Source of the DNA: Shimia sp.
GTDB taxonomy: Bacteria > Pseudomonadota > Alphaproteobacteria > Rhodobacterales > Rhodobacteraceae
Reading direction: 5' to 3'
Assembly (NCBI RefSeq): GCF_039969785.1
Contig: NZ_JBDVNC010000003.1
Coordinates: 513 to 64,512, forward strand
DNA: 64,000 bases
Shown here: piece after piece, positions 1 through 64,000 of the stretch
Numbering within the stretch: the stretch's first letter is position 1
Layout of the letters: each line of letters begins with the position of its first letter
Made by a program: the position numbers and the translations under genes
The notes under the pieces: model-generated
The model's database searches: none
What the model was told of the DNA's origin: nothing
The model's input: only the letters and a program-made list of their open reading frames with translations

Positions 1-1
1 T

Positions 2-520
2 GCGCTGACGGGCGGGTCGGGTGACGATACGCTGGATGGCGGTAGCGGCGGCGACCTTCTTGAGGGCCAGAGCGGCAACGACTGGTTCTTTGGCGGTACA
101 GGTAATGACACGATCCAGGGCAGCATCGGCAGCGACACGCTCTATGGCCAAAGCGGCAACGATCTGTTGGATGGTGGCGGCTGGAGTGACAAACTTATTG
201 GTGGGAGCGGCCGTGATACGCTGATCGGCGGCGGCGGCGATGACCGTCTCAATGGTCAGAGTGGCAATGACGTACTGATCTTTGCAGATGGCTTTGGAGA
301 TGACACCGTGTACGGATTCAGCGCCAATGATAACGAAAAGATCGACCTGTCTGGTGTTGCTGGGATCACGAACTTCGTTGATCTGATCGCCAGCCACCTG
401 GCCAATGCCGGTGGTACGGCCCAGATCAACGACGGATCAGATTCCATCCGGTTGCAGGGCGTCGCCTTCAGTGACGTGGGCATTGGGCTGGCTTACTCGG
501 AGGATGACTTTATCTTCTGA
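2..520 (+). CDS. 3' end of an RTX (GGxGxD) calcium-binding secreted protein, 5'-truncated by the window edge
   Basis: Frame is open from base 2 (ALTGGSGDDTLDGGSGGDLLEGQSGND...) and ends ...VGIGLAYSEDDFIF, matching the C-termini of the RTX genes at 28351, 40283 and 42673. Confidence 0.9.
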   Translation, partial: ALTGGSGDDTLDGGSGGDLLEGQSGNDWFFGGTGNDTIQGSIGSDTLYGQSGNDLLDGGGWSDKLIGGSGRDTLIGGGGDDRLNGQSGNDVLIFADGFGDDTVYGFSANDNEKIDLSGVAGITNFVDLIASHLANAGGTAQINDGSDSIRLQGVAFSDVGIGLAYSEDDFIF

Positions 521-545
521 TCCTGATCCGCACCTGTGAAAGATA

Positions 546-578
546 AACAGCCCCGCCTTTGGCGGGGCTGTTCTTTTC
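546..578 (+). terminator. Rho-independent terminator after the RTX gene
   Basis: AACAGCCCCGCC-TTT-GGCGGGGCTGTT perfect 12-bp stem followed by CTTTT. Confidence 0.75.
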
Positions 579-588
579 CAGATGTTGC

Positions 589-712
589 CCGTCCGACGAC
601 CTTGAAGCCCAAATTGAAGGCTTCGTCGATCACCGTAACCATCAACGTTACCACGAGAGCCTGAACAATGTTACGCCAGCCGATGTGTACTTTGGTTGTG
701 ACAAAGCCATTC
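589..712 (+). pseudogene. IS3-family transposase C-terminal fragment
   Basis: Translates DDLEAQIEGFVDHRNHQRYHESLNNVTPADVYFG, resembling the YNxxRxHxSL..TP end of IS3 integrase cores; no start or catalytic core present. Confidence 0.7.
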
Positions 713-902
713 CGGGTTCGACAACCGTGAACTCTGCCCGTACAGAACCATCTGAGCTATAGACACGTCCATCCACCTGGCTGAGATGCCAGGCCACGGT
801 GGCCCAATTGCCGTTGGACAATCCCGTGACATCAAATGTGCTGCCGCTTGTGCCATCTGCCGTGGTTGGGAACAGGCGTCCTAGGCTGGTTGTGTAGGAC
901 AT
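712..902 (-). pseudogene. 5' relic of a probable surface/calcium-binding protein gene truncated at the IS3 fragment
   Basis: ATG at 902 with a G-rich SD; MSYTTSLGRLFPTTADGTSGSTFDVTGLSNGNWATVAW...GRVYSSDG resembles the VTxLxNGxFVVxW beta-rich repeats of alphaproteobacterial secreted proteins. Confidence 0.4.
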
Positions 903-989
903 GAATACAGCCCCCTGAAAATATGGGCTTATGCGCCCGTGACAAAAATCAACATCGTATAGAGTATGACATATTTTGCAGGGCAAACC

Positions 990-1024
990 CGAAACCGGCA
1001 AGAAAAATTTCCATGCCGGTTTCG
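990..1024. terminator. Inverted repeat downstream of glf, possible terminator
   Basis: CGAAACCGGCA (990-1000) and TGCCGGTTTCG (1014-1024) form a perfect 11-bp stem. Confidence 0.45.
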
Positions 1025-1083
1025 CGTGGGTCGGGTGTGCTGGATTTTAGGATGAGAGGTGTGGGCCGTGTTTCATCGCTGCC

Positions 1084-2247
<1,164 letters not shown>

Positions 2248-2503
2248 CTATGTAAATAGGCCTACAATGCACTTGGTGCTGACCTGCACCCCAAAGGAGC
2301 TCCTATAATGACGAGAGTCCGCGGATGCTGGCTTCATAGTTTCCTTCATTGTATTGGGCAAGCATGCAGGGCACATAGTTGTCAAATTATTTAGATGTAC
2401 AGCATATCTTGACCAAGCTGGCGTATACAGGCGCATCTCAAGACGCTCTGCGCTGGTTGGGGCAGCCTGCGCAAATCAGTGGATTTTGATCCGAGAGCCG
2501 GTT

Positions 2504-3967
2504 TTATCCGATTGAGCTCACCCAGTGAGGAAAAGGCCCCTCCCCATCGGGTACTTTTTTGGGCACCTTTTTAGGCGTTGCCGTAGCTGCCGGATCTTGA
2601 GGGATATACGATGCAAGCTCGTGGGCAATGTCGTTCAGATCCTGAGGGACCGAACGGTATTTCGGACCGTTAGCCAAGTTGCGTTGTTCGTAAGGGTCAA
2701 TGGTATGATCGTACAACTCTAGGCCGCCATTCCAATAGGTGACCAAGCGATGGGTTGCACTGCGTACACTGAATGCTAACAACAGTTCGCCATTCTCTGC
2801 GGGGGGTTTGACTCGCGGGAAACCGTAACAGGACACTACAGGTGGAAGGGCGGACGTTTCCATCTTCTGGAACAAGGGCCGCAGATCTTGACCATCGACA
2901 AAAGCCTGCGGGCGCGCCACGCCGAGTAATCCGAGCAGGGTCGGGCCAACGTCTACATTGGAAACGGGCGTTTCGATACGCATGGTCGGGATGTCGGGGC
3001 CGGCAAAGATCATGGGTGTCCGAAGCGACCGTTCCCAAAGCGAAAATTTGTGAAAGGTATTTTTTTCTCCAAACTGATACCCGTGGTCCGACCATAGGAC
3101 AATATAGGTGGTTTCGGTGAGGCCTTCTGCCTCAAGATGATCCAGTACCGACCCGAGGACCCAGTCAGCGTAGCTTATGGAGGCGAGATAGGCGCGCAAA
3201 AAGCTGTTATATTGCTGGTTCTCATATAGTTTCTTGCCAAACATACCCGCGCCTACAATCCGGTTTCGTGGTTCTCTGGGCAAGCCTTCTATTTCGTTGG
3301 AAGAAAAAGGATCAAAGAGTCGCTCTTTAAGGGCAGGGGCGGGTTCTACGGTTTCAGGATAAAGGTCAAAAAACCGTTGTGGGGCAATGAAAGGTAAATG
3401 CGGGCGATAAATTCCAAGGCTCCACACTTGTCCACTGGCCCCCCGGGTCATCTTGTTTTTAAGGTGGGTTGCGTTTCGTTCATCGTATAACGGACCCTCT
3501 GAGAGAGCGGGGCCATAGTCTATCATGCCTGCTTTTATCTGGCCGGTCTGTTGCAGCACGCTTTGGCGGGTATAGGGATCGTTGGGTTCCCGAAAGTAGT
3601 TTGTCCATTCGGCATCATTCACACCGCCATAGAACATTTTTCCGGAGCCCCAGGTTGTGAACCCGGAGTCGCGTAACACACCAATCAGCGAGCGATCCTG
3701 CCCCGGTTTGAAGGCGTGGAACCATTGCTGTTTATTGGTATAAAGACCAGTTCTCCACGGCATGCGCCCAAACAGAACAGCCGCCCGTGCAGGGGCGCAT
3801 GCCGGGGCCGCTGCGAAGGTATTGGGAAACAGTGCGCCACGCGCTGCCAGACGTGTAATGTTGGGGGTTTTGACCTGAGGATGTCCACCTAGAGGTTCAA
3901 CATAATCATTCAAATCTTCGAGCGAAACAAAAAGCAAATTTGGTCGTTGATGCTGGGATGTGCCCAT
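2504..3967 (-). CDS. Formylglycine-dependent (S1) sulfatase, iduronate/choline-sulfatase-like
   Basis: PNLLFVSLEDL, CAPAR (CxPxR signature), RPHLPF, SDHG, GLELYD; no obvious signal peptide. Confidence 0.9.
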   Translation of the reverse strand: MGTSQHQRPNLLFVSLEDLNDYVEPLGGHPQVKTPNITRLAARGALFPNTFAAAPACAPARAAVLFGRMPWRTGLYTNKQQWFHAFKPGQDRSLIGVLRDSGFTTWGSGKMFYGGVNDAEWTNYFREPNDPYTRQSVLQQTGQIKAGMIDYGPALSEGPLYDERNATHLKNKMTRGASGQVWSLGIYRPHLPFIAPQRFFDLYPETVEPAPALKERLFDPFSSNEIEGLPREPRNRIVGAGMFGKKLYENQQYNSFLRAYLASISYADWVLGSVLDHLEAEGLTETTYIVLWSDHGYQFGEKNTFHKFSLWERSLRTPMIFAGPDIPTMRIETPVSNVDVGPTLLGLLGVARPQAFVDGQDLRPLFQKMETSALPPVVSCYGFPRVKPPAENGELLLAFSVRSATHRLVTYWNGGLELYDHTIDPYEQRNLANGPKYRSVPQDLNDIAHELASYIPQDPAATATPKKVPKKVPDGEGPFPHWVSSIG

Positions 3968-4058
3968 GTGTATTGTCCTGAAAGTCTTGGGTTGTCACCG
4001 TGTTCAGCACGGCACGGTGTTGATTTTCGTATGACATTGGAACGTTTTAAGATGTCCT

Positions 4059-4170
4059 ATGGAAGATAAATATTAGAAAATCGCTTTATTGGTCTAGGCT
4101 TTATGAAGTGCGGAACAACTTTCGTAGCGATATCTCTGACAGGCCATCAAGATATTTACGTTCCATCCAT
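4059..4170 (+). pseudogene. 5' relic of a sulfotransferase gene interrupted by IS256
   Basis: From 4079 reads NRFIGLGFMKCGTTFVAISLTGHQDIYVPSM, closely matching FFIGLGFMKCGTTFITNRLSKHPQIYMPPI of the intact gene at 7447-8286. The ATG at 4059 is out of frame with this segment. Confidence 0.75.
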
Positions 4171-4953
4171 GAGCTATGACTGAATCTGGTGTTTGGGTGG
4201 TTTGAAGGTTGGCGGCGTATCTGGTTGAATTGTTGTTGTGAGACAGCAGCCCAACCAAAGGAGATACACCACCATGGAAAAGACTAACATTGTTGATTTT
4301 GCGCGTCTAGACGGGACCACGGACGCGTTGACAGATTTACTGAGAACAGGGGCGCAGCAATTGATCGCGACAGCAGTTGAAGCTGAGCTTGCCGGTTATC
4401 TGGCACAATTTTCCGACTTGCGTACTGAGACGGGTCACGCTGCTGTCGTGTGTAATGGGCATCATCCGGCCCGGCCATTTCAAACCGGCATTTGCCCTGC
4501 GAGCGTACGTATTCCGAAGGTTCGGTCCATGGACGGCACACCGGTGACATTCCGGTCTGCCTTGGTGTCACCCTACGTGCGCAGAACCAAGACGTTGGAA
4601 GCAGCTTTGCCCTGGCTCTACCTCAAAGGGATTTCCAGTGGCGAAATGGGAGCGGCACTCAAGGTACTTCTGGGTCCTGATGCGGCGGGGTTGTCGACGA
4701 ATACGGTCTCACGCCTTAAGCGCGATTGGGCCAAAGAATACGACTGCTGGAGAGACGCGGATCTGGACGACGAACCAATCGTCTATATCTGGGCTGACGG
4801 TGTTCACAGCGACCTTCGGGGCGAGAACGACAAGCTCTGCGCGCTTGTGATTATTGGCGTCACGGCTCGTGGCAAGAAGCGCTTTCTGGCCATCGAAGAC
4901 GGGGTGCGCGAATCCACGCAGAGTTGGCGTGAGGTTCTGTTCAGCCTCAAAAG
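4171..4953 (+). mobile_element. IS256-family element, 3'-truncated (transposase ATG at 4274)
   Basis: MEKTNIVDFAR...RNGHHPAR...LPWLYLKGISSGEM...YIWADGVH...EDGVRESTQSWREVL is an IS256 mutator-type transposase; it breaks off at the IS903-like end. The left end at 4171 is estimated. Confidence 0.85.
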
Positions 4954-5510
4954 GGCTTTGTTGCACAAATCGGCTGAAGGGATTCATTGTATGAATCCAG
5001 CGTGATAGCTGAGGGGGATGAGCAGTTGGGCCCCTACGAAGTACCAGACCACGAATTGGTCGTCTTACAATGACAGCTTGAAGCGTCGCGAATCACTATC
5101 GATCTGGTTTGATCCGGATATGGTGTGGACCCCGCCGCCAAGCGGTAAACGCGGTGGACAACACCGCTTCAGTGACGCTGCAATCCAAGCCTGCCTGACC
5201 TTAAAGGTGCTGTTTGGAATGCCGCTTCGCCAAACAACTGGTTTTGTGGATAGCTTGCTAAAGCTAGTCGGACTGGACTGGGTCGCGCCTGATTTCAGCA
5301 CACTTTGCCGTCGCCAAAAGACGTTGAACGTGAGCCTGCAGTATCGTGGTGGCACTGGCCCACTCAACCTTCTTATAGACAGCACGGGCATCAAGGCTGA
5401 GGGTGAAGGCGAATGGAACGCCCGCAAGCATGGCGCTCCAAAACACCGCATTTGGCGCAAGATATATATAGGTGTCGACGAAGAGACACTGGAGGTTCGG
5501 GCGGTCGAAG
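4954..5510 (+). mobile_element. IS5 family (IS903 group) element, 3'-truncated (transposase 5018-~5510)
   Basis: Left end GGCTTTGTTGCACAAATC resembles the IS903 IR; protein has NWSSYNDSLKRR, PDFSTLCRRQK, LLIDSTGIK and GEGEWNARKHG...WRKI. Confidence 0.88.
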
Positions 5511-5609
5511 CTTCCAGGCGATGATGTAACGGCTGTAGTCGTCCAAGATCGTGCTCAGATAATACCAGCCCCGGCCAATGATCTTGAAGTAGGTGAAGTC
5601 GGTCTGCCC
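5509..5609 (-). pseudogene. IS3-family transposase internal fragment
   Basis: Reverse strand reads GQTDFTYFKIIGRGWYYLSTILDDYSRYIIAWKL, the start of an rve/DDE domain. Confidence 0.8.
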
Positions 5610-5971
5610 CTTGCCCGGCAGACCGACACACCCAGCGAAAACCTTGGACCTTTGACTTCGAGCTGCTCTGCAATGGCCCGGGCATCCGGAACGGATTGGG
5701 CCATCCCAGCGTGATCCTCAAGGAAGAACTTGGCACCAGGCGCACAGAATTTATACGTCAGATCGGCCTGTGTAATCGGCGGAGCAATACTCGGCCGCAG
5801 TAGCGGTGGCATTGCCTGCCTACGAAACGAGTCTTGCCCCTATGGACTAGATGCCCATGATACACTAACAATCAAACCAGATCACCTGACGGGACATGCC
5901 AGCACCTTGGGTTGCTGCCTCCGGCAGGAAGAAAATTTGAACAAAAATTATATGTGAAGCGGGATAAAACG

Positions 5972-6811
5972 ATGAAAGCCAGAGGGCCGCATTTTCTGGG
6001 AATTGGCGCTCAAAAAGCGGGTACGACATGGCTGCACAATATGTTGTCCCAAAACAATGCGATATGGTTGCCGCCGATTAAAGAGCTCCACTATTTCGAC
6101 GAAATCGAAGCGGATCCTAACCCAAAAAAGCCAAGTCCACACGCACGACGTGCTGCAAAAAAAGCGATCCTGCGTCATATCCGACATGCGGGCAAGGAAT
6201 TGCACGTTCCGTACATTCACTACTTGTCCAAGCTTGGGACCATGCCAAAGAGTAATCAGTGGTATTATGAGGCGTTCAATTGGCCCCTAAGCGAGGGTAA
6301 ATTATGTGGAGAACTCACGCCGGCATATTGCAGTTTATCTCTCGACAGCATTCGGACGATGCGCGCCGAGCTTGGCCTCATAAAGCTGATTTTTCTTATG
6401 AGGGATCCGGTCAGTCGGGCGAAATCACAGATGCGGATGTGGATAGAACGCCAAAAACGCAGCACAATGGACCTCTCGGATTGGGACCACTTTCTAGAAT
6501 ATCCTACATTGCTAGCACGCAGCAACTATCAGCACACCATACAATCTTATGAAGCTGTCTTCGGACCCGAGAACATTCTGTATCTCGCTTATGGGGAGAT
6601 TTCGAGCGATCCTTATGCCTTGCTGGCCCGGGTTGAAAAATTTCTAGAAGTCCCCGCCGCAGAGTACCCCACCGCAAAGGAACGGGTACATGCATCCCAC
6701 ATGCAGGTGGAATTTCCGGACATTGTGGAACAGAAACTGTCAGAGATACTGGCCCCGCAATATGAATTTCTGCGGAAGAAGTTCCCTGATAGAATTCTCA
6801 GCAATATGTAG
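5972..6811 (+). CDS. Sulfotransferase (PAPS-dependent fold)
   Basis: FLGIGAQKAGTTWL 5'-PSB loop, KELHYFD, GELTPAY and MRDPVSRAKS 3'-PB motif; ATG at 5972 preferred over 5912. Confidence 0.88.
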   Translation: MKARGPHFLGIGAQKAGTTWLHNMLSQNNAIWLPPIKELHYFDEIEADPNPKKPSPHARRAAKKAILRHIRHAGKELHVPYIHYLSKLGTMPKSNQWYYEAFNWPLSEGKLCGELTPAYCSLSLDSIRTMRAELGLIKLIFLMRDPVSRAKSQMRMWIERQKRSTMDLSDWDHFLEYPTLLARSNYQHTIQSYEAVFGPENILYLAYGEISSDPYALLARVEKFLEVPAAEYPTAKERVHASHMQVEFPDIVEQKLSEILAPQYEFLRKKFPDRILSNM

Positions 6812-6839
6812 CGGAATTTCAGGTTACAATAGCGGGCTT

Positions 6840-7439
6840 TCAGGTTGAAGCGTCATCCGGGGCCACCAGTTTTTGCAATTCTTCAAGCGGCGTTGCTTCA
6901 AAATCGGAAGCAAAAAAATCGGCATGCGCGGCCATTTTTTTAGGGCTCCAATGCCACCAGCGCAGTTCATCAAGAAACTTCGCTTTTTCAGCGGAAAAAC
7001 GGGGCCGGAGAGCTTTTGCCGGATTTCCAGCAACAATTGTGTACGCAGGAACGTCACGTGTCACAACTGAACATGCAGCAAGGACTGCTCCGTTTCCGAT
7101 TGTAATGCCACTCAAAACCGTTACGCGATCTCCGATCCAAACGTTGTGACCAATTCGGACGGGCCCTTTTGAAGTATGTCCACTGTGACCAGTGATGCGT
7201 CTTTGCAGCATGACATTCAGATTGGGGAAAGTGGTCGAGTGATCCGAAGTGATTATGCGTAAATCTTCGCCAATCCCACAGTATTTCCCAATAGAACAAG
7301 CCCTGCCGCCCTTGATCTTTGGGGGCCCAGAGAAACCCGTGCCGTCACCCACTTCCAAGCGCGGGACCTTTACGACGCTTCCTTTCGGAAGAGCAGGGTG
7401 TCTAAACTGATCTTCTCGTTTTAGTCTATTCTTTTCCAC
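6840..7439 (-). CDS. Hexapeptide-repeat (left-handed beta-helix) O-acetyltransferase, CatB/Vat-like fold
   Basis: IGHNVWIGDRVTVLSGITIGNGAVLAACSVVTRDVPAYTIVAGNPAK and LRWWHW. Confidence 0.85.
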   Translation of the reverse strand: MEKNRLKREDQFRHPALPKGSVVKVPRLEVGDGTGFSGPPKIKGGRACSIGKYCGIGEDLRIITSDHSTTFPNLNVMLQRRITGHSGHTSKGPVRIGHNVWIGDRVTVLSGITIGNGAVLAACSVVTRDVPAYTIVAGNPAKALRPRFSAEKAKFLDELRWWHWSPKKMAAHADFFASDFEATPLEELQKLVAPDDAST

Positions 7440-7446
7440 GCCCTAA

Positions 7447-8286
7447 TTATCCAGTCTGCCATGCTATTGGAACGTCCCCGACAAGGTCTTTGACTTGATC
7501 TGGTACATGTTGGACGCGAGCGCGGAAAGCAGCTTGAAGCACCTTAGACAATTCACGTTTAGGTGCGTTAACCCGATCTTTGTCCGACTTCGGCATGATG
7601 CGTGGATGGAATGGTACGTCAATAAATTTCAGGAGATCGTCGAAGAACAGTTCAGGCTTCTCCACCATGTCCTCAAAAAACATCACTTTGATCCGTTCTT
7701 TTCCAAATGCAGAAAAGGCATTTTTTAGAAGTGTCCCATATTCGACTTGTGCATTGACGCGGGGTGTGCGCAGCCAATTCAGTGTCACACTGTCGTCACT
7801 CACGTCGCTTGGGCGGAGTCGTGAGACGTGATTATATTGTGAAATTAGTCTCTTATATGGGTGCCTCATTGAAATAATAACGCGAGCGTCTGGTAGCATG
7901 CTAGCCATGCTCGCGAGATCATTCTTGTTTATCTCTACATAGGAGGGGCTGATTTCACCAACGGCGATCTGGCGCTTATTGGGTTTGAAAAGAGAATTAT
8001 AAGCAGCCAAAGAGGTAGGCGTCGTATTTGAATACAAGTGCCAGTACTCTAAAATTTTAAGACTGTCCTCAATTTTCTTGTCGCCGTCCAACTCGCTCTG
8101 AATTTTCTTTACCGCCCGCAAAGCATAGCTCTTCTGCTTGGGCAGGGGGTGCTTCGAAAAATAATTTTCCCAAAAGCGCAACTCGCGTATTGGGGGCATA
8201 TAAATTTGCGGATGCTTGGATAGGCGGTTTGTAATAAAAGTTGTGCCGCACTTCATAAACCCAAGCCCGATAAAAAATCTTTCCAT
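7447..8286 (-). CDS. Sulfotransferase (PAPS-dependent fold)
   Basis: FFIGLGFMKCGTT, RELRFW, GEISPSY, MRHPYKRLISQY; start chosen at ATG 8286. Confidence 0.85.
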   Translation of the reverse strand: MERFFIGLGFMKCGTTFITNRLSKHPQIYMPPIRELRFWENYFSKHPLPKQKSYALRAVKKIQSELDGDKKIEDSLKILEYWHLYSNTTPTSLAAYNSLFKPNKRQIAVGEISPSYVEINKNDLASMASMLPDARVIISMRHPYKRLISQYNHVSRLRPSDVSDDSVTLNWLRTPRVNAQVEYGTLLKNAFSAFGKERIKVMFFEDMVEKPELFFDDLLKFIDVPFHPRIMPKSDKDRVNAPKRELSKVLQAAFRARVQHVPDQVKDLVGDVPIAWQTG

Positions 8287-8439
8287 AATAAATATGCTTT
8301 TTGTGCGTGCCCACATCAGGCGGTTCAATTTGGTTGTTAGTGCATCGTGAGTCTCTGGTCAATAGTGACAAAAATTCAAGAGTGGGTGGACGGCAACCCA
8401 GCGAGCAGTGTAGCTTACCAAGCTGTTTTGGAGGCTAAC

Positions 8440-9496
8440 TGTTCCATCCCGGATGATCACATTTCTCCTCTGAGATAGGCCCTCTTGATGGCAAGATCGG
8501 TTCTGAGGGACGTCCGGGACGGGGACAAGACATGCTGATCCATCTTCACAAGCAAGCGACAACGACACAGAAGGTTCGGGCGGCCAACCAGGCGAGTGAC
8601 GCGCCAGCATCGTCCCTGGCGGAGCAGTTTGGCGTGACCGGGCAGACCGTCTACAAGTGGAGACACCGCGACAGCGTCGAAGATCGCAGCCACCGCCGCA
8701 CCGGCTTCAGACGACTTTGACGCCCGCTCAGGAGGCCGTCGCGGTGGCCTTGCGTCGGACGCTGCTGGTATCGCTGGATGACCTGCTGGCGGTGGTTCGA
8801 GAGTTCCTCACCCCACACGTCTCGCGCTCTGGCCTTGACCGCTGCCTGCGCCGACACGGGGTTGGCAACCTGCGCGATCTGAAGGCCAGGCACCTAAGCT
8901 GAAGCACAGCACCTTCAAGGCTTATGAGCCCGGCTACATCCACATCGACGTGAAATACCTACCGCAAATGGCCGATGAGACCTCGCGTCGCTATCTTTTT
9001 GTGGCGATCGACCGCGCCACCCGCTGGGTGTTCATCCGCATCTTCAAGGCAAAGACCGCGGCCAACGCCCGCCGCTTCCTGCGTGAACTGGAACGCGCTT
9101 GTCCGCTGCGCATCCGCACAATTCTCACTGACAACGGAAAGGAGTTCACTGATCGCCTGTTCGGTCTGCGCAAACGCGCGGCAACGGGTCAGCACGACTT
9201 CGACCAACTCTGTGCTGCGCTGGATATCGACCATCGCCGGACCCGGCCGTAGTCGCCACAGACCAACGGCATGGCCAAAAGGTTCAACGGTCGCATCGAG
9301 GAGGTGCTGCAAAGCCACCACTTCCGATCCGGCGAAGACTTGGAGACGACGTTGCATCGATATGTCTGGCTCTACAACCAGCAGCTTCCTCAAGCAGCCT
9401 TGGCGAGCAGAACGCCATTGCAAGCCATGAAAGACTGGCACAAACTCAAGCCGGAGTTGTTCAAGAAACAGCCATACTACCTGACGGGATGCGACA
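8440..9496 (+). mobile_element. IS481-family element with a frameshifted/stopped transposase (8532-9501)
   Basis: TGTTCCATCCCG and CGGGATGCGACA terminal IRs (10/12 match, TGT...ACA ends); flanks GCTAAC and GCTAGG resemble a decayed 6-bp TSD; peptides YEPGYIHIDVKYLPQ, TDNGKEFTDR, SPQTNGM. Confidence 0.88.
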
Positions 9497-9950
9497 GCTA
9501 GGTGTTCGCCAAGAAAAACCGATAAAAAATTTAGGGTCAGGATTCATAACCAGAACATGACGACGGCGGCGAGTGCACATGCTGACAGGAACACTTTCGG
9601 GCATCTGTCATAGCGCGTTGCTACGCGTCTCCAATCCTTGAGGCGGGCGAAGCTATTCTCGATCTTGTGACGTTTGCGGTAGCGGGTTTCGTCGTGTGGG
9701 ATCAAGGTTTTTCGGTTCTTCCGAGAGGGGATGCAGGGCGTAATCCCTCTTTCTTCAAGAGCTTCGCGATACCAATCTGCATCATAGCCACGTTCTGCCA
9801 GCATATGTTTGGCCGCTGGCAGACCATCCAATAGTGCCCATGCGCCGATGTAATCGCTGCGCTGCTCGGCGGTCAGAAACATCCGCAAGGGACGGCCTGC
9901 TGCGTCGGTCACAGTGTGCAGCTTGGAGTTCATCGCTCCCTTTGTGCGCC

Positions 9951-9993
9951 CTCCCTCTCGGGACATTTGCTCTGCAAATACCTTGTCGGGCAG
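9951..9993 (+). repeat. ~43-bp hairpin-containing insertion, copy A, inside the IS5 transposase
   Basis: CTCCCTCTCGGGACATTTGCTCTGCAAATACCTTGTCGGGCAG splits the expected RLI|GRTKG sequence. Confidence 0.6.
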
Positions 9994-10145
9994 CGATCAG
10001 GCGACCACGCCCCCCTTTTTCAGCCACAAGCTGGAAGCCGTGCGGTGCGTCTTGAGGTACGTCGCGTCGATCATGAGCGAATCGGTTTTGCCGCCCTGAC
10101 CGGCCAGTTCAAAGAGCATCCTTGCGAAAATTCCTTTCTCGCTCC

Positions 10146-10185
10146 CTTTGCCCGACAACATATTCGTAGAATGTGTGAGAGGAGG
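10146..10185 (-). repeat. ~40-bp hairpin-containing insertion, copy B, inside the IS5 transposase
   Basis: CCTCCTCTCACACATTCTACGAATATGTTGTCGGGCAAAG splits the expected WKR|WSEKGIF sequence and is related to copy A. Confidence 0.6.
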
Positions 10186-10743
10186 CGTTTCCAACGGCTG
10201 TACAAGGTCTTGTGCGGACCATAATTCGCAGGTGCGTCACTCCACCGTAAGCCATTGCGATTGATGAAGATAATTCCAGACAAGACCCGCCTATCATCCA
10301 CCCGAGGCTTTCCGTGCGACTTCGGAAAGAAAGGCGTGAGCTTGGCCATTTGCTCATCCGTAAGCCAATAAAGATCACTCATGTCACCGCTCCGTTTTGC
10401 GAGCCGTGACGCACATCAAAGAACGAACATCAATGCATCCTGACCCTAGGCTTCTAGTGTATTGGAGCGCCAATGCCAAAACGAGATCCGATAACCTGAA
10501 AAACATCAAAAACTGGTGGTCGCGCCAAATGTGGAGAAAGTAGCGGGCTACATCAGCCTAGCTTGCGCAGACAGTAATCGGGGCGGAAGCACGTGAAAGC
10601 TCTGTTTTTTTGAAGACAGGCTGGCAGATTAGACGGCCTTGTTATAGGGATGTGCACTGCGTTGGCTCTGGACCGTATATCGTAGTTACGAGCGGGATGG
10701 CAGCGCGTATGTTGAATGATAGTCACAACGCGATTGGTAAGAC

Positions 10744-11643
10744 TTGATGAAGCCGACTCTTTTCCTGCACATTGGCACACACAAGACTGCCTCGACGGTT
10801 ATCCAAGACGCGCTGGATAAGAATCGGGATGTCTTGCGTGCGGCCGGGCTGCTGTTTCCTGCGACCACCCGCGGCTTATTCCCCGAATTGCCCAAACATG
10901 ACGAGTTGTTCCAAACCCTGGTCGATCCCGACCCAAGTGCCTTTGAGGCCGAATTCGCGGCCTTCATGAAAGAATATGAGGTCAGTGGTTGCAAGGATAT
11001 GCTGCTCAGCGAAGAGGCCCTGTCCGAGCCGCGCCCTGAAGCCTATGAAAAGCTGCGCCGTTTTGAAAAACATTTCGAGATCCGCGTTATCTGTTACCTG
11101 CGCCGCCCGGATTTTTTCCTGGAATCGCTTTGGAACCAGCGCTGCAAAGAAGGGATCTGCAAGGTGCCGGTGGGGCCGTTTTCGCGTAGCCCTTTTAATC
11201 GCGAGCGGGTGTTCTATGACAATATCCTTGATTGGTGGAGCGGTTTTGCGAAGGTCGAGGTAATTAATTATGAGACTGTCAAGGACGGACAGATCCTGGA
11301 CAGTTTTGCCGAGGTGATGGGCTACAGTTTTGCCGATGCCGGCAACCCGGTGCGTAATGCCAGCCCTTCGGCACAATGTGCGCTGTTGATGGCGGCCATG
11401 AACCGGCAGGGCATTCGGTTCGAACGCCGTCGCATGATTGCCGCCTTTGCCGGGGATCAGGGCAAATATGCTCTGGGTGGGCGGCTGCGCGCAGACCTTC
11501 TGAAAGATCTGGCACCGCATCTGGAGCGTCTGGAGCAGGGATATGGCGTGCGCTTTGACATGGAGATGCCCGATGAGCCCAAGATCCCGCTGACGCTTCT
11601 CAATCCGGATATCTGTGCCAAGGCCGTTGCAACCTTGTTGTGA
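10744..11643 (+). CDS. Sulfotransferase-fold protein (HIGxxKT.ST type)
   Basis: LFLHIGTHKTASTVIQ, LLSEEALS, VICYLRRPD..LESLWNQ, plus a RNASPS C-terminal motif. Confidence 0.75.
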   Translation: MMKPTLFLHIGTHKTASTVIQDALDKNRDVLRAAGLLFPATTRGLFPELPKHDELFQTLVDPDPSAFEAEFAAFMKEYEVSGCKDMLLSEEALSEPRPEAYEKLRRFEKHFEIRVICYLRRPDFFLESLWNQRCKEGICKVPVGPFSRSPFNRERVFYDNILDWWSGFAKVEVINYETVKDGQILDSFAEVMGYSFADAGNPVRNASPSAQCALLMAAMNRQGIRFERRRMIAAFAGDQGKYALGGRLRADLLKDLAPHLERLEQGYGVRFDMEMPDEPKIPLTLLNPDICAKAVATLL

Positions 11644-11711
11644 AAGCGGGTACCTGACGCTTGCGCGGCGGCCTTCAATATGCCGGGGTGCTGCCCAGCC
11701 AAACCCTGTCC

Positions 11712-11815
11712 TGTAGCGTTTCGCTTTTAACCTGAAACGAAGCGTCTCATTTGGCGCGTTGAAATTTTGATTTGAGGCATCGTTGCGTGTTTCAGGTCTC
11801 ATCGATAATGCAGTA
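11712..11815. mobile_element. Possible IS630-related MITE (~104 bp)
   Basis: ACCTGAAAC (11730-11738) and GTTTCAGGT (11789-11797) are inverted at symmetric distances from the ends; the left end GCGTTTCGCTTTTAACCTGA resembles IS630 termini as I recall them. Confidence 0.4.
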
Positions 11816-12068
11816 ACCGCTCGCAAAGACACCGTCGGCGGCCGCGCTGCCCATCGGTATGAGCAGCTCTCTGGCGGCTTGCGGGGGTCTGTTCCGGCTG
11901 AGTGCAGAATGACACCCTAAGGCTTTCTGCACCTGTATTACCCATGATTTTTTCTCTGTGGCCGTCCTTGCGGCGGCCATGGCTGTTTTGGGTCCTGATG
12001 GTGAGTGTGAATGTGGCAAGAAATAGGGTTGATTACTTCGCATGCCGGAGTGGGCGCGCGCCCAGTTT

Positions 12069-12663
12069 TCAGCCGGCCGTTAAAGCCTTCCGCCACCTAT
12101 ATTCACCGGTGAGTATGATGTGGGCCCACCCGAGTGGCGAGATGTGCGCCAAGAGCTCAGGTTGGCCGTCGAGCCCGGCGCGGCGTCGCGCTGCCACGGC
12201 CTGTCCGAGATGCTTGGTGTTCCAATAAATGATGATGGCCGCGAGCAGGTTGAGACCCGCCATGCGATAGTGCTGCCCTTCGGCGGTGCGATCCCGGATT
12301 TCACCCTGACGCCCGATGCGCTTCGCCCTTGTTAAGTCCCACCTGCGCCCGGCGCTGCATGTTGGCATCGAGCAGCCACTCGATGATGAAAAGGGTGCGC
12401 TCGACGCGACCAATTTCGCGGAGTGCCACGGCCAACTCGTGCTGGCGGGGATAAGCCGCAAACTTCTTGAGCAGCTGACTGGGGGCGATAACGCCTGTCG
12501 TCATGGTGGCCACGGAGCGCAGGACATCTGGCCAATTTTGAACGATGACACCTTCGCGGATCTTACCGCCGATCAAACCGCGCAACTCATTCGGCGCGCT
12601 CGCGGGGTCGAAGGCATAGAGCCGCGTCGATGGCAGATCGCGGATGCGCGGTATGAACAGGAA
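12069..12663 (-). pseudogene. Tn3-family transposase C-terminal fragment (frameshifted)
   Basis: LFIPRIRDLPSTRLYAFDP...LREIGRVERTLFIIEWL...GLNKGEAH / IGRQGEIRDRTAEGQHYR...ISPLGWAHIILTGEYRW. Confidence 0.88.
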
Positions 12664-12672
12664 GGGATTCTG

Positions 12673-12873
12673 TCAAAAAAGTGCTGCACACTCAGGGGAG
12701 AAGGCGTCGTATACCGCTCCTGCGCTCTCAAGGGTAAGTGAATCGTCGGGATAAAGCGCGATGTTTTTGGCAGTTTTCTTGAAGGTCGCGGCTTCGTCCC
12801 CTTCGTAAGCCGGTATCTCGATGTCAAAACAGAGATCTGCCCCCGTCTGGCGGGTGTCTCGCAATTCATGCAT
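12673..12873 (-). pseudogene. Short ORF or gene fragment of unknown function ending at a possible IS-like terminus (GGGATTCTGTCAAAAAAGTG at 12664)
   Basis: 66-aa ORF with protein-like composition; abuts the point where the Tn3 fragment stops. Confidence 0.25.
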
Positions 12874-12943
12874 ACGCCGAGGCTAGTCCGCTCTCTTCCG
12901 TATAACTGGTGTCGTTCTGGATGGTGGGACCCATTGCACGCCT

Positions 12944-13432
12944 TCAGGGGAGTAGCTGCCAGAGGCCCCGCGCTGGGTCTTCGCCGACGATGCGGTCGAA
13001 GCCTACACGCGAAGCGCCATCGGTGACCAGCCAGGTGCCACCCACCGGGCGCAGCAGGATATGGCCCTCGCGACCACACAGGTAGATCAGCCAATCGGCC
13101 ATCCGGTCGGTGTGATCAAGGTCCGGGTCAAGAGAGCAAAGGCGCGCGCGGCCCTGATCGGCAGAGAGGCCATATTTCAGGGCGGCCTGGTTCGTGATAC
13201 GCCAACTGCCATCCGGCTTGGCCTGTAAGCTCCATTTGACACCTGCCAGTCCAGGATCAGTGACGATGTCGACCTCCGAGGAATACTGGTTGCCGTCAAG
13301 GTAAACCGGGCCGCTTTCATGCTGCAGAGAAAAGCGTACGGCCTGCATTTCGGGGACGATTTGGGTGCCGCCTGGCAGGCTCATGCCCGGGGCAAAGCGG
13401 CGCAGGGCGCGCGGATCAGACGCAGCGCTCAT
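12944..13432 (-). CDS. Hypothetical protein, possible beta-trefoil (ricin/fascin-like) lectin fold
   Basis: ATG overlaps the stop of the upstream GT (ATGA coupling at 13429-13432); periodic Trp motifs KWSLQ..DGSWRI, DWLIY, GLWQL. Confidence 0.6.
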   Translation of the reverse strand: MSAASDPRALRRFAPGMSLPGGTQIVPEMQAVRFSLQHESGPVYLDGNQYSSEVDIVTDPGLAGVKWSLQAKPDGSWRITNQAALKYGLSADQGRARLCSLDPDLDHTDRMADWLIYLCGREGHILLRPVGGTWLVTDGASRVGFDRIVGEDPARGLWQLLP

Positions 13433-15390
13433 GTGTCCGCCTTTGTTTGTGGTGCAGGCTGAGGAGCCTCTTGCGGAGCGATCCCAAAGAGTGTTCGCGG
13501 CGCGGCGTGGCGGGTCAGTTCCTCGCGCCAGAACTCGGCACCTGCCACCTCTTGCATCCGGGCCGCGTAATGTGCGCGCAGATCGTCGAACCCGTCCTGG
13601 AAGCGCGCCAGCTCCCGGGCTAGGGCGGCGGTAGCCGTCACGGTTTCGGAGAGAATTGCGGCCTCTTGGGGATCATAGACCCGATAGCGGTCCGTATGCG
13701 GATTATGCAGTAAGACGCGGGCGACGGTGTCCTGCTTGGGCCCGCCCGGGTAGAGAAAAGACGTCTCGACAGCACTTTCACCCCGGCGTGCGGCGCTGGC
13801 GCGGATATCGGCGCGCACCTCGTCGGGGACATAATCGAAGGCCCCGTCATAGGTTCTGAATTCTCCCAACCGAGTGACATAGTGCTGGGCAAATTCATGT
13901 TCGAGCAGCAGATGGTCGTTCAGGTCCCTGAGGACATCGGCATAAAGCCGCAGCCCCGGTGCATCACTGATCGCAGCATGTGCCAAGAGGCGCTGCTTGA
14001 AGAAGCGAACAAAGCTGGTCTGGACCTCGGCCCCATAGCGCATATTGATGATCACCCCATGGGCGATGGACATGTATTCCTGCCCGTAGGAATGGGCAGG
14101 TTCATGCCAGGCCCAGAGGTTAGGGTTAGAGAGGCATTTGCCCCCTGCCGCCCCGTGACGCAGACTGTATTCAATGTCATCGCCGCGCAGGAAAAAGGCG
14201 GATGGATAGCCGAGCGCGCGGAAGCGGGCATGAGAGAGCCCGAAGAAGATGAAGGTGCTGTACTCTGGATAATGCAACCCAGTTAGCTTGTCTGCCTGAT
14301 CCGGGTCGTCCATGCGCCCGCCGTGGCGCAACAGGCGCGGGGCAATGGCCGTGCGCGCACCGGTGCGATCCGCGTCCAGGAACCGCCCCCAGAAGGCGCC
14401 GTCTTCCCAGATCTTGCGCGGGGCGCTCTTCATGCTGACGGGCAAGGTGAAGATGACATCATCGGTGCGGAACAGCGTTGTCGCCCAATGACGGCGCAGA
14501 CTTTCCAGCGATATCTGCAGATCGTCATCCAGAAGCAGCAATTCGTCAATGTCCTGCTCGCTCTTTTTGAGGGCATCTTCAAGTAGCAGCAGGGACTGGC
14601 TCATGTTGCCACCGCCCCCCATATTGGCCCCGCTCAGCACATGCACGTGCAGGTGGTCAAAACCGGCCAGCGCGCTATAGCTGTCCTCATCCACATCCCC
14701 CGTCGTGTCCAGCACCAAGAAGAAGATGTTGCGCAGGGCGCGCCTATATCCAGCGCTCAGATGGCTTTGCGCATCAAAGCGCGTGAGTAGCTCGATGATA
14801 TCGTTGGTACGTCCGAAAGTGCGCATGATCACCACCATGCGTCCGCCCACATCGCGCGGGGCGTTCAGGCTGAGCGCCATGTCATGTAGTACACAGTCAT
14901 CCCCCAGCGCTTCGAGTTCCCAGGAGAGGCGCGCCTGTTTGTCCAGATCATGCTCGATGTCGATATGGCAGCAGGCCGCGGGCAGCGTGTCATGTTCGGG
15001 GCGGTTGTTTTCGACAAGCCCTGTGTCAAGCTCTTCGGGGGTTTCCCCGGGAGTATGCGTGTGCAGGCGGTAGGCAAAGGCGCCCGAGACACTGAAATGC
15101 AGCCCAATCTGGCGGGCCGCGCTGTGATTGCGTAACGTGGCAGGAAACAGCATGTTGCGCAGGGCCGCGCTCGAGAGGCTCTGGCCTCGCAGGAAGGGGG
15201 TATCCGCCTCGGCGCCGGGGACCAGATGATCGACCAGATCGGTGTTGAAAAACAGATCCGCCAAGCGGGAATGCGATCTTGCGGGGCGGTCCAGGCCAAA
15301 GGCGGCAATATCTTCACCAACCGTGATGGGCAGCGTTTGTTCGGCCCAGGCGCGCAGATCCGAAGAAAGATGAGTTATGGCGCTATGCAT
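13429..15390 (-). CDS. GT2 glycosyltransferase, GlfT2-like galactofuranosyltransferase
   Basis: LLLLDDD, NMGGGG, FFLRGDDIEYSLR and WAWHEP match the GlfT2-type DDD and xDDxxY pattern; glf is nearby. Confidence 0.75.
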   Translation of the reverse strand: MHSAITHLSSDLRAWAEQTLPITVGEDIAAFGLDRPARSHSRLADLFFNTDLVDHLVPGAEADTPFLRGQSLSSAALRNMLFPATLRNHSAARQIGLHFSVSGAFAYRLHTHTPGETPEELDTGLVENNRPEHDTLPAACCHIDIEHDLDKQARLSWELEALGDDCVLHDMALSLNAPRDVGGRMVVIMRTFGRTNDIIELLTRFDAQSHLSAGYRRALRNIFFLVLDTTGDVDEDSYSALAGFDHLHVHVLSGANMGGGGNMSQSLLLLEDALKKSEQDIDELLLLDDDLQISLESLRRHWATTLFRTDDVIFTLPVSMKSAPRKIWEDGAFWGRFLDADRTGARTAIAPRLLRHGGRMDDPDQADKLTGLHYPEYSTFIFFGLSHARFRALGYPSAFFLRGDDIEYSLRHGAAGGKCLSNPNLWAWHEPAHSYGQEYMSIAHGVIINMRYGAEVQTSFVRFFKQRLLAHAAISDAPGLRLYADVLRDLNDHLLLEHEFAQHYVTRLGEFRTYDGAFDYVPDEVRADIRASAARRGESAVETSFLYPGGPKQDTVARVLLHNPHTDRYRVYDPQEAAILSETVTATAALARELARFQDGFDDLRAHYAARMQEVAGAEFWREELTRHAAPRTLFGIAPQEAPQPAPQTKADT

Positions 15391-15701
15391 TGTCGTCCTG
15401 TCAAAAATCGGTGTTTTGCAGTCACATCTCCCGAGGACCCCCTGCAGGCCCCCTGCGATGTCCTTGGGTTGAGTATCATCAGGGGTTTGAGAATGGCAAC
15501 CTGAGAAAGATTAGACAAGGCTGTGCGTAAAGGATACGCAATCGGGGCCGGACATCGGGTTTTACAGAAAGGCTGTGATAATTCGCGTTGGATTCCTCGC
15601 AAAAGATCGGCTAGGACTGTCTCAGCATTTGTCACCTTACGCTACACCCACAGGTGACGCCGGATTTATAGAGACGATTTAAAATATAGGGCATTAGCCA
15701 C

Positions 15702-16583
15702 ATGGCGACCATCAGGCTCTACCTCGGGGCACACAAGACGGCCACAACCCACCTGCAAGGTATCTTAATGGCGAATCGACCCCAGCTGCTTGAGCAGGGG
15801 GTGGCGCTTTCGGCGCCGCAGGACATTCGCAAAGAATGGTTGCCCAACCTGTTCACGGCACAAAAGGCCCTGCTTACCACAGGGGCAATTCCCGACGAGA
15901 TTGCCACCCCGCTCCGGGATTTGCAGCCCGAAAGCAGCGACTGGATACTGACCGAAGAGAACATCATCGGCATTCCTTACGAACTGTCGCGCATTTCTGG
16001 CATCTATCCGATGGCAGGCAAGCGCATGGCAACGCTCAAGGCGCTGTTTCCCGAAGCGCGATTCGAGTTTTATTTCTCGGTCCGTTCTTATGACAGTTTT
16101 TACCGCTCGATGTATTCCGAGGTGGTGCGCAACCGCGGCTTCATGACGTTTGAGGAATTTTACGACCCGGAACGCTTTGCGAGCAATTCATGGGTACTGA
16201 TGCTTGCCGAGATCACGCGTCATATTCCGGCTGAGAATATTGTCCTGTGGAAATTCGAGGATTTCCGCAAGGTACAATCCCAGGCCCTGACGCGCCTCAG
16301 CGGATGCGATGATGTGGAGGCTATGACCGCGCGCTATGCGCCCGAGACAACCCGCCCGTCGCTGTCGCAGAAAACTCTGGATGTCCTGGGCGATCTGGCC
16401 CCGGCCATCGGCGCCCCCGAAGCGCTGCGGCTGACCGAGCGGATCAACCGCCACTATGCGGTGGCCGATGGCCATGCGCCGTTGAATGTCTTTGACGAGG
16501 CCACGACGGCCCGGCTTAAGGCGCAATATGAGGCGGACATAGCGCAAATTCATGAAACTTATCCGTCAATTACGTTTCTTTAA
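15702..16583 (+). CDS. Sulfotransferase-fold protein
   Basis: LYLGAHKTATTHLQ, ILTEENIIG, FSVRSYDSFYRSMY, and a RPSLS motif. Confidence 0.72.
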   Translation: MATIRLYLGAHKTATTHLQGILMANRPQLLEQGVALSAPQDIRKEWLPNLFTAQKALLTTGAIPDEIATPLRDLQPESSDWILTEENIIGIPYELSRISGIYPMAGKRMATLKALFPEARFEFYFSVRSYDSFYRSMYSEVVRNRGFMTFEEFYDPERFASNSWVLMLAEITRHIPAENIVLWKFEDFRKVQSQALTRLSGCDDVEAMTARYAPETTRPSLSQKTLDVLGDLAPAIGAPEALRLTERINRHYAVADGHAPLNVFDEATTARLKAQYEADIAQIHETYPSITFL

Positions 16584-16615
16584 TCTGGGCTGTCCGAATA
16601 CTGAAAGATGATCAC

Positions 16616-17299
16616 ATGACCAAAACGTGCCTTTTGCATATTGGGAAAACAGGCGGGACCTACCTGAAGTCAGTAATTGCACATAACCAAGAAAATTTGC
16701 CGAATGATGTAGAGATTCTATCTCACTATGATACAATCTTTTCCACGGTAAAGAAGTTTGGCCGGGCGCGCAAAATTGGCTTTGTTTTCCGAGAGCCCGA
16801 GAAACGCTTTATCTCTGGCTTTCAAAGCAGAATTCGCCAAGGGCGCCCAACTTATAATAGCCCATGGACTGCAGAAGAAGGGGTTGCGTTTCATTGGTTT
16901 GCTACACCAAATGATCTTGCGGAGGCGTTAGGGTCAAAAGATGAGCGCATGAAGTCAGCAGCAATTTTCGCCATGCATAACATCCGTCACATAAAATTTG
17001 GATATAAACATTTCCTTGGTGGCAAAGCGCGTCTCGCGAGAGAGGTCGAAAAAGGAAAGATGCAACTTTGTGTCGAATTGGAAAACGTGGATGAAAATTT
17101 GCCTGAGATCATGCAAAGTATTGGATTTAAGAAATTCTCGCTCCCCAAAAAGCCTGTGCGCCACAACGTCAGACTCGCTCAAGTTACCCAACTTTCAGAA
17201 ATAGGCAGAGCGAATCTTCATTCATATTGGGCCGAAGAATTTGAAATATATGAGTTTTGCAAACAGATAGCAACTATCCACGCCCAACCTAATCTTTAA
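16616..17299 (+). CDS. Sulfotransferase family 2-like protein
   Basis: LLHIGKTGGTY, FVFREPEKRFISGF, and an AT-rich coding sequence. Confidence 0.78.
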   Translation: MTKTCLLHIGKTGGTYLKSVIAHNQENLPNDVEILSHYDTIFSTVKKFGRARKIGFVFREPEKRFISGFQSRIRQGRPTYNSPWTAEEGVAFHWFATPNDLAEALGSKDERMKSAAIFAMHNIRHIKFGYKHFLGGKARLAREVEKGKMQLCVELENVDENLPEIMQSIGFKKFSLPKKPVRHNVRLAQVTQLSEIGRANLHSYWAEEFEIYEFCKQIATIHAQPNL

Positions 17300-17374
17300 T
17301 ATAGATACTTAGAAATCATCGTTCTCTTACAATGGAGGGCGGTAATTATAGCATCTAAGAAATGGAGCACACAA

Positions 17375-17500
17375 ATGAAATTAGACTATAAAAACAAGCT
17401 GGTATTTCTACACACTTCCGAAGTTGCTTCGATACGCTGGGATAAAACTTTTGAAACCGACCCGTCTACAGGTGCGGTGAATCTGCCCTGTTCAAGCTAA
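17375..17500 (+). pseudogene. 41-aa ORF, possible decayed sulfotransferase N-terminus
   Basis: GGAG SD; MKLDYKNKLVFLHTSEVAS loosely resembles the xxxKxxFLHIPKTAG start of Sulfotransfer_2 proteins. Confidence 0.3.
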
Positions 17501-17509
17501 ATAAAACCC

Positions 17510-18922
17510 ATGCAAGCACTAGCTCAGAACCTCGTCGAAATTTTTGCCACCGAGGCCCATGATTACGGGCGCATTCATGATGTGGTCGAAGCCGGGTTCC
17601 TGGCCTCGCAGGAAGGCTGTAGCGTTGGCTACAACGTCAAACCCGGCTCGGTTTATACCATTGACCTTCAAGGCGAGACTTTTGTCTTAGATCGTCCGCT
17701 TAAAATTCGCAAAGCTCAGCTCATCCATATCCGCAATGGCACGCTTGTGGCCGGGCCGACTTTCCCTAAAGGCGAGTTTCTGATCGATGTGTTCAATGGC
17801 ACAGGTCTGGTGTTCCAGAACCTTTTCTTGGAATGCAGTAAACGTGCCAATGGCATCACGCTTGCAGATTTCTTCCGCGTGCGGATCGAGGATTGCCACA
17901 TCATCCACCAGCGCGACTATGGCATCTATTCCGCGCCACAGGGCAACAATCACGAGCTGGAAGTGATGAAGTGCCATATCTCGGAATACCTTTATTGGGA
18001 TGGGCATCCGGGCAAGGCCTCAAGCTATGGCATCATCCCGCCATTTGACGTGGATGAAAATCGCCAATCCGTCGGGGTGTATTTGGGCCAGGCCGACAAC
18101 GTGGTAGCAGATTGCAACATCAACCTGTGTCGCACCGGCATCTATTGTGGGATGCGGGCTAACCGCATCCAAGGCAACCACATCACCGGAGGGGGCAGTC
18201 TAGACCTTGATATTTTCAAGGGTATCGAGCTGGATAACTTTCACAAATCTTCGGCCATCATCAATAACAACTACATTGATAACTGCACGCTTTGGATCAA
18301 TTGCGACGATCATCCCCGCCTGAACCAGCGCAACTACCTGCATGTGACCTCGAACCTGTTTTATCGGGGCTACAACCATCCCAGCGACGGGCGCACTTAT
18401 AGCCATATCGTGGTAAACCCACTCAAGCCGGGGTCGTTCTTGGGCAATGTGCATGTGACAAATAATCTGTTTTACAATCAGGATGAAAATCTGGAAGCTA
18501 TCAAACCGCGTGTTCTGGAACCGATCCGCGTACACAGCCGCACCGATTCCGAAACCGGGGAACATCTCGACCTCAACCATGCAGGAATTTTGAACTTCCG
18601 GATGGAATCCAACCAGTTTACCAACCGCTTCCCTACATTTGTCAAACCTATGGGCACCACGGTGACCAAACGGGTTGAAGCCACGCCAGATAAGCACCTT
18701 TACACGGTGCCTTTCAAACGAGAAATCCCAGTGGGTATCCTGCGTGATGCAGAGGCGCGGATAAGCACCATGTCCGACGGTCAAGCGGCCCAACCCATTG
18801 TCCGCCGGCTTTTGCCCCACGCGGTCGAAGTGGAACTGCCCGAACCTTTTGCCGGAACGATTTCGGTCACGGCCAGCGCGATTAGCGAGCCGGTCGGGCG
18901 GTTCTCCTACATTGTAAAGTGA
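17510..18922 (+). CDS. Right-handed parallel beta-helix (pectin-lyase-like) protein
   Basis: Repeated PbH-like strands (RIEDCHI, DNVVADCNI, ANRIQGNHI, IINNNYID, VTSNLFY, VTNNLFY). Confidence 0.8.
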   Translation: MQALAQNLVEIFATEAHDYGRIHDVVEAGFLASQEGCSVGYNVKPGSVYTIDLQGETFVLDRPLKIRKAQLIHIRNGTLVAGPTFPKGEFLIDVFNGTGLVFQNLFLECSKRANGITLADFFRVRIEDCHIIHQRDYGIYSAPQGNNHELEVMKCHISEYLYWDGHPGKASSYGIIPPFDVDENRQSVGVYLGQADNVVADCNINLCRTGIYCGMRANRIQGNHITGGGSLDLDIFKGIELDNFHKSSAIINNNYIDNCTLWINCDDHPRLNQRNYLHVTSNLFYRGYNHPSDGRTYSHIVVNPLKPGSFLGNVHVTNNLFYNQDENLEAIKPRVLEPIRVHSRTDSETGEHLDLNHAGILNFRMESNQFTNRFPTFVKPMGTTVTKRVEATPDKHLYTVPFKREIPVGILRDAEARISTMSDGQAAQPIVRRLLPHAVEVELPEPFAGTISVTASAISEPVGRFSYIVK

Positions 18923-19018
18923 GCTGGGATGTGTTGTTTTTTGTGCCACCAGTAACCGCTCGGGTATGCGCATGCACTTTTCGTGGACTGGGAGAACTAA
19001 ACTGATAGGCACTAAAAT

Positions 19019-19786
19019 ATGAGCACTCCTTTTGTCATCTGGACGATGCGGCGCACCGGCGGCACAACCCTGACAGACCTGTTGATGACGCTTTCGGAAT
19101 ATCCCAAAGTCGAGCATGAACCCTTTAACGAAGACCGGATCTTCGGGCCTATCTCGATTGAGTGGTACGCACACAAGGAACCTGCCCGCACCGTAGGCGC
19201 GCTGGAAACGGCGGTGCGCGCGCATCCGCTGATCAAGCATTGTTTTGAAATCCACGGACTCCGCTTTAACAACTTGTTGCTCAGGAACTTGAACCGGCTT
19301 GGCTATCGCCAGATCATTCTCAGACGGGAAGACGAGGTGGCGCGCATCCTGTCGCTACAGCTGGCCGAGGCCACCGGGGTCTGGGGCAAGATGGGGTCGG
19401 AGCGTGGTTATGCCTATTTCCGCGAAGAGGGGGCTCCAGAACTACGTTTTGATATAGCTGCCGCGCAAGCGCATCTGGAGCATTGCTTCAAACGCTGGAC
19501 ATGGCTGGAGCAGAAGATGCTGGACGTTGGCATCACGCCTTTCCAACTGCGCTTTGAAGATCTCTACGGGGATCTTGAGCGGGGTAAAGAGACGGTGCGC
19601 AAGGTGTTTGACCATATCGACATCCCGCCGGACAGCTTTGAGGAGCATAAACAAACCATCGAGAACGCGCTGCGCTACAAAGGCCAAAATTCGGGCAGTG
19701 TGATGTCGCTGGTCAAAAACATCGACGAAGCGCAGGCCCGCTTGCAAAATCGCCTTGATATACTGAACGCCCGCCCAGCATCGTGA
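19019..19786 (+). CDS. Stf0-like sulfotransferase
   Basis: FVIWTMRRTGGTTL, HEPFN, IILRREDEVARILSLQLAEATGVW and FEDL follow the Stf0 family pattern. Confidence 0.75.
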   Translation: MSTPFVIWTMRRTGGTTLTDLLMTLSEYPKVEHEPFNEDRIFGPISIEWYAHKEPARTVGALETAVRAHPLIKHCFEIHGLRFNNLLLRNLNRLGYRQIILRREDEVARILSLQLAEATGVWGKMGSERGYAYFREEGAPELRFDIAAAQAHLEHCFKRWTWLEQKMLDVGITPFQLRFEDLYGDLERGKETVRKVFDHIDIPPDSFEEHKQTIENALRYKGQNSGSVMSLVKNIDEAQARLQNRLDILNARPAS

Positions 19787-19870
19787 CACTCATAACTTCA
19801 ACGCTGCCCCGGTGGCATAAACATCATATTTAACCGATATTTTTCGTGTCATTGGACACCAGGAGTTAAG

Positions 19871-22800
19871 ATGAACGCCTTATTGCGCCGTAATATCGCC
19901 CCATCATTTTCGTTCAGGATCGATTGTCCCGAGCAAACCGCCCAGCTTGCCTTGCGTGGGGAAGCGTTCGATTTCGAGCTGACCTTTTTCAAACAACATC
20001 TACGCTTTAGCCTGGGCGAGACACACGCGGCGCATGATCGCCAGTTTGAAGTCGGATTGGTGCCGGCGGCGTCATACGAAGAGTATCACCTGTCCTTTGA
20101 GCGCAACGTGGCCGGCGTGGCGCTTCTGGTGCTGAGACGACACAATACGCTTTTGTTTTCGCTGGAATGTTCCTTTGGGTTCGATCGCAGTTTTACGCTT
20201 GAAACCAACAATGTGACATTGACGTGGATGCAGCGGCGCGAGAACGTATTCTCTGGGTTGGTCTCTGCGCCGGACAATCGCAACAACCTGGTTCTGGTCC
20301 ATGCCGCAGAGGGATATAGACGCAGTATTTGCGGGGCGCTGGAAGAAAACATGCCCTATACCACACATGTGCGCATTCTGGTGGAGACGGATGAAGACGA
20401 AGATGCGTTACAGGGCCCGACTATCCCACGAGACGGGCTCATTGAGCACATCCGGACCCGTTTCGGCAGCGCCATCGCCAATGTCTCGTTGGTGGCGATC
20501 ACCAATCCCGAAAGCATGGACCCTGACGAGATTGCCTCAGTCATCAACCAATGTGCGGTGAGTACAACTCAGATGTTCCTGGGTGGGGTGGTTCAGAAGA
20601 TGCCCGTCGAGGAGCTCTCTGGGCTGAGTGACACATCGGTCCCGCAACTGGTAAGCAATCATACTACACAGCCGGTGATCGCCTTTGCCGCAGACAGCTG
20701 GAGCGAGACCGTGCCGGAAAACCTGCGCGGCGGGTTTCAGCGCTATGTGCCCGAAACGCTCAAGACGATCCGCCCCGGGATGAGTGCGCGTGCCGCCTTG
20801 CCCCGTTACCGGATCGATAGTGCCCTGTGGGCGGTCAACCGGTTTTGGTTCTTGGACAAATGGATCGCCCCTGCCGAGGGATCCTTCAACATATCCTGGG
20901 TTCTGCAAACGGTGTTTGCCCGGAACGGAGCGCATCCCTCGGACGTGCTCAACCTGCTACGCTCAACCTGTGAGAGGTGCAAGGCCGAAAACATCCGGGT
21001 CCTTGGGTGCCAGCTGATCGGGGCGGAAAAACCGACCTATCTGCTGATAGATGTAACCCTGATGGAGCTGGCCTGTGATGCCAGCTATGCGCGCAGCCGC
21101 CGCCCACTGGAAACCTATTTAGCTGCAATCGACTACAAGGCATGTGTGACTCAGACAATTGAGACCGACACCATGCAGATCACTCTGCTACACATGAAAA
21201 GGGAGCATGGGAGTACAGAGGACGCGGCACTTGCAGAGCTTCTGGAGGCGACACGTGAAGCACTTGAGGCCAGCACCGAGAACAGTGTGGTTTCCCAACC
21301 TGCGGAAAGCTATCTCACAGCCGTGCATGATGCAGTATCTGTTGCCTCCCTGATCAACGCTGTTGCGACGGATCAGGCCAGCGACGTGGCCCCTGAAACC
21401 TTGTTGCGGTTCCTGAAAACACACCCGCAATTGACAGTGTTATTGCTGCGGCATGTGTTGATGCTTGCACCGCCCAGCAAGATCAGCGGATACATGGCCG
21501 CGTTTGGATCGTCGGAACTCAATCTGAGTGAAGAAGATGAAAAAGACCTTCTGAAACTGTTGATCGAAACCCGGTTGTTCCCGGTGTCGGACGAGAAACT
21601 GTGGACCAACCTGCCCGAGCAGCCTTATGGTGATCGTCGCTGGGCGGCGTTGCAATTACTGGAACAGCTGCCCACCGCAGATTACAAGGCGCGGGCCCCC
21701 GGTGTGCTGAAACAGCTTGACCTCGCCGAAGAAGATCTGACCTTCAACCAGGTGCTGGCGCTTCTCAAGGAAGGCAATCTGGAACTGGCCGTGGCGCGGG
21801 GTTGCGAGGCGGTTCTGCGGGGCAAGCTGCGCCCCGAGAATGAACGCGATATGTTGGCGATTGCTTTGCTGGCCGAGGACTTTAACACTGCTAAGGCCAT
21901 CGAGGACGCGCTGGCCGAGCCACTTTCGGAGCTGGACATTGCTTATCGCGATGGGGTTGTGGCTGCACGCAAAGGCAAGTTTTCGACCAAGAAGCGCCAG
22001 CGCTGTACCAAAGACATTCTGGCGCTGGACGAGGAATTCGTCGATCTGCGCATACGCGGGCGTAAATACGAAACCATCGCGGAATTTGCTTCCGAGCCTG
22101 ATCCCGAGCGGGACGTGATCTGTGTGATCACAGCCAAAAACGAGGAATCCCGCCTGCGCGAAACTCTGGCTCATCACCATGCCATCGGGCTGCGCCACTT
22201 TATCCTGATCGATAACATGTCCAGCGATGGGACGCTGGACATCGCGCGCGACTATGGCGCCAAGATCATCCAGACTGCTGAATCTTACAAGGAAAGCCGT
22301 TATGGCATGGCTTGGGTGAACGATGTGCTGGACGCGTATTGCACGGGGTTCTGGTCCCTCGTGGTGGATGCGGACGAGATGTTTATCTTCCCCGAGGCGG
22401 AAACCCGCTCGATCCAGGACTTCACCGCCATGCTGGACGCAGAAGGCTACGATGCCTTTGGCTGTGCCTTACTCGATATGTACCCGGAGGCGCCGATCAG
22501 CAGCTTCAAGGACGTGCCGCGCGGGGAACTGAGATCACTCTATCGCTATTTCGACGGCCAGAACGCTGCCTTCTGGCCACGCTTGCGCAGTCCGCTTCTA
22601 GGGCTGTCGGGCGGGGTGCGTGACCGTGCATTCCGCATGGGACGCTTTGCCCACCTGGCCCCGATCGCGCAGACCAAAACACCACTTGTGAAATGGGCGG
22701 CGGGAATGAAATACCTCACCTCGACCCATGACATCACACCGGTGCGCTCGCCGGTCTTCTTCGGGGCGCTGGAGCATTACAAGTACACGCCCGACTTTGT

Positions 22801-22993
22801 GGAGCGCGCCAAGCGCGAGGTGATCCGCAAGGAACATTGGGGCGGGGGATCGGAATATACAGCCTATGCCACGGTGCTTGAGGCGGACCCCGACATGTCC
22901 TTTATCGACGCGCGCTTCAGCCACGAACGTGAAAAATCCACCCAACTGATCCAGACGGTTTGCCCGTTCCCCTGGCCCGAGGAGATGTTGTAG
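19871..22993 (+). CDS. Large multidomain protein with a C-terminal GT2 (Glyco_tranf_2_4-like) domain
   Basis: Last ~300 aa: CVITAKNEESRLRETLAHHHAIGLRHFILIDNMSSDGT, LVVDADEM, TKTPLVKW, LEHYKY. The N-terminal ~740 aa are unrecognised. Confidence 0.8.
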   Translation: MNALLRRNIAPSFSFRIDCPEQTAQLALRGEAFDFELTFFKQHLRFSLGETHAAHDRQFEVGLVPAASYEEYHLSFERNVAGVALLVLRRHNTLLFSLECSFGFDRSFTLETNNVTLTWMQRRENVFSGLVSAPDNRNNLVLVHAAEGYRRSICGALEENMPYTTHVRILVETDEDEDALQGPTIPRDGLIEHIRTRFGSAIANVSLVAITNPESMDPDEIASVINQCAVSTTQMFLGGVVQKMPVEELSGLSDTSVPQLVSNHTTQPVIAFAADSWSETVPENLRGGFQRYVPETLKTIRPGMSARAALPRYRIDSALWAVNRFWFLDKWIAPAEGSFNISWVLQTVFARNGAHPSDVLNLLRSTCERCKAENIRVLGCQLIGAEKPTYLLIDVTLMELACDASYARSRRPLETYLAAIDYKACVTQTIETDTMQITLLHMKREHGSTEDAALAELLEATREALEASTENSVVSQPAESYLTAVHDAVSVASLINAVATDQASDVAPETLLRFLKTHPQLTVLLLRHVLMLAPPSKISGYMAAFGSSELNLSEEDEKDLLKLLIETRLFPVSDEKLWTNLPEQPYGDRRWAALQLLEQLPTADYKARAPGVLKQLDLAEEDLTFNQVLALLKEGNLELAVARGCEAVLRGKLRPENERDMLAIALLAEDFNTAKAIEDALAEPLSELDIAYRDGVVAARKGKFSTKKRQRCTKDILALDEEFVDLRIRGRKYETIAEFASEPDPERDVICVITAKNEESRLRETLAHHHAIGLRHFILIDNMSSDGTLDIARDYGAKIIQTAESYKESRYGMAWVNDVLDAYCTGFWSLVVDADEMFIFPEAETRSIQDFTAMLDAEGYDAFGCALLDMYPEAPISSFKDVPRGELRSLYRYFDGQNAAFWPRLRSPLLGLSGGVRDRAFRMGRFAHLAPIAQTKTPLVKWAAGMKYLTSTHDITPVRSPVFFGALEHYKYTPDFVERAKREVIRKEHWGGGSEYTAYATVLEADPDMSFIDARFSHEREKSTQLIQTVCPFPWPEEML

Positions 22994-23040
22994 GCGGCAG
23001 ACAGAAAGGGATCTGATGCCGGAGGGGGCAGAATTCTACG

Positions 23041-23315
23041 TTAAGGAATGATTTGACGCTCTGTTCGTTGCAACGTTCTGTGGACGGTTGGTCTTGAGAG
23101 CGCGAAGGGTTTAACCAGAGCGTTGATGGAATGGTCACCAGTGGCATGTAGGCGTGCCCGTTCTGTTGTTTTCAAGAGCGTTTTGGCTGTTTTTCGGTGG
23201 AGTTTCCCTTCTGCTCGAACGATCGCCATTCCCTTCCTTGTGCGCATTCTGATCAGATCGGCCTCGAATCCGGCGAAGGTGGCCCAGATAGCGGCGTAAA
23301 AAGATGCCTTGCCAA
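23041..23315 (-). pseudogene. Serine recombinase (resolvase/invertase) C-terminal relic
   Basis: ATFAGFEADLIRMRTRKGMAIVRAEGK...SINALVKPFALSRPTVHRTL corresponds to helix E plus the HTH. Confidence 0.75.
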
Positions 23316-23384
23316 GAGCCTGCTACACGTTGGCATTCCCAGGATAGTGACATTAAAAAATTCTCAACGGTGTCTCAAAATGCT

Positions 23385-23936
23385 TTAATGTAAATCCAGA
23401 CGGAAATCGGACAGGGTCACCGTGGTTGCATCCGTGTTGTTGAAATACAGCGCCACAACAAAACGGTCGTTTTCGATCTCGTCCATCGGCAGGGCGTTGA
23501 AGGCCAATTCGGTGGTGATAATCTTGTATTGCTGGCCGATCTTGTATTCGTGGAAGGTAAAGCAATCAAATCCACGCCCCCGATCCAAAAGCCCGCCATA
23601 ACCTACGGCCAGCTTGGTTTTGCGTCCGGCCCGCGCCGAAACAACAAAACTGGCAGCTTCATGGTCTTTGAGCGCTTCGAGGGGCAGGTGCATTTCAAGA
23701 GCCATCCACTCGAAGGATTTCTGCAGGATGTCGACTTCGAGCCCATAGCCCAGTTCCGGCTCAAACAGCGCTTCGGCATTCACAGTCTGACGAAAGACAA
23801 CCTGATCCTCCAGCGGAATGTGGCAGTTGTTCAGAAAGATCTCTCCCGACGGACCAATCAGCTCAAAATCAGAACAGTCGGACACACTGTTGAGCACATT
23901 GAAAGCTATTGGACGAAACCGGATCGCAGGTGACAT
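23385..23936 (-). CDS. Hypothetical protein, possible beta-sandwich
   Basis: 183-aa ATG-started ORF with alternating hydrophobic strands (EWMALEMHL, FVVSARA, VALYF, VTLSDFRL). Confidence 0.6.
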   Translation of the reverse strand: MSPAIRFRPIAFNVLNSVSDCSDFELIGPSGEIFLNNCHIPLEDQVVFRQTVNAEALFEPELGYGLEVDILQKSFEWMALEMHLPLEALKDHEAASFVVSARAGRKTKLAVGYGGLLDRGRGFDCFTFHEYKIGQQYKIITTELAFNALPMDEIENDRFVVALYFNNTDATTVTLSDFRLDLH

Positions 23937-24360
23937 ATTAAGAAAATCCTCAAAATTGAAGCGGTTTGAACGTGCATCAAAGCCAGTGAGATGCGCAAGC
24001 CTTACTTAGAGGGCGTGTCGTTTTTTTGTCATCTGTGCCATAGGATAAATGAGCAGTGCGGCGCGATGTCGCGTAGGAGAGTTCCCGGGGTGTTGGGGGA
24101 TGATGTATATCATAGGGTTTCGCCATTTATTTAACATAATATATATTATAAGAGATGTATTTGTGTAGCCGCAAAGCTAAGATGCCGCCCCCTGACACCC
24201 TGTCAAAAGGCAATCTCGGGCCTGCGCCTCAAAGCCGCATTTGGGAAATAGGTCTTTTATTCAGCACACCACCCGTTGCCCTGCCCCTGCAGGATCAGTA
24301 AGAGAAAAGCATCATCGCCCGTATTCCTTTGTTTATTCAGAAACTGCAGAGACAAAACCA

Positions 24361-25392
24361 TTGAAACTCATCTGTCACATTGGGACCCCAAAGACCGCCT
24401 CAACATTTCTGCAAAATACATGCGCTGCCAACCTCGATTGGCTTCGGAACCGTGGTGTGATCTATCCTGATCTGCTGTCCCCGGATGCAAACCACATTAC
24501 CCTGTTTTATGCGAATGCCATGCACCTGCACGATTTCGTTGTTGATTACGGCCTCACGTCACTAGACGACATTACGCGCTTTCGCGACCAGCTTTCGAAT
24601 GTAATAGCAAAGCAAGTGCGCAATGCTCCGAAAGGCGCGCATACGATGCTGATGTCGTCTGAAAACCTGACGGGCAATCTCGTGTCCCCGGTCGGCGTGA
24701 CCAGGCTGCAGGAGCTTCTGGCCCCGCATTTTGATGAAATTGAAATTCTAGTCTATGTGCGCCGCCAGGACGACGCAATCCTCAGCATGTATGGTGAATT
24801 CATGCGCCGCGGCTTTAGCGGTCGCCCGTTCGAGCTTTATCTCAACAAGGCGCTAGGCCCTCAAAGCCAAACCCCATATCTCTATTACCGCCGCACGCTT
24901 ACAAAGTGGATCGATGCCTTTGGACGAGATGCCATCACCGTGCGCAAATTTGATCGCAGCAACCTGATCGGGGGCGATATCCTGACCGACTTCATGACAC
25001 AGGTTCTTGGGCTCGACGAGGCTCCCGACCTCTCTGGCCTAGTGCGCTCGGAAGATGACAATGTCGGCCTCTCTGCACCGGTCATGGAGTTTCTGCGCCA
25101 AATGTATCCGACTTTTTCCAGTCGTAAGGATGACGAATACAACCCGTTGCGCGACTTTGTCGAACCGATCATAGCGACCTTGCCTTCAAGTCCACGTCCC
25201 CGCATGTCCTCTGCGCAATCCCAGCGCATCATGACCACGTTCAATCCCGCCAATACCTGGCTCAAGGAGACCTTTTTCCCTGAAGTTGAAGAACCGCTCT
25301 TTCCACCGCGGGACGAAACCGACGCATTCGGCAACCTTGGCCACATAACTTTGGAAGAATTTGCTGAACTGGCCGGGAAGTTTATCCGATGA
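24361..25392 (+). CDS. Sulfotransferase-fold protein
   Basis: TTG start chosen; LICHIGTPKTASTFLQ, LMSSENL, VYVRRQDDAILSMY, FDRSNLIGGDILTDF, NVGLS. Confidence 0.78.
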   Translation: MKLICHIGTPKTASTFLQNTCAANLDWLRNRGVIYPDLLSPDANHITLFYANAMHLHDFVVDYGLTSLDDITRFRDQLSNVIAKQVRNAPKGAHTMLMSSENLTGNLVSPVGVTRLQELLAPHFDEIEILVYVRRQDDAILSMYGEFMRRGFSGRPFELYLNKALGPQSQTPYLYYRRTLTKWIDAFGRDAITVRKFDRSNLIGGDILTDFMTQVLGLDEAPDLSGLVRSEDDNVGLSAPVMEFLRQMYPTFSSRKDDEYNPLRDFVEPIIATLPSSPRPRMSSAQSQRIMTTFNPANTWLKETFFPEVEEPLFPPRDETDAFGNLGHITLEEFAELAGKFIR

Positions 25393-26402
25393 AACAAACT
25401 TTGTGGATCCACCCGGGTATCCAGCGAACGGCCACCACGTCCATCCAGGAATTCTTCTTCGAAAATTTCCAGGTCCTGCAGTCACGGGGCATTCTCTATC
25501 CATTCAAAAGCCGACGACATTTCACGTTCATGAACCGCCTTCTGGACGGGAAGCTGGATGTCGATGCTGCTGCACGGGACCTGATCCGGCGGGCCAACGA
25601 GAAGCCCGATCCGATCCACACGATTGTTCTGAGCGATGAATCCGTATCGTTACGTCGCACCCGGGACCTAGCCCGGCTGGCGCGGTTGCGGGATCATTTC
25701 GACGTCAAGATCATGGTGCTCCTTCGTCGCCAGGACCTGTGGCTGGAAAGTTGGTATTTCCAGAACGTCAAATGGCAATGGAACCCCGCGCTCAGCCATT
25801 GCACACTGGACGAGTTTCTCGCGCAAAGGCACAGCTTTCACTGGCTTCACTACGACAAATACATCAAGCGGTTCGAAAAACTGTTCGGGACCGAAAACGT
25901 CGAAGTGGCCGTGTTTGAACGCGACCAGATGCCCGGTGGACCAGTGCAAAGCTTCTGCAGGCAGATCGGGTTGCTCAACCTCGAGGGGCTGATCGAACCC
26001 AAACATACCAATGCCAGCCTTAGCCCAGCCATGTCCGAACTGATCCGCCAATTGCCCGTGGACGAGGGGCTGGGCGATGAAACACGCCATATCCTGACCA
26101 AAGTCATCCAAACTGTCGATAACACTCTGCCCGAAGCCTTGTCAGGGGGTGGCAAACTGATCCTGCCCCATGACACCAGGCGCGAGATCATGAATGAATA
26201 TGCGCACGGCAATCAGACCCTCGCTCAACAGCGGTTCGGGCGTGACGAACTGTTCCATGATCCGTTACCCAATGAAACTACGCCAATTGCAAAATTAGCG
26301 CTGCCCGAAGACGGCGTCACCTTGATGCAGCATTTTTTCGTGCCCATCCTGAGCGATCTCATCCGCTCTGGCGCCATCCAAAGACCCGGAAAAAAAGGAT
26401 AA
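25389..26402 (+). CDS. Sulfotransferase-fold protein
   Basis: ATGA-coupled to the previous gene; IHPGIQRTATTSIQ, VLSDESVS, LLRRQDLWLESWY, NASLS. Confidence 0.78.
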   Translation: MKQTLWIHPGIQRTATTSIQEFFFENFQVLQSRGILYPFKSRRHFTFMNRLLDGKLDVDAAARDLIRRANEKPDPIHTIVLSDESVSLRRTRDLARLARLRDHFDVKIMVLLRRQDLWLESWYFQNVKWQWNPALSHCTLDEFLAQRHSFHWLHYDKYIKRFEKLFGTENVEVAVFERDQMPGGPVQSFCRQIGLLNLEGLIEPKHTNASLSPAMSELIRQLPVDEGLGDETRHILTKVIQTVDNTLPEALSGGGKLILPHDTRREIMNEYAHGNQTLAQQRFGRDELFHDPLPNETTPIAKLALPEDGVTLMQHFFVPILSDLIRSGAIQRPGKKG

Positions 26403-26407
26403 AAGAC

Positions 26408-28219
26408 ATGGCTGACAGCTTAGACACTGGCACCCCTGCCCTGACAACGCTGCAAAGCCTGATCTGGCCCGAACAAGGGGTTTGCACGGAGCGCGACCTG
26501 TATGTGCGCCTGCATGGCGCAGCCGGGCTCTCGGAAAAGAAGGGGTTTGTGCATTTCACCCTCAATAGCCATGCCGAGTTCAACACCTGGTTCAACCTGT
26601 TCAACATCGGCAAGTGGAACCGGGACTGCGCGCTGTCTGATCTGCGTCTAACACTGGAGGGTACGGGCAAGTTCGAAGTTTCGGCTTTTTTAGCCATTCC
26701 CGATCGCTCATGGGAGAGGTTGGCCAACGAGGTGGTGAGCCTTGGTGAAGACAAACCGGCGACCCTGAATCTCAGCCATGTGTTCGACCTGCCTTTGGAT
26801 GAGGGCGTGATCTATTTTGAGATGAAAGCGATGGGGCATGGCAAGCTAACCGGTGCGCATTGGCAGACGGCCGATGCGCCGCGACGTATCCCGGAACTGA
26901 TGCTGTCGATCACCACTTTCCGGCGTGAAGCCGCAGTACAGCGCACAGCGCGACGTTTTGAAAAATGGATAGGCACCTGCAGCGCGCAGGACCATATCCG
27001 CATGACTGTGGTGGATAACGGGCAAAGCGTACAGATTCCCGACAGCGACAACATCGTAGTTGTGCCCAATGAGAACCTCGGCGGGGCTGGTGGATTTGCC
27101 CGAGGCCTACTGGCAGCACGCGATACCGGGGCGAGTCACTGCCTGTTCATGGATGACGATGCATCTGTCCACATGGAGAGCATCGAGCGCTCTTATTGGT
27201 TCCTGGCCTATGCGAGCGATCCCAAGACGGCCGTGGCGGGTGCCATGATCAACGCCTCTCACCGTTGGGCTATCTGGGAAAACGGCGCGATCTTCAACAC
27301 GCGTTGTGTGCCGCTTCATATGGGGGTGGATCTGCGCGATTCCAGCCAGAGTTTTGGAATGGAATACGCCACAACCGGCCCGGCCCCTGACAATTTCTAT
27401 GGGGGATGGTGGTATTTCGCGTTCCCGGTGAACGCCGTTGAGCACATGCCATTTCCCTTCTTTGTGCGTGGAGATGATGTCAGCTTCTCGCTGGCGCATG
27501 ATTTCAACATCGTGACCCTCAACGGAGTGGTTTCGTTTCAGGACAGTTTCACAGACAAGGAATCGCCGCTGACCTGGTATCTCGACCTGCGCAGCCACCT
27601 GGCTCATCACCTGAGCCTGGACACGTTGCAGGTCGGCGCTGCCAAGACCCTCAAGATCGCGGCATGGTTCTTCCTGCGCAACCTGCCCCGCATGCATTAT
27701 GAGACAATCTCTGCCATCAACCTTGCGCTTGAAGACGTGATGAAAGGGCCGGCCTTTTTTGACGAAAACGCCGACATGGCCACGCGCCGGGGGGATATCA
27801 AGGCTTTGACACAAAGCGAAGTCTGGCAACCGGCACCGCCTGCCATACCGCCCAACAAGTGGCGTCTCAATCCGCAGAACCGCTGGATGCGGCTGCTCAT
27901 GAAAATCACGCTCAATGGGCATCTGCTGCCCTTCTTCCGTCTCTTTGGCAACAAGGTGGTGATTGAAGCCCAGGACCGGGGCCACTTGCGCTGGGTCTGG
28001 GGCTCATGCGAGCTGACATATCTCAGCGCCAACAAGCGCCAATGCTACACGGTGCGCCATTCCAAAACCCGCATGATCAAGGAAACCATCCGTTTCTGTG
28101 CGCTGTCTTTCCGATTCTTGACGCGGTATTCCCAAATTCAGGCCGAATGGACCGAAGGTTATGAAAACCTTACCTCGGATGGCTATTGGCGTAAGAAATT
28201 GCATGCGCCAGCCAAATGA
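26408..28219 (+). CDS. GT2 glycosyltransferase, GlfT2-like galactofuranosyltransferase
   Basis: NENLGGAGGFARG, FMDDDA, YGGWW, FFVRGDDVSF and YLDLR. Confidence 0.82.
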   Translation: MADSLDTGTPALTTLQSLIWPEQGVCTERDLYVRLHGAAGLSEKKGFVHFTLNSHAEFNTWFNLFNIGKWNRDCALSDLRLTLEGTGKFEVSAFLAIPDRSWERLANEVVSLGEDKPATLNLSHVFDLPLDEGVIYFEMKAMGHGKLTGAHWQTADAPRRIPELMLSITTFRREAAVQRTARRFEKWIGTCSAQDHIRMTVVDNGQSVQIPDSDNIVVVPNENLGGAGGFARGLLAARDTGASHCLFMDDDASVHMESIERSYWFLAYASDPKTAVAGAMINASHRWAIWENGAIFNTRCVPLHMGVDLRDSSQSFGMEYATTGPAPDNFYGGWWYFAFPVNAVEHMPFPFFVRGDDVSFSLAHDFNIVTLNGVVSFQDSFTDKESPLTWYLDLRSHLAHHLSLDTLQVGAAKTLKIAAWFFLRNLPRMHYETISAINLALEDVMKGPAFFDENADMATRRGDIKALTQSEVWQPAPPAIPPNKWRLNPQNRWMRLLMKITLNGHLLPFFRLFGNKVVIEAQDRGHLRWVWGSCELTYLSANKRQCYTVRHSKTRMIKETIRFCALSFRFLTRYSQIQAEWTEGYENLTSDGYWRKKLHAPAK

Positions 28220-28350
28220 ATGATCACTTTTTTCGAAAAGTATTGCTTGGTGAATTTCTTCGTCGTTAGGTTGTGCATAACCTCGAACCTTGTGCAACCT
28301 GTCAAACGGTGGCCTGACGACCCCAAAATCCTATTCTGGAGACCATCCAA

Positions 28351-31300
28351 ATGACGATACATACCCTGACTGGTTTTGCCTTTATTCGCGACCTCTCGAC
28401 AAACGATGAGCCCGTCACGGATGTACGGACGTCCATCGAAATGCGGATTGCGGTTCCCGACAATGTGTCGGGTTTCTCATATTCCTATCTGCCCAATCAG
28501 CCCAGCGATGACGATTTTCTGGTCGACATCTCGGTCAACGATATCTTTGTCGCGTTCAATGACACCACACTGGAAGACATCGATCTTTATCCCGAAGAAA
28601 GAATAGAAGTCAGCGTGATCCAGCTCAGCTGGGGTGCGGGCAAAGTAACCCAGCTCTTGGTGGTCGATATCATCGACGAAGAGGCCGGAGAAGAAGAAGA
28701 GGCCACGCTGGCTTTCCGTATCGGCGGAGATGCCCTGCCCACGTTCAATTCGGTGGCGGATTTCACTGCGTTTGAGAACTCAATCACCAGCGATGCGTTT
28801 GTGCCCGGTTCCAGCGCGGTTGGGCCCAACAAATCCATCCTCTATGCCAACCTGCCCGGAGTGGTCAGCCAGAGCGACACTATCATCAGTGGCACCGACA
28901 ATGATGACGAGCTGGATGGCACCAATGGCAATGATGCCTTCGTGATCGGCGAAACCCGTGGCGAAGATCAGGTCAACGCCTCGGGGGGGGATGACTATAT
29001 TGTTTTCACCAGCAGCCAGAGGCCCGATTTTTATTCGATTGACTATCGCGGGATCAGCGGCCCCATCACCATCGATCTGGATGCGGATTGGGCCATCGGC
29101 ACCGTGACCAAGGCGGGGCTTGGCATCGACCATCTGATCGATGTGCATCAGGCGGCCAATTACGAGGTCGACAGTCTGGGCGGTGAAGGTGTGTTCTTTT
29201 ATGGCACCTCCGGCAATGACACGTTCAACATCAACATGGACGAAAATACTTGGATCGGCGTCCGTGGCAGCGGCGGCAATGACACGTTCAATATCGGCAA
29301 TGGTGCGAACCTGCGCATCGACTATCGCGAGGCGGCCAGTGGCATTAACGCCAACCTCAATACCGGTCTCAATACCGGTGAGGTGCGGGACGGGGATGGC
29401 GGCACCGACCAGATCATCATCGGTGCCAACAGCGATGTGCGTATCGAAATTCATGGCAGCGACAATACCGACACGATCGTGGGCAGTGGCCGCGATGAAC
29501 GTTTCATCCTGCGCGAGGGCAATGACACGCTGGATGCGGGTGGCGGATGGGATGTTTTGCGCTATGATCGCTCAGGCGTCGGCCCTGTAACGGTCAACCT
29601 GGCCACAGAGACGGCGACAGGTACATGGAATGGCAACGCCTTCACCCATTCGATTGCCGGGATCGAAGAGGTCCGCGGCTCGCGCTCTGACAGCGACAGC
29701 ATCACCGGGGATGGCAACGACAACTCGTTCCGTGGTCGCGGGGGTGACGACACGCTGAATGGCGGCGGCGGCAACGACACGCTGGTGGGCGAAGAAGGCG
29801 ATGATGTCATTGACGGCGGCGCCGGACGGGATGAGGCGCAATTCTGGATCAACCGGTCCGAGGCGACGATTACCCAGTCGGGCAACAATGCCACGGTTGT
29901 GTCGTCACTGGGCACGGATATTTTGACCAATGTAGAAGTACTGGCCTTCAATGATCAGGCAGTCGAAATCGGAACCGCCACTGCCACCCCGGGTGATGAC
30001 GTTCTGGCCCTGACCAATGGGGATGACACAATCAACGGCTTGGCCGGAAATGACGTGATCGAAGGCCGGGATGGCAATGACAGCATCATCGGCGGACAGG
30101 GCGATGACTCGCTGCGGGGCGAAAACGGCAACGACACGCTGTTTGGCGGCGAAGGCCGCGACAATCTCTATGGCCAGAACGGCAATGACCGTCTGGATGC
30201 CTCGGGCGGCAGCGCCGCGAGCCAGGGATGGGGCGATTATATCCGCCCCGGCCTGGGCAATGACACTATCATTGGCCATGCTGGTCACTGGGCCACCGAT
30301 GAGGGCGCCGATCTCAGCTATGGCGAATTGAACGGTGTTGGCGGGATCACCATCAATGTTGGTGCCGACGGCACCGGCACCGCCAACAGCGGCAATGGTC
30401 AGTCCAACGACAACTTTACCTACATTCACTACTTCGAAGGCTCACAGGACGCCGACAACATCACCGGCAGCAATGAAGATCGTTGGGAAGGCTTCTCCGG
30501 TCTTGGTGGCAATGACACGATCAATGGTCGTGGCGGTGACAACCGGGCCGATTATTCCAACGACGAAGACTGGGGCGGCGCTGCCGTCGGGATCTCGGGC
30601 ACATTCAGCTCGACCGGCAATACGATAAATGGCCAGGTACAGGATGCTTTTGGCGACACGGATACGCTGATCAATGTCAACCAGATCAGGGGCACGGATT
30701 ATGGCGACACGCTGAATGCCTCAAACAGTGACATTGGCATTCGCTTCGAAGGTGAAGATGGCAATGACGATCTGATTGGCAGTCGCGGCGATGACCGTCT
30801 GGAAGGCGACGCAGGTAATGATACGCTGATCGGCGGCGACGGGCGTGACCGGATGTATGGTGGTGATGGCAACGATCTGATTGATGCTTCGGGTGGTGCA
30901 GCCAACACGCAGGGGGACTGGGGAGATTTCATCCGGGCGGGTCTTGGACAGGACACCATTCTGGGCCACCAGGGCCTGTACAATACCGGCAACGGTGTCG
31001 ACATCTCTTACAGCGATGTCTCCGGCGTCGGTGGTCTGACCGTCACCCGGGGCGCAAATGGCAGCGGCAGTGTGGTCAGCGGCGATGGCCGGGTGAACGA
31101 CAGCTTCACCTTTATTCACGCCATCACCGGATCGCAGGACAACGACGTGTTCAATGGGTCGAACGTGGCAGGCACCCACTTTGCCGTCTGGGGCGGTCTT
31201 GGTGGCAATGACACCATCAATGGCGGATCGGGTGATGTCGACATCATCTACTTTGGTGATGACCAATGGAGCGGCGGTATCGATGCGGTGAGTGTGAACT

Positions 31301-32721
31301 TCACCAGCGCGGGCGGTGGCACGGCGATTGACGGCTTTGGCGGCCACGATACGTTCACCGGAATTGAAGGCGCGTTTGGCACCGATTTCGACGACACGCT
31401 GGATGGCAATGCCGGGGCCCAGGGGCTGTATGGCTCTGACGGCGATGACATTATCTTTGGCCGGGCTGGCAACGACGAGCTGGACGGCGGCGACGGCAAT
31501 GACGAGCTGCGTGGCGGCGAAGGCAATGACGAGATCATTGACGGCGATGGCAATGATGCGGTGTTTGGCGGCAATGGCGCGGACAACCTGATTTGGGGCC
31601 GGGGCGAAGATACCTTTGATGGCGGCAATGGCAACGATACGCTGAGAGCTGATCTGGGCGTCTACGCAGCTGATGAATTCGACGTCGAGGTTAATCTCCA
31701 GAGCGGAGAAGCCGGGGCCATTGGCAGTACGTTCAATCGCGATCAGGTAATCAGCATCGAGAATGTCATCTTCGAAAATGCCCTGATCGATGCGGCACTG
31801 ACTGGCAATGACGCAGCCAATATCCTGACATCTAATCAGGGCACCGATACGCTTTTGGGTGGGAATGGCGCGGATACGCTGAATGCGGGCGCAGGTAATG
31901 ACATCGTTGCGGGCGGCAATGGTCGCGATCTGGCCAATCTGGGTAATGGCGCGGATGTGTTCAATGACAATGCACAAGGCACCGATGCAGGCCGGGATAC
32001 GGTGTTTGGCGGTAACGGCAATGACACGATCAATGGCGGTGGCGGCTTTGACGAATTCCGGGGCGACGCCGGCAATGACTCGATTCTGGGCGGTGGCGGC
32101 TTTGACCAGCTCTTTGGCGGCGCCGGATCCGATACGCTTCTTGGCGGTTTGGGCAATGACACGGTCGGCGGCGGCGACGGACGCGACGAGGCGCGCCTGG
32201 GCAACGGCTTTGACGTCTTCAACGATAACGGCCAGGGCGATGACGCCGGGCGTGACACGGTGTTTGGTGGCAATGGCAATGACACGGTCAACGGTGGTGG
32301 TGGGTTCGATGAATTCTACGGCGAGGCCGGGAATGACGTACTCTTTGGCGGCAACGGGTTTGACCGGCTATTTGGCGGTGCAAATGCGGACCAACTGTTT
32401 GGCGGCGCGGGCAATGACACGTTGAACGGTGGTGTCGGTCAGGACCAGATGACAGGTGGCGCTGGGTTGGACCGGTTCGTCTTTGCGAGCGGGTTTGGCA
32501 CTGACACGATCTTTGGCTTTGATGCCGCGGATGGAGAGAAGATCAACCTCGCTGGCGTGGGCGCAATCACGGATTTCGCAGATCTGGTGATGAACCATCT
32601 TGAAGACGCAAGCGGTACGGCGCGGATTGTGGCAGGGACGAATTCGATCCTGCTTGATGGGGTGAATTTTGCCGATGTGGGTATCGGACTGGCCTATTCA
32701 GGAGATGATTTCATCTTCTGA
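28351..32721 (+). CDS. RTX calcium-binding secreted protein (1456 aa), unknown N-terminal domain and internal duplications
   Basis: GGAG SD; numerous GGxGxDxL nonapeptides; C-terminus YSGDDFIF. Confidence 0.92.
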   Translation: MTIHTLTGFAFIRDLSTNDEPVTDVRTSIEMRIAVPDNVSGFSYSYLPNQPSDDDFLVDISVNDIFVAFNDTTLEDIDLYPEERIEVSVIQLSWGAGKVTQLLVVDIIDEEAGEEEEATLAFRIGGDALPTFNSVADFTAFENSITSDAFVPGSSAVGPNKSILYANLPGVVSQSDTIISGTDNDDELDGTNGNDAFVIGETRGEDQVNASGGDDYIVFTSSQRPDFYSIDYRGISGPITIDLDADWAIGTVTKAGLGIDHLIDVHQAANYEVDSLGGEGVFFYGTSGNDTFNINMDENTWIGVRGSGGNDTFNIGNGANLRIDYREAASGINANLNTGLNTGEVRDGDGGTDQIIIGANSDVRIEIHGSDNTDTIVGSGRDERFILREGNDTLDAGGGWDVLRYDRSGVGPVTVNLATETATGTWNGNAFTHSIAGIEEVRGSRSDSDSITGDGNDNSFRGRGGDDTLNGGGGNDTLVGEEGDDVIDGGAGRDEAQFWINRSEATITQSGNNATVVSSLGTDILTNVEVLAFNDQAVEIGTATATPGDDVLALTNGDDTINGLAGNDVIEGRDGNDSIIGGQGDDSLRGENGNDTLFGGEGRDNLYGQNGNDRLDASGGSAASQGWGDYIRPGLGNDTIIGHAGHWATDEGADLSYGELNGVGGITINVGADGTGTANSGNGQSNDNFTYIHYFEGSQDADNITGSNEDRWEGFSGLGGNDTINGRGGDNRADYSNDEDWGGAAVGISGTFSSTGNTINGQVQDAFGDTDTLINVNQIRGTDYGDTLNASNSDIGIRFEGEDGNDDLIGSRGDDRLEGDAGNDTLIGGDGRDRMYGGDGNDLIDASGGAANTQGDWGDFIRAGLGQDTILGHQGLYNTGNGVDISYSDVSGVGGLTVTRGANGSGSVVSGDGRVNDSFTFIHAITGSQDNDVFNGSNVAGTHFAVWGGLGGNDTINGGSGDVDIIYFGDDQWSGGIDAVSVNFTSAGGGTAIDGFGGHDTFTGIEGAFGTDFDDTLDGNAGAQGLYGSDGDDIIFGRAGNDELDGGDGNDELRGGEGNDEIIDGDGNDAVFGGNGADNLIWGRGEDTFDGGNGNDTLRADLGVYAADEFDVEVNLQSGEAGAIGSTFNRDQVISIENVIFENALIDAALTGNDAANILTSNQGTDTLLGGNGADTLNAGAGNDIVAGGNGRDLANLGNGADVFNDNAQGTDAGRDTVFGGNGNDTINGGGGFDEFRGDAGNDSILGGGGFDQLFGGAGSDTLLGGLGNDTVGGGDGRDEARLGNGFDVFNDNGQGDDAGRDTVFGGNGNDTVNGGGGFDEFYGEAGNDVLFGGNGFDRLFGGANADQLFGGAGNDTLNGGVGQDQMTGGAGLDRFVFASGFGTDTIFGFDAADGEKINLAGVGAITDFADLVMNHLEDASGTARIVAGTNSILLDGVNFADVGIGLAYSGDDFIF

Positions 32722-32753
32722 AGTTGACCCTTACTTCAAGCAACACGTAATTG

Positions 32754-32783
32754 AGCCCCAGAATGCAAATTCTGGGGCTTTTT
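32754..32783 (+). terminator. Rho-independent terminator
   Basis: AGCCCCAGAAT-GCAA-ATTCTGGGGCT followed by TTTT. Confidence 0.8.
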
Positions 32784-32812
32784 CGTCATTTGGTTCTGCA
32801 ATAGTGATGCGG

Positions 32813-32841
32813 ATTTGCAAAAAATAAAGAATTTTGCAAAT
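32813..32841. promoter_or_regulatory. Candidate operator upstream of the GH12-RTX gene
   Basis: ATTTGCAAAA-N9-TTTTGCAAAT perfect 10-bp inverted repeat in an AT-rich intergenic region. Confidence 0.4.
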
Positions 32842-32976
32842 TAAAGGAGTGAAGGGAAAAGCAGACGCATTCGTTTACTAGTATGATGCTACAAACTTGC
32901 CTGTATGGTCTGATTTGCATCGTTACCATACGAGAGTGGTCGGCAGGACATTTGAATTAGGGAGCTCGCGAAGCGC

Positions 32977-35900
32977 ATGATTACCATTACAGAAGACGAC
33001 AATGTCTGGATCGGAGACGCGTGGTATGCCCATAACAACGCTTGGAACCGGGGCGACCTGATCAACGGAACGGATTACACACAATCGATCACCCTGACCG
33101 AGAGTACCTTTCCCCAAGGTGTCACGATGGCCTGGGACTGGCCCAACACCAACGAAGACTATGTCTATGCTTATCCGGAACTGACCATCGGTCAGAAGCC
33201 ATGGATCGACCTGCCCACCACGTATGACCATTTCCCGATCAAGGTCGACGACATCGTCAATCTCGATCTGAACTTCGACATGGATTGGACACAGGACGCC
33301 GATAGTGACTTTTTCATCGCGGTCTCGCTCTGGCTGTCCAACGACCCGGACGGCGATATCTTTTCCACCGAAAACGAGATCATGGTCTGGTTGAAACCCA
33401 AGGATTCCGATCCTGCGGGCGTAAACACCGCCGTGACCGGCACTGACGGCTTGGGCACCTACCAGATCTGGATGAAAGAGGACCAAACCGACACGTCGGG
33501 TCAACAGACCCATGTCTGGGACTTCCTGTCGCCCACCTATAACGCCAACCTCAAAAACGGCACGCTCGACATCGATGCGATGCTGAACAACATGGTCAAC
33601 AGCGGCCTCGTCAGCTCAGGCCTTTGGTTAACCAGCGTCGAGATCGGCGCCGAGGTTGTTTATGGCAGCGGCAGCCTGACCATCAATGATCTCAGCCTGG
33701 ATCTGCAGGAAGTCGGCGGGCTGGGTAGTGAGCACACCGGCGATGGAAACGCCAACACGCTCAATGGACGTCATGGCGATGACACGATCCGTGGCCTTGG
33801 CGGTGACGACACGCTCTTGGGGATGAGCGGCAATGACACTATTCATGGCGGTGGAGGCGCTGATTCGCTGGATGGTGGCAGCGGCAATGACACGCTCAAT
33901 GCCGGCAACGACAGCGCGAGCGACACAATCAACCCTGGTAAAGGCAATGATCTGATTCAGATGAGCGGCACTAGCGGCGTCTGGGATCTGTTGTTCGTCT
34001 CCGAAAGCGGCACCAAGACGGTGACCGGCACCGGCCCGGGTACGGACAGCGAAGGCATTCTGATCGGTCACCAGATGGCCTTTACCGGTCAGCGCAGCGG
34101 CATGACCGTCGATTTTGCCGCAGGCACGGCGACCAATTCCGATGTTACGGTCGATTTCTCGGGTGCGCTTGTGTTCAACCTTGCGGGTGGATCAGGCCAT
34201 GATGACACCTTTATGGGCGGCAACACGACCTTTGATCACTGGGAACAATTTATCGGATTTGGCGGCAACGACACGTTCAACGGGGGCGATGGCATCGATG
34301 CCGTCAGCTTTGGCGCCGAGATCGAGACCGGTTATTGGGATGCGCCGCGTACGATCCAGTATCTGGGCACACAAGGCGCAGTGGTCGACTTGGGGCTGGG
34401 CACTGGCACGGACACCTACGGCGACACCGATACCTATATCGACATCGAAGCCTTGGTCGGCACTGATCTGGATGACAGCTTTACCGGTGGTGCCGAGGAC
34501 AACTTCTTTGTTGGCAATGATGGCAGTGATACCCTCAATGGTGGCGATGGCGACGACGCCTTCCTAGGCGGTGCCGGCGCAGACCAAATTGACGGGGGGG
34601 CCGGCAACGACACGATCAGCTTTGCCCGGGAGATCCTGCAGCTGGGCGGCACCCAGGGTGTGAATGTAAACCTCTCCACCGGTGTCACCACCGATACATT
34701 CGGCAATGTTGACAACATCCGCAATGTGGAAGCCATCACCGGCACCGACATGGCCGATTCCTTTATCGGCAGTGCTGCGGGCGAACGTTTTGCCGGTCTC
34801 ACCGGCAATGATCGCTTTGCCATGGGCAATGGTAACGATGAGGCATTCGGCGACAATGGGTTCGATACGATCGATGGTGGCAAGGGCCGCGACACGCTTG
34901 TGGGCGGCAAGGGCAATGACAGTGTTGTAGGCGGCGACGGTAATGATGAGGTCAGCGGCAATAACGGCAATGACCGGCTGTTTGGCGGCATTGGCAATGA
35001 CAAGATCTTTGGTGGGTTCGGCAATGACTTTGCCATGGGTGGCGGTGGATTTGACTCAATCTATGGCGGGGATGGCAACGACACGCTCGAAGGTTTCAAC
35101 GGCAACGACTTCTTGCTCGCCGGAGGTGGCAACGATGTTCTGAGCGGTGGCGAAGGCAACGATACGCTGAACGGGGGGAGCGGGCTTGACCAGGTGTTCG
35201 GAGGAGGGGGCAATGACACGATCTATGGCGATGTCGGCGCCGACACGCTTGAGGGGCAGGCTGGCAATGACAGCCTGTTGGCCGGGCTTGGCAACGACGT
35301 CCTTTGGGGTCATGCCGACGATGACACGCTTGTCGGAGCGGGCGGGGCTGACCGACTGAATGGCGGCGCGGGTGCCGACTCGCTCATGGGAGGGCTGGGT
35401 AATGACCTCCTGATTGGCTATGACGGGGCCGATACGTTGATTGGCGATGACGGTACCGACACGCTCAATGGCGGGGCTGATAATGACTTGCTGCTGGACA
35501 ATGCAGAGGGCGGCCCGGTGGGCAATGACCTCTTCAATGGCGGGGCTGGCAATGACACGATCCGGGCCTCAGGCGGGGCCGACACACTCAATGGCGGGAA
35601 TCAGAACGATCTGATGTATGGTGGTGACGGCGGTGACAGTATCTATGGCAGCAACGGGGCTGACACGATTTATGGCAATGCCGGGCGGGACCGGATGTTT
35701 GGTGGATTCGGCAATGACGTCTTCTATGACAGCATGGTCAACAACCTCGATGGCAATGATACCTTCTTTGGCGGCGGCGGCAATGATACCGTGACCGCAG
35801 GCGGAGGGAATGACGTTGTGAACGGCGAGGCCGGCGCCGATGTATTGAATGGCAATGCAGGAAATGACACGCTGCGCGGTGGGGGTGGCAATGACACGAT

Positions 35901-37827
35901 CAACGGAAATGTCGGCAATGACACGGTTTGGGGCGGCGCAGGCCATGACAAGCTCCTTGATGCTGCTGATGCCAGCGGAAACGACTTGTTCTACGGTAAC
36001 GAGGGCGATGATACGATTGTGGCCAAAGGCGGCAATGACACCATCTGGGGCGGTGCTGGCAATGACGAAATCTCGGGCGGCACCGGCAATGATCTACTCA
36101 ATGGGGAAGACGGCAACGACACCTTCTATGGCGGAGATGGCAACGACCAGATCATCGGTGGCGGCGCTGGCATCAACGCCTTCTTTGGCGGCAACGGCGA
36201 TGATACGCTTGTGGCCGGTGCAGGTGGCGACAACCTGAATGGCGGCAATGACAATGACAGCATTGACGGCGGCGCAGGCGATGACACGCTCAACGGCCAG
36301 AACGGCAGCGACACGCTGATTGGTGGCGATGGCAATGACCGCTTTTTTGATGTGGACGAAGCTACGGGCAATGACCTGTTCAATGGCGACGCGGGCAATG
36401 ACACGATTATCGCCAAGGGCGGCAATGACACGATCAATGGCGGCGACGGCAATGACGAGGCGAACGGCGGCGCGGGCAATGATCTGGTGAACGGCGGCCT
36501 TGGCAATGACACGCTTTATGGTGGCGCGGGCAATGACAGCATCACGGGCGGTGGCACGGGCACCAACATCTTCTATGGCGGCGACGGTGCGGACACGCTC
36601 GAAGCTGGCAGCGGCGGTGACCAGCTCAACGGCGGCAACGGCAATGACAGTATTTCCGGCGGTGATGGCAATGACGAGCTCTCTGGTGGCACGGGCAATG
36701 ACCTGCTGAACGGCGGCCTTGGCAATGACACCTTCTTTGGCGGCACAGGCAACGATACGATGCGCGGTGAAGGCGGTAGCGACGAACTCAATGGCGGTGG
36801 TGGTGCTGATGATCTGCTCGGGGGAGATGTCTCGGATATCCTGAACGGTGGAGACGGCAATGACACGCTGCGCGGGGAAGCAGGCAATGACACCCTCAAC
36901 GGCAACACCGGTGTTGATCGGATGTTTGGCGGCGACGGCAATGACCTGGTTCTGGATGGTGACACGACAGCCGTGGGCGCGGATCGTGACACGCTTGAAG
37001 GCGGCGCGGGAGATGACACAATTGTTGGCCGCGCAGGTGACGACTATGCCGACGGCGGCGACGGCAACGATGAACTGTCCGGCGGCATTGGCGCGGATGA
37101 GCTGATCTCGCTCTTGGGCAACAACGCCTTCTTTGGCGGAGGCGGTAATGACACGCTCACCGCAGGTACGGGCAACGACACGCTCAACGGTGGCGACGGC
37201 AATGACAGCATGACCGGCGGTGCCGGTGACGACACGCTGTCAGGCAGCAACGGCAATGACACGCTGGATGGCGGCGAAGGGGGTGGCGAACTCTCTGGTG
37301 GGACAGGCAATGACCTGATCATCAGCGGCACCGGTACTTCACTTGCCTTAGGCGGCGATGGTGCCGATACAATCACCTCAGCCGGTGGGGCCGACACGCT
37401 TAACGGCGGCGAAGGCAATGACAGCATCGTAGCAACCGGCGCCAGCGACCGCAGCATCTACGGGGGTGGCGGCAACGACATCATCGTGGGCGGCGAGGGC
37501 AATGACGAGTTCTTTGGCGGCGGGGGTGATGACACCATGACAGGTGGTGCAGGCAACGACACGATGCAGGGTGCGGCGGGCAATGACGTCTTTGTCTTCA
37601 CCGACAATGCGGTCAACAACGAAGATGACCGCCTGCGCGAGTTCGATGCCAATGGCGACCTGATGGACCTGTCCGGGATCACCAGTGTCACCGGATACCT
37701 CCAAGGCTTTACCGTCAGCAGATGGGCTTCGTTCGGTACCGAGGTCGAAATTACCGCCACGGGTGATCTGATCCGGCTCGGAGGTGTCTCGGTCACCGAC
37801 ATCAACCAGGATGACTTTATCTTCTGA
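32977..37827 (+). CDS. GH12-like glycoside hydrolase fused to a long RTX region (1616 aa)
   Basis: N-terminal ~240 aa has NNAW, WDWP, YAYPEL, NEIMVWL (nucleophile Glu) and EIGAEV (acid/base Glu); followed by more than 1000 aa of GGxGxD repeats, ending DDFIF. Confidence 0.85.
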   Translation: MITITEDDNVWIGDAWYAHNNAWNRGDLINGTDYTQSITLTESTFPQGVTMAWDWPNTNEDYVYAYPELTIGQKPWIDLPTTYDHFPIKVDDIVNLDLNFDMDWTQDADSDFFIAVSLWLSNDPDGDIFSTENEIMVWLKPKDSDPAGVNTAVTGTDGLGTYQIWMKEDQTDTSGQQTHVWDFLSPTYNANLKNGTLDIDAMLNNMVNSGLVSSGLWLTSVEIGAEVVYGSGSLTINDLSLDLQEVGGLGSEHTGDGNANTLNGRHGDDTIRGLGGDDTLLGMSGNDTIHGGGGADSLDGGSGNDTLNAGNDSASDTINPGKGNDLIQMSGTSGVWDLLFVSESGTKTVTGTGPGTDSEGILIGHQMAFTGQRSGMTVDFAAGTATNSDVTVDFSGALVFNLAGGSGHDDTFMGGNTTFDHWEQFIGFGGNDTFNGGDGIDAVSFGAEIETGYWDAPRTIQYLGTQGAVVDLGLGTGTDTYGDTDTYIDIEALVGTDLDDSFTGGAEDNFFVGNDGSDTLNGGDGDDAFLGGAGADQIDGGAGNDTISFAREILQLGGTQGVNVNLSTGVTTDTFGNVDNIRNVEAITGTDMADSFIGSAAGERFAGLTGNDRFAMGNGNDEAFGDNGFDTIDGGKGRDTLVGGKGNDSVVGGDGNDEVSGNNGNDRLFGGIGNDKIFGGFGNDFAMGGGGFDSIYGGDGNDTLEGFNGNDFLLAGGGNDVLSGGEGNDTLNGGSGLDQVFGGGGNDTIYGDVGADTLEGQAGNDSLLAGLGNDVLWGHADDDTLVGAGGADRLNGGAGADSLMGGLGNDLLIGYDGADTLIGDDGTDTLNGGADNDLLLDNAEGGPVGNDLFNGGAGNDTIRASGGADTLNGGNQNDLMYGGDGGDSIYGSNGADTIYGNAGRDRMFGGFGNDVFYDSMVNNLDGNDTFFGGGGNDTVTAGGGNDVVNGEAGADVLNGNAGNDTLRGGGGNDTINGNVGNDTVWGGAGHDKLLDAADASGNDLFYGNEGDDTIVAKGGNDTIWGGAGNDEISGGTGNDLLNGEDGNDTFYGGDGNDQIIGGGAGINAFFGGNGDDTLVAGAGGDNLNGGNDNDSIDGGAGDDTLNGQNGSDTLIGGDGNDRFFDVDEATGNDLFNGDAGNDTIIAKGGNDTINGGDGNDEANGGAGNDLVNGGLGNDTLYGGAGNDSITGGGTGTNIFYGGDGADTLEAGSGGDQLNGGNGNDSISGGDGNDELSGGTGNDLLNGGLGNDTFFGGTGNDTMRGEGGSDELNGGGGADDLLGGDVSDILNGGDGNDTLRGEAGNDTLNGNTGVDRMFGGDGNDLVLDGDTTAVGADRDTLEGGAGDDTIVGRAGDDYADGGDGNDELSGGIGADELISLLGNNAFFGGGGNDTLTAGTGNDTLNGGDGNDSMTGGAGDDTLSGSNGNDTLDGGEGGGELSGGTGNDLIISGTGTSLALGGDGADTITSAGGADTLNGGEGNDSIVATGASDRSIYGGGGNDIIVGGEGNDEFFGGGGDDTMTGGAGNDTMQGAAGNDVFVFTDNAVNNEDDRLREFDANGDLMDLSGITSVTGYLQGFTVSRWASFGTEVEITATGDLIRLGGVSVTDINQDDFIF

Positions 37828-37867
37828 TCCGGGCAAACGTCCCTTCTGACATGTCAGCATGAAAGCG

Positions 37868-37897
37868 CCGGGCCCTGATCATTGGGGCCCGGTTTTT
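37868..37897 (+). terminator. Rho-independent terminator
   Basis: CCGGGCCC-N9-GGGCCCGG followed by TTTTT. Confidence 0.7.
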
Positions 37898-37936
37898 CTT
37901 TGCACATTCTCTAGGTTGTGACACACTTCTTAGGCA

Positions 37937-39907
37937 TTGATTAAAGAGGTTTTTCCCCTGCCCCTTATCCCCGGAACCACAGCCAGCGAGACCCTGACTG
38001 GCACGGCGGGCGATGACACGATCCTTGGTAATGGCGGCGTCGACACAATCCGCGCCGGAGAGGGGGATGATCTGATCGTTCTGGCAGCGGCCAACCATGA
38101 CATAAGAGGCGGCGCAGGCATTGATACGTTGGAATTCTCAATCCGCTCTGAGCTTGTCACCGTGAATGTTGGAGAGAGTTTGTACATCTCGGGGCGCGGC
38201 CTGGCGGATCGGGCGCCATTCTTTGTCGCCACGGGCGGCGGCATTGAGCACGTCATCCTCGCCGCCACAAGCTTTATCGACTTTTCAGTCAGCGGCCCTG
38301 CGGAGCATCACCTGACCTTGCGAGGCACCCCGTCAGATCTCTATTTCCGCGGTGCCGAAAGTGACAGCCCCACCGCGAAAGACCGCCTTGTGCTTGACCA
38401 GATCTCGCTGGACTCCGGCACCGTCACAGGCATGAGCCGGGCCTATTTCGAGGCCAATTTCACTCCGGCACAGATCGACAGATACCCCGGAAACTCGCAA
38501 TTACGCTGGTATCTGTCTGACCCGAACAGCGGTTTTGCAATGGACCTGACCGGTCTCGAAGAGATTGCGTTTACCGATGGGGTGTTCGAGGTCAACAGCC
38601 TGTTTGGTATCTCCTCCCTGACGCAAGGGGCCGATGATGGGCTTGGCAGTGACCAGGTGGACATGGTCCAGCTTCTGGACGGGGACGATCGCTTTCGCGG
38701 GCTTGGGGGCGATGATGTTCTTCTGGGCGGGACCGGAGAAGATACGATTTTTGCAGGGAACGGCGATGATCTTGTCTATGGCGGTCACGATATGGATCTC
38801 TTGCAGGCTGGGGCCGGGCGGGATCAGGTTTATGGCAATAGCGGGAATGATGTCCTCATCGGGCTCGACGGCAAGGATCGACTTAACGGGGGCGCGGGCG
38901 ACGATCTGATCCAAGGCGGGCGCGGGGCTGACACGCTCCTTGGGGGCGCGGGCGATGACACGGTTGCCGGACGGCGGGGCAATGACCAGGCCTCGCTTGG
39001 GGACGGGGATGATCTCTTTCTCGATCTGGATCGGGGCGAGACGGCGGGGCGCGACACGGTCTATGGGGGTACCGGGCGGGACACAATCGAAGGCCGCGGC
39101 GGAGATGACAAATTCTATGGTGGAGACGGGCACGACCAGATCAAGGGCGGACTGGGCGATGACACGATTTTTGGTGAAATCGGCAATGATATGCTCTGGG
39201 GTGGGCTTGGCAATGACAGCCTGTCCGGCGGGTTTGGTGCCGATACGATCTATGCCCGCGAGGGCGATGACACTGTCAAAGGCGGGGACGGGCGCGATCT
39301 TGTCTATCTGGGCAGCGGCGATGATGTGTTTGTCTACACACTTCAGGGCGGTGAACAGGGTGCTGATACAGTTCAAGGCGGGGACGGAAATGACACGATC
39401 ACCGTCTGGGGCGATGATCTGGTACACGGTGGGACAGGTGATGACCTTTTGAGCTCAGATGTACGTAGTAGCCCGCGGCTCTTTGGTGGTGAAGGGAACG
39501 ATACCCTCTTTGGCGGATTGGACACAAATGAGCTCTTTGGCGGAAACGGAAATGACAGCCTGTCTGGCGGCGGCGGGCGGGACACGCTCTTTGGCGGAAT
39601 GGGCGACGATACGCTGAACGGCGGCGCGCGCAATGACACGCTGACCGGCGGGGATGGGGCGGATGTCTTTGTCTACGCCGGCCTCAGCAGTTTTCGCTTT
39701 AACCAGGACCTGATCACGGATTTCGAAACTGGAGGCGATCAGCTGGACTTCGCAAGATATACGAACGTGACCGGCTACCTGCAGGGGTTTACCATCGCAG
39801 CCTGGGGCCCGAATGGCACCCGGATCGACATCACCGGCAACGATGACACCATTTTCCTTGCCGGTGTTGTCCTCGATGATCTCTCTACGGATGGCTTTAT
39901 TTTCTGA
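37937..39907 (+). CDS. RTX calcium-binding secreted protein (start uncertain: TTG 37937 or CTG 37958)
   Basis: GGxGxD repeats; C-terminus VTGYLQGFT...DGFIF. Confidence 0.85.
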   Translation: MIKEVFPLPLIPGTTASETLTGTAGDDTILGNGGVDTIRAGEGDDLIVLAAANHDIRGGAGIDTLEFSIRSELVTVNVGESLYISGRGLADRAPFFVATGGGIEHVILAATSFIDFSVSGPAEHHLTLRGTPSDLYFRGAESDSPTAKDRLVLDQISLDSGTVTGMSRAYFEANFTPAQIDRYPGNSQLRWYLSDPNSGFAMDLTGLEEIAFTDGVFEVNSLFGISSLTQGADDGLGSDQVDMVQLLDGDDRFRGLGGDDVLLGGTGEDTIFAGNGDDLVYGGHDMDLLQAGAGRDQVYGNSGNDVLIGLDGKDRLNGGAGDDLIQGGRGADTLLGGAGDDTVAGRRGNDQASLGDGDDLFLDLDRGETAGRDTVYGGTGRDTIEGRGGDDKFYGGDGHDQIKGGLGDDTIFGEIGNDMLWGGLGNDSLSGGFGADTIYAREGDDTVKGGDGRDLVYLGSGDDVFVYTLQGGEQGADTVQGGDGNDTITVWGDDLVHGGTGDDLLSSDVRSSPRLFGGEGNDTLFGGLDTNELFGGNGNDSLSGGGGRDTLFGGMGDDTLNGGARNDTLTGGDGADVFVYAGLSSFRFNQDLITDFETGGDQLDFARYTNVTGYLQGFTIAAWGPNGTRIDITGNDDTIFLAGVVLDDLSTDGFIF

Positions 39908-39988
39908 CGCCACGCAACACCGACCTTCTCCAAAAATGATCATACCGCGACCCTATGAGGGTCAGCACATACATGGCCGATCTTTAAA

Positions 39989-40029
39989 GCGCCCCGCCAA
40001 AAGTTGTTATTCAGGTTTTGGCGGGGCGC
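39989..40029. terminator. 14-bp perfect inverted repeat between RTX genes
   Basis: GCGCCCCGCCAAAA (39989-40002) and TTTTGGCGGGGCGC (40016-40029). Confidence 0.5.
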
Positions 40030-40282
40030 CTTAGGACCTGAAGCCGGGTTCGAACTTTCTTTGAGAGACTCAACTGCAATCTTCCAGTGAGTGAAAGCGC
40101 TAAGTCATGAACAATTAATACGTGCTGGAAAGTGGCCGCACAGCCAGTAAAAAAATTTGTAAGCTTATGATTTAAAATCATTTAATTCAAATTTGTCTTA
40201 AATCAAAGAACATATTCTGATTTTGATACTTAATGAATCTTACCTGAACCACTCAGGTTCAGTTCAAGGAGGGGATTGTATA

Positions 40283-42358
40283 ATGGCTGTAATCAACGGG
40301 ACAAACGCACGTGATATTCTGCCGGGAACACGGTTTGACGACATCATTTCAGGGAAAGATAGTGATGACGTTATCCATGGCAATGCTGGATTTGACAGCA
40401 TCACGGGAGATCTGGGCAACGATATCATACAGGGTGGCGAAAATGCTGATACGATATTGGGCGGTGGAGGCGATGACATCGCCTATGGCGGTTCTGGCGG
40501 GGACCTTCTGATCGGGGATAGTGGCGACAGCGGTGGGTCTGCCGATACGACGCTCATCACCACATCAAGCACGGCCGTCATTCCGTCTTCCGGCCAGGAT
40601 TTTTCAATCAGCTTGACCGCGCCGGATGAACATGTCGGTTCGGCCTACACGATTTCCGGGTTCGTCTCGACAACACCTGTGGTCGGCAATGATGTGAATA
40701 TAGCACTGGTGGTAGATGTATCAGGATCAACCGGATACGGCTATTCGGGCACTCCGGTCGGTGATTTAAATGGTGACGGCGTGTCCAACACCATTCTAGA
40801 TGGGGAAATCGCAGGGTCTATTGCCTTGATAGAGTCGGTTATTGCGGCTGGATTCGGTGACGCCACAATCAACCTGATCACATTCGACGGTAGCGTGCAG
40901 AAAAACGTGACCATGCGAGCAGACAGAGACTCGAATGGCAATGGTATTCTGGACCTGGAAGAGGAGCTACGCGGGCTAAACGATCTGGGTGGAACAGACT
41001 TTGAGCCTCCTTTGCAGCAAGCCATAAACTTCTTCAATGGCCAGCCCGCGGGGGAAAGCAACTATGTATTCTTCCTCTCAGATGGCGTCCCCTTTTCTTC
41101 GAGCAATTTTCTGGACGAAGCTGCAACCCTGCGCGATTCAAGCGGCATTAATGCAACGATCCGCACCTTCCCGATTGGCAGTGGCGCCAGCGTCACCACC
41201 CTAGATGAAATGGACGATGGCGCGTTAAACGATTCCTCGTCCCGGATCACAGATCCCGGTGCCCTGAGCGCAGCCCTCACCGGAGGAGGAATTTCTCCTG
41301 CAGACGTCGTGGAATTACGCGTCTTCGTCAACGGTACGCTGGAGCGGACTATCCCATCTTCAGCCTTGGTCCAAACACCATTCGGATTGAAGTATGAAGT
41401 GGACCTAACAGGTCTGAGCACGACAGACCCCGAGACCATAAGAGTGGTTGCCATAGCCAACGATGGTGCTTCGACCAGAGTTCAGACCAGTCAGGTGGTC
41501 GAAAACCCCCAGGAAGATGGCAATGATGTCCTGTTCGGCGGAACCGGATCGGACACTCTCGTTGGCGAAGGCGGCGACGATGCCCTGTTCGGCGGTATGG
41601 GCAATGACTTGGTCAATGGCGGGGTTGGCGCCGACACGTTGTTTGGCGGCGAAGGCTACGACAGTCTGAACGGCGGAAGGGGGGCCGACAACCTGTACGG
41701 TGTGACCGGAAATGATGTTCTGAGCGGTCAGAATGGCAATGACAAGCTGTTCGGGGGCGAAGGTTCTGACACGCTCTATGGCGGAGATGGGAACGACACG
41801 GTCCATGGCGGGAACGGTGCAGACAAAGCCCTTCTGGGCAACGGCGCGGACGTGTTCTTTGACAATGATGAGAGCGGAGACGCGGGACGCGACACAGTCT
41901 TTGGCGGGAACGGCTATGATACTGTGAATGGCGGCGGCGGCAACGATGTATTCTACGGCGAGGCAGGCAATGATGTGCTCAGGGGTAAGAATGGCAACGA
42001 TAAATTATTTGGCGGTGCTAATGCGGATCGGCTGTTTGGTAGCGCAGGGAATGACACGCTGAACGGTGGTCTCGGCCAAGACCAGATGACGGGCGGTGAT
42101 GGACTGGATCGGTTTGTTTTTAACAGCGGCTTTGGCAATGACACGGTGTTTGGGTTCGAGGCGGCGGACGGGGAGAAGATCAACCTGGCCGGGGTGGCGG
42201 CGATCACCGGTTTCGCCGACCTGATTGCGAACCATCTCGAAGAAGCAAACGGCACCGCGCGGATCGTCGCCGGGGCAAACTCGATCCTGCTGGATGGGGT
42301 GGATGTTGCGGATGTGGGTGTGGGGCTGGCTTATTCCGGGGATGATTTCATCTTCTAA
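40283..42358 (+). CDS. vWA-domain RTX secreted protein
   Basis: GGAGG SD before ATG 40283; LVVDVSGST (DxSxS), GGTDF and FLSDG complete a MIDAS site; RTX repeats; YSGDDFIF end. Confidence 0.88.
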   Translation: MAVINGTNARDILPGTRFDDIISGKDSDDVIHGNAGFDSITGDLGNDIIQGGENADTILGGGGDDIAYGGSGGDLLIGDSGDSGGSADTTLITTSSTAVIPSSGQDFSISLTAPDEHVGSAYTISGFVSTTPVVGNDVNIALVVDVSGSTGYGYSGTPVGDLNGDGVSNTILDGEIAGSIALIESVIAAGFGDATINLITFDGSVQKNVTMRADRDSNGNGILDLEEELRGLNDLGGTDFEPPLQQAINFFNGQPAGESNYVFFLSDGVPFSSSNFLDEAATLRDSSGINATIRTFPIGSGASVTTLDEMDDGALNDSSSRITDPGALSAALTGGGISPADVVELRVFVNGTLERTIPSSALVQTPFGLKYEVDLTGLSTTDPETIRVVAIANDGASTRVQTSQVVENPQEDGNDVLFGGTGSDTLVGEGGDDALFGGMGNDLVNGGVGADTLFGGEGYDSLNGGRGADNLYGVTGNDVLSGQNGNDKLFGGEGSDTLYGGDGNDTVHGGNGADKALLGNGADVFFDNDESGDAGRDTVFGGNGYDTVNGGGGNDVFYGEAGNDVLRGKNGNDKLFGGANADRLFGSAGNDTLNGGLGQDQMTGGDGLDRFVFNSGFGNDTVFGFEAADGEKINLAGVAAITGFADLIANHLEEANGTARIVAGANSILLDGVDVADVGVGLAYSGDDFIF

Positions 42359-42672
42359 GCCGAAGATCAGGACCCATAGCACTGCATAGTGCCCTCTGAC
42401 AGGGCGGGCACATCGCGTGCATGTCCACTCTTGAGCATCCCGCAGGCCACATCTGTTCCATCCGGCGGGAAACACTGTACCGCAGTCCCTTGGAGATCGG
42501 ATCCATGAGACTGGCACATGAGCGACCGGCGTTAGGACCTCGCCTGTGGCAAATTTCCGCTGCATCATGTCGCCAGATGAGCCCAATTTTGCAGAAGTCA
42601 CATTGTTGGCTTCTTCGATAGCACTGGCACCCGCTATACAACGGCTAGCTATAAATTTCCAAAGGACAGGCC

Positions 42673-44361
42673 ATGCTGACCCAAAGCGAAATCCTTGATG
42701 CGATGCAGTTTGACTTATCATTGCTCAACGGCAACAAGCTCAATGGAACTGGAGATCCGGCTTACGTGATCGACTATCAGTTTGCCGATAACGGCCAACC
42801 TGCAGACCTGTGGCAAACCTATAGCGGTTGGACCGCGATGAGTGGCCCAGAAAAAGCCGCCGTGCGTCGTGCCATGGATCATATCGAGACTTTTCTCAAC
42901 GTCTCGTTTGTCGAAGTGCCTGCTTCAAACGACCCCACAATGAATATCGGCAAGGTGTTGATCCCGGGATCCACCGCCGGATATGGCGGATACAACTATT
43001 CGGCCTTCTCGGGGGGTGTGCTGTCGGATTATGATAACTTCGCCGTCTTTGATAACGGCATAAACTTGGCCGATGACAGCGCCCATAACCTGATACTGCA
43101 CGAGATTGGCCACGCGCTGGCCTTGAAACATCCGTTTGGCACCCCTGCCCTGCCAAATACGCTTGAGAACAACAAGTACACTGTGATGTCTTACACATCG
43201 AACCCTGAAAACGGTCAGGATTCCGATGCGATGATGCTTTATGACATTCTCGCGCTGCAGGACTGGTGGGGTGCTACGACCGACTACAACACAGGGGGTA
43301 CGCTCTATACGGGGCCGCGTACCAACACAATCGATCCTCTCTGGGACACCGGCGGCAATGACACAATTGATGCCTCGGGACAGTCGGGTGCCGCGCGTCT
43401 GGATCTGCGCGAGGGGTATTTTTCGCGGTTTGGATCTTATGACGATGTGGTGATCCCCTATGACGTCACAATCGAAAACGCCATCGGTGGGATGGGCGGC
43501 GATACGATCAATGGCAATAGTGCCGCGAACACGCTCATCGGGCGTCAGGGCAACGACACACTCACCGCATTTGAGGGGGCAGATTCGCTTTTGGGGGGTA
43601 ATGGCAACGACCTTTTGGGCGGTGGGTTCGGTTATGACACGCTGAGAGGGGGCAATGGGGATGATACCGTGAATGGCGGCGTAGGCTTTGACCTGATGCA
43701 CGGGGACGCGGGTAATGACTCGCTGGATGGCGGCGATGGCGCGGATCGGATCTTTGGCGGGGCCAATGCCGATACAATCAGGGGCGGCAAGGGTAACGAC
43801 ACGGTTACAGGTGGCAATGGCCGCGACGAAGCGCGGCTTGGCAACGGGTTTGACGTATTCACCGATAATGCACAGGGCGGCGATGCGGGGCGCGATACGG
43901 TGTTTGGCGGCAACGGCAATGACACGATCAACGGCGGCGCCGGCGCGGATGTGTTTTATGGCGAGGCCGGCAATGACGTACTCTTTGGAAGCAACGGATT
44001 TGACCGATTACTTGGCGGAACCAACGCGGACCGGCTTTATGGCGGCAATGGCAATGACACGCTAACCGGAGGACTTGGCCAAGACCAGATGACCGGTGGC
44101 ACGGGACTGGATCATTTTGTGTTCGCCAGTGGATTTGGCTACGACACGATCTTTGGGTTCGAGGCTGCGGATGGTGAAAATATCAACCTAGCAGGCGTCG
44201 CGGCTATTACGGATTTCACTGATCTGATCATGCACCATCTGGAGAACGCGGACGGCACAGCACGCATCGTGGCGGGGGCCAATTCTATACTGCTCGATGG
44301 TGTGGATTTTGCCGATGTCGGCGTCGGGCTGGACTATTCGGGACATGATTTCATCTTCTGA
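42673..44361 (+). CDS. Serralysin-like (M10B) zinc metalloprotease with RTX repeats
   Basis: HEIGHALALKH zinc motif, TVMSY Met-turn, DILALQ, TLWDTGG-like and IENAIGG motifs; YSGHDFIF end. Confidence 0.9.
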   Translation: MLTQSEILDAMQFDLSLLNGNKLNGTGDPAYVIDYQFADNGQPADLWQTYSGWTAMSGPEKAAVRRAMDHIETFLNVSFVEVPASNDPTMNIGKVLIPGSTAGYGGYNYSAFSGGVLSDYDNFAVFDNGINLADDSAHNLILHEIGHALALKHPFGTPALPNTLENNKYTVMSYTSNPENGQDSDAMMLYDILALQDWWGATTDYNTGGTLYTGPRTNTIDPLWDTGGNDTIDASGQSGAARLDLREGYFSRFGSYDDVVIPYDVTIENAIGGMGGDTINGNSAANTLIGRQGNDTLTAFEGADSLLGGNGNDLLGGGFGYDTLRGGNGDDTVNGGVGFDLMHGDAGNDSLDGGDGADRIFGGANADTIRGGKGNDTVTGGNGRDEARLGNGFDVFTDNAQGGDAGRDTVFGGNGNDTINGGAGADVFYGEAGNDVLFGSNGFDRLLGGTNADRLYGGNGNDTLTGGLGQDQMTGGTGLDHFVFASGFGYDTIFGFEAADGENINLAGVAAITDFTDLIMHHLENADGTARIVAGANSILLDGVDFADVGVGLDYSGHDFIF

Positions 44362-44401
44362 CATTCCTGTGTGGCAAGGGGCTGGGACTGCTTCAGCCCC
44401 C

Positions 44402-46837
44402 TCAGCCAAACAGGAAGTCATCCGCGTCAAGCGCGCGCACGCTCAGCCCATCAAGCCACAGCACATCTCCTGCGCCCACGATGCGTATGGCGGTGCCTTG
44501 TGTCGTAATTTCAAGATCTGCATAACGCGCAACCCCAGTCAGACGAATGCGGTCTTCACCCGGGGTAAAATCCCCGATACGGTCGGCATGATCGTCTGGG
44601 GAAAAGATGAACACATCCGCCCCAATCCCGCCAAACATGCGATCCGGACCCAATCCACCATCCAGCGTATCCGCGCCCCGACCACCAAAGAGTTGATCCT
44701 CCCCCTTGCGCCCCAGCAACAGGTCCTGCCCGTCCATGCCATGAAAGACATCCGCCCCAGCGCCGCCATTCACTGTATCGTTCCCTACCCCGGAAAATAC
44801 TGTATCCCGGCCGAGATCCCCAACCTGGGGATTGTCAGAAAACACATCGTTCCCCGCCCCCAGATAAGCTAGGTCGCGCCCGTTGCCACCCCAGATCCGG
44901 TCATTGCCAGCGCCGCCGTAAAACGTGTCTGCACCGGCACCACCAAAAAGCTGGTCCGGGCCCCTGCGCCCAGACAACAGGTCTTGGCCCGCCTTGCCAT
45001 GAAAGACATCGGCGCCCCCCCCACCGTTCACCGTATCGTTGCCCAGCCCACCATAGACAGTGTCATGGGCATTCTCTCCAGTCTGGATGTTATCAAAAAA
45101 CACATCGTTCCCCGCCCCCAGATAGATCAGATCGCGCCCGTTCCCACCCCAGATCCGGTCATTCTCTCCCTGACCCAGAAGCGTATCAAACCCATTGCCG
45201 CCATAGAGCATGTCCGCACCGCCCCCGCCGCGCAGCACGTCATTGCCTTGATAGCCATAGAGCGAATCCGCACCCCATTGTCCGCCCAGTGCATCGCTGG
45301 CTTCACCCCCGAGTATGGTTTCACCTGTGCCCATAAATGGCCGGTCCGGCCCTTCGAAATAACCACCAAAGATATCCTGCAGACTCAGACTTTGCCCTGA
45401 AACGCTCTGGAGCGTGATGACATCCCCCCGCCAGGTCAGCTCGGCCCCATCGCGGCGCGCCACATAATCAAGCTGGGACGGGTCATACAAAAATGTAAAG
45501 GCGGATAGATCGAGGCGATCTACGCCAATTTCGAACCCGCGGATCAGGTCGCGCTCGCCATCAAAATCCAGCACAAAGATATCGCTCCCCTGCCCCCCTG
45601 TGAGCGTGTCTCTACCAACCCCGTCCACCAGAATGTCCGCACCTTTGCCTGCCGACAGGGCATCATTGCCCGGGCCACCAATCAGGATATCGTCCTTGTC
45701 CCCTCCAGACAGACTGCCCCCTGCACCCTCAGCTCGGTGTGCAGCACCCTCCTGAACGAGGGACAAACTAAACTGGGACATGCCTGACGCGACACTGGTG
45801 GCAAAAATTTGAATATCATCGCCAAGCTGCACCGCCGCCAGCGCGCTTGGGCCAAACACCCCTGGAAAGGTGCCTTCGGCATAGCTTTGCAGATAGACAA
45901 GGCGCCCGGTTGAGAGCATCTGGAACAGACTGAAGCCGCCGTCTCCGCCACCGGCCAGCACATAGGCTCGGTCCTGTGATGTCACCACCGCCAGATCCTG
46001 GGCCTGACCAAAACGGGTATCGCGGGTGTCAAGCACGTGATCCACCGGAGCCAGACGGCCATCCCCAAGCACACGCATCACGCTGAGCGCGCCGCCCTGA
46101 TCACCCGCCGAGGCGAGGACCGCAAACGTGTTGCCCCCGATCAACGTCGTTTCAAGCGCCACTGGCCTCATGACCCCCAAGCCCTGCCCGGCCCCCATCA
46201 GGCCACGCGCCTCCAGATCCCCGCTCTCGGGGTCGATCAGATAACTGGACACACCGCGATCCGCAACATCGGTGGCCAGAAGGTAGTTTTTCCCTGAAAC
46301 AGTGACTGTATCGAGGTCGATGACCGTGTCCCGATAAACGTCTGCGCCGCCGCCCAGCTGTCCAAGAGAGATCAAATCTCCATTCTCGGATTGTCGGTAA
46401 CACTGGATCCCGCCGATGGTGGCATCTGCCGTATAAACGAAGCCTGCTAAAAAATATGTCAGTGCGGCAATGTCTTCGGTTGTGGCAGAGAGACCTCCCC
46501 AAGAGATGCCCTGCCCGATCGACGCACCGGGCCCTTCGAAATAGCCCTGCACCTCACTGCCAAGACCGCCGACCACAACGCCATTACCCACCTCATAGAG
46601 CTGTCGGCCAACGGCACGCTCTTGAACTGCGGTAAAAGCCTGCACATCCGTAAAGACAGCCGCTTGCCCCTCTTCAAGGCGCCAGCTCGCCAACCCTCCA
46701 TCCGGGCCCGACATTGCAAAAAGCACAAGCCCCGACCCCGTGTCATGCGCTGCCACATCCCGCAGGCCGATATCAATCCAATCTCGCCCGCTGAGCATTG
46801 CGGAGCGAAACGCCAACGCTACCATAACTCTCACCAT
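44402..46837 (-). CDS. RTX calcium-binding protein with a probable N-terminal beta-propeller (start may be ATG 46825)
   Basis: About 360 aa of blade-like repeats, then GGxGxD repeats; ends DDFLFG; convergent on the rest of the array. Confidence 0.85.
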   Translation of the reverse strand: MVRVMVALAFRSAMLSGRDWIDIGLRDVAAHDTGSGLVLFAMSGPDGGLASWRLEEGQAAVFTDVQAFTAVQERAVGRQLYEVGNGVVVGGLGSEVQGYFEGPGASIGQGISWGGLSATTEDIAALTYFLAGFVYTADATIGGIQCYRQSENGDLISLGQLGGGADVYRDTVIDLDTVTVSGKNYLLATDVADRGVSSYLIDPESGDLEARGLMGAGQGLGVMRPVALETTLIGGNTFAVLASAGDQGGALSVMRVLGDGRLAPVDHVLDTRDTRFGQAQDLAVVTSQDRAYVLAGGGDGGFSLFQMLSTGRLVYLQSYAEGTFPGVFGPSALAAVQLGDDIQIFATSVASGMSQFSLSLVQEGAAHRAEGAGGSLSGGDKDDILIGGPGNDALSAGKGADILVDGVGRDTLTGGQGSDIFVLDFDGERDLIRGFEIGVDRLDLSAFTFLYDPSQLDYVARRDGAELTWRGDVITLQSVSGQSLSLQDIFGGYFEGPDRPFMGTGETILGGEASDALGGQWGADSLYGYQGNDVLRGGGGADMLYGGNGFDTLLGQGENDRIWGGNGRDLIYLGAGNDVFFDNIQTGENAHDTVYGGLGNDTVNGGGGADVFHGKAGQDLLSGRRGPDQLFGGAGADTFYGGAGNDRIWGGNGRDLAYLGAGNDVFSDNPQVGDLGRDTVFSGVGNDTVNGGAGADVFHGMDGQDLLLGRKGEDQLFGGRGADTLDGGLGPDRMFGGIGADVFIFSPDDHADRIGDFTPGEDRIRLTGVARYADLEITTQGTAIRIVGAGDVLWLDGLSVRALDADDFLFG

Positions 46838-47036
46838 CTCCCGGTTTTCCCGGGGACAATGATGGCGAAAAGGGCTGTTTTCAGCCGGCCGGAATGGTGG
46901 TCAAAGCATGGCGTTTGGCCGCAATTTGAGAGCAATTTGCGATAAAGCCGAGCGGTATGACCCAGACGTGTTTGTGACGTAAATCCAGATCAGCCACTTT
47001 CTGAATGGAATCGGCGCTACACATCAAACCAAAAGC

Positions 47037-47219
47037 CGCAAATCCTCGCTGTAGAATCGCGAGAGCCGAGAAACTTAACACTGTCGCGAGATAAACGCGC
47101 CGCGCAATCGCTCTCCTTAAAACGGTTGGTAAGGTCAAACCAAATTCAGCACCGGGAATAAAAGGTATGGCCATCACGGTGATATAAACAGTCGTCCTAA
47201 TCGCAATTGTTGCGTTCTT
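47037..47219 (-). pseudogene. Fragment of a membrane-protein gene
   Basis: Hydrophobic stretch VYITVMAIPFIPGAEFGL...VYLATVLSF within an otherwise nonsensical ORF. Confidence 0.3.
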
Positions 47220-47700
47220 GGCCGCGCACCAAGTCTCCACAAAAAACTCATGACCATTTTCCTCCGCGCGAAAAATATGCAGGCGGCGGGTAATTACACC
47301 GATCCTCGCATTCCAACGATAACAACTGACCTTCACGGAAGAACATCGCGTCATGACTTGCGCCAAGCTTTCCCAAAGGTGCGAGCAATGTCGCGAAGGG
47401 TATCCCCCTTGGGTCGCCGGCGCCCTTTTCAAGAACCAAATTTCTCGGTTCAAACCCCGTCGGCTGGCCCCTTGTGCCAAGCGCAAGGACTGCAGCTCCG
47501 ATAAGCCCGAGGATCATGGAAATCTGCAATATCGGGGTAGTAAAACGAATTGACTCCTAATGGCGCAGAGCATGTTGGGTGTCTTTGACTATGCGGATCT
47601 TCGATGGCCATTGCCTTCACCCAGTTCCCGCAAACTGATACCAGCTTGAAAGACGGACGAAGCAACGCGTTAAAAAGACAGCTTTACCCGCAACTGCCCG

Positions 47701-48354
47701 CTAAGCCATCAACTCCTGATGCAGAGCGATGGCCTCGTCTAGGTCGTCGAAATAGGTCAGCCTGCCATGTTCCAGCACCAACCCGGCATCGCAGAACTGG
47801 CGCACCTGGCCCATTTCATGGCTGACCAGGATAGCATCGCTCTTCTCCATACGTTGGCGGAACACCGCCTTGCTCTTGCGGCGAAACACTGCATCCCCAA
47901 CAGCGGTCACTTCGTCAACGAGATAGGTATCGAAATAAATGCCCATCGAGGTGCCAAAAGCAAGGCGCGACTGCATCCCCGAGGAATAGCTGCGCACGGG
48001 CTCGTGGAAATGGCCTCCGATCTCGGCAAAATCTTCGACAAAAGCGATGAGCTCCTCTACGTCCACGCCGTAAATGCGCGCAATGAAGCGCACATTCTGG
48101 GCGCCGGTCAATTCGCGATGGAAAGAACCGGCAAACCCCACCGGCCAGGAAATCGATCCATCGCTGGAAATACGCCCCACATCGGGATCGAGGGTGCCAG
48201 CGATCATCTGCAAGAGGGTCGACTTGCCCGCTCCGTTGCGCCCCAGAAGCGCAAGACTTTTGCCTGAGGGGAGCTCGACTGACAAATTGTCAATGACCAC
48301 CTTGTACTCGTTCTGGACCCAGAACCCCTTGGTCAGATTTTCGAAACGGATCAT
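47701..48354 (-). CDS. kpsT: Capsular polysaccharide ABC exporter ATP-binding subunit
   Basis: GRNGAGKST, SWPVGFAGSF, YSSGM signature, YLVDE; ATG at 48354. Confidence 0.93.
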   Translation of the reverse strand: MIRFENLTKGFWVQNEYKVVIDNLSVELPSGKSLALLGRNGAGKSTLLQMIAGTLDPDVGRISSDGSISWPVGFAGSFHRELTGAQNVRFIARIYGVDVEELIAFVEDFAEIGGHFHEPVRSYSSGMQSRLAFGTSMGIYFDTYLVDEVTAVGDAVFRRKSKAVFRQRMEKSDAILVSHEMGQVRQFCDAGLVLEHGRLTYFDDLDEAIALHQELMA

Positions 48355-48371
48355 GCCACCACGAGGCCTCT

Positions 48372-49778
48372 CTATCGCCGATCCCGCAGGCTGTAGAATA
48401 CCAGCACCATGATCGACCAAGCCATCAGCATAAAGAGCGCGCTCAATCCCAGCAAGATCTCGCGCTGGGGGTATTCGGCGCTCTGAGCTAGGGTCGGACG
48501 GATATAGGTGGCTAAGTAGCGGCTCTGACGTGTGGCATTGGCGCGCGCGATGTCCAGCGCGGCCAAAGCAGCACGATAGGTTTCCTCGGCAAATTCACGA
48601 TCCACGGTGAGGCTCTCGAACTCGGCCAGCAAAGTCGGGTAGTCGGCATCTCCCCCGACTACCTTTCCGGAGGCAAAGGTTTCACGCTCCTGACGGATGC
48701 GTTCCTGAATGACTTGGATCCGTTGCAGCTCTTGCACCAGGCGCGGATCGGTTTCCACGGCCGTCGTGCGCAGAATATCGTATTCGACCAACGCCTCCGC
48801 CAGTTGCTGTTGCAGATTGTTGAACACCCCCATACGTCCCTGAATATCGGCCTCAGGATCGACGATGCGGGTGCGCACGCGGAACTGTGTCAGCGCCTCG
48901 CGCGTTGCCTTGAGACGCGCAATCGAGTCTTCGAGATCTACCTGAGCATAGCGCATCAGGTCGCCCCGCGCTGCCTCGTTCAACTCATTGACGCGCTCCT
49001 GGCTGACCCCCACGATCTCATTTCCGATCGCTTGAGCCATGTCAGCCTCAAAGGCACGCACCTGCAGATTGACCAACCCGGTACCCTGATCGTAAGACAC
49101 GCGCACGTTTCTCCCCCAAAACCAGAGCAGATCCTCGATCGTTGCGTCAGGCCAGAGTGAAAAGACCGGGTCTTCTCCCCAATAGGCGGAATAATGGCCC
49201 ACCAGATCCAGTGAGGCATCGACCTTTTCTACCATTTCCTGGCTTTGAATAAATTCATAGAGAGCATCCGCATCACCAGATCCCCCCGCACCAGCGAATT
49301 GGGCGATACCGCCCAACAGATCGGTGGCAGATCCAGATTCTTCTTTGCGCACTGTGAAGCCGACAGTGGACGCATATTGATCAACACTGACGAAATAGAG
49401 ATACCACACCGCCACTAGGAATGGCGCAAACACCAGCGCAAAGAAGCTGAAGAGCACCCCCCAGTGACGCTTCTTCATGGACGCATTTGAGGCCTGTGGG
49501 CGTACTTCGATCACTCCAGGCGGCTGAGGTTGAGGTTTTTTTGGCCCGGCACCCGGTTTGTCGCCTTGTCGGACCTGTGGCCTCTCCTGGGGAAGCTGTT
49601 TGGCGGGACCTCCTGATCCACCCTGCCTGCCGGGTTGCTGCCCCCCCGAATCGTCAGGCTTCATGCCCGCTTGTCTGCCGGGTTTGGCCGGACCCTGCCC
49701 TGATTTACCGACCAGTTTTGGTCCTGATCCGGTCTGTGAAGGCTGATCCTGCTTTGCTTTATTATTATTTTTGTTCAA
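48372..49778 (-). CDS. kpsE: Capsule export inner-membrane protein (polysaccharide co-polymerase 3)
   Basis: TTG start at 49778; two TM segments flank a coiled-coil periplasmic region; YLY...DQYAST, FIQS, QSRYLATYIRP and YP.R motifs. Confidence 0.88.
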   Translation of the reverse strand: MNKNNNKAKQDQPSQTGSGPKLVGKSGQGPAKPGRQAGMKPDDSGGQQPGRQGGSGGPAKQLPQERPQVRQGDKPGAGPKKPQPQPPGVIEVRPQASNASMKKRHWGVLFSFFALVFAPFLVAVWYLYFVSVDQYASTVGFTVRKEESGSATDLLGGIAQFAGAGGSGDADALYEFIQSQEMVEKVDASLDLVGHYSAYWGEDPVFSLWPDATIEDLLWFWGRNVRVSYDQGTGLVNLQVRAFEADMAQAIGNEIVGVSQERVNELNEAARGDLMRYAQVDLEDSIARLKATREALTQFRVRTRIVDPEADIQGRMGVFNNLQQQLAEALVEYDILRTTAVETDPRLVQELQRIQVIQERIRQERETFASGKVVGGDADYPTLLAEFESLTVDREFAEETYRAALAALDIARANATRQSRYLATYIRPTLAQSAEYPQREILLGLSALFMLMAWSIMVLVFYSLRDRR

Positions 49779-49926
49779 ATTCTTGCCTCTCAAGAACGGG
49801 TTTGAACTTCCTGCATTCCTTCTACATAATCTGCATGACGAACACCAGCTTGACGGAGTGCTACCGCTGTCTGTTTCTGACACCACCCCCTCCCAGCCCC
49901 CTTCTTCTCAGTTGTCGGGTTCCGCG

Positions 49927-50724
49927 ATGCGAGCACCACAGCGGCCACGTCCTCAGCGGCCGCGGCTTCTAGCTGTGCGTACGATCATGGCGCTGATCCT
50001 GCGTGAGATGTCGACGCGCTATGGTGCCACGCCCGGAGGATATATATGGGCCGTTCTGGAACCGCTCGGAGCGATCATCATCCTGTCGATCGGATTCTCG
50101 CTGTTGCTGCGCGCGCCTTCGTTAGGCAATTCGTTCCTGCTGTTTTATGCTTCCGGCTACCTGATCATGGCGCTATACATGAATGTATCAAGCGTGGTGG
50201 CCCGGGCGCTGAATTTTTCCAAGGCGCTGCTGCTCTATCCTCGGGTCACTTGGATAGATGCAATCCTATCACGATTTCTGCTCAACACGCTAACCAATGT
50301 GATGATCGCCTATCTTCTGCTGACTGGTGTCATCTGGGCCATTGATGCACGCATCACTGTCGAAATTGCCCCCATGGCGCTGGCGCTAGCGCTGGCGGCC
50401 TTTCTCGGGTTGGGTATCGGCACGCTCAACTGCGCGCTATTCGGGCTGTTTCCGGCTTGGATAAACGTCTGGGGCATTGCCACGCGTCCGTTGTTCCTCG
50501 CCTCGGGGGTTATCTACATTTACGAGGATCTACCTCGCGCAGCGCAAAATGTCCTTTGGTGGAACCCGATCCTCCACCTGACCGGCTTGATACGCTCAGG
50601 GCTTTACATCACCTATCGCCCGGACCATCTGAGCCTGATTTATGTGTGTGCGGTTGCAGTGGTGAGCCTCACCCTTGGTCTCATTCTGATGCGGCGGTAT
50701 TATAAGGAAATCCTGAACCGCTAG
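49927..50724 (+). CDS. kpsM: Capsular polysaccharide ABC-2 exporter permease
   Basis: ALILREMSTRYG...GYIWAVLEP, LLLYPRV, RPLFLASG and WNPILH; start uncertain. Confidence 0.9.
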   Translation: MRAPQRPRPQRPRLLAVRTIMALILREMSTRYGATPGGYIWAVLEPLGAIIILSIGFSLLLRAPSLGNSFLLFYASGYLIMALYMNVSSVVARALNFSKALLLYPRVTWIDAILSRFLLNTLTNVMIAYLLLTGVIWAIDARITVEIAPMALALALAAFLGLGIGTLNCALFGLFPAWINVWGIATRPLFLASGVIYIYEDLPRAAQNVLWWNPILHLTGLIRSGLYITYRPDHLSLIYVCAVAVVSLTLGLILMRRYYKEILNR

Positions 50725-50758
50725 AGCTTGTTCTGGCCTCCGGAAGACCGGCGGCTTA

Positions 50759-51799
50759 TTACTCGCAGGTCTTGTCCATGACCTCTTTGTCCGCCGCAGC
50801 AAGGGCGAGAACATCCTGGTGCTTCAGCGTGGCGCGCCCCCGAAGGCCATCCACAAGCGCCCGCCTCAAAAGGCGGTTGTAGCATCTGCGCTGTGCACCA
50901 TAGCGCCGCCCAGCCAAAGCCCACTTGACAGCCGCCATTGCCGCGAGCGGCCAGAACAACAACAGCCCCGACGCCTCTCGATACATGATCAACCCATTGC
51001 GATAGCTGTAATATACCTTCCAAATCGGGCTAAAAACCCGCCTCTGATCATTTTCAAACGTGCTGCAGTCATGTTCGAAGCGAAGACCCGGCTCGAACAG
51101 GATGACAAACCCGCTGCGCCTGAGACGCAAGGTGTAAATGACGTCGTCGCCATACAGAAACAATCGACTGTCCGGCAACCCGTTCTCGATCAGCATCCGC
51201 CGCGATAGGAACAGTCCCACAAAAGAGGTCAGATCGATTTCCAGCGGGCTAATATCTTCGTAGCTTGCATAGGGAATGTGATATCCGTCACGGCCCTTGC
51301 CCCGCAGCCCTCTGAGCACGGTCCTGGCAAAGACCCTGGGGCGCCAGAACGGATTGACCGAGGGTCGGTTCATCTCGCAAATGCGCCCGTCAGGGAAATA
51401 GACGGCCGCCGCCGCCGCCGTATCGTCGCGACGCAAGACGGCATGAAATGTCGCCAGCGCTTCAGGGGCTGGGTGGGCGTCGTCGTCCATGACCACAAAC
51501 CAGTCCGGATCAAAACGCTCCTGCGCAGCGCGCAACCCGTGCCGGAACCCCCCTGCCCCGCCCGAATTGACCGCCAGCCGCTCGACCACAAGACGCGGGT
51601 CGGCGCGGGTCGCCAGCCAGGCCTCGGTGCCATCGGTGCTGGCATTATCCACGAGAACCACCGCCTGCAAATGCGCAGGCGCGTTCTCCAACAGGCGTGT
51701 CAGAGTAGTTTGCAGCTTATCCAGCCGGTTATAGGTGACAACCACCGCCACCAGCCGCCCGTTCGACCCGGTTTGTTCCGTGGTGCCTATATCCATCAC
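50759..51799 (-). CDS. GT2 glycosyltransferase (GlfT1/rhamnosyltransferase-like)
   Basis: VVVTYNR, DNASTDGT, NSGGAGGF, MDDDA, SFVG, LFLYGDD. Confidence 0.88.
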   Translation of the reverse strand: MMDIGTTEQTGSNGRLVAVVVTYNRLDKLQTTLTRLLENAPAHLQAVVLVDNASTDGTEAWLATRADPRLVVERLAVNSGGAGGFRHGLRAAQERFDPDWFVVMDDDAHPAPEALATFHAVLRRDDTAAAAAVYFPDGRICEMNRPSVNPFWRPRVFARTVLRGLRGKGRDGYHIPYASYEDISPLEIDLTSFVGLFLSRRMLIENGLPDSRLFLYGDDVIYTLRLRRSGFVILFEPGLRFEHDCSTFENDQRRVFSPIWKVYYSYRNGLIMYREASGLLLFWPLAAMAAVKWALAGRRYGAQRRCYNRLLRRALVDGLRGRATLKHQDVLALAAADKEVMDKTCE

Positions 51800-51967
51800 C
51801 TATAACCACCTCATGGCTTTCAGAGCCTCTCTCTCAAAGCGCTTCACACGAACCCCCACCGATTGTCAAACGCTGCATCACCATGAGCGCGAAGGCGGCC
51901 AAACGCAGTGACAAAACTCATGGGCATTGTTAGAACTCCGTAAAAAGACAAACAACGGGGCAAGCAG

Positions 51968-52537
51968 GTGAAAATCGAAACGACTAAACTCTCTGGCCTA
52001 GTGATTTTGACACCATTGAGATTTGGTGATGCGCGAGGTTTCTTCTCGGAAAGTTGGAATCGTCAACGGATGACCGAGATCGGGATTGATCTCGATTTTG
52101 TGCAAGACAATCATTCCCTATCGATGACCCCTGGCACCGTGCGCGGCCTGCATTTCCAGGCCCCACCGCATGCACAAGACAAGCTAGTGCGCTGTGGGCG
52201 CGGTGCGCTTTTGGATGTGGCTGTCGATATCCGCGCTGGCTCACCCACGTACAAACAGTGGTTTGCCACCGAGCTTTCAGCAGAGAACGGGCGGCAATTA
52301 CTGATACCTATCGGATTTGCCCATGGCTTTGTCACATTGACGGAAGATACTGAAATTATTTACAAATGCACAGATTACTACGCGCCGCACTGTGACCGGG
52401 CAATTGCCCATGACGACCCAGATATTGCCATTGACTGGGATGTTTCGCGCACGAAACGTACCCTAAGTGAAAAGGACATGGCGGCACCGACACTGGCCGA
52501 GCTGGGCACTCCTTTCACATGGGAGGCATGCACGTGA
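51968..52537 (+). CDS. rfbC: dTDP-4-dehydrorhamnose 3,5-epimerase
   Basis: [46 protein letters not shown]. Confidence 0.96.
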
Positions 52538-53589
52538 AATTGCTGGTCACCGGGGGCGCCGGGTTCATCGGATCGGCCGTGATACGTCTAGCCATTGCGA
52601 GGGGGCACCACGTAATCAACCTAGATGCGCTGACCTATGCCGCCTGTCTTGAAAATGTCGCCAGCGTGGCAAAAAATCCTAACTATGCGTTTGAAAAGGC
52701 TAATATTTGTGACGCTGAGACTATGGATCGAATCCTTACCCGCCACACCCCGGATGCGGTGATGCATCTGGCCGCAGAATCCCATGTGGACCGCTCTATT
52801 GATGGACCTGGCGCGTTTATCGAGACCAATGTAACCGGCACCTACACACTGTTGCAGGCAGCACGGAAATACTGGGAGACGCAGGGGCGGCCTGACACGT
52901 TCCGCTTTCACCATATTTCCACAGACGAAGTTTACGGGTCTTTGGGTGCAAAAGGGCAATTTACCGAGGAAACGCCATACACACCAAACAGTCCCTATTC
53001 CGCCTCAAAGGCAGCCTCGGATCACATAGTCAGAGCCTGGGGCGAGACCTATGGGCTGCCGTTTGTGCTGACCAATTGCTCGAATAATTATGGCCCCTAT
53101 CATTTTCCAGAAAAACTGATCCCCGTAGTTATCCTGAACGCGCTGTCAGGGAAGAGTATTCCCGTTTACGGACAAGGACTTAACGTGCGCGACTGGCTCT
53201 ATGTCGAAGACCATGCGGACGCACTTTTGACAGTGCTGCAAAAGGGTGCGGTGGGGCGCAGCTATAATATTGGCGGCGAGAACGAGGCCCGCAATATTGA
53301 TCTCGTGGAAATGATCTGCGCCATTTTGGACCGGTTGAAGCCCTCGAATAGACCCTATTCCAGCTTAATCTGCTTCGTGGATGATCGTCCCGGACATGAC
53401 TTGCGCTATGCCATTGATCCAAGTCGAATGCGGGACGAACTGGGCTGGCGGCCTTCCGTGACGCTGGAGGAAGGGCTGGAAAAAACGGTGCGCTGGTATC
53501 TGGCAAACGAGAGCTGGTGGCGGGCGTTACAGGGGCGTGAAGGTGTCGGAAAACGGTTGGGCACCGCGTCCTCCGAATCAAATGATTAA
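52534..53589 (+). CDS. rfbB: dTDP-glucose 4,6-dehydratase
   Basis: GTG at 52534 overlaps the rfbC stop; [41 protein letters not shown]. Confidence 0.97.
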
Positions 53590-53845
53590 CGGCCGAAACG
53601 TCCTTCGGCAGCGCATCAGTATCACGTCGGTATTGCGTCGGTGTCATGATCGGAATTCGCACCGTTCATCATGCGGTCGTTGAGCATTAGTCCAGAAAGC
53701 TCTGCGTGCATGTTATGTATTAACGAATTGACCCACCGGCCTCCCATTCGACACTTTCCGTCATTGCGCGATTGCAGAACAGCGCATGCACGCTACACTT
53801 GGGTTTAACTTTGATGACCAGCACTATGCACCGAAAGCCGTCCTT

Positions 53846-54718
53846 TTGAAATTACTCGTCTTTGGTAAATTCGGCCAAGTGGCCACGGAATTGTGCGCCC
53901 TTGCCGGACCCGATCTCAGGATTCTGTCGTTGTCCCGTGCCCAAGCGGATCTGGAAGACCCTGAAACCTGTGCTGCCCGGATAAGAGAGGCGGAGGTTGA
54001 CGCAGTGATCAATGCCGCGGCCTTCACGGCGGTGGACCAGGCCGAAGACGAAGAAATCAGGGCCACGGTGATCAATGCAGAGGCTCCGGGTGCAATGGCG
54101 CGCGCGGCGGCAGAACGCGCCCTGCCCTTTCTACATATTTCGACCGATTACGTTTTTGACGGATCTGGCGATGCGCCTCGTATGCCCGGCGATCCAGTGG
54201 CGCCGCTCAACGCCTATGGGCGCTCTAAACTGGCTGGAGAGATCGCGGTGCGTGCCGCTGCGGGTCCGCATGCGATCCTGCGCACGAGTTGGGTCTTTTC
54301 TGTCCATGGCAACAATTTCGTGAAGACTATGTTGCGGCTTTCCGAGACCCGCGATGCGCTGAGTGTCGTGGCGGACCAGATTGGCGGACCAACGCCGGCA
54401 GCCGATATTGCAAGAGCGCTGGTTATCATGAGTCGGGCGATGATTGCCGGACAAAAGGGCGGCACATATCATTTTAACGGTACCCCAACGACAAGCTGGG
54501 CGGGTTTCGCGCGCGAAACATTTCGGCTTGCAGGGCGCGGGGTGGCTGTGACCGGCATTCCCACCGCAGATTATCCCACACCGGCCGTGCGCCCGCTTAA
54601 TTCTCGACTGGATTGTGCCACGCTGGAGACAGATTTTGGCATTACACCTGCGGACTGGAAAGTGGGACTGGCCCGTGTGATCACGGAACTTGGGAATGCA
54701 GAGAGGAACAGGGCATAG
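53846..54718 (+). CDS. rfbD: dTDP-4-dehydrorhamnose reductase
   Basis: TTG start chosen; FGKFGQV, INAAAFTAVD, ISTDYVFDG, YGRSKLAGE, LRTSWV. Confidence 0.95.
   Translation: MKLLVFGKFGQVATELCALAGPDLRILSLSRAQADLEDPETCAARIREAEVDAVINAAAFTAVDQAEDEEIRATVINAEAPGAMARAAAERALPFLHISTDYVFDGSGDAPRMPGDPVAPLNAYGRSKLAGEIAVRAAAGPHAILRTSWVFSVHGNNFVKTMLRLSETRDALSVVADQIGGPTPAADIARALVIMSRAMIAGQKGGTYHFNGTPTTSWAGFARETFRLAGRGVAVTGIPTADYPTPAVRPLNSRLDCATLETDFGITPADWKVGLARVITELGNAERNRA
54504..54519. promoter_or_regulatory. Perfect 16-bp palindrome, candidate parS (copy 1, inside rfbD)
   Basis: GTTTCGCGCGCGAAAC, identical to 58435-58450; fits a GTT-N4-GC-N4-AAC pattern. Confidence 0.5.
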
Positions 54719-54719
54719 C

Positions 54720-55595
54720 ATGAGCAATCGCAAGGGCATCATTCTGGCAGGCGGGTCAGGTACACGGCTTTACCCAATCACCATCGGGATCTCGAAACAG
54801 CTGGTGCCTATCTATGATAAGCCAATGATTTATTACCCCCTATCGGTACTGATGCTGGCCGGGATTCGCGAGATTGCCGTCATCACAACCCCGCATGATC
54901 AGGATCAGTTCCATCGCACATTGGGGGACGGGAGCCAGTGGGGGCTTTCGCTGACTTATATCGAACAAGCCAGCCCGGATGGGCTGGCGCAGGCCTATCT
55001 GCTCACCGAGGATTTCTTGGATGGGGCCCCGAGTGCGATGGTGCTTGGTGACAATATCTTTTTTGGTCATGGTCTGCCCGAGCGACTGGCGGCAGCAGAT
55101 GCGCGCGATTCAGGCGGCACGGTATTTGGCTATCGCGTGGCCGACCCTGAACGCTATGGCGTGGTGGATTTTGCCCCTGATAATACGGTCCAAGGGATCG
55201 TCGAAAAGCCTGTGAAAGCGCCTTCTCCCTATGCGGTAACTGGGCTCTATTTTCTGGATGGGAGCGCTCCAGAGCGCGCCCGTTCCGTGACCCCAAGTGC
55301 GCGAGGTGAGCTGGAAATCACCTCTCTTCTGGAGATGTACCTGACCGATGGCGCGCTGAACGTGGAGTTGATGGGGCGAGGTTACGCATGGCTGGATACG
55401 GGCACCCATGGCAGTTTGCTGGATGCGGGCAATTTCGTACGCACACTCTCTGAAAGACAAGGCCAACAAGTGGGATCCCCGGAAGAAATTGCCTGGCAGC
55501 AGGGCTGGATTGGGGACGATCAACTGCGCGCGCGCGCAGAAGCTTTTGGAAAAAATAACTATGGCGCTTATCTGACGGCACTCTTGGAGACCTAA
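54720..55595 (+). CDS. rfbA: Glucose-1-phosphate thymidylyltransferase
   Basis: GIILAGGSGTRLYP, KQLVPIYDKPMIYYP, GDNIF, EKP, RGELEIT, AWLDTGT. Confidence 0.97.
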   Translation: MSNRKGIILAGGSGTRLYPITIGISKQLVPIYDKPMIYYPLSVLMLAGIREIAVITTPHDQDQFHRTLGDGSQWGLSLTYIEQASPDGLAQAYLLTEDFLDGAPSAMVLGDNIFFGHGLPERLAAADARDSGGTVFGYRVADPERYGVVDFAPDNTVQGIVEKPVKAPSPYAVTGLYFLDGSAPERARSVTPSARGELEITSLLEMYLTDGALNVELMGRGYAWLDTGTHGSLLDAGNFVRTLSERQGQQVGSPEEIAWQQGWIGDDQLRARAEAFGKNNYGAYLTALLET

Positions 55596-55598
55596 CGT

Positions 55599-57026
55599 AT
55601 GCCAGAAAAAACCATCACCCCTGTTCTGCTATGTGGCGGGTCGGGCACGCGCCTGTGGCCACTGAGCCGTAAGAGCTACCCAAAACAGTTTTCAAAGCTG
55701 ACCGGAGAAGAGAGCCTGTTTCAGTCATCTGCACGGCGTATGGGCGGGCCCGAATTTAACGCTCCGATGGTGATCACAAATTCCGATTTCCGCTTTATCG
55801 TGACCGAACAGCTGACCGACGCAGGCATTGATCCGGGCGCAATTCTGATCGAGCCTGAAGGGCGCAATACCGCGCCCGCAGTACTGGCGGCGGCTTGTTG
55901 GCTACACGAACACGATCCCGACGCACTCATGCTGGTTGCCCCTTCTGACCACGTGGTGCCCGATCCCGCCGCTTTTCGCGCCGCCGTAGCTGCAGGTGTA
56001 CCCGCAGCCCAAGACGGACAATTGGTCACCTTTGGTATCAAACCCACCCATGCTGAAACAGGCTATGGCTATCTGGAATTAGCTGAAGATCCGGGTGTTT
56101 TCGCGGCAAAACCGCTGAAGTTATCCCGGTTCGTGGAAAAGCCAAATGCGACGTACGCCGCCGAAATGCTGGCTGCGGGCAACTTTCTGTGGAACGCTGG
56201 AATCTTTCTGTTTTCAGTCCGCACGATCCTAGGCGCGTTTACCAAACACGCACCAGGTCTCATCGCACCGGTGGAGGCCGCGGTAGACAAGGGGCAGGAG
56301 GATCTGGGGTTTCTACGACTAGATCCTGACGCCTGGGCTGGGGCCGAAGAAATCTCGATCGACTATGCGGTGATGGAACGGGCGCAGAACCTCAGTGTGG
56401 TGCCTTTTGCTGCGGGCTGGTCGGATCTGGGAGACTGGGATTCGGTTTTACGAGAAACCGAAAAAGATGGCATTGGCGCGCATGGCCCCGTTACGGCGCT
56501 TGACTGCGAAAATACACTCCTGCGCTCGGAAGACAGCGGGCTGGAGCTTGTCGGCATTGGCCTGAAGGACATTGTCGCTGTGGCCATGCCCGATGCGGTC
56601 CTGGTGGCAGATCGCAAAAGGGCACAGGATGTAAAAAATGCGGTTAGTGTGCTTAAGACCCGCAAGGTACGCCAAGCCACGGAATTCCCTCGCGACCACC
56701 GCCCCTGGGGCTGGTTTGAAAGCCTGGTGATAGGTGATCGCTTCCAGGTGAAACGTATCGTCGTGCATCCCGGCGCGGCATTGTCTCTGCAAAGCCATCA
56801 CCACCGCGCAGAACACTGGATCGTGGTCGAGGGTACTGCGAAGGTCACAATAAACGACATCGAGCAGCTGATCAGCGAAAACCAATCAGTCTATATTCCT
56901 TTAGGCGCAGTGCATCGGATGGAAAATCCTGGCAAATTGCCCATGGTTCTGATCGAAGTACAGACCGGCTCTTATCTGGGAGAGGATGACATCATCCGCT
57001 ACGAAGATGTGTATGCACGTCGCTAA
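55599..57026 (+). CDS. manC: Mannose-1-phosphate guanylyltransferase / mannose-6-phosphate isomerase
   Basis: LCGGSGTRLWPLSR..YPKQF, EPEGRNTAPA, FVEKP, WSDLG, and a C-terminal cupin RPWG...LSLQSHHHRAEHW. Confidence 0.95.
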   Translation: MPEKTITPVLLCGGSGTRLWPLSRKSYPKQFSKLTGEESLFQSSARRMGGPEFNAPMVITNSDFRFIVTEQLTDAGIDPGAILIEPEGRNTAPAVLAAACWLHEHDPDALMLVAPSDHVVPDPAAFRAAVAAGVPAAQDGQLVTFGIKPTHAETGYGYLELAEDPGVFAAKPLKLSRFVEKPNATYAAEMLAAGNFLWNAGIFLFSVRTILGAFTKHAPGLIAPVEAAVDKGQEDLGFLRLDPDAWAGAEEISIDYAVMERAQNLSVVPFAAGWSDLGDWDSVLRETEKDGIGAHGPVTALDCENTLLRSEDSGLELVGIGLKDIVAVAMPDAVLVADRKRAQDVKNAVSVLKTRKVRQATEFPRDHRPWGWFESLVIGDRFQVKRIVVHPGAALSLQSHHHRAEHWIVVEGTAKVTINDIEQLISENQSVYIPLGAVHRMENPGKLPMVLIEVQTGSYLGEDDIIRYEDVYARR

Positions 57027-57100
57027 GCGGCGTTGACAGCCCCCCCCCGGGTGCCCATTAGACTGGGCATCACAGGCAGGACAGAACAGAGGCATCCAAC

Positions 57101-58429
57101 ATGAAGATTGCAATGATTGGTACTGGCTACGTGGGGCTGGTGTCAGGCGTGTGTTTTTCCGACTTTGGCCACGAAGTAATCTGTGTCGACAAAGATCCGG
57201 CCAAGATCGAAATGCTGGAGCGCGGCGAAGTGCCGATTTACGAGCCGGGTCTGGACCAGCTTATGGCCAAGAATGTCGAGGCCGGGCGGTTAAGCTTCAC
57301 GCTGGATCTGGCTGAGGCGATTGACGGCGCGCAGGCCGTGTTCATCGCCGTCGGCACACCGACACGACGTGGTGACGGACATGCGGATCTGACCTATGTG
57401 ATGGCCGCTGCCCAAGAGATTGCCCGCGCCGCAGATCATTACATGGTGATCGTGACCAAATCGACCGTGCCGGTAGGCACCAACCGGCAGGTCAAGCAGA
57501 CCGTGCGCAAGGCCAATCCGCAGCTGGAATTCGATGTGGCCTCGAACCCCGAGTTTCTGCGCGAAGGGGCTGCGATCGAAGATTTCATGAAACCGGACCG
57601 GGTGGTGGTCGGGGTGCAGAATGACCGCGCAAGCGAGGTCATGGCCGAGGTCTATCGACCGCTTTACCTGCGTGAGTTTCCAATCGTAACCACCGATCTG
57701 GAAAGCGCCGAGATGATCAAATACGCCGCCAACGCGTTTCTGGCGACCAAGATCACCTTTATCAACGAAATCGCCGCCCTGTGTGAACGGGTGGGCGCAG
57801 ATGTAAAGCAGGTGTCGCGCGGCATGGGTATGGATGGGCGCATCGGCAACAAATTCCTGCACGCGGGGCCAGGCTATGGCGGGTCTTGTTTTCCTAAAGA
57901 CACCAAAGCGCTGGCTCGGATCGGACAGGATCATTCGATACCGATGCACATCACCGAGACGGTGATTTCCGTCAACGAAGAAGTCAAACGGCGCATGGTC
58001 AACAAGCTTCTGGACCTGTGTGAAGGCAACTTTAACGGCAAAACCATCGCAGTGTTGGGCGTAACCTTCAAACCCAATACCGATGACATGCGTGACGCCC
58101 CCAGCCTGACGCTGATACCGGCGTTGGTGGGCGGGGGCGCCAAGGTGCGCGTGACTGACCCGCAAGGGCGCCACGAAGGCGAAGCTCTGCTGCCCGGGGT
58201 GCATTGGGTCGAGGACGCCTATAAGGCTGCCCGAGGTGCGGACCTGCTGGTCATCCTGACCGAATGGAACGAATTCCGCGCGCTGGACCTGAAGAAGCTG
58301 GCGCGCAAGATGGCCACGCCACGGCTGGCCGACCTGCGCAATATCTATACGGTCAGGGACGTCAAACGCGCCGGGTTTCTTGCATATGAAAGCGTGGGGC
58401 GAGCCGGGTTCAAAAAGACCCAAGACTGA
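57101..58429 (+). CDS. ugd: UDP-glucose/GDP-mannose 6-dehydrogenase
   Basis: IGTGYVGL, KSTVPVGT, NPEFLREG, GYGGSCFPKD, FKPNTDDMRD. Confidence 0.95.
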   Translation: MKIAMIGTGYVGLVSGVCFSDFGHEVICVDKDPAKIEMLERGEVPIYEPGLDQLMAKNVEAGRLSFTLDLAEAIDGAQAVFIAVGTPTRRGDGHADLTYVMAAAQEIARAADHYMVIVTKSTVPVGTNRQVKQTVRKANPQLEFDVASNPEFLREGAAIEDFMKPDRVVVGVQNDRASEVMAEVYRPLYLREFPIVTTDLESAEMIKYAANAFLATKITFINEIAALCERVGADVKQVSRGMGMDGRIGNKFLHAGPGYGGSCFPKDTKALARIGQDHSIPMHITETVISVNEEVKRRMVNKLLDLCEGNFNGKTIAVLGVTFKPNTDDMRDAPSLTLIPALVGGGAKVRVTDPQGRHEGEALLPGVHWVEDAYKAARGADLLVILTEWNEFRALDLKKLARKMATPRLADLRNIYTVRDVKRAGFLAYESVGRAGFKKTQD

Positions 58430-58433
58430 GGTG

Positions 58434-58451
58434 TGTTTCGCGCGCGAAACA
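58434..58451. promoter_or_regulatory. Perfect 18-bp palindrome, candidate parS (copy 2, intergenic)
   Basis: TGTTTCGCGCGCGAAACA immediately after the ugd stop. Confidence 0.55.
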
Positions 58452-58750
58452 TATTTGAGACCCTGATACAGGCAAATCAGAGTCTGATGGGCTGGAAGGC
58501 GCTACACTTGAAACGGTTATTGTCACGTCCGCCCTTTTTTGGAAATCACTCAGGCACGGGGTGACGTTTGCCCGGCGACATCACCGACGATTTCTATCAG
58601 GTCGCGTTGATGGATTTTACCCTGACCGTTGCCGAAGTGGACGCGGCTACATGCGCCGGAGACTTTCGCGTGATGCATCACGTGGCTGCGTGGGGATTGT
58701 GAAAACCGCACCGGGATCCGTAAGCTTTACATTTGCTTTTCTAAGCAAAA

Positions 58751-58775
58751 GGCCGGATCAGTTCCTGATCCGGCC
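58751..58775. terminator. 11-bp perfect hairpin
   Basis: GGCCGGATCAG-TTC-CTGATCCGGCC preceded by AAAA, so a possible minus-strand terminator. Confidence 0.45.
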
Positions 58776-58872
58776 AAATCCTGCCCCATAATGGCAAGCG
58801 CAGCAGGTAGATTGACAGGGCCGGGCACAACTTCACTATGGAACCAAATACAACGAGCAGGACCACAGCAGT

Positions 58873-59703
58873 ATGAACGATTCCACAGCTGCACGAACGA
58901 TAGTGATCCCCGGCGCCAATGGCCGGGTGGGTCAGTTGCTGCGACGGGCATGGGAGGAAGCGCCGCTGAACGACTGGCGCCCGGTGTGGTGTGCACGCGC
59001 ACCGGGACCAGACATAGATATGGTCTGGCAACCGGGAGAGGCCGTGCCTTTGAAGGCTGACGCGGTGCTGGCGCTTTGGGGCGTGGTGCCCAGATCCGGA
59101 GACCTGCAGGATAATGTGAAGCTTGCCCGCGCAGCTATGGCGCTGGGGCGCGATTGTGGGGCGCAGCGGGTTCTGCATCTGTCAAGCGCCGCAGTCTATG
59201 GGCCCGGCACCAGATTGCACGAGAACATGCTCTGCGCCCCAGCCAGTGACTATGGCACGGACAAGCTGGCGATGGAGACGGCCATTGCGGCCGAGCCGGG
59301 ACCAGATGCCTGTGCGCTGCGGTTGGCTAATGTGGTGGGGGCTGACAGCCTGTTTCGATCACTGGAGAGCGATGCACCGATGGTAATTGATCGCTTTGCC
59401 AACGGACAGGGGCCGCACCGCAGCTATGCCAGCCCATTGGGTATTTTGCGTGCAGTACAGGCTCTGTTACGAGTTGAAATCTTGCCCGATGTGATCAATG
59501 TCGCATTGCCCGGCACTGTCAGTATGGACGCGCTGGCCATGGCGGCGGGGCGGGTATTTGACTGGCGCGCAGCACCCGAAGGGCCCTTGGCCGAGGTCGT
59601 GCTGGATACGCGCCGCCTGCAGACACTGACCCAGGATAAAGCCAAAGCGGAACCGGACGCGATCATTGCAGAGTGGCGCAGGCTGCGGAGGGCGCAGGCA
59701 TGA
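58873..59703 (+). CDS. NAD-dependent epimerase/dehydratase (extended SDR)
   Basis: IPGANGRVG, LSSAAVYG, YGTDK (YxxxK), LRLANVVG. Confidence 0.82.
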   Translation: MNDSTAARTIVIPGANGRVGQLLRRAWEEAPLNDWRPVWCARAPGPDIDMVWQPGEAVPLKADAVLALWGVVPRSGDLQDNVKLARAAMALGRDCGAQRVLHLSSAAVYGPGTRLHENMLCAPASDYGTDKLAMETAIAAEPGPDACALRLANVVGADSLFRSLESDAPMVIDRFANGQGPHRSYASPLGILRAVQALLRVEILPDVINVALPGTVSMDALAMAAGRVFDWRAAPEGPLAEVVLDTRRLQTLTQDKAKAEPDAIIAEWRRLRRAQA

Positions 59704-60326
59704 CCCCGGCAAGACGATTGATGGATATTGTACTGGCACTGTTACTGCTGGCTGTACTCTGGCCGGTTCTGATTGTGATGGTCTTGGCAATCCTGATCCT
59801 AGACGGGCGGCCAGTGCTGTATATTTCGGAACGCATGCAAACACCGGACAAACCGTTCATGCTGTGGAAGTTTCGCACCATGACCACAGACAAGAATGAC
59901 AGCGGTGTATCTGGTGGCGACAAGGCACACAGAGTGACCCGGACAGGCGCCGTAATGCGGCGATATCGGCTGGATGAGCTGCCCCAACTGATGAATATTC
60001 TGCGCGGCGATATCGGCTTTGTCGGCCCGCGCCCGCCGCTGCGCCGTTATGTCGAACGCTTTCCCGATCTTTATGCAGCCGTGCTGAAGGACCGCCCCGG
60101 CGTGACTGGTTTGGCCACGCTGGTGTTTCACCGGACCGAAGAAAAGCTGTTGTCGGAATGTGCCACGCCCCAAGAAACCGAGGAGGTTTATGAACGGCGC
60201 TGCGTGCCGACCAAGGCGCGGCTGGATATGATCTATGCCAAGAACCGGACCCTGAGGCTTGATCTACGCATGATGGTGGCCACAGTGTTTCGGCGCGTGC
60301 CACCGGTTATACGCAAACGTTCCTAG
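59700..60326 (+). CDS. Priming polyprenyl-phosphate sugar transferase (Bac_transf / PglC-like)
   Basis: ATGA-coupled; one N-terminal TM, WKFRTM, RLDELPQLMNILRGD..FVGPRP, PGVTGLA. Confidence 0.93.
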   Translation: MTPARRLMDIVLALLLLAVLWPVLIVMVLAILILDGRPVLYISERMQTPDKPFMLWKFRTMTTDKNDSGVSGGDKAHRVTRTGAVMRRYRLDELPQLMNILRGDIGFVGPRPPLRRYVERFPDLYAAVLKDRPGVTGLATLVFHRTEEKLLSECATPQETEEVYERRCVPTKARLDMIYAKNRTLRLDLRMMVATVFRRVPPVIRKRS

Positions 60327-60372
60327 AGGCGTGTTTTGCGCACAAAATATAGACTAAACGGCAATTTAGACC

Positions 60373-61335
60373 CTACTTAAGTTCCGCTTGAAGCCAAGCA
60401 ATCAAACGGTTTTGTACGTCTTCGCTGAGCGCCTTGCCCTTGAGGGTGAGACTGTCGCGCCCAACTTTCATCTCCAAACCCGGCGCGATTTCCATCGGGG
60501 CTGGCGTTGGCAAGGTTTGCAGCTTGAGCGCTGTTGTAATCGCAGACTGTTCTGTCTCGGGCGTGACCGGATTTGCGATATCGAGCACGGTGCGCAAACG
60601 GGCCGTCAGGGTGGTGTCGACTTCTAGCGCTTTGGACAGCTGCAGCCCCAACCGTTCACCGATTGCCTGCGGAAAGCGCAAGTTGCCATCCAGTGCGGAA
60701 ACGATGGTGATGAAGGATTTAATTTTGGAGCGTTTGGCGCGGGACGCCGATGCAAAGAGGGTCTGCAAAGCCTCTTTTTGACTTGAATAGACTCTGTTTT
60801 CAACAGTACGCGACACAATTCTGGCGCGTTCGTAGAAGGACAGCCCAACCCGGATTTCATTTTCCTCGACCATGGCAAGATAGGCTTGGGTCGACTGGTC
60901 AGGCTGGCGCACCAGCGCTTTGACGGTCGTGAATTGATCATCGCCGGTTTCGGCATAAAGACGGTTCAGCGCAGAACACCGGCGCCAGCCTGAGATCAGC
61001 CCGTAGCGATCATTGCCAAGGGGGGCCACCTCGATCGGGGTTTGCTGACCGCGTGCGTACAGACTATCGACCAGCGCTTGCATCTCTTCATCGTCAACAG
61101 GCAAGCGATCGCGCACCAGATAATTCAGATCGAGATGCGACAGGGGCAGGGTGATCACCAGCCGCCCTTCGGCCCGTGCAGAACTCAGGGTTCGGGTGAC
61201 CTCTTCGAGGGCAGCCCGTGCCGACGCTTCGCCTGCGACATCCGCGATTGGCGGAGCTGAGGCCGGGCTGACTGGTGTTGGTTCTTCAGAGAAGAAGACC
61301 GGGTTGGCGGGGCTGAGGCGTTTGCGTTTGGCCAT
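60373..61335 (-). CDS. parB: ParB/RepB-family partition protein
   Basis: RDRL, GQQTPIEV, LISGWRR and ENEIRVGLSFYERA; adjacent to parA. Confidence 0.9.
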   Translation of the reverse strand: MAKRKRLSPANPVFFSEEPTPVSPASAPPIADVAGEASARAALEEVTRTLSSARAEGRLVITLPLSHLDLNYLVRDRLPVDDEEMQALVDSLYARGQQTPIEVAPLGNDRYGLISGWRRCSALNRLYAETGDDQFTTVKALVRQPDQSTQAYLAMVEENEIRVGLSFYERARIVSRTVENRVYSSQKEALQTLFASASRAKRSKIKSFITIVSALDGNLRFPQAIGERLGLQLSKALEVDTTLTARLRTVLDIANPVTPETEQSAITTALKLQTLPTPAPMEIAPGLEMKVGRDSLTLKGKALSEDVQNRLIAWLQAELK

Positions 61336-61349
61336 AATCCTGCTCTCTG

Positions 61350-62756
61350 TTATTGCGCAGCCTGTTGGGCATGCGCCAGTTCATCGCGCCGCCAGCTGCC
61401 AATCAGAAGCTGTTTGAAAGCGGCATAGGTGGCATCAAATGTTTCGCGCCCGCGCACATAGGTTTCGCGGTTGAAGTCGCGATAATCGGCCTCGTAGATG
61501 CCCTGTACTTGTTCGCCAGCCTGCCCAATCAGCGCGGTGAAGTCCTGACGATGGGGCGACAGAGTGGGACCAAGATAGGCCTGCATTAGCGCGGCCAGTT
61601 CCGCCTGCTGGGTGCCGTCATAGCGGGTAACCACAGCGCGGACCGCGTCCCATTGAAAGCTCAACTCTTCCCGACCCAAAGCGCGGGCGGCCATATTCTC
61701 GGCCTCTTCGATGGAGCCAAAGGTGGAATGCAGCATATCAAAGAACCGCCCCGTGCTGTCGAACTCAAGGAAAGACGCCCCAAGCGGAACCAGCAGGATA
61801 TCGGATGCGGCCAGCCCGTTGATGGTGAGATACCCAAGGGCAGGCGGGGTATCGAGGAAGATGACATCGTATTCATCCAGCAGCCCGTCTTCCTGAAGGC
61901 TGTCGGTCAACGCATCCCACAGCTTCCAGCCACGTGCCGCCATGCGCCAGACCGGGATTTGGAATTCGGCCCAATAGAGATTCAATTGTGCGCCAATCAG
62001 ATCGATATTAGGCCAGTGGGTTTTCTGCACCAGATCTTGCGCCCGTATGTCGAGCGCCTCGCTGAGCGTGTCATCAAGCGGGGTAGGGGCATCGCCCCGA
62101 TTCAGACGACGCTGATTTTCGGTGCGCAGATGACGCGCGTAATGACGGGCCATAAGCGGAAACACGGTTTGCCATTCATCTTCGACTTTGCCGCCGAACA
62201 CCGATGTCATCGACCCCTGACTGTCCAGATCGATCACCAGCACCTTGTACCCATCCAGCGCGGCAGACATGGCCAGATGCGCCGCAGTCGAGGTCTTACC
62301 TACTCCGCCTTTGAAATTGGCCACGGTGACAAGTTTGGCAGGCTGACCTTTGGGACGATAGGGCTGGTATTCCTTGGCCTTGGAACCCTCTTGTCCAAAA
62401 TGAGCCCGCAAGCGCAGAACTTCGTCCAGGGTGAACCATTTGGCGCCGCCTTGGGTTTCACTGCGCCCCTGTGGCAGATCCGGGTTTTGCTTCAGAACAC
62501 GGCGAAAATGGCCGGTGGCCACGGGGATTAGATACTTGGTAATTTCCCAGGTTGAGAACTGACGTAGATGTCGTGCCCCATCGCCTTCAAGCCCCCGGCT
62601 GGACAGATCGTTGCGCCCGGCTTCACAGGCCTTGGCGATGGTACCAAAATCCCGCGTCGTTGTTGCATTCCCAAGTTGTAATAAAGCCTGATCCGGATCG
62701 ATGTTGAAATAGGGGGGTAAGGCCCCTCCGGGCTCTTTGTGCTTGTCGGATTTCAT
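61350..62756 (-). CDS. parA: ParA-family ATPase with an N-terminal HTH extension
   Basis: ANFKGGVGKTST deviant Walker A, DLDSQGS, DTPPALG. Confidence 0.94.
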   Translation of the reverse strand: MKSDKHKEPGGALPPYFNIDPDQALLQLGNATTTRDFGTIAKACEAGRNDLSSRGLEGDGARHLRQFSTWEITKYLIPVATGHFRRVLKQNPDLPQGRSETQGGAKWFTLDEVLRLRAHFGQEGSKAKEYQPYRPKGQPAKLVTVANFKGGVGKTSTAAHLAMSAALDGYKVLVIDLDSQGSMTSVFGGKVEDEWQTVFPLMARHYARHLRTENQRRLNRGDAPTPLDDTLSEALDIRAQDLVQKTHWPNIDLIGAQLNLYWAEFQIPVWRMAARGWKLWDALTDSLQEDGLLDEYDVIFLDTPPALGYLTINGLAASDILLVPLGASFLEFDSTGRFFDMLHSTFGSIEEAENMAARALGREELSFQWDAVRAVVTRYDGTQQAELAALMQAYLGPTLSPHRQDFTALIGQAGEQVQGIYEADYRDFNRETYVRGRETFDATYAAFKQLLIGSWRRDELAHAQQAAQ

Positions 62757-62921
62757 CTGCTCCAGGCCTCTATGTGCGCTCTTTTATGCAATATAACACA
62801 AAACGTCTCACATGAAAGGGAAAGGCGAACACTTCCTCTTTTTCTAAGTAAAATCAGGGTGACAGTAGCCATCACATGGTTGGTTTGTGTGTGCGTAAGT
62901 ATCTGGATGGATCTCTTATCC

Positions 62922-63115
62922 AGTTAAATATGAGTTAATACAAAGTTACAGGGAAATATTGAATCGGGCAAAGCCCTTTGTTTCAAGGGCAAATGGGGTG
63001 CCATTTCAAGAGACGGTGACTCTGAAACCCCGATATAGTGACTCTGATCCCACGCGGGAGTGACTCTGATCCTCCGAAGCTGTTCATGCCCATACTGGAC
63101 GACACTTGTGGATAA
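62922..63115. promoter_or_regulatory. Plasmid origin region: AT-rich AGTTA x3, three iterons and a DnaA box
   Basis: AGTTA at 62922/62933/62944; GTGACTCTGA at 63016/63038/63060 (22-bp period); TGTGGATAA at 63107-63115 is a perfect DnaA box. Confidence 0.75.
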
Positions 63116-63210
63116 CTCTAGGATGAGTGTTACCGAAACCCCGAAAAACGGGGGCGGGATTCGCGCTGAAAGTAACATGAGCAGGGCGTGGGAAAGACAG
63201 GCGACAGACC

Positions 63211-64000
63211 ATGACCGGGACAGGTGGGGCAGGGGCGTTGACCCCTACTGAGACAGGCGCATTCTTTTTGTGCGATATTTTTGATGCCAGCCCCAAGGAT
63301 GATCTGGGGACGATGGAGCATCCGATTTTTTCGCTGAGCACGCGACCGGACCGGCGTATTCTGAGTTACGAGCATAACGGTACCACGATTGATGTAACGC
63401 CGAGCGTGCGGGGTCGGGCGACAATCCATGACAAGGACATCCTGATCTATTGTATCAGTCAGCTGATGGCGGCGGCGAATGCCGGGCGGGCGATTTCCCG
63501 CACATTGCACCTTAAGGCGCATGATCTTTTGACGGCGACGAACAGGGACACGTCGGGGGACGGTTATGCGCGTCTGCGCGACGCGTTTGAGAGGCTGGCG
63601 GGCACACGCATCACCACCAATTTGAGCACCGGCGGTGTCGAAGTGACATCCGGTTTTGGTTTGATCGAAAGCTGGGAGATTGTGCGTAAGGCCAAAGGCG
63701 GGCGCATGGTTAGCGTGACGGTGACATTGAGCGAATGGTTGTTTCGGGCGGTGCAGTCCAAGTCGGTGCTGACGCTGAATCGGGCGTATTTCGGATTGCG
63801 CAAACCGCTGGAGCGGCGGATTTACGAATTGGCCCGTAAGCATTGCGGGCGTCAGCCCGAGTGGCAGATCGGTTTGGCGACGCTGCATAAGAAGGCCGGA
63901 TCGACGGCACCAATCAGGGTGTTCCGCGCCGCGGTGCGCAAGATCATCGCAGGCGGCGGGCTACCCGAGTATCACATGCGCGAAGCGCCTGGCGATCTGA
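63211..64000 (+). CDS. repA: Replication initiator protein A (RPA family), 3'-truncated by the window edge
   Basis: Open from ATG 63211 to the window end: FFLCDIFDASPKDDLGTMEHPIFSLS...ATIHDKDILIYCISQL...FERLAGTRITTN...LRKPLERRIYELARKHCGRQ. Absent from the ORF track, presumably because it has no stop in the window. Confidence 0.93.
   Translation, partial: MTGTGGAGALTPTETGAFFLCDIFDASPKDDLGTMEHPIFSLSTRPDRRILSYEHNGTTIDVTPSVRGRATIHDKDILIYCISQLMAAANAGRAISRTLHLKAHDLLTATNRDTSGDGYARLRDAFERLAGTRITTNLSTGGVEVTSGFGLIESWEIVRKAKGGRMVSVTVTLSEWLFRAVQSKSVLTLNRAYFGLRKPLERRIYELARKHCGRQPEWQIGLATLHKKAGSTAPIRVFRAAVRKIIAGGGLPEYHMREAPGDL

What the first reader, a model, noticed from the sequence alone, without database searches (positions are those of the whole stretch)
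28351..46837. RTX array built from interchangeable cargo domains on two families of C-terminal secretion cassettes
Three genes with unrelated N-termini (unknown domain, vWA, M10 protease) end in a collinear cassette of 540 nt including the stop (32182-32721, 41819-42358, 43822-44361; ...FVFxSGFGxDTxFGFxAADGExINLAGV...VGxGLxYSGxDFIF). The gene at 2-520 shares its last ~85 aa. The GH12 gene and the 37937 gene share a different collinear end (37660-37827 and 39740-39907; VTGYLQGFT..W...GT..IT...D.I.L.GV...D.FIF). Established: T1SS substrates carry uncleaved C-terminal signals. Inferred: this is a modular secretome in which cargo is shuffled onto, or homogenised by gene conversion with, two cassette types, possibly routing to two different T1SSs or surface anchors. 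No T1SS transporter is in the window.
Basis: partly seen in the sequence, partly recalled or inferred. Interest (0 to 1): 0.7.

Follow-up and report, generated by a model that had tools for sequence, protein, structure and literature searches.

The report
RTX exoprotein array sharing C-terminal modules
Six neighbouring genes on a marine Roseobacter-type polysaccharide plasmid encode calcium-binding secreted proteins (a glycanase, a protease, a vWA protein and others) that all end in versions of one well-known secretion and folding module, three of them in a closely related copy that has been recombined onto unrelated enzymes; this is a clear but ordinary example of how this protein class evolves.

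Summary
g1 (28351-32721), g4 (40283-42358) and g5 (42673-44361) have unrelated N-terminal parts (unknown, vWA, M10 protease). Their ends are collinear for 720-810 nt, not 540, at about 74% nt and 80-84% aa identity. g0 (2-520) has a more distant copy (~60%). g2 (GH12) and g3 share a much weaker end (45% aa over 55 residues, with the exact motif VTGYLQGFT).

All seven ends, plus g6's, belong to one homologous family: an RTX beta-roll, a cap and a flexible tail ending D-x-F-[IL]-F. This family matches the C-termini of family I.3 lipases, serralysins and AlgE R-modules. There are at least three subtypes here, not two unrelated families.

Module exchange is shown for cassette A. The closest relatives of g5's protease domain (65-66%) carry tails that are at most 32% identical, while unrelated cargos carry tails that are 51-84% identical.

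Recent gene conversion is not supported: dS is 1.0-1.7, dN/dS about 0.06-0.1, there are no long identical tracts, and homology stops at the stop codon. In a related genome the g1, g2 and g6 orthologues keep their own tail types.

No T1SS genes are in the window, and routing to two transporters has no support. This is a new member of a known kind, of modest interest.

The parts
2..520 (+). g0: 3' end of an RTX protein gene cut by the window edge. Its last 85 aa (263-517) are a diverged cassette-A-like tail ending DDFIF.
   Evidence: (60-62% to the g1/g4/g5 tails).
28351..32721 (+). g1: 1456-aa RTX protein with an unassigned N-terminal 180 aa and long RTX blocks. It has an orthologue in L001.
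   Evidence: PF00353 only; no family for the N-terminus; L001 orthologue, 43%.
31999..32721 (+). Cassette A copy in g1: RTX beta-roll blocks plus an 85-aa cap and tail (32464-32718) plus the stop codon.
   Evidence: dN 0.10-0.11, dS 1.0-1.6 against g4/g5.
32755..32783 (+). Intrinsic terminator-like hairpin plus T-run after g1.
   Evidence: -22.4 kcal/mol for the folded 51-nt stretch 32745-32795.
32977..37827 (+). g2: 1616-aa GH12 glycoside hydrolase domain (aa 20-243, EIMVW motif) plus a very long RTX region plus a type-B tail (37552-37824).
   Evidence: orthologue in L001 at 54%.
37867..37898 (+). Strong intrinsic terminator-like hairpin after g2.
37937..39907 (+). g3: 656-aa RTX protein with an unassigned middle region and a type-B tail (39626-39904, motif VTGYLQGFT).
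40283..42358 (+). g4: 691-aa vWA-domain (MIDAS DVSGS) RTX protein. The start was set from the database gene model P0201. Cassette A copy at 41636-42358.
   Evidence: (P0201).
42673..44361 (+). g5: 562-aa serralysin-like M10 metalloprotease. Cassette A copy at 43639-44361.
44402..46837 (-). g6: 811-aa RTX protein with an unassigned N-terminal ~400 aa that is conserved in many Rhodobacterales ~960-aa calcium-binding proteins. It has its own tail subtype (44405-44659, ends DDFLFG) and an internal second copy of the tail module (45374-45616).
   Evidence: (orthologue in L001, 54%).
47701..50724 (.). Flanking KpsT-like ATPase (47701-48420, -), KpsE-like (48372-49886, -) and ABC-2 permease (49771-50724, +). 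This is a polysaccharide exporter, not a T1SS.

Best explanation
The region is a tandem array of type I secretion (T1SS) substrates. It lies inside a capsule/exopolysaccharide island on a RepA-I 'biofilm-plasmid'-like replicon of a Roseobacter-group bacterium.

Each protein joins a different N-terminal 'cargo' (GH12 glycanase, M10 protease, vWA domain, three unassigned domains) to Ca2+-binding RTX beta-roll blocks. Each ends in one homologous ~85-aa module: the last RTX turn, a helix/strand cap and a flexible tail ending D-x-F-[IL]-F. This module is the same kind as in family I.3 lipases, serralysins and AlgE R-modules.

Inferred mechanism, from established RTX biology: the unprocessed C-terminus is recognised by an ABC/MFP/OMP exporter encoded elsewhere in the genome. 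The protein leaves C-terminus first, and the cap nucleates Ca2+-driven folding of the beta-roll outside the cell.

Shown here: the 240-270-aa 'cassette A' of g1, g4 and g5 derives from one ancestral copy. It was joined to unrelated cargos by duplication or recombination of a gene's 3' end. This happened after or around the split from the L001 lineage, but long ago (dS > 1). The block has since been held by strong purifying selection (dN/dS about 0.06-0.1).

Tail subtypes B (g2, g3) and the g6 type are older branches of the same family and are inherited with their genes.

Likely role (inferred from context): secreted enzymes and adhesin-like proteins that process or organise the plasmid-encoded sulfated, rhamnose-containing polysaccharide matrix. 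This would resemble the PrsDE secretome of Rhizobium.
For: - RTX repeats are present in all the genes.
- One profile built from the seven tails hits lipase 2Z8X residues 532-614 of 617 (E 2e-8), serralysins, AlgE4/6 R-modules and CyaA block V.
- All tails hit the same NCBIfam C-termini: PueAB, SMc04171, serralysin.
- The AF2 model of cassette A (pLDDT 85) is a beta-roll plus a cap plus a low-confidence last ~20 residues. Its best structural matches are the CyaA RTX domain, PML lipase, AlgE R-modules and alkaline protease.
- The family is very large: 22,543 representative proteins at E<=1e-3.
- Incongruence: g5 cargo homologues at 65-66% identity have tails at <=32%, while tails at 51-84% sit on unrelated cargos (g1, g4, L1c, P0227, P0238, P0265, P0256).
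- The tail tree gives (g1,g4,g5) 95.5%, (g2,L1d) 90% with g3 99%, and (g6,L1e) 97.5%.
- dN, dS and identical-tract tests.
- Synteny GT-g1-g2-g6 occurs inside a polysaccharide locus in Rhodobacteraceae bacterium Alg231_30.
- Context genes, the plasmid type (PMC5030684) and the PrsDE precedent (PMC2275737; PMC3034196).
Against: - No T1SS genes are in the window or in the 20-kb L001 locus, so secretion is inferred only from sequence class.
- No expression or protein data were found: host-labelled RNA runs held no reads.
- The absence of N-terminal signal peptides was judged by eye only.
- Within-genome tails being more alike (80-84%) than the g1 orthologue's tail (69-75%) fits post-speciation duplication. 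It equally fits an old episode of concerted evolution.
- The link to the polysaccharide rests on gene neighbourhood only.
Confidence: 0.7

Rival explanations
1. One reading: cassette types A and B are address labels for two different T1SSs, or for different surface anchors, so the cell sorts cargo by swapping cassettes.
For: Tail subtypes are discrete, well-supported clades. Each has a strongly conserved signature: GxGLxYSxDDFIF in A, and VTGYLQGFT in B, which is conserved in the L001 orthologue. Some alphaproteobacteria have several T1SSs; four are reported in R. leguminosarum 3841 (PMC2275737).
Against: All tails are one family with the same terminal D-x-F-[IL]-F and the same hits to lipase- and serralysin-type C-termini. 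There are at least three subtypes, not two. In the best-studied relative, one T1SS exports at least 13 dissimilar substrates and the other T1SSs showed no detected substrates (PMC2275737). No transporter genes are linked to either type here or in L001.
Confidence: 0.1
2. Ongoing concerted evolution: gene conversion between neighbouring genes keeps the cassette A copies alike.
For: The g1, g4 and g5 tails are closer to each other (80-84% aa; dS 1.35-1.58 over 150 codons) than to the tail of the g1 orthologue (68-69% over 150 codons; dS 2.0-2.9). The genes lie within 16 kb on the same strand.
Against: Synonymous sites are near saturation between the copies. The longest identical runs (16-17 nt) are no longer than in codon-shuffled controls. 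Similarity ends at the stop codon with no shared 3' flank. L001 lacks g3-g5 at the syntenic site, and only one cassette-A locus from that genome was returned, which fits later duplication instead.
Confidence: 0.1
3. The conserved C-terminal block is kept mainly for an extracellular function. It would bind the plasmid-encoded anionic or sulfated polysaccharide or the cell surface through Ca2+, as AlgE R-modules bind alginate. Co-location with the capsule genes and the strong constraint would then reflect matrix anchoring rather than transporter recognition.
For: The tail profile and the model match AlgE4/AlgE6 R-modules. The module also occurs internally and in many copies in thousands of proteins, and once internally in g6, where it cannot be a C-terminal signal. 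The RTX trio g1-g2-g6 is conserved next to polysaccharide genes in two lineages. dN/dS is about 0.06-0.1 over 150-180 codons, more than a ~60-residue signal would need.
Against: No binding data exist. RTX cap modules are conserved for folding reasons in proteins unrelated to polysaccharides, such as lipases and CyaA. This reading is compatible with T1SS export rather than an alternative to it.
Confidence: 0.15
4. The similarity is a by-product of low-complexity RTX repeats or an assembly artefact.
For: RTX repeats align with each other everywhere at 33-45%. The assembly graph of public runs breaks inside the g1 cassette.
Against: Cassette identity (74% nt, 80-84% aa, E down to 1e-136) is far above the repeat background, and it includes the 85-aa non-repeat tail. 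Four independent runs carry the region with identical sequence and even depth.
Confidence: 0.01

Closest known systems
C-terminal RTX/secretion domain of family I.3 lipases and polyurethane esterases (Pseudomonas sp. MIS38 PML, PDB 2Z8X; NCBIfam PueAB)
   Same: An end-to-end match of the 88-position tail profile to lipase residues 532-614 of 617: the last GGxGxD turn, FVF...D.I.DF, a cap and a terminal acidic-hydrophobic tail. The fold is also shared, a beta-roll plus cap.
   Different: Identity is only about 25-30%. Cassette A has an extra GxGLxYSx insert before the terminal DDFIF. The cargos differ. The match is below the NCBIfam whole-protein cutoffs because only the C-terminus matches.
Serralysin-family metalloproteases (AprA, PrtC, Serratia protease; Pfam Peptidase_M10_C)
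   Same: g5 has the protease motifs, Peptidase_M10_C, RTX repeats and the same class of C-terminal end. Its many Rhodobacterales homologues are annotated as serralysin or M10.
   Different: g5's last ~240 aa are not those of its protease relatives (<=32% identity). They are those of co-resident g1 and g4 (82-84%). The zinc motif reads HExxHxxAxxH rather than HExxHxxGxxH.
PrsDE type I secretome of Rhizobium leguminosarum and Sinorhizobium (PlyA/PlyB/PlyC and ExsH/EglC glycanases, Rap proteins, RL0790 protease-like RTX protein)
   Same: An alphaproteobacterial set of dissimilar T1SS substrates (glycanases, a protease-like RTX protein, adhesin-like proteins) that remodel EPS and biofilm and are encoded away from the transporter (PMC2275737, PMC9298526, PMC3034196). 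The tails also hit the NCBIfam models EglC glycanase and SMc04171.
   Different: The cargo families differ: GH12 here rather than the Ply beta-helix or GH16 glycanases, and no Ra/cadherin-like domains. The genes are clustered in one array inside a kps-type capsule locus on a Roseobacter plasmid. Secretion and function are untested.
AlgE mannuronan C5-epimerase R-modules (PDB 2AGM, 2ML1-3)
   Same: The same module type: RTX beta-roll plus a C-terminal cap, secreted, acting on an extracellular polysaccharide, and repeatable within one protein.
   Different: No epimerase A-module is present. Polysaccharide binding by these tails is unproven.
RepA-I 'biofilm plasmids' with a rhamnose operon in roseobacters (PMC5030684)
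   Same: ParA is 75-79% nt identical to Phaeobacter, Leisingera and Cereibacter plasmids, and the RepA region matches 'replication initiator protein A' of Roseovarius, Loktanella and Marinovum plasmids. Also shared are rml genes, UDP-glucose dehydrogenase, a polysaccharide ABC exporter and many glycosyltransferases.
   Different: That paper does not mention RTX or T1SS genes on these plasmids. The 18-kb RTX array has no near match in PLSDB.

Membership tests
RTX proteins / type I secretion substrates | Tandem GGxGxDxUx Ca2+-binding nonapeptide repeats in the C-terminal part | tested here: met
   PF00353 hits at E 2e-22 to 1.5e-191 in all seven proteins. A beta-roll is predicted at pLDDT around 90.
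RTX proteins / type I secretion substrates | Unprocessed C-terminal secretion signal of the lipase/protease class (cap plus an acidic residue followed by hydrophobic residues at the extreme end) | tested here: met
   The tail profile aligns to the extreme C-terminus of lipase 2Z8X and to serralysins, and to PueAB and SMc04171. All tails end D-x-F-[IL]-F(G). Signal function itself was not tested.
RTX proteins / type I secretion substrates | No N-terminal Sec/Tat signal peptide | tested here: inconclusive
   By eye, no N-terminus shows a basic-hydrophobic signal peptide. No predictor was available, and the starts of g3 and g6 are uncertain.
RTX proteins / type I secretion substrates | Export depends on an ABC transporter, a membrane fusion protein and a TolC-like OMP | not testable with these tools
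   None of these is encoded in the 64-kb window or in L001.
Serralysin (M10B) metalloproteases (g5) | HExxHxxGxxH zinc site, Met-turn, Peptidase_M10_C/RTX C-domain | tested here: met
   HEIGHALALKH (G replaced by A), VMSY, PF08548 at 53.7 bits against a cutoff of 20.7. It is 57-66% identical to proteins named serralysin or M10.
Glycoside hydrolase family 12 (g2) | GH12 jelly-roll domain with catalytic Glu motifs | tested here: met
   PF01670 at 37.3 bits against a cutoff of 27 over 200 of 207 profile positions. The EIMVW motif is present. The second catalytic Glu was assigned only by eye, and activity is untested.
von Willebrand factor A domain (g4) | VWA fold with the MIDAS DxSxS motif | tested here: met
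   PF13519 at 32-34 bits against a cutoff of 27. DVSGS is at aa 165 of the 711-aa ORF numbering.
   All tails align with 13 invariant columns and score 95-122 bits on one HMM. There are three well-supported clades plus g0. Identity within B is only 42-45%.
Gene-conversion-homogenised paralogues | Near-zero synonymous divergence, or long identical tracts, between copies | tested here: not met
   dS is 1.0-1.7. The longest exact run is 16-17 nt, with P 0.33-0.79.
RepA-I rhamnose-operon biofilm plasmids | RepA-I replicase with parAB, rmlABCD and a polysaccharide ABC exporter | tested here: inconclusive
   ParA/ParB (60373-62756), a RepA-like region (63130-63888) matching 'replication initiator protein A', rmlB/D/A-like genes (52519-55595) and KpsMTE-like genes are present. 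RepA-I subtype phylogeny and rmlC were not checked.

The most novel reading that the evidence does not exclude
Cassette A would be a lineage-specific, portable 240-270-aa 'export, fold and matrix-dock' tag. It would have been copied onto new cargos on a biofilm plasmid and kept nearly unchanged at the protein level because it co-evolves with one dedicated T1SS and/or binds the plasmid's own sulfated polysaccharide. The B and g6 tail subtypes would then give different routing or retention. That would make the array a natural, programmable sorting system for a plasmid-borne biofilm secretome.
Probability: 0.12. Interest if true: 0.55.

Novelty: new member of a known kind. Interest (0 to 1): 0.3.

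Why it matters
The array is a clean, quantified case of a T1SS C-terminal module being moved between unrelated enzymes within one replicon. It also places a glycanase, a protease and a vWA protein inside the polysaccharide island of a Roseobacter biofilm-type plasmid, where RTX genes were not discussed before. If the proteins are secreted and act on the plasmid-encoded matrix, surface colonisation by roseobacters would be linked to a PrsDE-like matrix-remodelling secretome. The conserved cassette could also serve as a secretion tag in these bacteria. It does not change what is known about how RTX proteins or T1SSs work.

Tried and rejected
- Megablast of the whole array against PLSDB found no match.
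- Word-indexed protein searches with the bare tails found almost nothing: 2 hits for A and none for B. The exhaustive profile search was needed instead, but its top 150 hits are dominated by giant multi-copy proteins and said little about close relatives.
- Exact-sequence look-ups of g5 and of the Shimia fragment P0001 found no record, so the source genome and its T1SS loci could not be reached.
- Phaeobacter plasmids carry a tail 44% identical in a 359-aa calcium-binding protein, with no T1SS beside it.
- The L001 flanks hold polysaccharide genes only, no T1SS.
- Pfam and NCBIfam at relaxed thresholds gave no assignment for the N-terminal parts of g1, g3 or g6.
- Single-sequence AF2 of the g6 N-terminus was too poor to search with (pLDDT 47).
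- Host-labelled RNA-seq runs contained no reads from the array.
- The terminator/promoter scan was no richer than shuffles overall; only the hairpins after g1 and g2 are convincing.
- Chance or low-complexity similarity, and misassembly, were considered and rejected.

Full report
**What is there**

The stretch 28351-46837 holds six large genes: g1 28351-32721, g2 32977-37827, g3 37937-39907, g4 40223/40283-42358 and g5 42673-44361 on the + strand, and g6 44402-46837 on the - strand. A seventh gene, g0, is cut by the window start (2-520).

All seven proteins are rich in RTX nonapeptide repeats (PF00353, E 2e-22 to 1.5e-191). The N-terminal parts differ:
- g2 has a GH12 domain with the EIMVW motif.
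- g4 has a vWA domain with a DVSGS MIDAS motif.
- g5 is a serralysin-like M10 protease (HEIGHALALKH, VMSY, Peptidase_M10_C).
- The N-terminal parts of g1, g3 and g6 match no Pfam or NCBIfam family.

The database gene model for g4 (P0201, 691 aa) starts at the ATG at 40283.

**Check of the observation**

A self-comparison of the window finds the three claimed cassette A copies at 73-75% nucleotide identity over 577-714 nt, with E 1e-95 to 7e-136. Counted back from the stop codon without gaps, amino-acid identity stays at 50-90% for 720 nt (g1 with g4 or g5) or 810 nt (g4 with g5). It then falls to background. The block is therefore 240-270 aa, longer than the 180 aa stated.

It consists of RTX blocks followed by an 85-aa non-repeat tail. 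The RTX blocks include an unusual 86-aa super-repeat with the insert LGxGxDVFxDNxQxxDxGRDTVFGG.

The three tails are 82-84% identical to each other, and g0's tail is 60-62% identical to them.

The second claimed cassette (g2 and g3) is real but weak. It is ungapped over 55 aa at 58% nt and about 45% aa identity, with dN 0.45, and blastn does not detect it. It is marked by the exact motif VTGYLQGFT.

A six-frame HMM scan shows exactly seven terminal modules and one internal module (in g6, 45374-45616) in the whole window.

Contigs from four public runs carry the array at even depth with no differences apart from one T>C site (32268). Their assembly graphs break only inside the g1 cassette. The sequence is therefore not an assembly artefact.

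**One family, several subtypes**

All seven tails align together with 13 invariant columns (A1). A profile built from them matches these solved structures:
- the extreme C-terminus of Pseudomonas sp. MIS38 family I.3 lipase (2Z8X residues 532-614 of 617, E 2e-8);
- serralysins and alkaline proteases;
- AlgE4 and AlgE6 R-modules;
- CyaA block V.

Every tail, whatever its subtype, hits the same NCBIfam C-termini: polyurethane esterase PueAB, SMc04171, serralysin and EglC glycanase.

An AlphaFold model of the last 269 aa of g5 (pLDDT 85, pTM 0.81) is a continuous beta-roll with a helix/strand cap and a low-confidence last ~20 residues. Its structural neighbours are CyaA RTX blocks, PML lipase, AlgE R-modules and alkaline protease.

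The exhaustive search finds 22,543 representative proteins at E<=1e-3. In many of them the module is repeated or internal.

A neighbour-joining tree of the tails gives three well-supported clades in the window:
- A: g1, g4, g5 (95.5% bootstrap), with the L001 g1 orthologue and other Rhodobacterales proteins around them, and g0 deeper.
- B: g2 with its orthologue (90%), plus g3 (99%).
- The g6 type: g6 with its orthologue (97.5%).

'Two families of cassettes' is therefore better described as at least three subtypes of one well-known module. All of them end in D-x-F-[IL]-F.

**Shuffling or conversion?**

The decisive comparison used g5. Its protease domain (aa 1-285) is 65-66% identical to proteins such as P0155 and P0154 (Pseudoruegeria 'Serralysin C'). 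Their tails are at most 32% identical to g5's or are not detectable. Most of its homologues end in a different variant (...DVVFDFGGGD.LTVLNTT....SDDILT).

Tails 51-84% identical to g5's sit on proteins with unrelated N-termini: g1, g4, the g1 orthologue L1c, P0227, P0238, P0265 and P0256. The cargo and tail histories are thus incongruent. Module exchange is demonstrated for cassette A.

The exchange is not recent:
- Between the three copies dN is 0.10-0.15 and dS is 1.0-1.7.
- The longest identical run is 16-17 nt, no longer than when codon columns are shuffled (P 0.33-0.79).
- Similarity stops at the stop codon.

The three copies are closer to each other than to the tail of the g1 orthologue in Rhodobacteraceae bacterium Alg231_30. 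Over 150 codons dS is 1.35-1.58 against 2.0-2.9, and aa identity is 81-83% against 68-69%.

That genome has a syntenic locus: glycosyltransferase (80% identical), then the g1 orthologue with an A tail, the g2 orthologue with a B tail, and the g6 orthologue with the g6-type tail. It lacks g3-g5 at that site, and only this one locus from it was returned by the cassette search.

The simplest reading is that g3-g5 were added in the window's lineage. In that step the A block was copied onto a vWA cargo and onto a protease that previously carried an ordinary serralysin-type tail. Purifying selection (dN/dS about 0.06-0.1) has kept the block since. An old episode of concerted evolution cannot be excluded. 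Ongoing conversion is not supported. For g2 and g6, tail type follows orthology.

**Context**

The window has ParA/ParB and a RepA-like gene whose nearest DNA matches are Phaeobacter, Leisingera, Cereibacter, Roseovarius, Loktanella and Marinovum plasmids.

It also carries:
- rmlB/D/A-like genes, GDP-mannose and UDP-glucose dehydrogenase genes, and many glycosyltransferases;
- at least four sulfotransferases and a sulfatase;
- a KpsE/KpsT/KpsM-like exporter.

This matches the RepA-I 'biofilm plasmids' of roseobacters. The paper describing them does not mention RTX genes (PMC5030684).

No T1SS ABC, HlyD or TolC gene is present in the window or in L001. g1 and g2 are each followed by a strong terminator-like hairpin, and a hairpin lies between the convergent g5 and g6. 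GC and GC3 are uniform across the array and its neighbours.

**How it most likely works**

Shown here: domain composition, module homology, fold class, module exchange, age and constraint, and conserved linkage of g1-g2-g6 with polysaccharide genes in two lineages.

Inferred from established RTX biology (PMC3034196):
- The proteins are exported C-terminus first by a T1SS encoded elsewhere.
- The cap nucleates Ca2+-driven beta-roll folding outside the cell.
- The cargos then act extracellularly.

The closest functional precedent is the PrsDE system of Rhizobium leguminosarum. One T1SS there exports at least 13 dissimilar proteins, including EPS glycanases, a protease-like RTX protein and adhesin-like Rap proteins. 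These are encoded across the genome and shape EPS length and biofilm (PMC2275737, PMC9298526). By analogy, g2 (GH12) probably trims the plasmid-encoded polysaccharide, and g4, g5 and the others modify or organise the matrix. This is inference from neighbourhood only.

**Rivals**

- Routing of A and B to different transporters has no positive evidence. The shared terminal motif and shared known relatives speak against it, but it cannot be tested without the genome.
- A polysaccharide-binding role for the module (AlgE R-module-like) would explain the strong constraint over 150-180 codons and the internal copy in g6. It is compatible with T1SS export.
- Chance similarity and misassembly are rejected.

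**Verdict**

This is a well-documented new instance of a known kind of system: modular RTX T1SS substrates. It has a clear case of cassette exchange and an interesting location on a biofilm-type plasmid, but no new mechanism. Interest 0.3.

Noticed in passing
window 31894-32421; 44681-45163: An 86-aa (258-nt) RTX super-repeat containing the non-canonical insert LGxGxDVFxDNxQxxDxGRDTVFGG is tandemly duplicated in g1 and in g6. It is present once in g3, g4 and g5, so it is shared across tail subtypes A, B and the g6 type. In the AF2 model it forms a short helical bulge in the beta-roll.
   Followed up: partly
window 45374-45616 (-): g6 carries an internal second copy of the C-terminal tail module (aa 408-488, E 8e-11) upstream of its main RTX region. 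The L001 orthologue has one too. An internal copy cannot act as a C-terminal signal.
   Followed up: partly
window 1-64000: The window looks like most of a ~69.5-kb RepA-I-type roseobacter 'biofilm plasmid'. It has parAB (60373-62756), a repA-like gene (63130-63888), rml genes (52519-55595), ugd (57101-58429) and kpsE/T/M-like genes (47701-50724). It also has an unusually high number of sulfotransferases (5912-6811, 7447-8328, 16616-17299, 19019-19786) and a sulfatase (2504-3967), which suggests a sulfated polysaccharide.
   Followed up: partly
window 4238-5005 (+): A Mutator-family transposase fragment (255 aa, covering profile positions 11-220 of 379) lies between g0 and the sulfotransferase genes. 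It is a possible trace of rearrangement separating g0 from the main array.
   Followed up: no
window 13429-15390 (-): A 653-aa ORF in the most GC-rich part of the window (0.61) has no Pfam or NCBIfam match. Next to it is a right-handed beta-helix protein (17510-18922) that could be a polysaccharide lyase or epimerase.
   Followed up: no
window 32118-32685, 32268: In the Logan contigs of four public runs, the assembly graph fragments only within the g1 cassette, and a T>C variant appears at 32268. This probably reflects k-mer sharing with paralogous RTX genes elsewhere in the genome, or strain variation.
   Followed up: partly
window 40283-44361 (runs X1-X24): The runs holding this sequence share a species label that also covers 40-60-Gb PacBio and oligo-dT RNA-seq libraries. 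The label is therefore probably a eukaryotic host, with the plasmid belonging to an associated bacterium. Three host RNA-seq runs had no reads on the array. One seawater metatranscriptome contig matches g4 at 41204-41461 with one mismatch.
   Followed up: partly
L001 (FREU01000008.1, Rhodobacteraceae bacterium Alg231_30) 4589-18227: A syntenic GT-g1-g2-g6 block occurs in another genus-level lineage. There the g6 orthologue is on the same strand as g1 and g2 and no g3-g5 are present, which implies an insertion plus an inversion in the window's lineage.
   Followed up: yes
window 45728-46837 (-), proteins P0245, P0249, P0269 and others: The unassigned ~400-aa N-terminal domain of g6 is conserved (27-38% identity) in ~900-970-aa 'calcium-binding proteins' of many Rhodobacterales (Thalassovita, Pseudooceanicola, Aliiroseovarius plasmid, Sulfitobacter). 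This is a widespread uncharacterised RTX protein family. Single-sequence AF2 hints at beta-sheet repeats but at low confidence.
   Followed up: partly
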